Of a stretch of DNA of 64,000 nucleotides, positions 1 to 64,000 are shown piece by piece; the stretch's first letter is position 1; every line of letters begins with the position of its first letter. The notes beneath the pieces were generated by a model. It had not been told where the DNA came from and did not search any database. It worked only from the letters and a program-made list of their open reading frames with translations. Origin of the DNA: Marsupella aquatica (lineage: Eukaryota; Plantae; Marchantiophyta); the NCBI GenBank assembly GCA_973895155.1, contig OZ316899.1:4963241-5027240 (forward strand), written 5' to 3'. The position numbers and the translations under genes were made by a program.

Positions 1-3000
1 AATTTTGAAAGACAAAATGTTATGTGTTTTCGATGGAAATCATCGTCTCTACTCATGGATGCAGCTTGCGGACGAGAATCCACATGATGTCAAATATCAT
101 CCTCGAGTTGCTTGCCAAATTTTCAAGGGTGACAAGAACTCATTCGTGCAGATTGAGTCGGGGATGCATGCATTGAATAGGTTTGTTTCTATTCCTTCAA
201 GAAGTGAATTGTATATAAAATTCTTTCAGTTCCTCTTGTTAGCGATCTTGCTGACCTGTTTTTTTGGTTCAGGTTGACTCAATGTCACGTTGAGAATTCT
301 TGGGTCCTTGAAGCACAACGAGTCTAGAAGGTGCTCAGCAATGACCTTTTTGTATACAAAGATATCATTGATGCAGACAACTACAAACTTTTCTAGCAGA
401 AGATGGCAAATATCAGGAAACCGGCTTGGTATTCAAAGAACATGACACTCGATGCCTGCACGTATATTATCTTGCACGTATATGCAGCAGATATATTTGC
501 AGCTAATATTTGCAGATATATTGCAGCGCAGACGGAAGATTTAAAGAAGAAGTTCCAGTTGAAAGAAGCGCAAGGGGAACCGCTTTCAAAAGCTGCGCAA
601 GACATGGCTATGAAAGACATGATGAAGGAGCAACTAGCAGATTGGAATGTGAAGGTGCCAAAGATTGGACCTCTTCTGAATCCTGAGTTTGGTGACTTTT
701 TCCAGAAGTGTGTTGAGATGCACAACTACTGCGAACATGAGAGGAAAGAGGCCCAACGAATAGACGATAAAGGAAGGGGTAATGTGTCATGTGGTCTCGA
801 TCATGCGAGACTATTTACGGGTGTCTCTTCGTTGACTCCGCAACTCAGATGTGTACTACTTGAGGCACAATGCAGACCTGAGCTTTGCAAGAAGTACTTC
901 CACCCTGGTCAATTCTTGGATAGCGAAACAAACCTTTGGCTTCACCGATGGGCTGTATGGGAGCAGGTCAAGTCAATTTGTTCTTCACTCATGTCTGAGA
1001 TTATTTCAGAGTTGATCCCAACTATTCCAGATGCGAGGATCCTTACTTCGTCTGAGAAGACAAAGCCATCGCTGATCCTTGACATAGAGGAGGACTTTGA
1101 AGATTTCCAAACGAGAGTGAAATCTTGTTTTTTCAAACAGATTTGACCACCAAAGTCGGATGAGAAGATTGACATCTCACTTTTTTGGAGGAGGGCGAAG
1201 AGATATACGTATTGTTTTTTTGTGGATAGAGAAGTTGTTGACAAAACATATTGGTGGTCCTATCCTGCTTGCTTCTTGCCTTGGATAGCAGGGGTGAAAG
1301 AGGATCCAACCTCCGTTAAATACGAAGAGTACTCGATGTACCCATGTGAGGGAGTGGAGGCTCCAAGGAAGATGAGTGAGTGGGAAGTCCTTCATTGTCC
1401 ATGGTATTTAGAATCAGATAAATGGGCAGTGACATTTGACACAGCAGAGAAGGCAGCCTTTCATATGATAAATCGAGGCTTGATACCAGAGTCGTACATT
1501 ACAGAGTCCAAATTAGCTCCTGCAGAAGCAGAGGTTGGCGGATGTGAGGCAATGGAGAAAGTTGTTCTTGGTGTAGTTGCCATTGTTGACCGGAGTAGAT
1601 GGAGAAGACCTGGGAAGGTGCCGATGAAGGACACGTCCAAAGATGGATCAGTCTTGTCTGGGAAGAAAAGTAAGTCTTTTTCTCCTCTTTTTTTCATACT
1701 GCAGTCGAAGCAATTTTGTCTAAGTGACCTGTCTGACATGAACTTGTTTTCCAGAGAAGAGAAAGGCTGTAGTCTCTGGGAGTTTGAAGAGTGGGGCGGA
1801 TGATGGAGAAGAACCCAAGTCTCCTGATGTTGAGGTCACAACAAAATCTGCTGTGACCTTGGTTCAATCAAGCGTTTAAAGAGGAAGCGTAATGTCCAAA
1901 TTCTCTCCGACTCAGATGAGGAGGAAGCATGTGTCGCTCAAGGAGTAGCACGAATGTGTGGTCTTAAGGACGGTGAGAGACGTTTCTTGGCAAAAAGCAA
2001 TCTCACAAAAACTGCAAACTCAATTAGCCAGAGGAAAGTAAGACCTCCCTGGATGGGCGATGCGGATCAGAGGTTGTCTGGAATGAGCAAATCGAGCGAA
2101 CACCCAAACCCAATGATGATCAACGGCAAACATTATGCTGGGATTGGTGCTCACTTGGGTTTCATTTTCCTTCCCACGGGTCATCGAACGAGTGTCACAG
2201 ACCGGGAGGTCCCGAAGTGGAATGTTTGGAGTGAGAAATTACCATATTATTTCTTTGGAGTCATGCGTCCGATGCTTGTCGATGATGGTTATGTCGCAGT
2301 TCTTCACAGCTTTGACTATAACCATATGAGACAAAAAAATTATGCCGTTGAGCAAAAGAACAAATTCAAACATGTTTGGCAGTATTTGGTTTTGCTTTCA
2401 TCTCCTTTGTATCAGGCAGATATGGACATCGAGGTAAGATATCCATGATATTTTGCGTGCAATTTTTGCTAGCGAGCTCGCTAACCAAAAGTGCCCATTT
2501 ATGACATATTCTTGTTTTCAATTCAGGTAGTTACTCTCATTATGGATGTATTCTGCAAGGTGGAATTCTCAGCAAAAGTCCCAAAACATACAGGATATGT
2601 TCCAATGACTTCCTCTGAGGATGCCCACCATAAATTGATGTTGAGTGTTTGCTACCCAAAAACTAATCCCAATCCCAGGGCGGCTTTCGCAGGTTCCAAT
2701 AGATTGTCAGTTGGTTCATGCAAGCCGTAATGGAGATCCTTACTTTGCCAAAGGACATTGTCATTGACTGGGCTGTTGGAGATGGAAGTGCTTTTGCCGT
2801 TGGGGAATACGCTGGGAGATTTGTTGTGGGTGTTGAAGATCAAGACATTCTTCATCTATGTGCGCAAAAATCTCTGGCAAATGTGTTGGAGAGACATGCC
2901 CAGAACTTGAAAGGGGCCGCAGATCCAAAGAATGATGATCCCAATGATGAAGGATTGGATGATGAGTTCACGATCCTAGGAGATGATCAGGGAGGACCTT

Positions 3001-3808
3001 TGGACAAGAAGGACGAATTCGACCTGGAGTAAAGCACTTGGCCTTTGATGTCGAATTCCCTATTTCATTGGTGTTTTTCTGTTATTTGTAGAATTTTTGG
3101 ATGTGTAGTATTGATCCGATGCTGGTGATTTCTTCAGTGATAGGCGTTCGGATTGGTTTTCGGAGCAGAGATTCCGTCTTCGGAAAGAAATCGAGGATCA
3201 TTTTCTTGTGACCCCTGAGAAGGGATTTGCGCTTCCTTGCTATGCTGAAAAGTCTGCAAAGGAGGTTGGTGAAGCACCCGTCATTTTGACTTGGGAGGGG
3301 TAAGGTCTGCGGTTAGTGAGGGGTGCTCGAAAAGCCTTTTACTGCCCTCAGTTCATAGATGATGAGGCTGGTACTATAGCACAGTATGTTGACAATTTGG
3401 CTGAGGAGACTGATAGGGAGTCGAGTAGCGATCCTAGTAATTCCTCACATGATTTGGAATCAGAGGATTCTCAATGACTCATGGTCAATTTCACATGTAA
3501 TCTCATTCCAGAAGATATTTGTCATACCAAAGCTTTATTAAAGATGGATTGTGAATGGTTTTTTGAACTTGTTTTGTTGATAGTGATGATGCCTTTTCAT
3601 TCAGTTCAGTGTTGTTAAGATCTCAAGTTTTTTGGTTGTGAATATTTCAGTATCTGCATTTCCCTTTTTCATAACTGTTTCACAATATATATCGACAATC
3701 TTACTTGGGAATCTGCCTTAACTACCCTGAAGGTACCCACAAACTTGCCTCGCTAGCCTGCTGTCCTCGCTAGCAAAACTCCTATTTGCTCGCACAATAG
3801 AATACCTT
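1..3808 (+). mobile_element. Right part of MULE-like element A, carrying ParB-MTase-like gene copy 1
   Basis: The gene is homologous to the cargo of the complete element at 31356-56312. CTCGCTAG motifs occur at 3749 and 3766. The putative terminus ...AATACCTT (3801-3808) resembles the reverse complement of the GGGGTATT termini of the other MULEs and abuts Gypsy LTR sequence. The left end is outside the window, so no TSD can be checked. Confidence 0.55.
5..3477 (+). pseudogene. ParB/Srx-domain + N6/N4-methyltransferase-like multidomain gene, copy 1 (5' end outside window)
   Basis: VFDGNHRLYSW is a ParB/Srx GxxR motif (exon 5-180). GT-AG introns at 181-272, 1670-1754, 2434-2526 and about 3029-3138. 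MTase-like segments are AHLGFIFLPTG...LVDDGYVAVLHS and LTLPKDIVIDWAVGDGSAFAVGEYAGRFVVGVE (motif I region). A final acidic exon runs to 3477. Several stops and frameshifts. Confidence 0.8.
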
Positions 3809-4009
3809 GACTAATGATGTCCTATTCATAATTACTACCTACTTTAGTGTCGTTATGCTAATAACTACGGACTACTAAGCCATAGTGCACGTGCTAAGCT
3901 CGGATTAGGCCAGATTACTCATTACCCGTCGTGCTGGCGGAGTCACATAGCTCCCTACTTAACTGTGAAGCATCCTTGCGAACATTACTATCGGCGGTAT
4001 CATCTTGAT

Positions 4010-4742
4010 GATGGTACTTCTTCACACAATCATAATTGACTTGTGTGGGAAGTACATTGTTGGCATACGTCGCAAGTTCCATAGATCCGTTTGGTTATAT
4101 CTGATTGACGAGGAAAGGTCCCAACCAGTGAGTATGCAGCTTCCCTGGAAATTGCATGTACCGGCTGTTGTATAGGAGGACCAAATCTCCTGCCAAGATG
4201 TCGACCTTTCAAAATCCTTTGTCGTGCTGCTTTGCTGCGTGCCGAGCTGCGAGTACCTGGGATTCCTTACGATTCAGATAGGTCTTACGATGTTTGACCA
4301 GGTACCGCTATCTTGTTGATGAAGTGTGTACCCCGGTCGCTGACTATCTCTAATGGTGGCCCAAAGCGAGTGAAGATTTGTTTGTACAAGAACCGGGCAC
4401 TGGTGGCTGCATCATCTTTTATTGTAGCTCGGGCTTCAACCCACTTGGTGGAATAATCAATGGCCAGCAGGATGTACTTGCATCGACGCTGTCAAGTGAC
4501 TGGTGTAAACGGACCAATGTAATCTATGCCCCATTTCTTGAACAGCGCATGCGGAAGTATGGAAGCCATAGGGTGGTTACGTGACTTCCTTGGGGCACCG
4601 GCTTGCTGGCACAAGTCACAACCCTTAATGAATTGTTGTACATCCCGATGGAGGGTGGGCCACCAGTAGCCCAAATCCAAAAAATTTCAGGCAGTGGTGA
4701 TGGTCGCAAATTGGCCCCCCACATCCTCCTCATGTAAAGCTC
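4010..4742 (-). pseudogene. Gypsy integrase (3' part of pol)
   Basis: GYWWPTLHRDVQQFIKGCDLCQ (zinc finger), KWGIDYIGP and VSDRGTHF core, C-terminal VNYDCVKKYH. Frameshifted and internally deleted. Confidence 0.9.
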
Positions 4743-7700
4743 TGTGATGCCTAGCCAGGAATCACTAGGCCAGTTAAGTGGGGAAAACGGAGGTGTACCC
4801 TATAAACACATTAGTATAGTAACAAAAACAAGGAAAATATAAACAATTAGGGTGACTATGGAACCCGGGCCAAGGTCAGAGGTAAGGACGTCGGGGAAGA
4901 GAACACGATTAGGGTTAGGGTGCGCTAAGCATCGGCGGCTAGGGGTAACCAATGGGAGGAAAGACCAGAGGAGGAGAGGGGTAAGGACCGCTCGCGAGGA
5001 ATGGTGGCTCATTTGCAAGCACAAACTGGGCAGACGACTACGGAAGGCCAACTACTTTTAGCTGCTTAGGCAAGCACTCTGGGCGGGAGCAGATACCAAC
5101 GATCAAGTCAAGGAGGGTATGAGCAACGTCAATCAAGCGGCATATTTTTGGGGATGCCTATTTGAACGGGCAACTGAGTACATTAGGACTTACGAGAATG
5201 AAGAATCGGAGAGAGCAGCTCGAGAATGGCAGGAGCTCGCTCGACTGTGGGAGCTGCAGAAGTCTGCCTTCTTAGGAGGAGAACTCATCAAGGCCGAGTT
5301 CTTGTGGACTCCTACTGCCAATCAGCTCGATGACCTTCTGTTTTGCGAAGACAGAATCGTCGGCATTCGGGAAGCCATCAACCGCTGCAACAATGTGCAC
5401 TGGGAGTTGAAGGGTAGCACAGAGGGGTGGACAAAGGCAACTGTGCTAGGAGAAACATCCACGGCAGCTGAGATGAAGAGGAAAGGAAACAACAACGAAG
5501 AGGCCACCCCGGTAAAAAGAACGAGGTCGGCGGCACCAAGGAAGCCAGTAGAGCAATAGAACAGGAGGCAGGGAGAAGCCGAAGAGGAGGAGGTCGATCC
5601 CATCAATGCCATTCCAACAAAGGATGACACCTGGAAAGGCTGGGCGGCAACCCTACCAGAGGAAGTGCAATTACATTTTGCACGGGAGGAGGATGCATGC
5701 TTTACGGCCATGCAGACCAAGAAGTACCAGGGCTTCATGGCCGGATCCGGCTTGGAAGCCTTTGTAAGATTACCATGGCTAAAGCCGGAGGTGCCGGACT
5801 CAAACTTATTAGAATTCGTGGGATCTTGGAAACCCGAGACCAATTCCACGAGGGTGTATGGGAAGGATTTCTATCTCACTCCCCGAGTGATTGCCAAGGT
5901 GTTTGGCTTGCCGATGGGTAATAAGACCAAGGTTGATACCAGGAAGACCTTACCTGACAAGGAGTTCCGGTCATTCCCAGGACCATCAACGAAGAATGGC
6001 TTCTTCCGGAACACCTGCACCAACCCGCACATCGGAGAGATGATCGATTTCTTGTGGGTGACCATGCATTGTAACTTGCCGAGGGCAGAGATCGACAAGG
6101 CTCAGGTCTACCTGGCAGAAAGGCCAGACCCAAGCCGGGATTACAACGGGTACCTCCTCAACCAACTGAAGAAGATCTTGAAGGAGGAACAACAGGTGAT
6201 TGGCGTGGGAAGCGTGTCCCGGCTTGGCTATCACATGCCGTTGTTGTGCCGGTATGTCAGAAGTCAAATCTTTGCCCTAGTACTTCCCCTATTGGCAAGG
6301 GCACCGGAGCAGAGGCCGGCAATAGAAGAGCCCAACCAGTCTGGCATTCCTACGATTGAGCAGGTGTTTTGGCCAAGGAAAGAAGACTTGCCGATGCAGC
6401 AATCAGGCTTGCAGAATCTGCTGAAATTGCTGGAGAAGGAGAGAACGGCACCGACAACGGCAATGGCACCAGTACAGGACACTGCCCCAGAGGCCGGCCT
6501 AAGCCGACTCAGGAGGGAAAACCCCTTACCAGAGCCAATGAGAGAAGGAGGCCGGAACACAAGCTGGGAGTTTGAATGTATGTGGGAGCCTCAAGCCCCG
6601 AATCGGAGGCAGAGCAACCTAAGGCTCCTTCCCGCGGAAAGCAGAGGGAGAGGACAGCCTGGAAACCAGAGGAGGAACCAGAGCCCGTGATCTGTGAGGC
6701 CGTTTTCACGGCAGGACCAGGGGAACAGAGGGGGAAGCCGGGAGTCCAAGCAGTGGAGGAGGCGGTGGAGGACTACAACAATGATAACTCCGGCTATGGG
6801 TTGGATCATCATGTTCTAGGAGTAAGGACCTGTGGCCGGTTTATCCCCACGCTTCCAAGAGTAGTTCGAGGGGATCCCACCCAACAGAGTAGCCCTGAGT
6901 CTCCCCCACCAGAGGTTGCTCCCCCGAGCTTTGATGGCATAAAGCAGACGCCACAAGAATTTCAGGAGCGACTTAGGGAGGAAGAGAAAGCAGCCCTGGC
7001 TAGGGAGAAAGATTTACCAGGAGGAGATTGGCCGGAGGACATCAGGCGGCTTGCCAAAAAAAGAAGCAACCCTCTTGCCACCGTAGAAGAAATCCGCAAG
7101 GCCGCTTGGGAACAGAGGCCGAGGTGGTTGATGCCGATGACTTCTACTTACTCCACCTATGCTAAAGATACGGCCATGGAGTACGGGGAGATGTGTGGGG
7201 ACCTGGCACTCAGCATCTTTGGGGAGGAGTTGGAGCAGGGACCTTTTTTCCAGAGGGAGATGTTGGAGAAGCACCAATTAGAAGAAGTGGTGGCTTTTGA
7301 GAGAAGCAAGAAGGACGAGGTCATCCGACGGCTTAGGGAGATGGAAGCCGAGGTGGAAGACCTACAGGCAGCCAAGAAAGCCCAAGATGAGCTGCGGATT
7401 AAGCGGCATGAGCTAAACATCATGCAAGGACAATTGGATGCCGCTCAGTCTGGCAATCAGATTATCAAAGATAAACTAACTCGGACCCAAGGAGAGTTGG
7501 CCGGCGCGGTCAAGGACAGGGAAAAGTGGAAGCAGGAGCTGAGGGACGCAGAGGAGACCCACATAACCGCCAACAACCGGGCCATGGCGGAGACTCAAAG
7601 AAAGGAGAGGGCGTTGAAAGGAGAGCTCAAGGATATCCGCGGAGCCCTTGAGTAGAAGGAGGCCGAGTTAGGGAAATCCTATCAAGGGATTATTGCGCTG

Positions 7701-9440
7701 CAGGAGGAGCTTGCATCCCTGATGGCCAGCTTCAAGGTCGACCTGCGTGAGAAGGACAACTAGCTCGACCAGACTTATGCCAAGATGAATAAGATGGAGT
7801 CTGAGGTCGTAGCAGAGCTCGACAAGGAGCTAAGAGCAACCCAGGAGGAGAGGGCTACCTTAAAATTGGAATTGGAGGAAGCCAGAAAGGAGCTGCAGGA
7901 GGGACGGAAGGACCTGGAGGAAGCCCAGGAGGAGTTGGAGGAAACCACCAGGAAGATGGAGAACTTACAGCGGCGGGCCGACAACCAAACGGAGCGGCTG
8001 AAGAAACAGGTCGCAGTATTTAAGTGCTTAGCTTCGTCTGGTCCAATTCCAATTGTGGGAACTCCGTTACCAGGAGGGGTACTGGCCGAAGGACAAGCCG
8101 AGACACACGCCCCGATGCCGGAGGTAGGTAGCAAGGGGAAGGGACCAGCTACCGAAACAAGGAAGAAGAAGAAGCGGAAACCTTCTGGGTCTGGGAGTTA
8201 TACGGCTTACCAAGCTGTTGTGACCCAGGAGGGGCACCAACCTCTGGCACGGTCATGGCAGTAGATCCACCTGTTGAAGAAGGTGGGGATGGCAAGGCCA
8301 AGGCCGGGACAGCTATTGATGAAGCCGAGGTACCGGATCCTCCACTAGAACATGTCGGGAAGGCCGAAGCCGTATCAAAGGCCGTGACCGATGCTGAGGC
8401 CTAAGCCGAGGGTGGACCCAGTCAAGCCGATGAAGAGTTGACTCGGTCCGGGGCAGGTAATCTGTCAGAGGACGGACCGATGGCAGTGGCTGCGGGGGAA
8501 GCGTTGGGGGCGTCCATTGAGGATCCGCCACCGGTGTCGTGACGGTGCAAGGGCGCCATTCCTTTAAGGAAGGGCGGACGTGGAGGTAGGAGGCGTGAGT
8601 GGGCAGGGCGGGCTCAGATCTCCAAGTTTAGGATTAGGATCAAGACCAGGAGACGGCCCTAACACTTAGATTAGTGGGATGGCGGATCCACTGGTAGGAG
8701 CAACACTTGTGCTCCTGCCTTGCTGTACAGTTAGGTAGATTACAGGTAGGATAGATTAAGCTTACGCAACAAAGTTATGGACAGATCCGCTGCCAGGATA
8801 AATACCTGGGCAGCGGGGAGTCTAGGGCCTCTTCTTTAGCAAGTTTTTAGTTGCACCAGTAGGGCTGGGAGTAGTAAGAGAAACTCTTGGTTAGTTATAC
8901 AGTGACCCTTGTGTATATTCATGTTTCCTCATGCCTAAGAACTGAATAGAGTTGGCCTCACGGCTTAGTTCGCAGAGCTTGTGTATGAGATGTACTGTTT
9001 GTATGGCAAGTGCATGGTATAACTCAGTCAAAAGGAGTCATTTTGCTATTTGTGTGTCGCATTAACTTGTGTGAAGAGTGCCCACATCAATGAAGGGAAG
9101 TAGCAAGGGAGTGAGAGTTGGATGTGTCGAGCTGAGAGAGGTCTTAGCGGCTTAACCAAGCCAATTGGGGATCATTCCAGTGGCGGAATCCAAACATACC
9201 TAATGAAGGACCAAGAGAGGAATACAAGGGAAGGCCTAGAATAGGCCGGCTAAGTATCTCATGACCCGACGAAGGATCTGTCCAATATATGTGTGTAAAA
9301 TGTTAATAGTAGTAGAAGGAGAGTTAGCAGCGTCCCATGCCGCTAAGCCGCGGAAACGGCCTCGCCGAGGATGAAACCTGCGGGAATCGGCTTGAGCAAG
9401 CGGGTTTTCTTGGGTTTGGGGAGCCATGGGACGCACCACA
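4743..9440. mobile_element. 4.7-kb solo-LTR-like insertion encoding ORFs
   Basis: Starts TGTGATGC and ends GCACCACA. A perfect 5-bp TSD AGCTC lies at 4738-4742 and 9441-9445. Removing it restores the host pol frame (IVMRA|LHEED). No internal LTR pair and no gag/pol seen. Confidence 0.8.
5119..8520 (+). pseudogene. Long disrupted accessory ORF (Athila/Tat-type plant transposon protein domain + coiled coil)
   Basis: ORFs 5119-5559, 5665-6690, 6576-7655 and 7785-8264 are joined by TAG stops and one frameshift. GLEAFVRLPW...LLEFVGSW...TRVYGKDFYLTPRVIAKVFGLP resembles Gypsy accessory ORFs, followed by a long E/K/R heptad region. Confidence 0.65.
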
Positions 9441-9445
9441 AGCTC

Positions 9446-11100
9446 GCATCACAATGAGCGCCTCCTTGTATTCAAGGCAATGCCGCAGCTTCCCATTAAC
9501 GCCTTCTTTATGCAAGTGGCCTTGTATCATTATGTACGGCCCGGCCTTGCATAAAAATACTATTGCGGCATCCTGATTAATTCTGATAGGGATTTGCCCC
9601 GTCAAGAGGAAAGTAATGAGCGGTCCGTACCAAGTGGACGTGCCCTCCCCTACATGGAACAACTCCTCATCCGGGAAGGTATTATTAATAGGCTGATCGA
9701 CTGATACACTGTCTAATCGCAAAAAGAAATCCGCATTAAGGTGTGCCTTTCTTGGCCGAACCCGAACTTCGTAGTTAAACTCTTGCAAGAGCAGAACCCA
9801 TCTGGCTATCCGTCCCGTAACATCTACTTTGTTCACCATATATTTCAGGCTATCATGATGTGTGTGGAAAATGACTTCATAGCCGAGCAGATAATGCCAA
9901 AACTATTTACACAAATAGATTATCTCGAGAGCCTCCCGATCTGTGGGCAAGTAAGTTTTCTTGGCTCCAAATAGCTGACGGTTGGCAAAGTAGATGGGGT
10001 GATTGCGGCCGTCATCGTCCAACTGACTTAGAATGGAGCCGATGCAAAAGCCCAAAACATCGACATACACATGGAACTCTTTATTCCAATCCGGGATTAC
10101 CATGATGGGTGCCGTGGTGAGCCGACGCCTGAGTTCCTTGAATGCTATACGCCTTCGAGGTGTTTCTTTGATCACTCTGTCCTTCTTCATCATCTTTGTT
10201 AGTGGTAGTGCAATCTTAGCAACGTCTCTAATGAAGTGGCAATAATATCCAACGCACCCGAGGAACGATTGGACGGCCTTTTGGTCCACGGGGAAAACAA
10301 CCGCCATCCAAGCGGCCACCTTCTCCTGATCCACTTCTATGCCTCGTTTTGACACACGATGGTCAAGTAAGACTCCTTCCTCTACCCCCAAAAAACACTT
10401 GGTCGGATGCAACTTTAAGTTGACTTCCCTGCACTGCTGCAGCGTACGACGTAAATGCTTTGGGTGCATGGCAACAGTCCCAAATATTGCAAAGTCATCA
10501 ATAAATATTTCCAAAAACTCTTGTAAGAAGTCTGAATGGAAAATATTCATCATGAGTCTTTGGAACATGGCCAGAGCGTTACATAATCCAAAAGGCATTC
10601 TACCGAATGCAAACATCCCCCACTCCGTGGTGAACGTTGTCTTAAGCTGATCCAGCAATTGGATCCAAATTTGATTGTAACTTGAATACCCATCGAGGAA
10701 GTATATATCTCATTTTGGGCTACCATATCCAGGACCATTCCGTAAATGGTAACGGGTAATGATCCTTCCAAGTGGCGTCATTCAGCTTACAATAGTCTTG
10801 GCAGATGCGAATCTTGGGCTTCTCTTCTATACCTCCCTTTTTGGGTACAATGACAATGGGGGACACCTAGTCATTGGCCATTACTGGGTAGATGATATCC
10901 GCGGCTAACAGGCGGTCAATCTCTTCCTTAACCAGGATGGAGTAATGCGGGTTCATGCAATGTTGCCGTTGTCGTACGGCATGAGCCCCTAAGTTTAAAT
11001 TGATTGTGTGCTCTCCCAGTTTGGGGGAGATGCCGGTAAGTTCATGATGACTCCATGCAAACACGTCATTGTATTCCTTGAGTAATGATGGAATAGACTT
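9446..11100 (-). pseudogene. Gypsy reverse transcriptase / RNase H
   Basis: TTFTTEWGMFAFGRMPFGLCNA, EIFIDDFAIFG (YxDD position), FHVYVD...GSILSQ...HPIYFA and GRIARWVLLLQEF. Confidence 0.95.
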
Positions 11101-11599
11101 CTCAGAATCTCCCTTTAGGGCATGGCCCAAATTGAAGGACTTGTCCATCCCGGTGGTGTACTTCCGGTAATGCTCCTTCCTTATCACCTCTACCTGATTC
11201 CGTAATCCGGGGTCCAAACTAGCATCTAGTTTGGCTAATTGGGTACCTTCGTACATTGGAGGTATGGGGGTTGGTTTTGGGGTCGGGGCCGCTTCTTCTT
11301 GTAATGGTGGGATTGACACTCTTCTTATGCTTTGGCTTTGAGGTTTCAACCTTGGGTTGAGGATCAGCAACTTCTGGAGTAGGTGCTCTTGACTCGGCTC
11401 CCTGCTTAGCCTGAGCCGTGTCCTCCGCTTCTTCTGTGTCAATGACTACTACTAGGTGATTGTCTGTCAAGGTGCTGTATGGACCCGTGATGGCGGCGGG
11501 TACTACTTCCTTTGGGTAATTCAGGAGGTGAGTTTCCCAAATTGCCTCTACTCCAAAAACATCCTCTTTTGAAAGGGATGAAATGAGCTTGATCATATT

Positions 11600-12063
11600 G
11601 AGTTCTTCTTCCTCTGATGTCTCTGAATCATACTCCTCAGGGCCTTGAGGCGTCTTGCCTTGGTAATCATCCACAGCCCAGGAGACGCGTACCACAGGGG
11701 TCCCAAACCTTAACTCTTTCTTTCCCCAGTCCGTGATCATGCGGCCTCCGTACAGCCATGGTCTCCCCAAGAGAACCGGGTAGGAGGATGGTCGGACCCG
11801 CTTCATGACCAGAAAGTTAAGAAGAACTCTACACCTCCTACCAGAGTGCGGATCTTGGTGAGCGTACCTAAGGGTAGTACTCTTGCTCCATTTGCTAGCC
11901 AAATCGCACGGGCTGTAGGCTGATACGTGAGGTACCCCCTTCTTACGGACGTTTTTTCCGTCATTATGTCAACTCTTGTGCCCCCGTCCACAAGGACCAT
12001 CTTGATAGTACAGCCCTTGATTTCAATCGAGATATCCGGGGCTCCTAGGTCTTCACAGATCAT
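11600..12063 (-). pseudogene. Gypsy aspartic protease
   Basis: VLVDGGTRVDIM and YPVLLGRPWL. Confidence 0.85.
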
Positions 12064-12141
12064 ATTACAATCTGCAGTACCTACATGGGGTAGCCTTCGC
12101 CTTCTTTGACCCGTGAGCAGCTCCCTCAGTTGTTGTTGATA

Positions 12142-13379
12142 CTATGGATTGTTCTGGAGTAGTTGTCCAACTGTTGCTGTGATAGGGCAACTGTTCACAT
12201 CTTGCCAAATGTCGTACTCTCCCTTCTTTTCCTCTGTTGGTCGCACCTTTGCTTTGGCCTCCCGCTTCTCTTGCTCTTCTTGTCGGGCAGCTTCAGTTGC
12301 TTTCAGATCCTTATCAATGGTCTTCTGGTACTCTTGTGCTTCATACGCCTCCAACTATTGTTCACCAATTCTTCAATATGAGGGTAAAATAGCTTTGGAT
12401 CATCCCGACGGTAGTCATCATCTTCCTTGGGTGGAATCTCTACCGTGGGTTGGACCGGTATGGTGTCGTGCTTCTTGCAATGTTTTTCTTCCTGCTTCTC
12501 TTGCTTACGTTCGGCCCTGGTAGCGACTCGGTAGCACTCGGCTTTGTCGGACGGTGCAGGGTGCTCTGCTACATTGACCAGGTTAACCCACTCCGTTGTG
12601 TCATCTTGCCACTCCACATCTATCATTTGCACCACTGCATCGTTCGGAGCCGGCCCCATTTGTGCTGGTTGGGCTGCATTTGCCTTGGCCGCTATTACCA
12701 GTGGGCAATTGGCCGTAGAATGGGCCTCCGTCTTACATACTTGGCACAGCGGCATGCCTCTGCCATCTCCTTGGCGTCTTTGTTTGGTGCATTCTCTTGC
12801 AAAGTGGCCGGGCTTCTCACAGTTGTAACAAACCGGGGATCGCCAAATCCCTGGTTTTGGAGGAATACTCGGGTTACTAATGACTTGCAATTGCCGACCA
12901 CCATTTGGGTAGGGATATGCTATCCTCCCAACTAAGTTCCGTGGGCCTCCTGTGGAGATCTGATATACAGAGTCCGTAGGATCCTTGAAGAAGTACTCAG
13001 TTGATTCAGGCTCGGGACCCGGACTATCAACATCGTCCAACTCTACCCGATGGACATGATTCTTCCACCTTGGGCATTCTTGCACAACATGTCCCAATTG
13101 GAAGCACTTAGAGTACCATGCATGTGCTTGAGTTTCTGGTGGTTTCTTCTTCTCCACGGGTTTCTCCGCGAGATGTACTGACAATGCTTCTAGGCAATTT
13201 GTGATCTCGTTCAATTTGTCTACTTTGGCGGCCTTAGGGTCTGGGGCAATCCTTCGGGCATGAGGCTTACTCTTGTCCTCTTTTTTAGAGCAACGTTTCT
13301 TCTTCTTCCCCTTGGACTCGCTCTTTGAATCACTACTGGATGAGCTGGATAGGGAGGAGCTGTTGGATGTTGAGTCCAA
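12142..13379 (-). pseudogene. Gypsy gag C-terminal part with zinc knuckles
   Basis: CYNCEKPGHFAREC, CQVCKTEAHSTANC and a degenerate third knuckle. Ser-rich and Lys-rich linker. Confidence 0.85.
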
Positions 13380-13412
13380 ACTGGTCCCTGACTCAGAGAG
13401 TCGCAGAACTAG

Positions 13413-16020
13413 TGTGACACGGGTAGCGTGTCACTAGATATGACACAAGTAACAGATTAGGACGTATACGGTCATTAGGACCGTAGCCGTATAGTTAGGA
13501 TGGTACAAAGAGCAGTCTTTGCAATTATGATTAGACTAGGAATAGGTTAGTCAACATAATGATTAGTAGTTACATTGCGCATAATAAGGATCATCCACGG
13601 TACAATGGCGGCGGCGGAGTAAGAATTTGTTATGACGGATCACGCTTGGACCAAGACATGCAACCAAAATCAAATAGCTAACGGCCCTCGATGCTCTCAC
13701 GCTTGAGCTCGCCCAAGAGCCCCCATAAGAGCTCGGTTGATGGCACGGCAGCCCATTTTCCCTTCTTGCTCCTAAGGATTTGTGGACGTTGTCAGTCGCT
13801 CTAATGGTTAGCCTTGCTTGATTCCACTTTCATCGAAGAACATTGTAGGTTGCGTGCGTATTGTGGCAAGATTTAGTTAGGGGGGAAGTATTCACAAGCG
13901 ATCGAGACCTTTGATTCTACAAACAAGAAAGTCGGGGAAGCAGACTCGACCAGCAACTGCAAAGGTTAGTATGACCCTTATAGCTCTTGGATTTTGGACC
14001 TTGTTTAGCGAGGTAGGCGCTAAGCTCTCTGAGACTTATTGGTATTCTTGCCCCGAGAAAGCCTCCTACAAACAAAGTACGCAAAATTGGTGGCCAAGGT
14101 AGCGCAGATTAACTACGAGAAGGCAACGCTTACCAGGGATTCCAACTACAACAAGCTACGGGACTACATTACCAAGCTATACATCAACAAGGAGGGATTT
14201 AGATTGGTGGCGGAGGCAATTCTTGCGGTCCCTGCAAATTTCTTTAGGTTGAAGGGCGGATGGAAGCTGACTCAGATAGAGTTCGACAAGACCCTGGGTT
14301 ACATCAAGCATCAGATTGCGGCCGACAGGGGAGAAGGAGACATCAGCAGACAACAGGAAGTGACACGTAATCTCACATTTCTTGGTGAGAGCTCCAACGC
14401 CTTCATCTGGGATATGGCTACCCCGACGGTGCCCCCAATCACTTGGCCCATTACCCCAGCTACCAACGTGCCCCCAAACCAAGCCCAAGACCATCCGGTC
14501 AATAACACCGAGTGTTCATCAGGTTTTGATGGACGCGTTAGTCCGCAGCTAGAGCAACGCTCCGGCAAGCGAGCTAGGACAACGCGAGTAAAGTTACATC
14601 ATCAGTTATCAGTCGTTTCCATCAGTCAACTTGATATAAGTCGCCACATCATCTTAGAGAGGCCGCCAAGATGCGAGGCCAAAAAAAATGCAAAAAAAGT
14701 ATTTTCATTTTTTTTCTCAAAATTTGATGAAGAAAAAAAAAATCACTATGGGTGTCCATACCTTACGGACATCACTTCTCGGTAGGGCCAACCGAGATGG
14801 CCAAGTATCCGTGCAATACGGGCACAAAAATTCATCAAAAACCCTAAACCCTAATTTATTTATTTATTTGAATTTTTCAAGAAAATAATTTGTCCATTTT
14901 TTTGGTCCGCACGCCGATCTCAACGAGGTCAGCTGAGATTTGAGTCAATCTCAATTGCCTAGCTGAGATGCATGGAAGTGCAAAGTTATCATCTCAACTG
15001 CTCAGCTGAGATTCAAAAAATTTCAGCGAAAAAATTGATAACTGATATCAGTCGCTGATTGGGCCGCTGATATCAGTTATCTGTGGCTAATAATTGATGA
15101 TCCTCGCTACCCCAAACAACGCCGGGTCCAAAGCCGACTACACGGAATAACCCTGGCCCCTTACCAGCTCTAGCCCCGACCATCCAACCAGCCAACACCC
15201 AGTCCCGACGGACCCCCGACCACCGGCAACCAAACCAACTGCAGGTAATCCATGTCCCTGAGGTAGTCTCATCCGCGATCAAGAAACCCAATCACGCAGA
15301 CTATCTCAAGGAGCATCAGTTGGAGCAATTTGCTCATTTACCATGGAGGCCTACCACCTCCGAGGCACGGGAGATCTACGAGTTCATCTCCAATTTTGAC
15401 ATTGATGCGCCTGCCACCAAGGTATTAGGGCAGACCTTATCACTTACGGAGTATCGATTGGCCTAAATCTTTTGTCTGCCAACCGGACCCGTGTCAGTTG
15501 AAGTTCGGATCCGGGATAAGGAGTATACGCCCCAACATTTCAAACCCAAGGGCAAGACAGACAATGGTTATAAGCAGGGGTCATGTACCAACCTAATCTG
15601 TATGGAGCGGCTAAACTTCATACGGACTACCTTACACATGATCAAACCGCGGTCCAAGATCTTGCTATGTACGATTGTGCAAGTAGAACAGTGCAAGCGG
15701 CGGAACTGGGCCCAATTCTTCAGCCGCCGGTTCTTGGGGGAGCTTAGGCGGGCTCAAATAGGAATGCCCATCGGGGGAAAGACCTACTTGGGGAGTCACA
15801 TCGTCATCATCCTAGGTTGGTACAAGGCACGACGGGAGGCCACAGGGAAGAATATGGCCACCTTGGCCCTAACTAACGTCGCCCCCACTCCCGGAGGTAC
15901 TCCACCAAGCAAACCGACTTCCACATCTTGGGCAAACCCTGAACCCTCAGTACCACGGACTACTCCCCCGCCCTCCCCTACGTTCGGCACCATTACAAAC
16001 AATGGACCACCCTTGCCGAC
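13413..16020 (+). mobile_element. Truncated LTR-like segment with an accessory ORF homologous to 5665-6690
   Basis: Starts TGTGACAC where gag breaks off. 15290-15850 encodes QLEQFAHLPW...IYEFISNF...TKVLGQTLSLT...IFCLPTG...NGY...CTN, which aligns with the ORF in the 4743-9440 unit. Confidence 0.55.
14586..15113. mobile_element. Non-autonomous MULE (528 bp) related to the 31356-56312 element
   Basis: The left end GAGTAAAGTTACATCATCAGTTATC matches one terminus of the large element. The right end (rc) GGGGT-N8-TCATCAATTA matches the other. 9-bp TSD GGACAACGC/AAACAACGC (2 mismatches). Confidence 0.8.
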
Positions 16021-16024
16021 CCCA

Positions 16025-17282
16025 TCGTACTTGGAAATCATCAACTTTCTTCAAACCGCCAGGGTACCAAGAGAGATGGGGAAAGAAGCTACTATTGTAT
16101 TTTTGAGGAACGTCAGACCATACATATTGGTAAAGGTGCTTTACACAATGAGGGTGTAGACGGAAGGCTAAGGAGGTGCCTGGAGAAAAAACAAATTCAC
16201 GTGGTGATGAGAGCTTTACATGAAGAGGAGGCTGGTGGACACTATGCAGCGGCTACTACCTCTAGAAAAATTCTAGATGCTGAATATTGGTGGCCAACAC
16301 TCCACAAAGATGTACAAGGGTTTGTGAAGGGATGTGACCCTTGCCAACGGACAGGCCGACCTGCCATGACAAGTAACCATCCTCTCACTCTTATTTTACC
16401 TTTAGCGCCCTTTGAGAAGTGGGGTATTGATTTCATTGGACCCATTACACCTATGACCAGGAGGAGGAAGAACAGGTATATCATCTTGGCTGCTGACTAT
16501 GCTTCTAAGTGGGTGGAGGCTAGAGTTATAGTCAAGAATGATGCAAGGACAGCAGTCAGGTTTATGTATGAATAACTTTTCATAAGGTTTGGCTCACCCT
16601 TAGAGTTGGTGAGTGATAGGGGAGCTCATTTCTTGAATGAGGTGGTGGAAGAACTCACTAACAACTACTTAGTGAAACACCGCAAGACCACACCTTATCA
16701 CCCTAAAGCAAATGGTCTCACAGAGAGGGCTAATGGCATCATTGACAAAATTTTGAACAAAACCGTTGCAGCTCATAAGACAGATTGGGACTACAAGCTT
16801 CATTCAGCGGTGTATGCCTATAATTTGGCATTCAAAACTACAACAGGCCATAGTCCCTATTACTTGGTTTTTGGGCAGCATTCATTGGTACCGGTGGAGT
16901 TTGAGGTGCCAACCTTAAGGGTGACGATGGAGGAGCGCATGGAGGAGATAAAAGTTTGATGGAGAGAGCTTATCAGTTGGAGGCATTGGAGGAGACCAGA
17001 GAAGAGGCCAACGAGAACTTAAAGCACAGGCAAGGGTTAACCAAGATATACCATGACAATAAATTACGACCAACCAATTTTTGTGCAGGTGACAGGGTGT
17101 TGTTGTATGACAGCAGGTTTGCCCACTTTCCAGGCAAGCTTCACACCAGGTGGTTAGGACCTTATATTGTTCAAACTTTGCATGCCAATGGGTCTGTAGA
17201 GGTTGCTACCTTGATTGGAGAAGTGTTCCCCGTGCGGGTGCACTATGATCGATTGAAAAAATATCATAATCAAGAGTTCTAG
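16025..17282 (+). pseudogene. Gypsy integrase fragment
   Basis: HEEEAGGH...CDPCQ zinc finger, WGIDFIGP, VSDRGAHF, NGLTERAN (DDE) and WLGPY. Contains stops and frameshifts. Confidence 0.95.
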
Positions 17283-17318
17283 TGTTTGCGGGATGCTTCA
17301 CACTTAAGAGGGGGGCTA

Positions 17319-18580
17319 TGTGAGACCTCTAAAAAAACAATAAATTTATGGTAGTGGAGTGTTTTCTCCCTTAGTCCAAGGTAGATAAAGAATTAAAATA
17401 GTAGTTAGAGAAGGTTTATATGGCCTCTTATGAGTTTTTGGACTTAAAAAAATATATTTTTGAAATGATGACACCATTTTAGGAATCCTCCGACCCAAAA
17501 CTAGACCTTACTTGGGCAAGAAAATATATGTTCTAAAAATAATAATTTGGCTTAGGGTTGAGGAGTTATAGCTATAAATAAATTTGGATGCCAAAATATA
17601 GGGAAAATGTCTTATAGCAATGGATAGGAAAATAATTCAAGCCAATATATTTTCAGATTTCCAAGATATTAGAGAAAAGGTAAAAACATGAAATTACCAT
17701 AGTTAAAAGTTAACTAGGTAGGTAGGTGGCAAAGACTTCACCAATTGACCGAGCTACTTGGTCCTTGGTGGACTATCTACTACCTGGTCCTTGGTCCTTG
17801 GTGGGCTATCTACTACCTTATCCTTGGTCTTTGGTGGGCTATCTACTACTTGGTCCTTGGTGGGCTATCTGGTCCTTGGTCTTTGGTCTTTGTGGACTTG
17901 GGGCCTTGGTGCACACCACTATTTTGGAATTTGTGGGGTAGTAGCCTAGTAGGAATTTTATAAGAAATGAAGTTTTTCTTGAGGCCAATGTCCATTCTTC
18001 CATTGTGTTCTTGCACATACTTGCTCTAGCTTGAGGAGTAGTGCTTGGATGGGGAGTTTGTGCCATGTATGAACCTTATTGTGTGTGTAGTAAAATGCTT
18101 TTCCTTTGAAACCACACCTTGATGTGTACATGTATGTTGAAGGAAGCTAGGTTGTTGATTGTGCTCCAATGGAGAAGTGGATGAAGATCTAAGGCCTTGG
18201 CATTTGTTATGTTGAAGTTGAGAGGTGGAAGATTGTGCATTTTGAAGTTGTGTTATTATTAGTGTTTTGTTAGTGATAAGATAAATCTTAGACATTGAGT
18301 TGGTCACAAGCTAGAGATGTGTGGTTGAAGATCTTGGGCAGGAGCTTGAGGCGAGTCAAGATTCATCGGTTAGACTTGGGGATGAAAGAAGTTTAAGTGA
18401 ATACTAAGGTCATTGATTAGGGTAGGGAAGGAAGATGGTTCATAGGTGACAACTATGAATATTTGGGTTTTATGGGAGAAGGATGAGAGTTGAAAGTGTG
18501 TGAGTTGAAGGTAGTTTCAAGCAGAATCTACATTTATGGTGGCGGAAACCAAACTACCTATGAGTGTGATTATTTTGACA
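17319..18580 (+). repeat. 3' LTR (partial) of the plus-strand Gypsy
   Basis: PPT AAGAGGGGGG (17306-17315) then TGTGAGAC. Contains GGTCCTTGGTGGGCTATCTACTAC repeats (17755-17890) also seen, reversed, in the 22-29 kb LTRs. The right boundary is uncertain. Confidence 0.65.
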
Positions 18581-20529
18581 TGATAGCAATAAATGCCCAA
18601 GGAGGACCCCCAAATAGGACCTGGTTGACATTAAAGGACAGTATTATAAGATATTTAGTGGTAAATAACTCATTAGTTCTCATGCAAGTTGTTGACAGTA
18701 GGCTTAGACATCAGCACCGTGGTTAGCAACCCTTGCCACTGACGGTCAACCAGTCAGTGGGAAGGCGGTCAGCGTGGTCAAGAGATAGTTAGTTAGTTAG
18801 GCATTACCCGAGGGAGGTAGCATCTCCCCCGTCCCTTTCTGCAAGAGTATTTAGGCTCTCCCTTCCGCTAGGGAAGGAGAGAGACTTCTGGTTCATTTTA
18901 GTGGGCAAGAACATTGTGCACGGGGAGTCCCGGTCTGAGTAGGATCTGAGAGTACTAAGGAGTGAGAGCCAGAGTTGAGCTTGCTGGCCTCCTTGCCCAA
19001 AACCTTGCCCCTACTGGTGGTCGTGCACATGTCTTTAAGACGACTTGGATTTATGGCCCAGGTTATTGACGCAACAATTAGACTACCTTAACACTTAGCT
19101 CCAGTGTTGCTGACTCCGATGCTGAGGTCCCTTATGGTCCAGGCCCGGATAGGCCATCCAGGGAGGACTTAGCATGGGGAGACTTGTGGGCAATGAGACG
19201 TGGCACTAGCAAAGGCAAGGAGCCAAGCTGGTGACACACACTAAGGACTTAGGCAAGCTGAGAGCTGGTCGGGTCAAGGGGAAAGGGGCCAAACTCAAGG
19301 TCAACCATCTGGGCCCCCGGACGGACTTTGACTTCTAAGGGCTTGAGTGTGAGCTCCTCTTGGGCCCAAGGCTAATGGAGTTGACGCCATGGGCAACGGA
19401 CGCTTGGGGCGTGAGTTATGGCCCGATCCGGGTTTGGCCAATTGGGGACCCCAAGCAGAAATGAGACCTGAGGGCCTAGGCATGAGCACTGGGTCGGTCC
19501 AATCACAACGGGCTAAGGCACTCCGCTTGCGGACGCCTAACAAGAAAGTTATGGGCATTGCCACTTGGTGGTGTGCCTAGTATGCGCGATAGGATCCAGA
19601 TTGGAGGCCAAATGTTTAGGGACCAAAGTTGGTCCGGGGGGTGGCAGGTCTTCAGAAGCATATATGAGGGGAGTGGTGTCTCCCTAGGGGCCAAGGGCGA
19701 GCCAAGGCGGTCGCGACACTAAGGGAAAGCGCCAAACGGAAATGGCGATATCTTCCCAACGGGAAGTTTGTTGGAGGACTTCTTGGGTGCGTTGGAAATC
19801 TCTCAAGGAGGGCTATGTCCTCCTGAGATCAGTTGGGTCTGGGGGAGCCATGGTTTATTGAGGTTTGCGGGTGTTAGCTCGCCCACTTGCCAAATCCTGC
19901 CAAACAGCAGCCAAGCCACGTTCAGTCTCCCAAGGGAGCTTACGTTGGGGAGGCAAGGCCAAGTAGGCATGGAGGTTGAGTTCCAAGGGTGCTTGGTCCC
20001 TAGACCATCAGTGGGGCAAGAATTGGGAGTTGGTTGCTAGAGTCGGGGCCATTATGGTCCCAACGTGTTGGCACAAGCTACGCTATTTGGGCCATGAGCA
20101 TGTCCTGGGGTCAGGGCGGTTAGTTGGTGATGGATAGGTACAATGGGGAACCCAGGCCGCGCCCAAGGAAGGAGTTGTTCTAGATGAACAGTGGGCGTGG
20201 GTTCTAGTTCCGGCTTATGGCATCGGGAGGACCTATCGTTGACCTATTTACCAACGTCTGTTGAGCTTGAGTTAGTATGCTAGACTTGGAGAGTTCTAGA
20301 TTTTGAAGGGTTACTTACCAAGGTGCTTGGTTGCTTGTGCAGACAGTGAGGACCGTTGGGTAGCGGTCGTGTTGGAGAGAAAGTACAACTTTGTATGGGA
20401 GGGGCCGCTGGCGGTGCAAGGGGCACTAGGTTGCTTGCTCAAGGTATTCCGTGGAGGCGTTCGGGCACCAGGGGCACTTAGGCATGAGTGCTAGGATTGG
20501 TGAGGGCATTGGGTGGCAAGGTCCACCAC

Positions 20530-20770
20530 TAATCCTCTCCATTAGCTTTGGCGGTGGCTTCAAACTCATCCAACCATTCGTCTGGGTCATCCCCATGACG
20601 TCCCTTGAAAGGTTGGTAGTAGAACCTGGATCATTGTGATACTTGTGGAAGGGTTGGGGCCGCACGCGCTACTGTGGGTGGTGCTACCGCCATAGGTACT
20701 GGCGGAGGCGCAACTGGGCCTGAGCCTGCCGCACCGGGCCCAAACGGTCCCGGTGGGATGTTCATTCATT
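20530..20770 (-). pseudogene. Gypsy gag N-terminal remnant within a degraded LTR-element region (about 18.6-21.7 kb)
   Basis: GDDPDEWLDEFEATAKANGED is homologous to the gag at about 26000. Confidence 0.55.
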
Positions 20771-22080
20771 GCGGTGATAGCGAATTCTCCAAATCTGATG
20801 ACTCCAAATTTGTTGTTGACTTACTTTCTTGTTTGCTTATCAATTGCCTCAGGTACGCTACTAGAGAACGAGTAACGGGCATCTACTCTCGTACAATTGG
20901 TAATGACTTACAGGGCTCAAGGTCCTATGATAACGTACCTACACACGTGTCTCCACTCTGAACAAGCTTAGAGTACCCCCTCCATCTAGTGCCAAAACAA
21001 AGGCTATGTCATGCCAAAGGATTTGTCCTTACTTGGATTTCAGCTTAGGCGGGCATAAACTCCGTTAGTATTGAGGTTTGGGCAAGGAGGGACGTGCATA
21101 CGGCACTGTATTCCACTAACTTGACACTAAACGTGCCAAATTCTATTGTTACCCGTATCATAGGTATCGTTTGTGTTCTGCTGTTAGAACGTACCTCGAG
21201 TCGATAGCTGAATCAACCCTGGCTTAAGGACTTCTAAGCCTTTGTACAGTCCGCCTTCAATCCGGATCCGATAATACGGGTAGCTAATCTGGGCCCAAAA
21301 CCACTATCCGTAGCCTACACCCTGGGGGCACCGCTTGTATAGCGCGTCCGGCCTAGCGAGATGTACAATTGTCTCAACATTCACAGCATACACGTTTGAT
21401 TTACACAAAGGAAATGGTGGGGAAAAGACTTTACTTTCAGAAGCCGTTATGCACGTATACACGGTTGATTCAACTTCTTCTGAATACTCAAGTCGAAGAC
21501 AAAGAGGCGTACACTACAATGAAGCCCAGCTTTGCACTCGCCCAACAAGCTTAGTTGTACCCTCAATCCTTGGGACTTCTATTCAAGAAGGCCTGGACTC
21601 CCCGCACATCTTGCAGACACCCGGTTTTGAACCTAAAATCCCCCCCTTGCCTCTACCGGTGTCCTAAGGATGAGAAAAAAGGTGGGAAAGTTCTTGAGAA
21701 ATACGTTGGATGTATGGTTGCTTGAAATAGTAGACGGCTTCCAACAAGACAACTCTAAGCAACAAGACTTTTAATCAACCAAACATCACAAAAATATCCA
21801 CTTCATCCATAGCCAAAGCAAAGTAACTCATTCATTTACAAAATTGAAGACAATTTCTCGTCAATAATCAAATTAATATAACTATAGGTTTTTCTAAGTC
21901 AAAAGTAGGTCTCCATCAAGACGCTCCTAGCACGTAACACCAAGTAGTATGTATAAGATTGCATCTCAGCCCCTCCAATAAGTCTATCAAAAACAAGGCT
22001 TTGAAATAGCCTATCTACTATTGTCCTACACCATCATAACAACTTCAAGAACTTCAACACTCAAGCAGGCAAAACCTCAA

Positions 22081-24827
22081 TATCAAACACTTTTCAAGGA
22101 GCTTAAGTGATTATCCTCCTAAAAAACTACCTAATACCTGCTCCATGTCATACCAAGGTCACAAAGGATTGACAAAACTTATAAAATGTGCTTACAATGT
22201 CTAATCACCCATACATAAATAGTTTCAACTCTCCACTTCTAGAGAGGTAGTCCCCTTGCTTACTTTTGCACTCACACCCTTCCCCTCTCCTCTACTCCCA
22301 AGATCAGTAAGAGGGGTCTCCGCTCGAAGTTGTCACCTTAGAGTAGATTCTCTCACAAACACCCAAGAACCCAAAGTACTTTCCTTTTCAAGCTTAAGTC
22401 TCTTCAAGACCCTGAAAGTAGTGTTACCCCTCAACCTTGCCCCCTGGCCTTGGTTTGGGTCCACACATCCCCTTTGAGCTCTAGAGAAGGCTCCTCTATC
22501 TAAGGACTCTTCCTCTTGTTCTTACTTCTTGTTAACAACACACACCAAGCAAAGTACTTTCCACCCTCAAGCTACAACCCTCTCTAAGTCTCAAAGTAGT
22601 GCTCTACCTTAACCTTGCCTCCTTGGCCTTGGTTTTGTACTAGCACATCCCCTTCAAGCTTAGACCAAGATTACACCATAGCATGGACTCTTATCTTGCT
22701 CTCATATACTTCAAATGCACTCACACTTAATGGTCACAATGAAGATTGACAAGTCTCATTTTATTGCATCACCTTTACAACAAAAGTTCACTACACATTC
22801 TCCACACTAAGCATGGACCCCCTCTTCCTTCTCAAGCTTAGCTCTACCTCGGCAAGGTAGAGATTCCACTTAAGAGATGAGACTCCAAGTCCCTAACAAA
22901 GGAAAACTTTCTCTTTTTATACTATTCTCCTTTCACACCACACCAAGCTCAATCTGGGGTCCAACGACACCTCCCCCAAGTACCAATGACCAAAGTAGCC
23001 CACCAAGGACCAAGGACCAAAGACCAAGGTAGTCCACCAAGGACCAAAGTCCTCTTAACTACCAAAGTCCTACTAACTACCAAAGTCTTACTAACCACTC
23101 TCACTCAAGCTCCTTCACCTTGTGATTGTCTGGTCTCGCATCCGCCCTTGTGCTTGACTCATTCCTGCCTCGTGGCAGCCTCGTCGAAGCGTTTTTACAC
23201 TTAGTCTAATTTTGTTATTTTGAAAAAAATATAATTCACCAACCCATATTGTACCCCCTGCCAAAAATCACCTATAAGGCCAAAAGGACTTCTAAATAGA
23301 TCCACAGATTTTCTTGACATAGGACTATGCCTTAGTTTACTAAGATCTAAACAAAGTTCTATAACCAATTTTCTAAAATTAGGTAAAGAGGGTTAATTAT
23401 TATGTTTTCCAAAATTCTTCTCAACTTTTAGATGCTCCCAAAAAGTAACCACAGGTAACCAAGTTCTCCCACAAGTTTCCAGGGATAGAGTGGATCATAT
23501 TTAACCTTTCCAACTTGAAACCCCTACATTTCCCCATCAACTATTTTTCCTGGGACCCGCTATTTTGTTAATTTAAGTCCCACCGAAACACAAGGAAACC
23601 CTAGGTTGAGACCCCACTTGACATCATACTTCACAGGGGTGCTCTAAGGACCTCCTAGCACCTACGCAAAAAATCTTTAACCAAAACTAAGACTTCAAGT
23701 GTCGGGCCATTTTCCGGCAGCCGCCTATTCTAACTAAGGACAAAACATTTGCTACCCTACCATAAAGACCTTACTTATCCCTTAGTTGACATTTTCTTGG
23801 AACATCATATCTTATCCCTTTCATTATATCCTACTAGTCTTCCCTAGTTACTTAGGGTTGCAAACCCTAAATACTTTGCTAACACTAAAATGTCTTTTTT
23901 ACTATTCCTTGTTCAAAAAGCAAAAAAAATGACAAGTTTCTTACATAAACTTATATTGAGCCATTCAACACTCAACCATGGAGAAAAGCCCTTCCCCTTC
24001 CATACTCATTACTTATCATCCTTCAATGTTTTCTTCTCCCAAACTGAGTGGAAAATTGGCCAGCGCTTCTGCACAAGAGTGAAGCCAATAATTTATACCT
24101 TACCTTCAATGTTCTAGATATTGGGTAAGGATTGCAACAAAGGTGCCCCTTCCAAGCTACATAGACCCCCAAGGCAAGACAAATCCACATTGGTAGGTGA
24201 ATGAACAAGTCAATTACCAAGACAGTTGCACTCAAGATTAGGAAACACACCTCCAAGCACACATAAGCCCAATTCTTTCACATCTACTTCCCCGGGTCCC
24301 TCTTCCATCAAAGAAAGTACCTCCCAACTCTCAACTAGGCCCTTCAAACATTAGGCACCTAGAAGAGAGGAGCTATGGCTCTTTTACTCACAATCATGGC
24401 AATATCTCTCTTCCCCACCTCCAAGCTCTCAACTTTGAGAAAGTGAGAATGAAGAATGATCCCCTCCTTCTCTCCAAGCTCTCCCTTAAGCCCTTGACCT
24501 GCCTCCCCCATCAGAATTTGCAATTTTCTCCTCCAACCCACTTCACACCAACCAAGCACTTGGCAACAATTCACTAGCAGCAATTCACTAGCAACCCAAA
24601 AATTGCCCGCCACCTCTCCACTATAAACCATACACTAAATCCAAGTGAATGTTGAGCAAATAGGGACCAAACAACATCAAAACCATGGACCAATCTCAAT
24701 CCAACCTGAACTCGAGTTCCAACCACCCTCCAAGCCTCCCCAACACTTGTGAAGGCCTAACTTGCAGTCCAAATAGCTTTTGCCACCTCTATGAACTCAA
24801 CCACCTGGTTATGTTCCACAAACAACA
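22081..24827 (-). repeat. 3' LTR
   Basis: Direct repeat of 26379-28954. Ends TA(TG-derived)...AACA. Confidence 0.9.
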
Positions 24828-24934
24828 GCTCACCACCAAGGCAAGACTCGACCTTGTGTCCTAGCTTCTGAGTAGATCCACAGATTCTCTGGACATAGTA
24901 CTATGCCCTGGTTTACTAAGATCTAAACAAAACT

Positions 24935-26333
24935 CTATAACCAATTTTGTAAAATTAGGTAAAGAGGATGAATTATTATGTTTTCCAAAATTCTTCCCAA
25001 AATTTGGTACACCATCTTTGGGGCTTCTTCATAGAAGTAGTCCACCACTTCACTTGCTTGATAAACTTCTCTGGGCTCTTCATTGACATACTGAACTTGA
25101 TTCCTCCAACCTTGGAACTTCTGAGGTGTATGGCCAAAACTTTTGCGCTTGACACACCATACATGGGCTCTATTTACCAGTACCTTTCTCCTATCAGGTT
25201 GCATACCAGCAAAATAAACTGATAGGGTCTTGAGTTGGTTGGTGATCTCACTCATCTTGTTGTCCATCAATTTCTTCTCCTTGTTTGCTGGTGTTCCACC
25301 AAGTTGAAGGTTGCAGATTTGTGGTGCTTACCACCTGGCTTCTTCTTGCTTGCTCTCTTCTTCTGGTCGCTTTTTTTTTGCCTTCTTCTTCTTCTTCTTG
25401 GAGTCCTCAGAATCAGATTCAGATTCTGAACTGGAACTACTCTCCTCAGATTCTGAATCAGAAGTATCTTCAACTGAACTACTTGATTCACTTGAGCTAG
25501 AAGAAGAATCACTATGGGCAAATCGCTTCTTCTTTCTCCTACTCTTGGAACTAGAGATCTCAACACTCCTATAAGACTGAGCTACCTCAATGGCCTCCTC
25601 CAAAGTATTAGGGTGTGATTGCCTTACTGAGACACCCATCTTCTTGGGTAGGCTTGCCACAAACCACGGCAACAACATGGAGTCTACTGGTCTAGGGTCA
25701 AGCTTGGTAGCTAACCTTTGAAACCTTTGCAGAAACCTCCTTATTGACTCTTTTGATCCCATTAATATGATCTCTCCCATCTTGATCAAAGCTTCCGATT
25801 CTTCTCCCACCTTCCTAAACTCCTGCAAGAAGGGTAGTTTGAAGGCATCCCAATCATTCTTGGTGGCATTTGATAGGTTTTTGAACCAAGGTCTTGCTTC
25901 TCCTTTCAAGACACCCACCAAAGTGGTCAACTTAATATCAAACTCTCCTTTGGCTTGGGCTGTCCCAATGAAGTCCTCCAACCAAAGCATCAGGATCCTC
26001 CTTGGGCTTGCCATGGAATGTCTTGTACTGAAATCTTGCTCTTTGAGTCACTACCATGGCTTCTTCTTGCTCTTCACTTGTGTTGGAATTGGAAGAGGAT
26101 GTATTACTCCACCCTACACTGGGTTCTGCTTCAGCTTGCAAATGAATGTCCACCCAATCTGGTTGCTCCAACTGGTCCCCAAAGTTAAAACTAAGAGAGG
26201 CTTCTCTTAGTGCTTGACTCCTTGTAGTGGGCATGCCAATCACAATCACCTTCTTATCTCCCTTCTCTTGAAGAACCAACCTGCAAACATATCTCCAAGT
26301 CTTGTGGCTCCACTCCCACAACAAAAATTGCAA
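24935..26333 (-). pseudogene. Gypsy gag remnant
   Basis: YKTFHGKPKEDPD, LKGEARPWF...WDAFKLPFLQEF retrotransposon gag segments, Ser-rich tract and degenerate knuckle. Confidence 0.85.
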
Positions 26334-26340
26334 GGAGTTG

Positions 26341-26358
26341 TCCCCGGCAGCGGCGCCA
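26341..26358 (-). promoter_or_regulatory. Primer binding site (tRNA-Asp type)
   Basis: Minus strand TGGCGCCGCTGCCGGGGA, the Athila-type PBS. Confidence 0.85.
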
Positions 26359-26378
26359 AAAACAAGGGTGAGTCTCTA

Positions 26379-28954
26379 TGTCAAACACTTGTCAAGGAGC
26401 TTAAGTGACTTTTCTCCCCCAAAAACTACCTAATATCTGCTTCATGTCATACCAAGGTCACAAAGGATTGACAAAACTTATAAAATGTGCTTACAATGTC
26501 TAATCACCCATGCATAAGTAGTTTCAACTCTCCACTTCTAGAGAGGTAGTCCCCTTGCCTACTTTTGCACTCACACCCTTCCCCTCTCCTCTACTCCCAA
26601 GATCAGTAAGAGGGGTCTCCGCTCCAGCTGTCACCTTAGAGTAGATTCTCTCACAAACACCCAAGAACCCAAAGTACTTTCCTTTTCAAGCTTAAGTCTC
26701 CTCAAGACCCTGAAAGTAGTGTTACCCCTCAACCTTGCCCCCTGGCCTTGGTTTGGGTCCACACATCCCCTTTGAGCTCTAGAGAAGGCTCCTCTATCTA
26801 AGGACTCTTCCTCTTGTTCTTACTTCTTGTTAACACCACACACCAAGCAAAGTATTTTCCACCCTCAAGCTACAACCCTCTCTAAGTCTCAAAGTAGTGC
26901 TCTACCTTAACCTTGCCTCCTTGGCCTTGGTTTTGTACTAGCACATCCCCTTCAAGCTTAGACCAAGATTACACCATAGCATGGACTCTTATCTTGCTCT
27001 CATATACTTCAAATGCACTCACACTTAATGGTCACAATGAAGATTGACAAGTCTCATTTTATTGCATCACCTTTACAACAAAAGTTCACTACACATTCTC
27101 CACACTAAGCTTGGACCCCCTCTTCCTTCTCAAGCTTAGCCCTACCTCGGCAAGGTAGAGATTCCACTTAAGAGATGAGACTCCAAGTCCCTAACAAAGG
27201 AAAACTTTCTCTTTTTATACTATTCTCCTTTCACACCACACCAAGCTCAATCTGGGGTCCAACGACACCTCCCCCAAGTACCAATGACCAAAGTAGCCCA
27301 CCAAGGATCAAGGACCAAAAACCAAGGTAGCCCACCAAAGACCAAAGTCCTCTTAACTACCAAAGTCTTACTAACCCACTCTCACTCAAGCTCCTTCACC
27401 TTGTGATTGCCTGGTCTTGCATCCGCCCTTGTGCTTGACTCATTCCTGCCTTGTGGTAGCCTCGTCAAAGCGTTTTTACACTTAGTCTGATTTTGTTATT
27501 TGGAAAGAATATAATTCACCGACCCATATTGTACCCCCCGCCAGAAATCACCCATGAGGCCAAAAAGACTTCTGAGTAGATCCACAAATTCTCTTGACAT
27601 AGGACTATGCCCTGGTTTCCAGGGATAGAGTGGACCATATTTAACCTACTTTCCAATTTGAAACCCCTACATTTTCCATCAGCTATTTTTCCCGAGACCC
27701 GCTATTTTGTTAATTTAAGTCCCACCGAAACACAAGGAAATCCTAGGTTGAGACCCCACTTGACGTCATACTTCACAGGGGTACTCTAAGGACCTCCTAA
27801 GTAGCAGCTATGGGAAAAATCTTTAACCAAAACTAAGATTTCAAGTGTCGGGTCATTTTCCGGCAGTCGCCTATTCTAACTAAGGACAAAACATTTGCTA
27901 CCCTACCATAAAGACCTTACTTATCCCTTGACACTTTTTTGGAACATCATATCTTATCATTTTCATTATTTTCTACTAACCTTCCCTAGTTACTTACGGT
28001 TGCAAATCCTAAATACTTTGCTAACACTAAAACGTCTTTTTTACTATTCTTTGTTCAAAAAGCAAAAAAATGACAAGTTTCTTACATAAACCTATATCGA
28101 GCCATTCCACACTCAACCATGGAGAAAAGCCCTTCCCCTTCCATACTCCTTACTTATCATTTTTCAATGTGTCTTTCTCCCAAACTAAGTGGAAAATTGG
28201 CCAGCGCTTTTGCACAAGAGTGAAGCCAATAATTTATACCTTATCTTCAATGTTCTAGATGTTGGGTAAGGATTGCAACAAAGGTGCCCCTTCCAAGCTA
28301 CACAGACCCCCAAGGCAAGACAAATCCACACCGGTAGGTGAATGAACAAGTCAATTACCAAGGCAGTTGCACTCAAGGTTAGGAAACACACCTCCAAGCA
28401 CACATAAGCCCAATTCTTTCACATCTACTTCCCAAGGTCCCTCTTCCATCAAAGAAAGTACCTCCCAACTCTCAACTAGGCCCTTCAAACATTAGGCACC
28501 TAGAAGAGAGGAGCTATGGCTCTTTTACTCACAATCATGGCAATATCTCTCTTCCCCACCTCCAAGCTCTCAACTTTGAGAAAATGAGAATGAAGAATGA
28601 TCCCCTCCTTCCCTCCAGGCTCTCCCTTAAGCCCCTGACCTGCTTCCCCCATCAGAATTTTCAACTTCCTCCTCCAACCCACTTCACACCAACTAAGCAC
28701 TTGGAAACAATTCACTAGCAGCCCAAAAATTGCCCGCCACCTCTCCACTATAAACCAGACACTAAATCCAAGTGAATGTTGAGCAAATAGGGACCAAACA
28801 ACAGTAAAACTATGGACCAATCTCAATCCAACCTGAACTCAAGCTCCAATCACCCTCCAAGCCTCCCCAACACTTGTGAAGGCCTAACTTGCAGTCCAAC
28901 TAGCTTTTGCCACCTCTATGAACTCAACCACCTGGTTATGCTCCACAAACAACA
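26379..28954 (-). repeat. 5' LTR
   Basis: TGTCAAAC...AACA. Direct repeat of 22081-24827, lacking about 150 bp present at 23330-23480. Confidence 0.9.
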
Positions 28955-29879
28955 GGTCTAACTAAGCTCAGGTTAACCCAAGCTTGGGTTAACTTAAGTA
29001 GATGCTACGTGTCAGGATGGGAGGACTCCAAGATTTACTCACGTTTCTTATGAAGAATTGATAAGGACATCAATTTTTGCAGCCATTTTCCTCTCTCTTG
29101 AATTCAATCTGAAATGACAACATTCTCTGTTGGATTCAAATGGCAACAGGTCAATCAATAGCTCAGCCAGATTTGCAGCAGCCTTCTCAGTCCACCTCCA
29201 TAGCCATCCAGGCTTGCAGGTGATTCAAAATTGCAGCAAAATTTTGCAACAGCCACAGCCCACCAACTCACAGCTAGCCCTCTTTCTTCCTTGTAGTTGG
29301 TCCTTACTGATTCGCTTCTACATTCAATCACTTTGCTAGCAGCCTAGCTCTATTCTCCAGCAGCCAGCCATAGCTCGTGACCCTTCTCAACTTTGTAGCT
29401 AGCAAAGCAACAACACTATTGAGCTTGCAGCATGCTCAATAATTAGCCAACCATCCGTTTTTTCTGCAGCTCAGCCGACACTAAACATCTTGTGCTTGAA
29501 GCTAGCCCTTCTAATTCTTGTGCAACAGTCAGTCTGATCAGCCGCCAGCCCTTCAATTTTGTAGCCCACCATAGCTCACAGCCAGCCAACCATCTCTTGA
29601 TCAGCATGAGCGTATTTCTCCATAGCAAGCAGCTCTATTCCAATCAGCCAATTTTGATCAGCATCCCATGTCTGAAGCTATAGCACCTCAATTCAATTTT
29701 GTAGCTGCCTCTTGATCCCAATTCAAAGCAAACATCTCATGCATTGACCCTTATGGTGTTACCTGACTTCGTGCTTGAGTCTCCCCAACCTCGTGCTTAA
29801 GTCATGGTTGCCGTCGACGTGGTTGATACTTAGAAAAAAATTTGGATTTTGTTTTTGGAAAAAACTGTCTTCCTTGGCC

Positions 29880-30932
29880 ATTTTGGACCACCCCCCAAAA
29901 TCACTCATGAGTCCAAAAGGACTTCTGAGTAGATCCACATATTCTATGGACATAGGACCCCGGGGTCCTCACTTCTTTTCTTCCGACCCATCACGCGCAA
30001 ATAAGTATAGGGTTTTTTATTGGGTTTAGTGAAGTACTTTTAAATTTTTGTTGAAGAATATTAGGGTTATTTTAATACAATTTTGAGAATTATAAGAATC
30101 ATAGGGTTTTTTAAAATAAAATATGTGAATATTCTTGGAATATTCCAATAAGTTAGGGGTTAAAAATTCCTTAAAAAAATTATTGACTTAACTTTTAGGG
30201 TGTTTATTCCCCCAAAACTTTGAGCGTGATATGGGACACCCCTTTGATTGAGGCCCCCGAGCATAGGACTATGTCCTGGTTTACTAAGTTCAAACAAAAC
30301 CCTATATTAATCAATTTTCTATAATTAGGTAAATATGGTTAATTCTTCTGTTTTCCAAAATTCTTCTCAACTTTGAGATGCTCCCAAAAAGTAACCAAAG
30401 GTAACCAACTTCTTCCACACAAGTTTCCAAGGATAGAAGGGACACTAGTAAACTTATATTTTGACTTAGACCCTAACTTTTTGCCCATTAGGTATTTTTC
30501 CCGGGACCTGCTATTTTGTTAATTTAAGTCCCACCAAAACACAAGGAAAATCTAAATAGGTTGAGACCCCACTTGACGTCATACTTCACAAGGGTGCTCT
30601 AAGGACCCTCCTAGCACCTATGGGAAAAATCTTTAACCAAAACTAAGACTTCAAGTGTCGGGTCATTTTCCGGCCCAATTTAGTTGCCTACTCTAACTAA
30701 GGACGGAACATTTGTTGCCCTACCATAAAGACCTCACTTATCCCTTGACACTTTCTTAGAACAACATATCTTCTCCCTTAGTTACATTATTTCCTACTAG
30801 CCTTCCCTAGCTACTTAGGGTTGCAAACCCTAAATACGCTGTTAACATTAAAACATCTTTCTTACTATTCCTTGTTCAAAAAACAAAAAATGACACGTTT
30901 TTTACATAAACCTATATTGAGCCATTCCACAA
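29880..30932. repeat. Diverged partial copy of the same LTR family
   Basis: 30260-30930 aligns with 23320-23970 and 27600-28110. Confidence 0.75.
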
Positions 30933-31355
30933 GATGGAAGCTCTCCAATTGTCGTTCGTAAAATCTGGAGTCTGTCCCCAACCGACCCGGTGGTGCTGTG
31001 TTATAGTCTCTTCTTCTTTCCCAATTGGAGAAAGTGTTTTATTGCCGTCCATGCAAGGTGTTGACGCGCGCATCTCTATGATCCAATTGGTGTTGGTGCC
31101 AGATGTTTTGTATCTCCGACTCCATCCATGGTGAGTCGATCATCCCTACATCCATTTTAAAGTAAGATGATCTTCTTCGACCACCACTCATGTCAACCTT
31201 GAGGACAAAGGTGCACAAGACAGGGATGTGGTCCAAGAGAGTCTGTTGGCCATCATGGATTATGGATAAAGTATAAGCACACCAACTATTTTGTGCGCTG
31301 CTGTAATTTCCGTCAAGCCTAGACTGCTCGTACCTATCAGTTTTTCTGGCCTGTC
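30933..31355 (-). mobile_element. L1 LINE ORF2 endonuclease C-terminal part (continues from 56313)
   Basis: RQARKTDRYEQSRLDG...LLDHIPV...SYFKMD, the APE endonuclease end motifs. Confidence 0.85.
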
Positions 31356-32014
31356 GGGGTCGTGTACTTCATCAGTTATCAATGAGTTTCACCAGTGATT
31401 GATATCGATCAGTCCAACACCGGAACTCAACGAATCAGTTGAGATGAATTCTTTTGGGGCACAACCCAATCCACAACCCAATCGCAGTCCGCGCCATTGT
31501 CGGTGCCTCTTTGAGGTTGGATCGGGTACTTTACTTCGACCATTTCTTATGTCGGTTGCCTCTCTGACATTAAAGGAGAATATAAAGTTTCAATCTTGGC
31601 GGCCTCTCTGAGATTTCCTCGAAGTTCAGTTGAATCTCAACAACCCCCGCCGAGATTCAACTGAAATTCGAGGAAAAAGAAATGGTTTTGACTAGCAGAT
31701 CAGCAAAAAAAAATCTTCTCACACACGGTCTTCGATATATCATGGGGTGTTGCTACTAAATCTCAAAAAGGATCCATACAACACATCATACAACAGAGTC
31801 CATACAACAGGTCCCTTTCAAAGACTCATCTCAAAGACCCTTGCCGACTTATCCAGGAGAGCTCGACATGACATTGAAAAACAACACGGGGTCGAGCGTT
31901 GAAAGTACAGGACTAGAACATAACCTTTGGAGGAAATTTTGATTTTACTTCGTATACAACATGTTGCTCTGTTGTGAAATATTCACAAATTGAGGCAATC
32001 CATCGATCCTCTAT

Positions 32015-32814
32015 CTACAAACTGATTGTCTGGCAGATTAGGTCTACAATTATCTTTTGTCGTATAAGCAGTAAATATTTAGGGTCAACCGCCAATACAG
32101 AGCCTCTAGAAAGACGCTCCATGTAGATTATGACGGATACTCCACAATTGTAACTATTGGGTTGGGCTGGAATATTGTCGCGGACAATGCGTTGCCATTG
32201 TAATGGCGATAAGTTGGGACAACTACGCAAGCAGGATAGGTCATGGAGAAATCGACCGACATTCACCAAATCGTTGCATTCCGATGCTTCGCCTCCAATG
32301 GGATCGAGCAAATGTAGTTGCTGCAAAGTAAAATTAACCACAGCTAGTACCCAATGTTTTGGCATGTGGATGGGGATTAGAATGAGGTCGAATGAAAAGA
32401 CGTTAATGCCCTTCATAAATGCCAATGCTGCGTTGAAGCTGTACGTTGGATGCGTCAAGACATTGTAAAAATGTGTGGGCAAAAGCATGCATTTGGGTTT
32501 TGCAGTGACCTCTGCTCTACGCTCCAATAGAGGAATGTAAGCATTGATGATGTCGCAAGTGAGCCATTTTTTTGCCCTCAAGCATTTGAAATCTTTTCTC
32601 TTCAATTTTAGGTCGTTGAGGCTGACTAGGACTTCATCTTGGTCCCTGTTGGGGTCCAATGCTTCTTTGACTATGGTTGCAAGTATGGCTGGTTGATGTC
32701 ATTGTGCAGGCACCCCCTGATTTGGTTGTTGGTGCACAGGCACCCCCTGATTGACTCCTTGCTGGGCAGTCACTGCCTCGTCGACTGGTTGTTGTGGCTC
32801 AGTTTGCTTCTGAG
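32015..32814 (-). CDS. Ulp1-like (peptidase C48) SUMO protease domain, probably the terminal exon of the upstream gene
   Basis: KWLTCDIINAY, IPIHMPKHWVLAVV, LLDP and QPNSYNCGV give an intact His-Asp-Gln-Cys catalytic set. A TTGCAG acceptor lies at about 32815, with one in-frame TGA upstream of the domain. Confidence 0.9.
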
Positions 32815-33335
32815 CTGCAATGAAGGTAAATTCACCCAAAAATTACTCTTCAGAATTGGAGCTTGACAAACTTATGCTTGCATGGTGAGTTTGGAGACTA
32901 TCACTATCACTTCCTACTGAGCTACTCTCATCCGATTCAGCCTCTTCTGCCCTATCATTGACAAATTTGAGAGTCTTCCTTGTTCTCTCTTTCACACAAT
33001 GAGCAACTCTTTCTTCATGATACGTATCATCGTAGCACGGTAGGCTTGACTTCTCCGAAGAGAATAATGCCGAAGCTTCCTCCCACGCGAGCTTCACAAG
33101 TTGTCTGTCCTATGTGTCCCATTCCTTGGTTGCCAACTCGGTGGTCCTGTCGGGAACTACTACTAAGTTATACTTAAATCGAATCATGTATTGCGCCAAA
33201 ATAGACGGATCACAAGAACACAAATTTGTGGGGCAAGTGAGCCGATATGGACACCCCAGATAATCCATTGAGTCGCCTTTCAAGATAGATCTCAAAGAGG
33301 CTAGCCAAGATGTATTTTTGTCCCTCTAGACGCAT

Positions 33336-33760
33336 CTAAGGCCCTACGTGGACTTGCCAGTAGAAGTTGACGTGGCCAGGCCATCCAAGATTCATTTGGG
33401 CGAGGCCCGCCGACATGCATCTCAGAGAGGCCCGCTGAGATGGACTTGCCTGGAAATCTGAATATGCCCAGGCCAGATGCGATTCCTCTTGGTGAGGCCC
33501 ACCAACATGCATGTCAGAGAGGCCAGCGAAGATGGACTTGCCTGGAAATCTGAATATGCCTGGGCCAGATGCGATTCCCTGTCTAGGCCCACCAACATGC
33601 ATCTCGGAGAGGCCAGCTGAGATGGACTTTCCAACAAATCTCAAAGTGCCCAGGCCAGATGGGATCCTCTCGGCTAGGCCCGTCGACATGCATCTTGGAG
33701 AGGTCAGCCAAGATGGATTTGCCCAGATGGAGAGCCATCTCGGAGAGTCCACTGAAATAC
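33336..33760. repeat. Intronic ~92-bp tandem repeat carrying GCCGA-type motifs
   Basis: About 4.5 units (e.g. 33471 and 33563) between a GTGAGT donor (about 33808) and an acceptor (about 33330) on the minus strand. Confidence 0.8.
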
Positions 33761-35589
33761 TACGGGACAATATTAAAATCATTGAAGGGAAACGGTAGTA
33801 AACTCACATGAAGGCTTTTTCTTCTTGCACTTTTCTGGATTGGATGTTTGACGATCCATTGCCTCCTCTTGCTCCGTTAGAGGCCCTCCAACAAACTCTG
33901 TCATTGTGTCTAACGCATAAGATTTGAAGTACGGATAGGATTTGGTCCCAAACACCATCTGCCCATAGTTCTCACTAGCCTTAAAGATAGCCCCGAAGTG
34001 TGCATTGAACGTGACAACAGTTCCCCCTTGCTTAGTTGTATATTCTATTATACATCGGAGTGTTGCTGGAGACAAGGTGCCACCAAAATCATCAATGGTC
34101 TCATTCTGACCCGTTGTATAGTTAGTTAGCCCATTCCTCAACTTCATATCAAGCTCGACACTGATTGGCTTCACGTCATCCTTTGGGCATACCTCGGCAG
34201 ACAATTTAAATCCCCAAAGGTCCAGCTTGAGATATTCACTCTGGACGTACAGAACAAAGTCAGCGATGAGTCTTTCTGAGTACAAGTCATCAAAAAACAT
34301 AAGACAAGAATAGAGTTAAATCTATTAGACTTACCCACTTTTGAGTCATCAAGTCAAAGGTAGGTATGGCATTCCAGATGAAAAAGGTGTCTTTCAGCAC
34401 CCAATTGGTCTCTTCGTAATTGAGATTGTCATAAAGTACTGCGGAGTGGGCAACCGAAGCACTGTGCACTACGCCAAACAATCCCTCATCATTGAGGAAA
34501 ACTCACGCAAAATCCTCAACCCGACTGAGGTCGTCTAGTCGGAACAAATTCCACAATGGGATGTTCCCATCCGCGTGCATGCGCATGTCTGATCCCATTT
34601 GAATCAGAATCAGATTTGCACCAGACCTTGAAGGCTTCCCGTTCTTTACCTAACCTTCTACAGCCAAACCACTCCGCCTAAGCTTTCTGCACCAGTCTCT
34701 AAAACGGAGTACAACAACTGGTTCTTTACTGTCATTGGCAGTGTCAAAGTAAGTTTTGAAAAGATACGGAGACCATTTAAAATAACAATGCCTAAGCTGG
34801 GAAGAGAAGTCATTGGCGCTTGCACGTCGAACTCCAACCACCTCTGTGCCATCCGACTCCGGTTTGACATATTGCACTTCAACGTCCTCTTCGTAATTTG
34901 GGCCATCCGTTGGGGCCTCATGTTGGATTGTTGTGGGCGGAACCTCTATTGGGCTAGGCGGGGGTTGTGGTATGGTGCTAGGCGGGGGTTGCTCTATGGG
35001 GCTGGGCGGAATGTCTTCAAGCTCAGTGTCACGTGCTTTTGTGCGGCGAGGTTTGGGCCTCGTTGTTTTGGTCTTTTTTGCAACCTTTGTCTTCGGCCTT
35101 GAGGATAATGGCATCCGTTTTGGCGCCGGAGTATCAGACTTGCGCCCCTCTTGTTTGTCTTCTCCTTTGTTCTCTACCCATTTGTCTTCTCCTTTGTCCT
35201 CTACTCGTTCATCTTCTCCTTTGTTATCTACCCGTCCGTCGTCTGAATGATCCCCTCCTTGGGTTGCGTTCTCACCTTGGGTTGCATTCTCACCCTAGGA
35301 TGCGTCATGCGCTTGTTGTTGCTCGCTTTGTTGGTCCAGAGGCTGGTCTACCATTGGCTCTGTCAAAGGCTGCACACTTTGTTGCTCCACTTGCTGGTTG
35401 CCTTGTTGTAGTGTAGCCGGCTCTATCATTGGTTCTGCAGTTGGTTCTGTAGCCGGCTCTATTGTTGGCTGTGGAGCCTTCTCTATAATTGGCTTTGAAG
35501 CCACTTCTACATCCTTGCTTTTTACAGAACCTGGTTCCTCTGGTATCTCCTTCATACCTGGATAGATTGCAAAGCAATGGGGTTATTGA

Positions 35590-35920
35590 TCCTAAGCTTC
35601 TCAGCGAGCCTCGCCGACATGACATCCAGACACTTGACATTATACTTCATCTCCAAAGGTCCGGACGACATTTGGCTGTTCTTCTCAGCGAGCCTCGCCA
35701 AGATGAGATCCATAGACACTAGACGTTATACTTTATCTCCAAGGGTCCGGATGACATTTGCATGTTCTTCTCAATGAGCCTTGCCGAGATGAGATCCAAG
35801 GGTTCAAACGAGATGCAACTGAAACTTCTTTGTTCTCAGTGAGCCTCGCCAAGATGAGATGCAGTCTATCTCAATGACCCCAAAATTGGTTCAGTACTAT
35901 GTTAGCAAACCCAGCCAAGA
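35590..35920. repeat. Intronic ~86-bp tandem repeat with GAGCCTCGCCGA motif
   Basis: Units start near 35597, 35683, 35766 and 35833, inside a predicted intron at about 35559-35970. Confidence 0.75.
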
Positions 35921-38900
35921 TGTAGTTCCAAATGAAACCACTATGCAGTGCAAAAGGAATCGAGTAATACCTGATGTTTTTCTTGGACTGGTTAGAGAGT
36001 CAGACTGACTGATGTCGCTTGATGGTTCCTTCTCAACCTTCCGTTCACCTTATTTTCTGGCCTTCTTCCTGTCATAGGCAGGGTCAGTTGGGATAAGGGT
36101 CTCCACCTCTGTTGCCTCTGTTACTGAATCTGACAGTTGTTGCAACTTTGTTATATTGTAGTAATTACTAGGTTCCCGTGCTTCTTTGAGCAGGTCTGCA
36201 CTATCCTTCTTGGCAACCTCGAGAAAAGTGTTCCAATTGTCATACTCCATGTACATGGGCAGTTCCTCCGTTCCCAATCCAAGAATACTCTGCCATGAGG
36301 CATGCGACCATCACATAGATATGTGCTAAGGCTACCTGTAGCTTCCATCCAAGATCTAATCGCCAATGGTAGTTGTTTCAACATTGTTGCATTCATGTTC
36401 TCCTGATGTATGAGAAATCTTGTCACGCACCGCTTTGTTTGCTTTATCCACGCTTCCCGAAACACCAATTTGGTATTCCCTTCATTCCAAATGTCATTAC
36501 CTACTTTTAAGGATTTCTCTTGCACATAAGATCGGTAAAGCTTTCTATAAAGCTCAGCAAATTCTCTCGCATTCCGCTAAAATTGCCAGCCTGGTAGGCC
36601 TTCTTAGCAAAATTGGTCAACAGGATACAACCAACGTAGTCGATGTAACACCACATTGACCACACTGCTAGCCATGATCTAACCGCTGAATCACTATTGC
36701 TACGTGGATGGTGATACCTACTCCTATCTTCCTCTGTTCCAAAATGAGCCTTCAAGAGTTTTAATTTGCACTCTGCAGTTAATCAAGCCCCAGAAAACAA
36801 GCGGATCCTGTCCATTCCAACCAGCACATTCATAACACCCTGCTTGGCCTCCTTTGCCAACTTGTGATAGAGCTGTCAACATGTCGGGATGAATTCAGCT
36901 CCATTGGCTGGATTCATGCAGGCCGCAAGCTTGGGGAACTTAGTGTCCCAGCTCTTGCACGCAGCAGTAATCATTGCCTCAGTCTCATGCTCAAGTCTCT
37001 TGGCATTCCACGGGTGCCCACGACCTGCGTCTTGTGCCATTTCCTTCAAAATATTGATTCGCCCCACTTCAATGTTTGACCAGCTCATGATGTACACAAC
37101 TGCCTCTTTTGTCATGTTCTTGGAGTACCAAGTCTTCTTGTGGCCACAATTTTGAGCCATCTCCTTCGACATAAGCAAACTGTACTCCTCCAATGGAGTG
37201 TTCAACAACTTTGCCACCCTATCGGCGTCATTGAACCATGACGTCCTTACGACAGTCGCGCTTATCTTGGACACGGCAAAGAATGTTCTTAGGTCTAACA
37301 TTCAAACAGGGCAATCTTTGACAGATTGCCAATAGGGTATTCACACAAGGGAAATGATATTGTATACCTGTTGTTGCAAAATGTGACTTACTTACGAGTT
37401 CAGAGCATGCATTGCTTGCTCAACCTTCTTGAATCCGTCCTGTCCAGCGTTCAAAAGAGAGAATCTGACACACGGATGGTATTGCGGTTGATCTGGAACT
37501 CCTCCGCAATTGCAGACCAAACTTCTTGTCCTTGAGCATTTTGAAGTCCTTTGACGCATCACACTCTTGCTCAAACTGCTCATTGATTTCAATCCACAGC
37601 GAGTCCCAATAGGGCTTGAACTCTGCCACTATCCTCGTTCCCCTACTTCGTTGAACTCAATGATGTGGCACTTTCTGAGCTTTACAACATAGCTGGTCTC
37701 TCTGAATCCTTTTTTTAGTTTGACCACTGACTCATCATGAAGATTCCTGACGGCCTCCATTGGCATGAGCCGGGGAGGATCCTTTTCAAACTTTGTCTCA
37801 TACTTGGAGACGATTGACTCCCAAGCTCCCTTCTCTGTAATATCTGCTAATTCCGCTGCTCCTATTGGCTCGAACGATATTTGCTTTGGCTCAAACTTCC
37901 TCCTTGAGTCCACTGACTCCACAAGGGGACCACCTTGTGAGCGTGTTAGTTGAGATATCACTGGCAAAGGGGACAAAGATTGTTGTTTCTTACTCCGCTG
38001 AGAAGTACCGCTATCAATAGGTCCAGCGACAGAACCAGCCGAGTCTTTCCTCTTCACCATTGTGATCTAAGATTATATGAGAAAACATTCAAGAATTACT
38101 TCACAATAACCATACATCTCGGCGAACCCCGTCGAGCAAAAGTTGACATGTTGAGCTTGCAACATACATTCAAATTGTGTAGACAGTCATGCAATGAACA
38201 AAAGATCCAACCTTGGAGATAGGTGAAGCGCCACGCTTGAAACTACAACCCACTGAGAGTGATTTGACCACCGCCGACTGAGACCTTCAAATCACCCTTT
38301 GCAGCACAAAGCTTGAAACTTTGAGAGTTGTCTGCTGCCCAGCTCAAACCAGACTGAGACCTTCAAATCACCTTTGCCAACCAGCATAGAGCTTGAAACT
38401 ATGAGACTCGACCGCTACCAAGGTGAAGCCTTCAAAACACCTTCGCAAACCAGGGCACACGGCCACACTTGCCAAGAATAAGTGGAAGAGAGGAAAGCCA
38501 ACGTGATTGGAAGACTGGGATGAAGAGCGGAGGGGACCTAGGAAGAGCGAGGATGCATGAGGAATAACGGGGAGTGAATGAGACAGGGAGTGAATGATGA
38601 AGAGTGAGGAAGCGTAGGGATAAGTGAGAAAGACGTTGAAAGCCCTAACGAAGAGTGAAGAGCAAGAGTGACAAGGAAGAGTAAGGAAGAAGGACCCTCG
38701 TACCGCACGTACCACACCGGTGACGAGGAAGAGTAAGGAAGGACCCTCGTACCGCACGTACCACACCGCACGGAAGTATGCCATGGATACGAGAGATCCC
38801 CGGTACCGCACCCCACACAAGTACATGGATACGGGAGATCCAAACTATACTATAGAACGTACATCTTGTTAATTAATGTGCCAAACAAGAAAGTACACGG

Positions 38901-38979
38901 CCAAACAAGAAAGTACATAAGGTTCTAGGGTTTACGGCCCAGTACGGGGGTATGAGATACGGCCAGTGTTTAGGGTTTA

Positions 38980-40440
38980 GGGTCCAAATCTCAAAGACCC
39001 TTGCCGACAATGGATAGTGGCCAATACTGAGACGTGTCAATCTCGGAGCCTCGTCCCAAAGAGGGAATGGGGGCCCACAATACAAGTCCAAATCTCAAAG
39101 ACCCTCGCTGAGAATGGATAGCGGGCCAATATTGAGACGTGTCAACATCTCGGAGCCTCGTCCCAAAGAGGGAATGGGGGCCCACAATACGAGTCCAAAT
39201 CTCAAAGACCCTCGCCAAGAATGGATAGCGGGCCAATACAAAGACCTCTAAACCTCTAAACCTCATAGTGGGCCAACCTCGTACTATATACCCTTGGATG
39301 GGGTATACAAAGCTGCAATGAGACATCACCAATAGATCTCGGAGACCCTCTCCGAGATGGCATGGTGTGCCACATCTGGCAGTCATCCTGTTTTGAAACA
39401 CTTGCAAAAGAGGGATTGTGGACAAGGAAGTTGACAATATAAATCCAAAAGACCCCTACTCCATGTCAGAGACCCTCACCAAGATAGAAAGGCGTGCCCC
39501 AAATGTCTTCACTTTATCTAGGAGACAGTTGCCGATGAAGAACTTCAGACACCTTGTACTCTTGGAGACCCTCTTCGAGAAGGAGTAGTGTGCATGAAAT
39601 GGCAATGCCTCTAAACTCTTGGACCATATCACGGGAGGAAAGGTAAGGCAGATCAGGCATCATGTCTCTCGGAGACCCTCTCCAAGATGGAATTGAGAGG
39701 CACTAGTCCCCCGCCGTGGGACCCAAGATGTTGGAGACCCTCGCCGAAATGGGACTATGGAACTAGAAACACTTCTCCGTACCATAAATCCATAAACTTT
39801 TTACAATTATCCGTACAAAACGACTCGGCAACTCCAAATTGACCATTTTCTCCTCTACAATGCTCAAATATATCTTGGAGACCCTCGCCAAAATGGGATT
39901 ATGGAACTAGAAACGCTTCTCCGTACCATGAATCCATAATTTTCTTACAAATATCCGTACAAATTGGCATTTTCTCTCCTTTACAATGCTTGAATATATC
40001 TCAGAGAGGCTCGCCGAGTATGATATGCACTCCAAACAACCAACACCAAACTCTGAAGTAGACCTGCGCCAAGGAGGCAATCTGGGAATCATACATCCAA
40101 ATCCATCTTAGAGACCCTCACCGAGTAAGAGACGGAATCAAAAGTTGATTATACTCCAACTCGGAGAGTCAATGTTGAACAGTCAATGTTGAAAAGACAA
40201 CAAATTTCCTACTAAGAAACTCTCGCTTACATGCCCCAAGAGACCCAAATAGATCTCAAAGACCCTCGCTGAGTAGGAGTAGGGATAAAAAGTTGATGAT
40301 GCTCCAACTCGAAGAGTTGATGTTGAACAGTCAATGTTGAAAAGTCAACAAATTTCCTACTAAGAAACTCTCGCTTACATGCCCCAGGAGTCTCGAATAG
40401 ATCTCAAAGACCCTCGCCAAGTAGTAGGGATAAAAAGCTG
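38980..40440. repeat. Intergenic repeat arrays rich in GAGACCCTCGCCGA
   Basis: About 105-bp units (38983-39240), about 145-bp units (39730-39950 and 40108-40440) and dispersed motif copies between the divergent genes. Confidence 0.8.
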
Positions 40441-40886
40441 ATGTAGGGCAAAGAGGGGATTGGGCCCGCACGAGGGATTGTGGGCCCGCACAATGGGACC
40501 TTCAAGACCACAACATGCAGAATGTACCATATCCACACATTGCAAAAATGTACCTTCTTGGCGGCTGCTGGCAATTAGGTACCTTCTTTGCGGTACAATT
40601 ATCGTTATAAGTACGTTGCGGGTCATACGGTTGTTCTACGCACGTTGTATCGTTATAAGTATTGTTCCGGGTCATACAATTTCTCTACGCATGGTGTTCG
40701 GAACGGTATTCTTGGCCGTAACTGGTATGTATAGGGGCTTTAACATTGAGCCTCAAAGTTTGTCATTTTAAGGGATGTCAGATCATTCCCTATGTGGATT
40801 CGGGAAACATGGCCTCTCTTGTGATTATCACATCTTTAACGGGGGATGTAGTTGTTTTTTGTAATTCTAATGTTGATAGTGTTTGA

Positions 40887-43800
40887 GTGACTAAGGAACA
40901 TGAAGTAGCGAGCCGTTTTGGTTTGAAGGTAGGGGATTTCATGATTTATGAGGAGAGCAAGGACGGGTTGTCCACATCTGCTGAATCCAAAGGAGATGGA
41001 GATGAGCGAGAGTGGTACCTGAAGTATGGCGCGTCTTATATTCTCTGCAGAAAGACGGGGTGCATACCAAGTGCATACCATGTCAAAGAGGGTCTCCAAC
41101 ATGAAGAACCTTCTTGGACGAGTACCCCTCGGTCAAATTCATTTTGAATGTGGGAGGATCCTGGAGATGGTGATACTCCACCAAAGGAGACACCTTGATC
41201 CAGTGGGATTCATGTCAGAGGGGGTCTCCAAGATGGTGAACCTTCACCAATGAATACACCTCAGTCAAACACATCCCAATTTTGGGAGGATCGTGGAGCT
41301 TGTTATCGTCAACCAAAGGAGACAGCTTGATCAAAGGCATCCATCCTCCGCAAGGGTCTCCAAGATGGTGATTTGGTATCATGGAAGGATGAGTTCCTTG
41401 TCATTGTTGTTCATGCCATGTTGCACAAAAAAGGGACCTCTCATTGTGTACAAGCTGCTCGTAAGATTTTGAGCATGAAATTGCCGGAGAGAGTTATGCG
41501 ATTGCCAGAATTCTATGATGGAGCCATATTTTTGAGTTGCCACCCTTTACAGGTCCATACTCTAAGGGTTGTTTCTTCTTTGGGATGGAGCGCAAGAATG
41601 ATTGTTACATGTGGAGCCGGTTAATTGAGACGGGAGCAAACATTGGCCCAAAGCTGAACAACAATAGTCACTTGTACCAAATCCAAAGTGTCAAATGTTT
41701 GGGTTCTCTGCGATGTCTACATCAGGATTGTGAAAAGTTTCAATAGCGACAAGAGCACAATTCTGCAAAGTGGACCCGAGATCGAGCAGGCACAAATGAG
41801 CTACCTTTCCCTGTTGGACGCAATGTTCCCACGTTGAGTGTAATTTGTACGTATTGCAAGAGGCCTCCCAGGTGTATAGCTCGATGCCCAAGTGAGATGT
41901 ACTATATCACTTCAACCAAGGATGACGTAAATTATTGTCACAAGTCTTGTGTTGCGATGCATATAGGAAATCACACCCATCCTGCAATGTTCACGCATAA
42001 CAAGGATCAACGATCAGTTGTACGCAATCTTGTGGAGGTGGAGCTGAAGAGGAGTCTGACTGCTATATCGTCTGTTATCAAGGGCGAGGCAATACATAAA
42101 CTAAAAAATATTCTTGAAGACCCAGTGGCTGAAATGGTGACATCTGAGGAGGCAAGAGACCTTAATGAAATGTTGTCCATCCTCGGCGATGAATCCATTT
42201 TTTGCTCTATGATCAGGAGCATCAAGAAGTACAGTCATGTGTCGTCTGATCTTAACATGATACTGGAGATGCGGAAGGTGACTGCCTTTCCGTTTATCCA
42301 AAGTGTTTTGTTCCCATCTCAAAACGTGGGAACAGACAAGCGATCGCACATTTTTAAAATGAGTATAGAATGTCTCGGTTCCGGGGTGGACCTTGTTCAA
42401 AGAATGCAGCCAGGCGGGGGTCTCGAGCATTCATGGGTGATATCTGATGTGATGCATTGTATACTTGACAACAAATGGTGCACCACGACAGCACACGTGT
42501 GTGACCATTTCTATCGGGGCCTGTGCACAATCTTTGTTTGTGAGCTGGTTTCAGAAGATAGTGCGGCATTACAAACTGCATGGAAGGTCATGAGGAGGGT
42601 GTGTGAAGAACATGGGCTGAAGAATGTTGAATTTTGTGGCTTTATGGTTGATAATGCTGCTGCTGGGTGGAATGCAATCCGCAATGAATTTTGGGATGGA
42701 AAGGTAAATACCCATAGAGAGAGGTCTGATGCATTTCACTGGGCCCAATCAGTGGAGAGGGTACAGAAGCACATTGTCCCACAAAAGAGATTTGAGCATA
42801 AGGAAATTCTAGATTCGCTTCAACACGCTGGCAACATAGTTCTTGCATTTTGAGTTTTTGAGAAGCTTAAGACGTGGTGGAGCGAGGGCAACGCGCTACC
42901 CGAAGAAGCGAAGGAGCTCACAACGTGGATGTCTTGGTGGATTGTTCGGTTTTCTCAATGGGGAAATTTTTTGAGACTCGTAAGTGTCTAACGCTTTACC
43001 TCTACATGCATGAAATCCGTCAAATCTCGCTGACATGGGGTCAATTGAAGGGATGTTGAATTGGATGACCTCTGTCTGTAACGCTTTCTGTCAAATATTG
43101 GCAAAGGTCGTCGAGATATGTTTCCAATTGTATTGATATTCTTCTTGGAAATTGTAGGAGATGGACAGAGAAAATACTGCGCTGATGCCTAACCACAGCG
43201 GGGCAAAGTCAGTGCATGCGGTCATGCGGAAATGGTCCTCTAATAGAAAGGTTGGGTTAGTATAGTCCTGTAACTTAGATGCAACTCGAGCATTGAGCCA
43301 GGTTGCATCTTTGGAGCACTACCAACATAGTGGGAGGAAAGGGCGGGGACCGAGCCTATTTGAACTCCAACTTCAAGACGCTACTGCCGTTGGGAATTGG
43401 AATCTTTCTTTTCAAAATTGAACACAGTTATAACTCAACCAGAATTGCATAAGTTCTCGTTGGCGGACCCACTTAGTGGAGATGTAGAAACGGTTTCTAT
43501 GAAGTGTAAGAAGGCCATTTTTGGCCCTCATGTGGTAGTAGAAGATTCACACAGGCCTGACATTGTTCTGGTAATGAGACCAAAGAAGAGGAAGTTCAAG
43601 GGGGTTGCAAACACGGACGCAACCTTAAAAGCACAGATCTTGAAGTTGTGGATCTGTCTTCCGATGGCGGTAGTGGCTCGGGCGAGCCTGAAGTTGTCAT
43701 TGTGGAACCTCTCCAACGGACAACAAGGTCAACCCCACATCCGGAACCCGTCAGAAGACATGTTCAGGAAACTAATTTGGTGCCAGGGATGTTATTTCTG

Positions 43801-44635
43801 GCCCGCATCTCAACATGTGGTAAGAGTCCTGGTTGTAGAGGTGCGTTCAAAGGCAACAAACGGGGAGTATGTGCTCAATTTATTAGAGAGACAGGATTGA
43901 AAGTGAGCGGATTGGGTGTTATTGGTATTTGTTGGCTGGCGGGGAGTAAATTTAATGAACCAGGTGTTCCATATCCGTATTGATTTTGCCCAAACAACCA
44001 GTGTTGCACAAAATCCTCTTTGCCTTTCATTACCAACATGCTACCACCACTGCCTTCAAAGTTTCCGGTCTCTCGTGGTACTAATCTTACAGAAGCAGAG
44101 GTTATTTTCCTGCACAACAATGGAGTGGATGTCATTTCTGGTGGCGATGTTATGAATGAGGTAGTGAGTGATGGCGACATCATCATGGATTTGAACACAT
44201 ACCCAGAGCGGCCAGATCCTACAAGGCCTGACGATTGTGGTACTCGCTGCAATGGCCAGGCAAGGCAAAGGAGGTCAGATTCCCCCCAAGGATGCATTAG
44301 CACATATCCAAAATGCTAAGACCGAGGCCATTGTGTGCACGTCAACGAGGAGAATTGAAACAGGGAATGCTATCGGCATAAGGCTCATGGTGAGCAACAC
44401 TAGCAGGGGGCAAACTTCAGTACATTGCGTCCAGATCTGTGTCTTCCCAAGTTGCTCCTGCAAGGATTTCATGTATAGGGAGTTGATGGGAAGAGCCTAC
44501 TTCCCGTGCAAGCACTTGTACTGGTGCTTTGCAAACATTTGTAAAAGGGACATTGACACGGATCAATGTGTAAACCAACCTACCTTGACTCTAACTGAGG
44601 TCTGCGACCTTGTAGCAAATGCCAATATTGTTTGA
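40887..44635 (+). pseudogene. MULE transposase with GCM-like DNA-binding domain and C-terminal SWIM finger
   Basis: VKCLGSLRC...CTYC...RCPSEMYY...HIGNHTHP (WRKY/GCM-type). MULE core WVISD...GFMVDNAAAGWNAIR...DAFHW. The third-acid position reads AKSVHA (probable E>K). SWIM CSCKDF...CKHLYW. The N-terminus has 132-bp coding repeats. Many stops. Confidence 0.85.
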
Positions 44636-45054
44636 CATTGTATGTCGGCGGCCCTCGCTGACATTGTCTCCTTCTTCAGGAGATCATCTTGGCGACCCTC
44701 GCCGAGTCATCTAATCCTGGTGACCCTCGCCGATATGGACTTTAGGGTTGCGGGCCTAGGGTTAGGGGGTTAGGGTTTATAATATGACTGTTATAAGTAT
44801 AGGGTTATGGATTTATGTTGGCAAGGCTCAGATTTGACCCTAAACCCGCTTGGGTCCTTGGGATGAGGGTTGTTGCTTTGTTCAAAACTATGGATCCAAG
44901 TGCAGGCGGACGTGAGATGGTGATTGATAGGACACAAGAAAGGCTTACATCGGAATTGTAGACGCTTCTTGCTAGTAAAGAACAAGACCGTGCTTGCATC
45001 TGGAATCTCCCCTCCTCTCGTTATCCCCTACGATGTTGCCCTCCAGCCGGTAAC

Positions 45055-45538
45055 TTGATTCCGGGATTGCCTGATGATCTTGTGGAGTTGCACATATGGC
45101 CCCGGATCCAATCAATGTTGGAAGATGTTGTGCTTGTGGATGCTCCAGTGAGGAATATGTGCCTGATGGTCTGTTGCGCATATCAACAAGAAATGGAGAT
45201 ATTTGATAACAAACTCCATAGCATGGGCTGCAATGACTACTGCTGTGATATTTTGTGCCACAAGATGGCCTGAATTGACACCTCACTTCTTTTGTGAGTC
45301 AATGAGAGTGTTCCCATCAATTGATGTTTGGGCTTGGTTGGCTGATGATATCTTAAATGAGAGGATCGATTCCTGGTTATTATGTGATTCAGAGGAAGCG
45401 GACTGTTATCTGTCGATATATGGTGTTCAGCAAGAACGAGTAGATGCTTGGAAAAGGACTCGTCTTGATAATTGGTACACTGAGCAGGTTCAGGAAAGAC
45501 TTGATCAAGGTGTAAGTGTCAATCGTGACAACTTTTAG
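45055..45538 (+). pseudogene. F-box-like cargo gene 1
   Basis: LIPGLPDDLVELHIWPRI, then after a frameshift ...LITNSIAWAA. Paralogous to 52484-53266. Confidence 0.65.
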
Positions 45539-45765
45539 GTGCACTTCATGTCATTATCGGTTTAGTTTATAGAATACGCAGGAGTATGCCACACCTGGTT
45601 CAGATTTAGATATCATGGACTAATTTTGTAAGACTTGATGAAGGTGTAAGTGTCAATTGTGACAACTTTTAGGTGGACTTCATGTCATTATCGGTTTAGT
45701 TTATAGAATACGCAGGAGTATGCCACACCTGGTTCAGATTTAGAGATCATGGACTAATTTTGTAC
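45509..45765 (+). repeat. ~133-bp tandem duplication of the gene end and 3' UTR
   Basis: Two near-identical copies starting GGTGTAAGTGTCAAT. Confidence 0.9.
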
Positions 45766-47083
45766 GACTTTTTTGAGTAATAAAATACTTGGCGACATGA
45801 GATCCTTCTTGTCTTTCACTATCAATTCTCGGCGAGGGTCTTCAATATTTGGACCCTAAAACCCTAAATCTCTGAGATCAATCGTGTCATTCACTATCAA
45901 TTCTTGGCGAGGGTCTTTGAGATTTGGACAGGCAACCCTAAACACGTAACCCCCTATATTGGGCCGTAAATCCTAGACCTTGCATACTTCCCTTGCGTAC
46001 TTTCTTGTTTGGTCCGTTAACAAAATGTACGTTGTCAAGTATAGTTGGGATGTCCCGTATCCATGATGTAGTTTTGTGCGGTGAGGTATGTGCTTCCTTC
46101 TTCCTTACTCTTCCTCTTCCTCTTCACTCTTCGTTAGGGTTATCAACGTCTTTCCCACTTATCCCTGCGCTTGGTTGAATTTCTATACTTTGACATTCAT
46201 CGCACTGGGCAGAAATCACATCATTGTTCATTGCTTAGGGAGAGCCTCCCCTAAGCCTTCATGCCCGTTGCTCGACCGATGTGCAGCCCCTATAGGGTCA
46301 AGATCAACCCGCAAACTTTGCAGGTGGAGATCGTCGAAACCAATATGTCAATGTCGTTGTTGTTATAAAGAGGATGGTGTTACAAACCAAATACACCAAC
46401 AATGATTTGATCTTCTATTCCAAGGAGAGAATATATACATATGGTAACTCTGGTTGGAGTTAACCATGGATTCTAACTATAGTCAGTATACCCAATCATA
46501 GTTAGGGTATAACACTCCCCCTTGGGTGTTATCATTTTAGGAAAAATGTGACAACCAATCTTCTATCAATGTATATGAAGGTAGGTGATGGGGGTGCAAC
46601 CTCATTAAAACCTTCCCTACTTTCTTTTGTGGAAGGAAAGAGTATTGCCACCCTACATCCCTTTAAGTTTAAAATAAAGTTGTGTCTTTATAAAGTAATC
46701 TGTATTTGCGTTTGTCTATTCCCTACTTTTCTAGACTAATTGCGTTCAGAGTATATGTGTTTAGGTTTGTATTCTGGGTTGCGGTGTCGTTCTGCAAGAA
46801 GTTCATCAAGTGTAAGTGGTGTTGAAGTCGGTTGTATGAGAGTGGAATGGCGGGTTCTCTTTCACGCAGGTACTGTTGATGCCGGGGTGAGCTGCAATGG
46901 TTGGAGATGCATTTTCCCTGGGTCTTTGTGATAGTGTCAATCGGAGAGATGTCAGTGCGTCTTCTCGATGATTCATCAAGTTTTGCCTGTAGTTCTTCAG
47001 GAAGTCAAGTGCGAGGGGTTAGTCGATTGACTTATGTTCTGTCGGGCTGGTGCTGTTCGTTCTCGTAACGTTCATCAGGGAAG

Positions 47084-50000
47084 TCAAATCTCCCCCTCAA
47101 TCTTTGTATCCTGCAAAAGCTTTGTTGTGCTGCGTATTCCTATTGAATCAGTTAGTGATTGATGGAGGGACGGTGGTAGTGACTTTGTAAGGATATCTGC
47201 CTTGTTCTGATTTCCTGGAATCCATTGTACATCAATTTCTTTTCCTTGTTCGTGTGAGAAAAAGAATTTAGGCGCAATATGTTTTGTATGTTCGCCTTTG
47301 ATGAATCCGGTTTTGATTTGAGTTATGCAAGGCATGTTATCTTCGAAGAGTATTGTAGGTTTGGTTAATTTTGGTTTACTTGTGTTGATCAGAATATGAT
47401 CTAAGACTTTACGTAGCCATAAACACTCACGACTTGCTTCGTAGAGAGCAATTATTTTAGAGTGTTTGGAAGAAGTAGTAGTAAGTGTCTGTCTGGTGCT
47501 GCGCCATGAAATTGGTGTCGGGCCCATCAAGAAAATGTATCCAGTTTGAGATTTACCATCTTGTGGATCGGATAGATAGCCAGCGTCAGTATATCCTGTT
47601 AAACTGTAATCTGCATCATAAGGAAAGTATAAACCAAAGTCGGATGTACCAATAAGATAACGGAATATCCTTTTAATACCGTTTCAGTGTCTGATAGTGG
47701 GCTGTGCGCTGTGTCTTGCGAGTAAGTTGACCGCGAATGCTATGTCCGGTCGAGTTTGATTAGATAGAAACATAAGAGCACCGATAGCCGAAAGGTATGG
47801 CATATCTGAACCTAGTAAAGGTTCAAAATCTTCTCTCTTCCTGAACATATCTTTCTGTATGTCCAAGGTACGTATATCCATGGGGGACTTCACAGATTTT
47901 AACGAGTCCATATGGAAATGTTTTAACACCTTCTTTGTGTAAGTCTCTTGATGCAAGAGAATGCCCTTTTGTAAATGTTCAAATTGAAGTCCAATGCAGT
48001 AAGAAGTTATTCCTAAATCTCGCATTTCGAATACGCGTTTCAGCGTTTGTATAGATTCTTGCATCATCTTGTTTGTACCAAACAAGTTGAGGTCATCTAC
48101 ATAAATAGCAATTATTATGAATTCAGATCCTTGATTCTTTATGAATAGACAAGGTGCAATCTCTGAATTTTTGTATCCCATGGATATCATCTCTATTTTG
48201 AAATGCTGGTACCAGGTACGTCCACTTTGTTTTAGGCCGTAGAGTGAACGAAGAACCTGAATAGCAAATCGGGTCTTTCTATTTCCAGGAGTTTCCTGGA
48301 ATGCAATTGCTTTAGAGGTATTGTGGAGTACCAGCTTATTTAAGTAGTCAAATTCATTTGCATGTTTGTCACTATGCATATTTGAATCATGATTTGAATT
48401 CACATGGAAATTGACACGCTCTATAAGCTGTGGTGGAGCTTCCATATAGATCACAGTGTCAAGTTGACCGTAAAGATAAGCGGTCACCACATCTAGTTGA
48501 TGCATTAAGAGTTTATGTTGGATTGCAAATGCTATCAAGTAGCGGTAAGTAGTTACATCCATGACTGGTGAATAAGTTAGGTCATAATCTGTGCCATAGA
48601 TTTGAGTATATCCCTTTGCAACGAGTCGAGCTTTATATCTCACAATTCTCCTTGGGAATTCCTCTTTTTGGTAAATATGATTCTGTACCCTTAAGGTGTT
48701 GGTCTGGGGAAGCAATGGTTATAGGACCAAATACTTTTCGAGAGATCAAAGAGTCTAACTCAGAGTTCATGGCTATTTTCCATTTAGGCCAATCTGTTTG
48801 GTTTTGTGCTTCTTTGACAGATTTCGGGTCAGGTAAGTTAGTAATATCCTGTGATATATGAAAGGCAAATTGATCATCAGGTATTACTCTAGTTCTATCT
48901 AAGATATGGCCAGTGGTATTATAATGTATGGCTATCTCTGGGTGATATGATTCTGAAATGTGAGTATGGGTTTTTGGTCTCATTTCAGATGATGTTGGTA
49001 GTTTTCGCCTTTGTCTGAGTTGTTTATCGACAGCCCCTACAGGGCGTCCTCTCTTGGGTTTTAATTGTTGATCAGAAGCTAACTGAGTTCCAATTTGAAT
49101 CCGGGATGGGGTATTCGCTGCTGGGATATGGGATTTTGTAACATTTGCTGTATCTGCGAATGAATCAGGTATGGCTTCCATAATCTTTGTAAGTTGAATT
49201 ATTCTTCTGACTTCTACTTCAGCCTGATCTGTGCATGGATCAGGACAGAGTTCAGGACTAGCTTGCCAGGTGAATATTTTTGGTAATGATTGTTGTTTGC
49301 CCTCTGGTAATGTCAGAGTGGGGAAGATGGTTTCATAAAAGTGACAATCTGTAAATCGAGCTTTGAATATGTCTGCAGTGGTAGGTTCCATGTAACAGAT
49401 GATCGATGTAGAGTCGAATCCCACATAGATGCCTTTTCTTCTCTGAAGTCCTAATTTTGTCCGTTTTGGACCTAGGATTGGTACAAGGACTTGACATCCG
49501 AATATCCTCAAGTGTGAAATGTCTGGAGAATTACCAAATGCCAATTGATGAGGTGTAATGCTGTTGAAGGCTGATGGTCTGTATAGAAGAAGAGATGCAG
49601 CATGTAGGACTGCGTGTCCCCATGCACTTGCTGGAAGAGAAGATTGCATTAATAGAGGTCGAGCTATTTGTTGTATGCGTTTAATAAGTGACTCGGCCAT
49701 TCCATTTTGGAAATGTACATAAGGTACATTGTATTGTGAATCAATTCCATTGATGAGGCAAAATTCATCAAAAGTTTTTGATGTGAACTCTCCGGCTCCA
49801 TCAGTCCTGAGGGTTCGAATTGGGTATTCTGGGAATTGAGCTCTCAGCCATATAATGTGTGCCAGAATCCTTGAGAAAACGAGGTTCCGGGTTGATAATA
49901 GGGAAACCCTTGACCACTTGGAGCTTGCATCTATGACGACCAGGAAATAGCGGAATGGGCCACTGGGAGGATCAATGGGTCCGCAAACATCTGCATGGAG

Positions 50001-52049
50001 TCTCTCAAGAAATGCAGGTATGTGATTTTTGGTTTTAAAATTGGAGGGAGCAGTAATCATCTTGCCCTGTGAGCAGGCAAGGCATGGTCCTTTGAATGTT
50101 CTAGGATGTACTCCTTTTGATACTCCTTTAGAATTATTGACAATTCTGTGGAACATGCTTGTTCCAGGATGTCCCAACCGTCTATGCCAGATCTCTATGA
50201 GGTTCTATGATTCAGTTTGAACATGGTAGCATTGAGTTCGAGTTGCATAGATCCTAAAGGGTAAGCCTGTAAAGTTTCTTTAACAAGTCTGCCTTTTGAT
50301 GAGTGAGATACTATTTGTAGAACTTCTCGTGAGTCTTGAATATCTGTATGAATATGTAGGTTATTCGCTCTTATGTCTTTAAAGCTGAGAAGGTTTCTCG
50401 TTGCTTTGGGGGCATAAATCGCTGATGTGATGTTGATTATTCTTCGGGTATGGCATGCGTGACAGTAAACAGGAAACAGGTTTACTGGTACTAGTAAAAA
50501 TTTTCCTATTACCAGCAAAAATTTACTGTTACCAGGAAAAATAACAATGTCAAAATATTTTCTAAAACGTCAAATTTTCCAAAAACAATTAAATTATAAC
50601 ATTTTTTGGCTAGCTTTGGGTGCTAGCATTACCAGCGCCGGGCGCTAGCAAAAATAATAATATTCGCAACAAAAAAAACTTTTTTTTCCAAAAAAATAAT
50701 TTCAAAAATAATTTCCAAAAAATTTCCAAAAAAATTATCACTCATTTTCCTGTTACCAATTTCTGTTTCCTGTTACTGTTTGCTGTTTCCTGTCGCTTGT
50801 AAATACCCCTTATTGTTCCTTCTGGGAGAACTACTGTGGCTTTGCCATGACTCTCCTCTATTTGATGTGGTCCCATGATAGTTGTTATTTTCCTTTGTGA
50901 AGGGGTGATTTCGTAGAAATATTTATTGTCTCGAAGGATAGTATGGGTTGTGCCGCTGTCGACAATGCAAAAATCTGGATCTTCAATACTTAATGATGAA
51001 TCCAGCATATGTATTTCTGGTATAATCTCTGGTGAGTCCAAATAAGCCCCATGTGCTTCAAATTGCGATTCATCCAAGCTCTTCTTATAAAGTAGAACTA
51101 GGTGGCTAGGTGCATGGCATACCTTTTTGGTGTGCCCTTTAGTTCCGCACCTGTTGCATGTAATGGGATGCTCTTGTTTATAACTTGAGGTAGGTCGTTG
51201 TCGCTCCCGATTTTGTTGTTGATGATCCACTCTACCACTCTTCCAGTTGTTTCGATTCGCATTGTTCATTCTTCCACGACCTCTTCCTCTGTAGCTAGAA
51301 CTGCTTCCACCTCTTTGGGAGAAATTTCCTCTCCCTCTCATTATTCCTCGGCCACGGTATGAACCTCTCCCCCTATATGTGTATCCATTTGTATTTGTCA
51401 TATTTGTTTCTATTGTCGTATCCTGTGTAACTAAGTTGGTTTCAGTTTTAGTTGGTACAGGAAGTGTTCCCGGAGGTCTCTCCTTTGCATTATTCATAAG
51501 GAGGATGGGATTTTGCTCTACTAAAAGCATATGAGCAATGAGCGTCGAGTAGGTCGTAAAAGCCATGTTCCTGTACTGATTTGAAATCACCAAGTTAGTT
51601 GGGTGAAATGTGGCTAATGTCTTTTCGATTTGTTGTTTATCACTGACTGGTTCTCCATACATTTGGAGTTCATTTGAGATTCTAAACATCTCATTGTTGT
51701 ATAAATCTACTGATTTGAAATCTTGTACTCGTAGAGTAACCCAAGCCTGTAGAGCATTCGGCAGATTTTTTGTAGTGATATGCTCAAATCTTGATTTCAA
51801 TGCATCCCAGAGTAATCTAGGATTGTATGCAGTCTTATACTGGCGTTTGAGAGGATCGATTAAGTGATGTCTCAGTAGTACCAAGGCTTGTGCCTTCGTG
51901 TATTGATCCACACCGACGTCTATGTGTATGGCCTCTTCAATTCGTTTTGCCGTGAGATGGACCTCCACATCTATATACCAATCATTGTAATTCTTGCCAT
52001 CAATTTGCAAAGCTGGAAATATAAGTTTTTCAATGGAGTTCGATGTCAT
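47084..52049 (-). pseudogene. Copia gag-pol
   Basis: CNRCGTKGHTKKVC, IVDSGTTH (protease), integrase HADVCGP..RTDGAGEF..NGMAES, RT YKARLVAKG, LYGLKQSGR, IYVDD, and RNase H KHI/ADILTK. Frameshifts and a MITE insertion. Confidence 0.95.
50446..50809. mobile_element. Non-autonomous MULE (364 bp) related to element C, inserted in the Copia protease
   Basis: Ends GGGTATGG... and ...AAATACCCC. 9-bp TSD TTATTCTTC/TTATTGTTC. The right end matches 59508 onward. Contains AGCGCCGGGCGCTAG at 50634. Confidence 0.85.
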
Positions 52050-52483
52050 TCTGGTATCAAGAATGTCTAATTGTTTTTCGAATGGATGTTTGGGGAGTCG
52101 TTCTAAATGTGTATCAAACTGATGTATGTTTTCAAATCTATTTTGTGAATCATCCCCATTATCATTTTCTAAGGGTACGATGTTTTACTGAAGAAATAGT
52201 CTGCATACATTGCCCAAGTGTTGACAAATATGCATAACTGCCAAGTATAACTGCCTTGACATTGAATGACCCCTTAAAAAAAATTCAAGAGCACTCTCGT
52301 GCTGATAACATGTTACAAACCAAATACACCAACAATGATTTGATCTTCTATTCCAAGGAGAGAATATATACATATGGTAACTCTGGTTGGAGTTAACCAT
52401 GGGTTCTAACTATAGTTAGTATACCCAATCATAGTTAGGATATAACAGATGGCACTTTCTCTATTCTTGATCCGCTTGTTTGG

Positions 52484-53266
52484 TTGGTTGGTTGTTGTGT
52501 TCAATCTGTTGGGTGTTGTCTTCATCTCACGGGCTCTCCAATTATATTGTACAACATGGAAGGATCATACACAAAGAGGCGCTATCATGAAAAGTGTGTT
52601 ACACGCCTTGATAAGTTTACGACGACAATTACTGAGCTGAAATTGAAAGCTGATTTTGATCGGCTCTCAATATGGGGGACTATTGGGAAGCCTATTCCGA
52701 AGGAAGCAGAAGAAGAAAAAAGGCAAAGTCTCATCCCTGGCCTCCCGGATATGCTGATAGAGGGACATGTTTGGCCTCTACTTAGAAATGCATTTGAGTC
52801 TGCAAATGCACATGGCACTGATGATGATGCTACCTTCAAGACAATTGACAACATGCGCATATTGTCCAGAGTTAGTAGGAAATGGAGATTCCTTGTGACT
52901 CACTCAAAGGGATGGGCAGCGTTAAAAGTGGTGAAGGACGTCATTGAAAACATGGACGACAACCGACATTGGAATCGTCACTCAACCGCATGTACGTTCT
53001 ATGTTCTCTTACGTCAAATTCCGCCTATTGATGCCCTCTCTATGATGTCAGTTACATCACTCAAGTCTTGGGTGGCAAACTATGTCTGGAGGATGAAGAT
53101 ATATGAGAGGGATCTGTATGATAAGTTTTTTGATGGAGATGTGCTAGGAAGAGTCCAGGACTGGGTGGAGAACAAATTAACCCCAATCTTATGGTGTGAC
53201 AATGTAGAAAAATTGCCGAGCAACAATCCGGACAATGGCTACGGGCTTTATTCTAGTGATATTTGA
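52484..53266 (+). CDS. F-box-like cargo gene 2
   Basis: SLIPGLPDMLIEGHVWPLL...LSRVSRKWRFLV are the F-box N- and C-terminal motifs with an insertion. Open frame; likely ATG at about 52556. Confidence 0.7.
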   Translation: MVGCCVQSVGCCLHLTGSPIILYNMEGSYTKRRYHEKCVTRLDKFTTTITELKLKADFDRLSIWGTIGKPIPKEAEEEKRQSLIPGLPDMLIEGHVWPLLRNAFESANAHGTDDDATFKTIDNMRILSRVSRKWRFLVTHSKGWAALKVVKDVIENMDDNRHWNRHSTACTFYVLLRQIPPIDALSMMSVTSLKSWVANYVWRMKIYERDLYDKFFDGDVLGRVQDWVENKLTPILWCDNVEKLPSNNPDNGYGLYSSDI

Positions 53267-53559
53267 TTGTGAAGGCACAGGAGGTCATCGTGGATAGCAT
53301 TGTTGGTAGGGTCCACTGGCCACTAGGTCATGTCATGACTTGAACTCATCACGTAGTAATGAGGTTAGGGCTAGCATCATGGACTAATTTTGCACGATAT
53401 TTTTCAATAATAAAAAATCTTACGTTATTACACTATTGGTGTGGTCTTTTTTCTCTCCCGACGGCCTTGCCAACATCCAAACGGCATCGTTGGAATTTGG
53501 CAAGGGTCTCCAAGATGTAGTGTTCCTGAACCCTACTCACCTTGGAGACATTTGCCGTT

Positions 53560-54040
53560 TGTCGGATCTTAGCGACCCTCGCCAAAATGGCACTGAAACC
53601 GGATGTTAGCGACCCTCGCTGAAATGGCATTGAAATTGGATGTCGGCAACCCTCGCCGGAATGGCACTGAAATCGGATGTCAGCAATCCTCACCAAAATG
53701 GCACTAAAACCGGATGTTAGCAACCCTTGCCGGAATGGCATTGAAATTGGATGTCGGCGACCCTCGCCGGATGTCAACGACCCTTGCCAAAATGGCACTG
53801 AAACTGGATGTTATTGACCCTCGCCGAAATGGCACTGAAATCGGATGTTAGCGACCCTCGCCGGATGTTAGCGACCCTTGCCAAAATGGCACTGAAATAG
53901 GATGTCAGTGACCCTCACCGGAATGGAACTTCGCCTGAATGGAAGATCCCAACCGGATGTCTGCGACCCTTGCCAAAATTGCACTTACCAAGAAAAAGTA
54001 AGAAACTGGATCTCAGAGACCCTCGCCGACATGGAACTTA
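53560..54040. repeat. ~37-bp minisatellite, unit GTTAGCGACCCTCGCCGAAATGGCACTGAAACCGGAT
   Basis: About 10-12 variably diverged units, each containing the element motif. Confidence 0.9.
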
Positions 54041-54707
54041 GGATCATAATCTTGACCGTTGCCAAGTGAGAGAACCGCCAGATCTCTGAGATCTACTTAC
54101 ACCCTAAACTCTTTGTCGTCAAACTAACAAAGAAGTCGCTGGCCTCTGATCTCAGAGATCCTCGCCGAAATGGGATTACGTAGTAACTGTGGAATCATAC
54201 GCTCATACAGTGCCAAAAACTAATCCTGACAGTCTTGACCGTTGTAGGTCAAATCAACATTAACTCATTTGTTGGCCAAACCTGGAGTGTGTGTGAAAAG
54301 ACATGTACCCATTATTACGAGCGGACGTCATTGTCCCTTCAATCGTCTAGGGATAGGATACCAATAATTGCTGGATTTTTAGTAGCGATGATGATGATCG
54401 TCTTGTACGTTGCAGGTCACCTCAACACGGACTAGATAGCGTTGACGGAAAGTGACATGCATGTGAATAGACATGTACCCGTTATACGTACGCCGATTGC
54501 TTCCATTACCCAATCCCGGTTAGTACATATTTGGTGTGATATTCGAGTGGGCGTTTGGTATATGATGTGAATCAGTCATTCCATCCAGACTCATTCTTAT
54601 GAAAGTCCTTCGTAAACATGGCGCAAACAAAGATGGAGGTGAAGGCAATGTGGCAGCGCGGTGCGCCCTCCAATTTTTTACCTTCTTTCTCATCAGAGTA
54701 GAGCACC

Positions 54708-55502
54708 ATGGCCAGAGTGGAGTCTGTGATCGGTATCCAAGACATGCACACACCCATTGTCTACACCATTTTGGGCGTCATCCCACAGAAGAGGAAACAA
54801 GGTCGGCCAAGGAAGCATCCCATTGTAATGTCGATAGCATTACCTAATAATGAAACTCATCGGCTCTTGACAGAGAAGAGGAAACAAGGTCGACCAAGGA
54901 AGCATTCCATCGTAATGTTGATTGCATTACCTGATAATGAAGATCCTCGGCTCTTGACAAATAAGAGGAAATGAGGTTGGCCGAGGAAGCATCCTATCGT
55001 AATGTTGATCGCGTTACCTGATAATGAAGCTCCTTGGATTTTGACAGAGAAGAGGAAACGAGGTCTCCCTAGGAAGCATCCTATTGCAATGGCTACCACA
55101 CTGCTAGACGGTGATGGTGAAACTCCTCGTCTATTGAGATCTTCAGATAATGGCAAGGCTGTTGGTGGTGCAAACAGAATGAACAAGAAGTTGAAGATGC
55201 CCGTAGATGGTGTGGCTAAGTTCCGCGGTTGTGACAACACAACCAGCCACAAGGACTCGCCCAATGCCGAGTGTTCAAAATATGTTGATGTTGACTTTGG
55301 GTTTGCTAAGGAGTTGCTAAAGAGTTTGGATGCGGAGATCGCAGACAGCAAGTCAGACTTCCAGAAGCTTATGAGCCTTCATGTAGATGTGCAAGCTAGG
55401 CTATCTGAGATGTGTGACAACGTCCAGAATCTATGGGTAAAAATGAATGACCTCCTCTCGGCAAGAGCTGAATTGGGGACGTTCACTGGAGTGAATGTAT
55501 GA
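54708..55502 (+). pseudogene. AT-hook repeat + coiled-coil cargo gene
   Basis: Four 29-aa (87-bp) repeats KRK(Q/R)GRPRKH..., one containing a TGA. C-terminal heptads. Confidence 0.7.
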
Positions 55503-56312
55503 AAAACATGAATTTCGTGTACACATTTAATTGTAGGAAATAGCGGAACGTTGTAGCCTCAAAGTTTTGATACATTTTGGTAGTTACTGAATCGTTCGTT
55601 GGTAATGATTTTATGGAGTGTCAAATTAAACTGGACGATGATAGTAGAAATCCATCTGATGGGCTGTGTAATCCAAATCTTATGAAACATTTTGTGCAGA
55701 TTAGGTAGCTTAGTTATACAGCACTGAATCTGTCATGGTAAAGTCGACGCCCCTCGCCGAGAGCATTTTCCAAGGCTTGACAAGTAGGAGTAGCAGTCTC
55801 TTGACGATGTCTTCTTGGCGAGCATCACCAAGGAATGACAATGGGTTCATGTTACCTTTTCTTCTAAGCTCTCTTATTGGGCAAACATCTTGATCTTTTG
55901 GTGGTTGCAACTGATCCCAAGGATTCTACACTGCATCACAATTCTCGTTGATTACTTCTTTCAAGGCTGGCACCACCAGCAGCCTAGTAGTAGTATCTCA
56001 ATGATGTCTTCTCGGCAAGCATTGCCGAGGAATGACAATATATGGGTTGTAAAATATTTTTCTAGTAAACTTCATGTCGGTGACCTCTTTGACATTCTGA
56101 CTATGGTCGCCTAAAATTGTACAGACACCGCCTTTATGCTTATTGCTTTGTGTTTCAAGACCGTAAACCCTGAATCGGAGATGTTTGCGAGTTTGTCGAG
56201 ATCCTTGGGCCAATCTGAGCACAGCCGCCGACATGCAGGTAAGTGTTAAGCGCGACAAGCAATGACTAATATCAGTTATCAATCATTGATAATTGATGAT
56301 GTACCTTTACTC

Positions 56313-58660
56313 TCAGTTTTCCTGGCCTGTCTAGTGTAGAAAGGACCAGAGCGGATTCTAGCACACAGATAGTTATTGAGGAGGTTGAATTTATCCACCA
56401 ACTTGTGCCAAGTTGTAGCCTCAAATCCGTGCACAAGAGTGCTATGGCTGGCAACGTCATCCTAGAGTTCAACCATATTCCAATCTCCGCTAAATATCCA
56501 GTGTTCTTTTGAGTCAAGTGCAGTCATCCACTTCCAAAGGTCCTTCCTCTCAGATCTTTTATTGGGTGTGTAGACCAACCCCACCAAGATTGGTCCATTG
56601 CAGGTGCTAATTTTGGCCCACGCAAAGGTCCCGTCTCCCTTAGTCCCCAAGTCAATAATGTGCTACAAAGGGGGACGGATAAGTGCAGCTCCCACCTTCC
56701 CATTGCTTGGTGCATCCAAAATGTTAGCTCCCTATGGATTTAGCATCCTCAATTGGAATTTTTCTTTTTCCTTAGTGGTCTTCAATTCTTGCAGACATTG
56801 AATCCAGGTTCTTTGTCTCAGTAATCCACTTCTTCACTTGTGTCATTCTGATAGTGTCACTCAGCCCTCTCACGTTCCAGTTGCACACAGTAAGTTCTTC
56901 TATCATCTTAAAACTTGTTGGGAAGATTTCCATAATGGCTACGAGGTCCTGTCTTGTCGTTGGCTGTCGTGCTGCTGTCTCTACTTCCCGGGCTGAAGGT
57001 TGGGAGCTTCTTAGTCCCCCGCTTAGTCCTTGTTGGGTTGCTGGTTCCCCAGAGCTGCTTCAAGTGTTCTCTGAGCCGAACAAAAGAGCCCTTGGTTGTG
57101 CGCTCCATCCATTGGTGGGATTGTTAAATGGTGTCTCCTCGGGTATCACTTCAACCATTTGTTTCTCTACTGCAAATGTAGGTTCAAGAATAGCCACTGA
57201 ATCTCTCCTCTTTTTCTTTTGTGCTTGCCTGGTATGAGGCACCGGCATTGTGGTTGGGGGTTGCCCATTGACACTGGTACCAGCTTGGGAGCTATTGGCT
57301 TTCCTGGCATTCTTTAGTAACTCCAGGTCCATTCCTGCCACAGTGTCATCTTGAGTCTTCTTTGTTGGAGTACTCAAGGAGTCAGGTCGAGAGGCCAAGT
57401 CAGCACCAATTGATGTTTCACCACCTGGTTCTTTGTTCTTAATTTGTTCTGCAGTTTCTCGTGTTTCTTAGCATTAGTATTTGATGGTATCATGATGATC
57501 TCAAGGATGTTGAGCTCCTTCCTCTGTGACAACTCCGAGTGCTTTGGTTTGTGGTTCTCCTCAGTTGCATTGTCTCCCAAGTCTGCTAGCGTTCCAAATG
57601 GGTTAACGTGGTCATCGTGATTTGGATTTGTTTGCGTTCTGTGTTTGTGGTCCATTCTGCCTTGTTGCTTGCCGACAACTTGGAATCCCTCAGCGTCAGC
57701 ATTTGAATTCTTAGTTCTTGTGAGTCTAGTTCCAGGGAAGGTGTTGTGACCCCTAGCTGATTTCTCCTTAGCTTGTTTTGTTGGGCAGTACCTGGCAGTG
57801 TGTCCCCTTTGCTTAATTGTAGGCAAAGCAAGCATCAGGTAGAGTGCAATAAAAGGCATCTACGCTATAGCTGCCAATGCCAAGCATAGTCACATTAATA
57901 AATTCCACTAGGTCTTTGTTCAGATTACACAACACACACCCCCAAATGTGCAAAAATTTACTCCGAGCCTTATGAGTCTGAGCATATAGGATAGTTCCCA
58001 CCTTGGCAAGCATAGCATTTGCGTAATATTCAAATGCATGATTCAGCAAAGGAAGATCAACCCAAACAAGAGCTTTAGTCATTTGTATTGCATTAGCATC
58101 AAAATCCGATGTCCATCACATTGCCATTACCATTTTACGACCCATGTTCAGGTAGGGTTCTAACAAAATGCGTCGCTATTCTTCAAGGTCTGCTACAACA
58201 ATAAGAAAAGTGAATCATGCCAGCACCTTAATCTGCTCAATTTCAATCTGCATTCTAGCTCCAATGACGTCATAAGCCCAATCTTGGAAGTAATCCCTCG
58301 TTGGGTTGAAATCTACCGTGTAAAGGATGACTCCTTGCTTTTGGAGATGCACAATCCTGCTTGCAATTATGTTTTGGTTGACGACCACTGAATCTAGATG
58401 TGGAAGCTGGTCAGTATTACCCTGTAGTAAGTGTGTGCAGGTGATCAACCTTTGTACTCTGAGGAATGCACCCTAAGCGTGTTGTATCCTGACATTGTCC
58501 TTGTTCAGCAACAATGCCAATTCTTTGGGTCGTTGCGAGCATACTGTGCCGAATCTTTTTCGACACCATACTTGTGTCATTCTCCATTGTACCAATCCTC
58601 TTCATATTCCCATAGTAGCACCCAACCACAAAGAGTCCTCTTTGGTGAGGTTGCATTCAC
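56313..58660 (-). mobile_element. L1 LINE: ORF1 remnant and ORF2 endonuclease N-terminus
   Basis: ORF2 starts at about 56906 with MIEELTVCNWNVRGL, then LVYTPN and WIFSGDWN. ORF1 has VWVDLP and a frameshifted zinc knuckle ...KQRGHTARYC. Confidence 0.85.
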
Positions 58661-58713
58661 ATAAATATTTCTTTATTACTTACAAAATTACATGACATTC
58701 TAAAATATCCTTT

Positions 58714-59507
58714 GGTGTATTTACCAACAATAGCAAACACAAGAGATAAAACGGTAATACTACTAGTGAAATAGGTGGCGTAGCAGTAAACAATTAAAGA
58801 TAACAGACTCAAAAAAATGTTTCTTTAGAAGATTTGGGCCAAAGTCACATTATTAGCTCCCGACGCTAGTAATGTTCCTTTGTTTTTCTATATTTTTTTG
58901 CGTAAAAATTTTCTTGTAAATTTCTCAAAATGGTGCTATTATGGAGGGTCCAAGCAAGCGTGACATTACTAGCTCCCGACGTTAGTAACGTTGATTTATT
59001 TTTGTAGCTTAATTTGCTAATTTTTTCTCATAAATACAATCCAACATGATGTAATTGCAAAGGGTCCAAGCGAGTGTGATATAATTCTTAGAGGGGATCA
59101 AACCAAGTAGGATATTACCAACGCCCAATGCTACTAATATTTGTATATTTTTAAATATATTTTTAGCTTATTTTTTGCTTATTTTTTGTTAATATGGGTT
59201 TATGTTTATTATTTCTTGTTATTGACTCTTTTGCCAAATTTTCTTTAAAAATGATTGATGTCTCTACACATGTAACTATTTCATAGTTATTTTAAATTCA
59301 GGTAGTTACCCTCATCATGGATGTCTTTTTCAAAGTGGAATGTACAACAAAAATACCAAAACATATTGGATATATTCCGCTGACTTCTTTTGAGGATGAT
59401 CGTCATAAATTGATGTTGAGTGTTTGCTACCCAGAAAATGATCCCAGTTCAAGGGTTGCATTTGCAAGATCCAATAGATTGTAAGTTGGGTTCATGCAAG
59501 CCATAAT
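58714..59507 (+). mobile_element. Deleted MULE-like element D with an MTase-like exon fragment
   Basis: Putative end GGTGTATTTAC. TAGCTCCCGACG(C/T)TAG motifs at 58854 and 58970. Exon 59302-59507 (VVTLIMDVFFKVE...VGFMQAIM) is closely similar to copy 1 at 2527-2732. Confidence 0.65.
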
Positions 59508-62500
59508 GAGGTGTTTACAAAAGGCAGGAAAACAGGAAACAAGCATTCATAACAGAAATTGGTAACAGGGAAAAAGATTGGTAACAGGAAAATTGATGGC
59601 TCTTTCCTGCATGTTTTTTTGCAAAGTTACTTTTGAAAAAAAATTCTGGTAGCACCCGGCGCTGGTAAAAGTAGCGCCAAAGGCGAGGTGTTTTTAAAAG
59701 ACACAAAAAAACAAACAGGAGTAAATATAAGAAACTCGTAGCTGTAGGAACTCTCCACAATTATTGCTAGCGCCGGGCGCTGTGAAGAGTCTATAATTTG
59801 TACCAGTTGCACTCTCGGAGGATATTTAATGAAGGGGGTTATGAAATGTTCGATCTCGGAACGCTATTTAACTCAGTTATAATTAACCAAAACCTTTCAG
59901 TAGCGCCTGGCGCTACTACTCTAATCCCACTAGACAACCATCGTCTATTCCAGCCTCCTCCCTATCAGGGTCTTTCCGGAAGCCATCTAGCTGCAAAGAT
60001 CCATGACTGTTCCCGCAAGTTCACCTAATACCACAAAATCAGACGGAAACCAAAACATTTATGCAACCACAGCCCGAAAAGAATCCACACCAAAGAACCC
60101 TTAGAAAATTGGGAAGCGCCCGGCGCTAGCCAATATTGCACCTGAGAACACGTCTTCACAACTCAAACTTCAAGAATCTGAAATAAAAATATAATAGTGA
60201 CAGTACGTTTGAGGAGCGCCTGGCGCTAGTAAAACTTGAAAGGGCTTAAAATTGGCCAATTCATCAAAATGGTTACATATTGAAACATTAAATGACATAT
60301 TTGAAGAAAACCTCATTGCTACCTATAAACTATCAGATGTTTCTGATGCGGAGCTTTCAGATCTGTCCGTGGACTCGGCTTCGTCATCAATGTACTTGCT
60401 TCGGGAAAACATCATCTATATAAGGGTTCCTCGTGAACTTCCTGTCTGCTCCCCTTTGAAGACGTAGACCTTTTGTTTCCCAACAAAGCGTTCTAATTTT
60501 GTCAACCCTCCTAGCGGCATTTTCAGCGTATGAGGGCAAAACAAACGGCTTCTCAGGAGTGACAATTACATTCCTAGCTAGTCTCCTCTAGAGTTGGAAA
60601 CGCTTCCTCGGATTCCATTCTGACCTGATCCAGTAAAACAGAAAAAAATATAAGTTTAGGGGATAAGAGAGCAAGAACCCAGAATTGTCAACAACACTTG
60701 AAAGGATAAAGAAGCTTATTGGAAGAACATTACTTGTCTGAGTCTTTGCTCTTCTCCAAAGAATCTTCCTCCTGGGTTTTCTCTGTGTCATCTCCAACAT
60801 CTCCAAAGGTAACTTCCTCTTCATCGGAATCAAAGCTGAGAACAGAGCGGAGCCTATCTTTCTTTTTGCGACCACTTAAATTGGTCACGGGAGGAGGCAA
60901 TATCGGAACATGCTTGGGATCAAGAAGTTCTAAGAAAACCCTTGATGCAGTCTCAACAAACTCACGCCTATTTTCCAACCCAATCACGAAACAACCAGAA
61001 AAATCACCAGCAATGAATGTGCTTCCTGAACCTACAGTCCAATCAAGGACAATATCTCCAGGAAGAGTAAAAAGCTCTATCACCAACTGCATAAAACCAA
61101 CCTAAAGACAGGCGTTCCCAGCAAAATCCAATTCCGGGCAATGATCTGTCTTCCAGGTTGGGAGCCCAATCAAGTTAGAGATCGAAGGATCTTCACTTAT
61201 TGATAGAGGCTTAAACCTTGGATCCTTTGGTACCTTTCCCTTTGAAGAAGTCCGACAAAATATGTCTAGCCTGAGTGTAAATACCTGCACGCATCGCACA
61301 CGTTTGGCTAAAATTATCAACCGACAAGTAATGTCTCGAGAACTACAGCAAAGACTAAATTAGCGTCGGGCGCTAACAATAAACAAGAGATGCAATGATC
61401 TATACCTGAATATTGATCTTTGCTCTGTACATGGGCATAGACATGACGACATTGTGAGAATTGACACAATGGAACTTTTTTGACTGCTGGCATGTTGAAA
61501 TGACTTGTGAGACCTGGTCATGGTCATCTGAATACAAGATTGCAAGCATACCATCATCAGAAAGGAAAGGGTCCATCGCTTTGAAGAAAGAATTGGGAAC
61601 TGTGTGGTCTGGTACATTCCACTTTGGAACCCGACGGTCCATGAGCGTAGGTTTAAGTCCAGTAGGAAGATAGATGAATCCTGCATTGACACCAAACAAT
61701 CTTTCTTTTCCTCCTCTGATAACTCCCTTTTCCCGGGAACCCAACTTGATTAAGTCCTTTCCCCATTTCTCTGCATCAGTCACCCAATCTGGTTTTGCTG
61801 CTTTGTTGAAAGCAGTATCAATAAATTCTTGGATACTTGTTTCCACCATGCAATGCCTAGAAGATTTACTCTTGAAGGTTTCCACATCTCTCTGAACACC
61901 AGTTCTAGCGGCATCATCTCGAGAAGATTCTCCAGCTTGAATTGCCCTTTTCTTCTTCTTCTTTGTACTGGTTGCATCAAGAGCGACGATCTCTTTCGCT
62001 TTGTCAATTGGAGTTACTAGGTCTGATTGGGCACCGGTATTGGCTTTGGAAGGCTTTGGAGTGGCATCTACTTTTGTTTTGTCGGTTGCAGCATCAGACT
62101 TTCTCCCACCTAAAGGAAAAAGAGCAGAATTTTTTCAATGCTGAATAATAGCGCCAGGCGCTGTCCAAACCAATTGAAAAAACAAACCAATAGACATAGT
62201 CATATAGTAGCGCCTGGCGCTAACCAAAATGTGAAGCTACAAGCTGAATGACAACTTACGTTTTTTGGCGGACCGCATTGAGGTACTCGGTGCCGCAGCT
62301 TTGGTTTTTGCTTTGGCTTTGGGTTTGCAACTTTGATCAACATGAACAACCGTAGTTTTGCACACCGTTTGCAATTCTGCCGCCGACTTGCTCACATCAC
62401 CTTCGATTCCCTGCTTCATGTCGGACACAAACTTGGGAGGGACCTGAGACTTTGAGAGCTTATGAAATGCGTCTTTCTCAGTGTCTCCGAATGGAGAGTC

Positions 62501-64000
62501 CATCTATCGGTGTCCAAATACCAAGGACAATGAATTCTCTCCCATTCTGATAGTTTCCTTGGTGGAAGACACCTTTTAGCGGGATACATTGAATACACGT
62601 CGGCCAGTATGTCTCCTTCGGGAACAACGATCCACTTTTGGAAAGTAGCAGGGTATGCCCAAAAGTAATCTGGCTTCACAATCTCCATATGCATGAAGAA
62701 ATGGTACAGGTATTGTTGGCCCTCTTCTGATTCTTGAGGGTGTAGTTAGCCTTGTCGGGATACTTGGAAGGCCACATTGTATTAAAAAACTTGCCTTTCA
62801 CAACGTCCCCAAATTTCTTGAAATCATTTGAGACTATTTCAATAAACGATTCAATCGACTCACACTCCCACTCTTGCAACTGATTGGTGGGGACTATATC
62901 ACTGACCTGGCGTAGGGAGGTTTGCAGCAAACCAATAGTGATTCCTTCCATAGTGTTCCAAGTTTGCCAGGTATGGCACCATTGCTTCACTGGATCGTCA
63001 TTAACGCTCTGTGGATGGAAGAATTGTTTCCTCAGCTCCGGTGTACAATGGGCAACCAAAAGGGTACTCCTCAGCTTGGGATCGAGGGCAGAGACAGCGG
63101 TAAACAATCTTGCTTGATCCATTGTATAGACAACTGCATCCGGATTCTTCTCTCTCTTATTCTTCTATGTGAGGGGGTACATCTCAGCACATGTCCGCAT
63201 GAAATCCTCAAAAGCGGGGCTTAACAAAGGAGTGATTTTTGACACCTTTATAGCCCAATCCTTTGTTGCCTCCTTCATCGTCGCTGCATGTCTTTTTGAA
63301 ATCTCTCCGGGAGACCAAGGTGTACCCTGAGCGGTAGCATGTTCCAGATCCATCTTGAACTGTCAAGAATAAGACTTGATCTTATTCTCACACAAGATGT
63401 ACAAAAGCGCTTCTTGAGGCATTTTTTTTGTATACCACGATCCCTTCCGTGTTTTCTGCATGATCTGTCCAAACTTCTTGAAGTTTGCAGCATCAATGAT
63501 AGACTTGTAGTAATTGAGTTCATTCGACATAATTTGGTTGATACGGTCCGCGTCAAGTATCCAAGAGGGTTCGACCACTGCCTGCCCAAGCCTGAAAACA
63601 AGAGAGGGAGTCAGTAGCGCCCGACGCTAGTGAAACACTATGATCATAGATTAGAATAGAAATATGTTGGAAGAGACACTTACTGGTTAACAGTGTGCAT
63701 CGCCGCCTCAATCTTGATCAAGGACCCCTTTTCTCCCTTGAATATTGTGCACTGGACGCAAGGATGATATTTCACATCATCCGGATTCTCCTTCGTGACG
63801 ATGGACCATGCTTAGAGTCGATGGTTTCCATCAAACACAAAAAAACATCTTATCCTGCAAAACTGCAAAGTCAGGGTCTACAGCACATTCTGCCTCAAAC
63901 TTTTCATTCTCTGCGACCCAAATTGCATCCCAGGAAGCACGACTCTCTGGCGTGCAGATTTGGACTTCTCCATTAGAATCTGTTGGTTGAAAGTAAAACA
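59508..64000. mobile_element. Left part of MULE-like element C, carrying gene copy 3
   Basis: Terminus GAGGTGTTTACAAAAGGCAGGAAAACAGGAAAC matches the end of the 50446-50809 MITE and truncates the element D exon. Many TAGCGCCNGGCGCTA palindromes. Confidence 0.75.
60324..64000 (-). pseudogene. ParB/Srx + N6/N4-methyltransferase-like gene, copy 3 (5' end outside window)
   Basis: CVFDGNHRL (about 63815-63840), RKGSWYTKKM, DQARLFTAVS, YFWAYPA...LSEWERIHCPWYL, NAGFIYLPTG...FLSDDGMLAILYS and FTLPGDIVLDWTVGSGSTFIAGDFSGCFVIGLE. Introns at about 63593-63683, 62110-62278 and 61285-61405, at the same positions as in copy 1. Confidence 0.85.

Follow-up and report, generated by a model that had tools for sequence, protein, structure and literature searches.

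An old, inactive Mutator-like transposon of a liverwort with a ParB-methylase-like accessory gene and a lineage-specific palindrome

The 64,000-nucleotide window of Marsupella aquatica DNA analysed here contains, at 31356-56312, a 19-kb element (B) that belongs to a multi-copy family of Mutator-like DNA transposons and is an old copy, no longer active. It comprises 18.9 kb of its own DNA and a 6.07-kb nested Copia (Table 1). The family core consists of a transposase, a divergent ParB-methylase accessory gene and a lineage-specific palindrome, and is common to Riccia; B's lineage has added Ulp1 and, downstream of the transposase, F-box-like genes in two or three paralogues. As far as the searches reach, the family appears limited to liverworts. 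We regard this descriptive account, including the added modules and the dead state of the copy, as very probably correct; the best explanation as a whole, which joins it to a proposal that the element marks its own copies, has a probability of about 0.6. Comparison was made with two homologous loci in the same window (A and C), three Calypogeia fissa loci (L001, L002, L003), a Riccia locus (L004) and a Riccia protein (P0025).

Results

Boundaries, target site and copy number

The termini of B can be placed exactly, at 31356 and 56312, because a 528-bp non-autonomous relative reproduces both of its ends to the base. In alignment, this relative begins GAGTAAAGTTACATCATCA, as B's right end does, and the reverse complement of its far end is GGGGTAGCGAGGATCATCA, as at B's left end. 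A 22-nt core, GTACWTCATCARTTATCAATGA, was found at two sites only, 31364-31385 (+) and 56283-56304 (-), with a chance expectation of 0. The 19-bp direct repeat flanking B, TCAGTTTT[T/C]CTGGCCTGTC, is at odds with the 9-bp duplication of the small relative (GGACAACGC / AAACAACGC, 7/9 bases identical). The termini, the duplication and the distribution of palindromes described below bear out an earlier note on this DNA, which had proposed a single element with terminal inverted repeats (TIRs), a target duplication and a nested Copia. That note had also claimed a restorable L1 target. Excising B and one repeat in silico does reopen a 148-codon minus-strand frame across the junction, with a LINE-endonuclease-like tail (G.FYT...SRLD...LDHIPV), but Pfam gave no confirmation of L1 in the pieces of this frame.

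Other copies were sought in Logan contigs (4 runs, 2 organisms). The summed depth over 52.4-56.37 kb was ~10-50x that of the single-copy flank contig and dropped sharply past 56368. The right-hand part is multi-copy in these contigs, so the cargo assigned to the element is indeed found in other copies. The Copia, bounded by a 5-bp duplication (GATGG, 46373-46377 and 52448-52452), is an insertion private to the B copy: in one Logan contig the homologue of 46347-46376 is fused straight to 52451, as in a copy that lacks it. None of the RNA runs was found to contain B's DNA.

Table 1 Features of element B and its small relative in the window
Feature	Position	Strand	Remarks
528-bp non-autonomous relative	14586-15113		Outside B; both end types, one clear palindrome site, 9-bp duplication, no genes
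19-bp flanking duplication, left copy	31337-31355		Abuts terminus; 18/19 bases identical to right copy
Left terminus	31356-31420	+	GGGGT... type, conserved core TCATCAGTTATCA; matches right end of small relative (15113, reverse complement)
Ulp1/SENP (C48) protease domain	32018-32698	-	ORF intact; Pfam PF02902 1.3e-20
C-terminal exon of ParB/MTase-like protein	32846-33109	-	LPCY motif, then acidic linker
Tandem array, ~91-bp unit	33285-33723		With palindromes
MTase-like 'motif I' exon	33782-34315	-	SAM-binding loop degenerate; 37% identity to L003 17423-17797, E 1.8e-22
MTase-like N-terminal part	34461-34877	-	tblastn with C exon 61403-62134: 24% identity, 141 aa, E 4e-6
Repeats, ~85-bp unit	35597-35868		With palindromes
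Helical middle region	35951-37301	-	Conserved, several exons; tblastn to A, C, L002, L003
ParB/Srx-like N-terminal domain (predicted), broken	37395-38066	-	DGNHR core deleted, frame shifts; compared with intact L002 (VFDGNHRFSAW)
Internal inverted repeat, left arm	38610-39019		Partner 45892-46172; 73-83% complementary
Divergent intergenic region	38982-41237		Dense in palindromes and tandem repeats
Transposase gene	40803-44632	+	N-terminal Cys/His finger, DDE-like core, C-terminal CxCx15CxH (SWIM-type) motif
F-box-like gene 1, frameshifted	44962-45538	+	Paralogue alignment: LIPGLPD...WP motif, then frame change
Internal inverted repeat, right arm	45892-46172		
Copia LTR retrotransposon, nested	46378-52447	-	LTRs 137 bp, 98% alike; Pfam gag, rve (integrase), RVT_2 (RT)
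F-box-like gene 2, 260-codon ORF	52484-53266	+	Pfam F-box E 0.038, below threshold
Array of 37-bp tandem units	53525-54177		Every unit with half or whole palindrome site
AT-hook and coiled-coil ORF	54702-55499	+	KRKQGRPRKH twice plus degenerate units; 87-bp repeats
Right terminus	56248-56312	-	GAGTAAAGGTAC... type; matches left end of small relative (14586)
19-bp flanking duplication, right copy	56313-56331		Abuts terminus

Transposase and accessory gene

All the modules claimed in the earlier note are present in B, most of them broken: a divergent transposase and large ParB-like gene, Ulp1, two F-box-like genes and an AT-hook gene. Their support is unequal, the Ulp1 call being solid and those for the Mutator transposase, F-box and AT-hook weak. 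Pfam gave no match to B's transposase, with SWIM below the curated threshold, and the nearest Atlas clusters are MULE/ZSWIM (score 0.96). The protein is 60% identical to that of L002, against which its frame changes at ~41522 and ~43395. Within the family, dN/dS among copies is 0.18 (transposase), 0.33 (ParB-N) and 0.37 (F-box-like gene, between C. fissa copies), which points to purifying selection. The B copy itself is dead, with the ParB core deleted and the transposase and F-box-like gene 1 frameshifted.

The family's accessory protein has ~1200 residues: its N-domain has a ParB/Srx fold, its middle is helical and conserved, and its C-domain resembles a beta-class N4/N6 DNA methylase in degenerate form. 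Its gene stands head to head with the transposase in C. fissa and Riccia as well. The N-domain fold is predicted from a model of the intact L002 exon (pLDDT 77.5). Nearly all top Foldseek rows for this model were ParB/Srx-fold proteins (sulfiredoxin E 9e-3, prob 0.99), as were all of the top 8 rows in VIA (KorB Z 6.0 over 93 residues, PadC 5.9; next Z 2.3). Structure search on the intact relative supports the assignment at modest fold-search scores, and ParB was unrecognised by the sequence libraries Pfam, NCBIfam and PDB profile. A helix-turn-helix (HTH) following the N-domain is hinted at by a Spo0J match (Z 4.8) level with noise. The part of P0025 homologous to the helical middle has a predicted fold with pLDDT >90. 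A search of 1.84 billion protein representatives returned 71 matches, and all the named ones are liverwort proteins.

Judged from sequence, the methylase-like domain can be recognised in a sister lineage only; it lacks its catalytic motif and, in B's lineage, also the SAM-binding motif. The exon of element C reaches Pfam PF01555 at 29.2 bits and an NCBIfam DNA methyltransferase at 5e-5; B, A, L003 and Riccia each have an exon homologous to it. The L003 stretch aligned to B's 'motif I' exon is matched by the A and C exons too, while Pfam returned no match for that exon of B itself. In the predicted model the MTase-like part has a pLDDT <50. The region 34461-34877 corresponds to that with a degenerate motif IV in relatives. 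In translation, the C-terminal exon has counterparts in A (3115-3300), C (60390-60587) and the tail of P0025. The Ulp1 domain aligns with SENP2 (1tgz) at 1.4e-23, with His, Asp, Gln and Cys in register.

Right-hand cargo

Paralogues of F-box-like gene 2 occupy the same position in L001 and L002. The AT-hook ORF carries one in-frame stop (54972-54974), scores E 0.64 at best against Pfam AT_hook, and varies in repeat number between copies (Logan contig joints); its gene is missing from L001-L003 and was found only in runs of B's species and one relative's. Of the earlier gene calls, Ulp1 was upheld, whereas F-box and AT-hook fall below Pfam thresholds and the MTase-like domain is without catalytic motifs. 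Gene order is shared with C. fissa, ParB-like(-)/transposase(+)/F-box-like(+) recurring in L002 and ParB/MTase-like/Ulp1 in L003.

The element could be a two-gene MULE with junk, in which F-box-like gene 2, the AT-hook gene and possibly Ulp1 are host-derived fragments, chimeric or picked up passively, in the manner of Pack-MULEs. The F-box-like 2 and AT-hook ORFs found no homologue in a search of 5.8 billion proteins, the C. fissa loci lack the AT-hook gene, the Riccia element lacks both F-box-like genes and Ulp1, and in B F-box-like gene 1 and the AT-hook ORF are both broken. We nevertheless consider passive capture improbable: F-box-like paralogues lie behind the transposase in two species, at 2-3 per element and with the dN/dS given above; a Ulp1-like stretch occupies the same place after the MTase-like exon in C. 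fissa (L003), and the catalytic residues are kept; and the palindromes run on through the right-hand part, which equals the rest in copy number.

The palindrome

A 23-bp palindrome, ATCTCGGAGA-N3-TCTCCGAGAT, is confined in the window to B and the 528-bp relative. The pattern TCTCNRMGASSCTYKCYRAGA gave 42 strand matches, all within 31635-54170 and none in the Copia, with a chance expectation of 0; B holds ~30 copies, and a looser pattern added one further site, in the small relative. Three C. fissa loci contain B's palindrome at 50, 38 and 15 sites (<=4 mismatches), and their transposase protein is only ~60% identical to B's. Its retention at this divergence indicates that the palindrome is not neutral, since neutral non-coding DNA would have lost it. 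Other lineages carry different palindromes, namely element C in the window and Riccia L004 (CGGCGGASTCCGCCG).

The internal inverted repeats raise the question of a composite, in which a 7.6-kb MULE between these arms (38.6-39.0 and 45.9-46.2 kb) lies inside or is fused with a second element supplying the ParB-like and right-hand genes. The arms, of ~280-410 bp and 73-83%, do flank the transposase and F-box-like gene 1, many MULEs typically have long TIRs, and comparable inverted arrays occur in L002. A composite is nonetheless very unlikely, as the same palindrome fills the inner and outer parts, C. fissa and Riccia keep the divergent transposase/ParB-like pair, the independent 528-bp relative has the same outer termini, and 46.37 kb is contiguous with 52.45 kb in another copy.

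Discussion

We propose that a dimeric, element-encoded DNA-binding protein reads the 23-bp palindromes across all non-coding parts, and that this binding would mark the element's own copies. The likeliest binder would be the ParB-like protein, through the helical region behind its N-domain, in parallel to ParB on parS or VANC on VANDAL repeats; to this mechanism as a whole, the ParB-like protein binding the palindrome and so opposing silencing, we give rather less than even odds. The methylase-like domain may serve as a non-catalytic scaffold or DNA reader, and the Ulp1 and F-box-like proteins may target SUMO- or ubiquitin-dependent host factors on the bound chromatin, so that silencing would be countered or transposition aided.

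Mutator transposases bind repeats within their ends, and the palindromes might instead be transposase-binding sites, read by the N-terminal Cys/His (WRKY/GCM-type) finger for transpososome assembly or autoregulation, as happens at subterminal and internal repeats in other DNA transposons. In that case some other task would fall to the ParB-like protein, such as that of an NTP-dependent clamp or nuclease-like factor. Conserved palindrome positions within and directly after the transposase gene are consistent with this, as are the sites still carried by the gene-free 528-bp relative and, as reported in a 2026 preprint (10.64898/2026.08.24.746577), the sequence-specific activation of cognate copies by the AtMu1 transposase. 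We consider it unlikely, however. Perfect dyads with 9-10-bp half-sites fit a dimeric HTH protein (ParB) better than a lone zinc finger, the sites are spread across all non-coding DNA and not clustered at the ends, where the terminal 60 bp have a different conserved core, and red-algal ParB accessory genes likewise adjoin inverted-repeat arrays (bioRxiv 10.1101/2025.02.11.637652).

The earlier statement that this combination is undescribed was too strong. The accessory-gene design of B is already known from algal transposons, and B is a variant of it and not a new kind, because ParB and methylase accessory genes opposite a transposase have been published there. Ectocarpus Sola1 (Sola1-1_Ec32) has ParB-like and DNA-methyltransferase accessory genes opposite the transposase of a giant DNA transposon (PMC12477816), red-algal Plavaka (PAG2/PAG3) and Chondrus Mutator elements combine inverted-repeat arrays with accessory genes of ParB and N6-methylase type (bioRxiv 10.1101/2025.02.11.637652), and ParB-HTH and Dam fusions occur in chlorophytes and chytrids (PMC4738411). 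The authors of these studies proposed that the accessory protein binds and modifies its own element (PMC12477816; bioRxiv 10.1101/2025.02.11.637652; PMC4738411). Compared by description, the algal systems and the B family share a large accessory protein whose N-terminal domain is of ParB type and which also has a methylase-type domain of the prokaryotic N4/N6 kind, its position opposite the transposase of a ~20-kb DNA transposon, and inverted-repeat arrays adjoining the ParB gene; arrays analogous to B's internal inverted repeat are present in L002. The B family differs in its land-plant (liverwort) host and Mutator-like carrier, in a methylase-like domain without catalytic motif and, in B's lineage, without SAM loop, in its 400-residue helical middle domain, and in the Ulp1, F-box-like and AT-hook modules added in B.

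Arabidopsis VANDAL MULEs encode a VANA transposase, a VANB/Ulp1-like protein and the VANC anti-silencing factor (PMC5735166, PMC10398659). Like B, they are Mutator-like elements with a Ulp1 domain and with short lineage-specific motifs, often tandem, in non-coding regions, which vary between related elements. In B, however, no VANC homologue was identified; the candidate reader is predicted to fold as ParB/Srx, and its putative target is a dyad of 23 bp, where VANDAL motifs are short asymmetric words. Ulp1 is seemingly appended to the accessory gene.

With bacterial and plasmid ParB-parS systems (Spo0J, KorB, Noc) the B family shares the predicted N-domain fold (KorB as above; top Foldseek rows also include Noc and ParB), DGNHR where ParB/Srx proteins have their nucleotide-binding box (deleted in the B copy) and a palindromic target, putative in B, in many copies. 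It has neither a ParA partner nor a sequence-level match, and its setting is eukaryotic, spliced and transposon-borne.

KI-MULEs and Pack-MULEs are plant MULEs with Ulp1 or captured host gene fragments, and resemble B as plant MULEs with a C48 protease domain and additional ORFs. The extra genes of B differ in being order-conserved between species and under purifying selection, and in sitting within the palindrome system without being recognisable host gene fragments. If true, the predicted modules of B would together form a toolkit with which the element may manipulate the chromatin, SUMO and ubiquitin systems of its host.

Element B is a single Mutator-like transposon with defined ends

Element B lies in plant DNA, the proteins closest to its ORFs being those of the liverworts Calypogeia fissa and Riccia sorocarpa. 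It carries terminal inverted repeats, a feature of the Mutator/MULE superfamily. An inverted 22-nt core, GTACWTCATCARTTATCAATGA, occurs in the window at 31364-31385 (+) and 56283-56304 (-) only, with 0 occurrences expected by chance; the two copies are identical at 20 of 22 bases, in terminal regions of ~50-65 bp. The ends are asymmetric, since their outermost 12 nt are unlike, and each end type is kept between B and a small relative of 528 bp in the same window. In the alignment, the start of this relative, GAGTAAAGTTACATCATCA, is of the B right-end type, and the reverse complement of its end, GGGGTAGCGAGGATCATCA, is of the B left-end type. As both end types recur in the relative, 31356 and 56312 are the exact termini of the family. 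A consensus right terminus at 56302, where loose contig ends fall, was considered and dropped, these contigs being better explained by GGGGT-type left ends of other copies aligned on the inverted core. The terminal core of B was not found in L001, L002 or L003, the C. fissa loci with related elements; the end region of L003 is decayed.

A 19-bp direct repeat, TCAGTTTT[T/C]CTGGCCTGTC, abuts both ends of B (31337-31355 and 56313-56331; 18/19 matching). The reference length of target duplications in the Mutator/MULE superfamily is 8-11 bp, and the small relative has a 9-bp duplication, GGACAACGC / AAACAACGC, with 7/9 positions matching. The gap between 19 and 9 bp is about one helical turn, which invites the speculation that the two ends of B attacked their target at an unusually wide spacing, larger by one helical turn. 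An earlier note had proposed a single element with both ends and a flanking duplication, and this is borne out by the recurrence of the termini in the small relative and by an internal palindrome confined to the same two elements.

In silico removal of B together with one repeat copy restores a 148-codon minus-strand frame that spans the junction and carries a LINE-endonuclease-like pattern (G.FYT ... SRLD ... LDHIPV). An L1/LINE target, as claimed in the same note, is plausible from this sequence pattern; the assignment rests on motifs, since a Pfam search did not recognise L1 in the two target pieces. The LINE-like target abuts a stretch of duplicated Ty3/gypsy-like sequence with a strong negative GC skew (22000-31000), in which 22.2-24.9 kb and 26.5-29.0 kb are 75-98% alike at the protein level and a gag domain lies at 25328-26014. 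LINE sequence also adjoins the element in C. fissa L003, where a LINE reverse transcriptase (19697-21712; RVT_1, 1.5e-29) directly follows its Ulp1 end. The Copia insertion was recognised as nested from its LTRs, its own duplication and its domains, and the host element of ~19 kb was likewise confirmed, at 18,882 bp without Copia.

Features of element B and its relatives; positions are window coordinates unless a locus is named
Feature	Position	Strand	Description
Small relative	14586-15113		528 bp, non-autonomous; both asymmetric end types; at least one palindrome site (14917-14939)
Element B	31356-56312		Mutator-like transposon
Ulp1	32018-32698	-	Intact ORF; PF02902 1.3e-20; SENP2 1.4e-23
Large accessory gene	about 38066 down to 32846	-	Multi-exon
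Internal inverted repeats	38610-39019/45892-46172		Bracket transposase and F-box-like module
Transposase	about 40803-44632	+	60% identical to C. fissa copies; frameshifts near 41522 and 43395 relative to L002
F-box-like gene 1	44962-45538		Frameshifted
Nested Copia	46378-52447	-	137-bp LTRs 98% alike; GATGG duplication; gag, integrase and RT domains
F-box-like gene 2	52484-53266		260 codons
AT-hook ORF	54702-55499		Two exact KRKQGRPRKH units, degenerate others, coiled-coil tail, one in-frame stop
L002 (C. fissa) ParB-like gene	272-2282	-	Followed by a 6-kb palindrome-filled spacer
L002 transposase	8.4-12.3 kb	+	Followed by three F-box-like genes
L002 inverted repeats	3507-4220/15309-16025		Bracket transposase and F-box-like module
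L003 (C. fissa)			ParB-N, middle domain, MTase-like exon, then Ulp1-like stretch
L004 (Riccia sorocarpa CM100798.1)	4035-14176		Head-to-head MULE-like transposase and ParB/MTase-like P0025 (1191 aa)

The transposase resembles MULE/SWIM proteins

In an Atlas feature search, the 412-aa transposase ORF of L002 placed MULE / ZSWIM RNaseH-like clusters on top (score 0.96, 177 shared features), and the ten best clusters all belonged to one clan. A CxCx15CxH motif (CSCKDF...CKH) can be read in 44237-44635 of B. Pfam recognised no MULE DDE transposase (PF10551 / PF00872) on the ORFs of the window or of L002; its SWIM profile reached E 0.014 on the L002 exon (15.4 bits, under the 19.6 cut-off) and did not match B itself. 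The MULE/SWIM identity suggested from the sequence is a probable one, judged from feature similarity and motif.

The accessory gene combines a predicted ParB-like fold with a methylase-like exon

A large accessory gene is transcribed opposite the transposase, with inverted-repeat arrays alongside, in the window, in L002 and in Riccia L004. All protein searches were run exon by exon, not on a joined spliced model. The N-terminal exon family reads VFDGNHRFSAW in L002 1728-2282, an intact orthologue from C. fissa; exactly at this position B has a deletion and a frameshift, and the DGNHR core is gone. The L002 exon was modelled with AlphaFold from a 19-row alignment (mean pLDDT 77.5). The top Foldseek rows for this model were almost all of the ParB/Srx fold, with sulfiredoxin (E 9e-3, prob 0.99) followed by Noc, ParB-CDP, KorB, SerK and PadC. 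A VIA search, which is independent of Foldseek, returned only ParB/Srx proteins in its best 8 rows, including KorB (Z 6.0, rmsd 3.3, 93 residues), PadC (Z 5.9) and Arabidopsis Srx (5.5), before a drop to 2.3. Because these lists are uniform, though the scores are modest, a predicted ParB/Srx fold of the N-terminal domain is supported, at the fold level only.

Neither a ParB nor a MULE family was found by Pfam/NCBIfam on any exon-sized ORF of B, of element A and sister element C in the same window, of L002 and of L003, or on ten full-length Riccia and C. fissa proteins. Against PDB sequences, phmmer with three exons and a profile HMM built from a 35-sequence family alignment likewise gave only low-complexity noise. 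A link of the Riccia protein P0025 to DUF3723 was considered and dropped, its best Atlas score of 0.80 to fungal DUF3723 clusters being at chance level; no literature linking DUF3723 to ParB was found.

The methylase-like part is recognised by profile in element C, whose exon at 60733-61101 matches PF01555 (29.2 bits, cut-off 26.7) across the C-terminal SAM-binding motif and the NCBIfam "DNA methyltransferase" entry (5e-5). The homologous exon of B (33782-34315) matches L003 17423-17797 (E 1.8e-22), as do the exons of A and C, and PF01555 does not match the B exon. In the B lineage the G-x-G (SAM) loop has degenerated, reading ...DFSARNGA... in C. fissa and ...TFNAHFGA... in the window, and Riccia keeps it (...DFAGGWGA...). 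None of the lineages read has a DPPY-type motif; the relatives have LPTG or DMPSG in its place. Judged from these sequences, the methylase-like label appears to hold for the family and is weak for copy B. The proposal of a ParB-MTase-like gene may hold through the intact orthologue and element C and is weaker for B itself, where the ParB core is deleted and the MTase exon has no profile match.

Between these two parts, the conserved middle of full-length P0025 (residues 310-710) was modelled as an all-helical domain of ~400 residues with pLDDT >90; the methylase-like part of the same model had pLDDT <50. A wide structural search gave no clear match for the helical middle, its first part being weakly like the Spo0J HTH (Z 4.8, tied with noise). 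A phmmer search with the middle domain against 1.84 billion representatives retrieved only 71 proteins, and every named one was from a liverwort. In contrast to bacterial ParABS, element B has no ParA-like partner among its ORFs; it is not a partition system.

Each lineage has its own palindrome

A 21-23-bp dyad with the consensus ATCTCGGAGA-N3-TCTCCGAGAT gives 42 strand matches in the window, corresponding to about 27-30 sites, all within 31635-54170. Neither the nested Copia nor the rest of the window contains a match (0 expected), and relaxing the half-site pattern yields one more site, inside the small relative. With up to 4 mismatches, the same palindrome occurs at 15, 50 and 38 sites in L001, L002 and L003. 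It is therefore common to B and C. fissa although their transposases are only ~60% identical at the protein level and synonymous sites are saturated. The palindromes of B have more variable positions than those of L002 and L003. In our own reading of the site lists, degraded B sites have mostly changed from G to A at CpG positions (TCTCGG to TCTCAG or TCTCAA), a decay that would fit an old, methylated, silenced copy.

Other lineages have other palindromes. Element C carries the distinct TAGCGCCNGGCGCTA, with 10 matches (up to 2 mismatches) at 58.85-63.63 kb (58854-63629); one further match lies at 50633, inside the nested Copia, and none in B's own DNA. The palindrome of Riccia L004, CGGCGGASTCCGCCG, is 13-15 bp long, unlike that of B, and present in at least 12 copies. 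Separately, the inverted repeats that bracket the transposase and the F-box-like module in both the window and L002 could be either functional arrays or what is left of older TIRs.

Ulp1, F-box-like and AT-hook genes

The Ulp1 gene was correctly recognised in the earlier note: besides its domain scores, its catalytic His, Asp, Gln and Cys align with those of SENP2. Six F-box-like paralogues, two in B and four in C. fissa, conserve the pattern LPD..I...WP...VS+KW+.LV, but their Pfam F-box matches (E 0.007-0.15, always at profile positions 20-41) stay under the gathering score. Similarly, the AT-hook ORF has exact units as well as degenerate ones such as KRKRGLPRKH, but reaches only E 0.64 with Pfam AT_hook. 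Searches for homologues of the F-box-like and AT-hook ORFs, covering proteins 0.55-1.75 times as long as the query, found none.

Copies elsewhere, selection and the state of copy B

Logan contigs from four public runs of two coded organisms were compared with 51400-56900; they report presence and rough multiplicity only, long-range gene order not being visible. Summed contig depth is high across 52.4-56.37 kb and falls away beyond 56368. In run X2, depth is 107-129 for interior contigs and 16.6 for the contig that spans the exact, single-copy junction. One contig runs left from 52451 into a match to window 46347-46376 (26/30 bases); the Copia is therefore missing from one other copy at the least, in which the left and right halves adjoin directly. 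AT-hook repeats of 87 bp vary in number between genomic copies, as seen from joints at 54700-55130 that go back or skip in contigs of all four runs. The AT-hook gene was found only in runs of this species and of the second coded organism. No RNA runs containing window DNA were found.

Ulp1 and F-box-like genes are absent from Riccia L004. From the gene and palindrome content across C. fissa, Riccia and element C, the core of the family is a transposase, a ParB/MTase-like gene and a lineage-specific palindrome, and the Ulp1 and F-box-like genes are additions of the B lineage. Between C. fissa copies, dN/dS is 0.18 for the transposase and 0.33 for ParB-N, with a rough estimate of 0.37 for the F-box-like gene over 82 codons. 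Copy B itself is an inactive relic: its ParB core is deleted, its transposase and first F-box-like gene are frameshifted, its AT-hook ORF has a stop, a Copia is inserted and its palindromes are more variable.

Relation to known systems and proposed function

The interpretation in the earlier note is supported in part. The combination had been put forward as undescribed, and this goes too far, as the general design of ParB and methylase accessory genes in algal transposons is already published. A survey of Ectocarpus transposable elements reported a 1104-aa ParB-like and N4/N6-methyltransferase protein in a 21.5-kb Sola1 element, encoded on the strand opposite to its transposase (PMC12477816). 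In the Bostrychia genome, giant Plavaka elements carry inverted-repeat arrays together with ParB-2OG and N6-methylase-SET accessory genes, with homologues in Chondrus Mutator elements (bioRxiv 10.1101/2025.02.11.637652), and ParB-HTH and Dam fusions are catalogued in chlorophytes and chytrids (PMC4738411). With the algal proteins the liverwort family shares a predicted N-terminal ParB/Srx fold, through the intact C. fissa orthologue and not through B, whose core is deleted; B, L002 and Riccia L004 also share the algal arrangement of a gene opposite the transposase and adjoining inverted-repeat arrays. For liverwort MULEs of this design, we found no literature. What is new here is the conservation of the palindrome between species, the conserved F-box-like paralogues, the division into core genes and lineage-specific cargo, and the 19-bp as against 9-bp duplication.

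Among plant elements, the VANC protein of Arabidopsis VANDALs is a functional analogue (PMC5735166). B shares the Ulp1-like (VANB) domain with VANDALs, and the distribution of its palindromes may be likened to that of their lineage-specific non-coding motifs; as to VANC, no ORF had a named match.

Because the palindrome is kept between species, replaced between lineages and spread through all non-coding parts, we propose that it is the site of a dimeric, sequence-specific protein encoded by the element. The main rival to a ParB-like reader is the zinc finger of the transposase. The ParB-like protein would be the best candidate, favoured because of the ParB-parS precedent and of the red-algal ParB accessory genes that adjoin inverted-repeat arrays. 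With the ParB-like protein as reader, its dead methylase-like domain might act as a scaffold or as a reader. Judging by the fused Ulp1 and the conserved F-box-like paralogues, the host targets would be the SUMO and ubiquitin pathways, and the products of these genes may act on SUMO- and ubiquitin-dependent host factors. Taken together, these liverwort MULEs may possess a system of self-recognition and anti-silencing with an origin independent of VANC, in which a dimer derived from ParB would recognise a rapidly evolving palindrome of 13-23 bp and, in the B lineage, bring the fused SUMO protease, F-box adaptors and AT-hook protein to the element's own chromatin, so as to strip SUMO- or ubiquitin-dependent silencing factors from its own copies only. 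We give this tentative reading about one chance in four.

A palindrome that is kept across species and differs between sister lineages offers a concrete, testable protein-DNA pair. Should the mechanism be true, these elements would be the second independently evolved case, after VANC, of a land-plant transposon that encodes a reader of its own lineage-specific motifs. With a prokaryotic ParB module as the basis of that reader, the liverwort family would be tied to the ParB/methylase accessory genes of brown, red and green algae.
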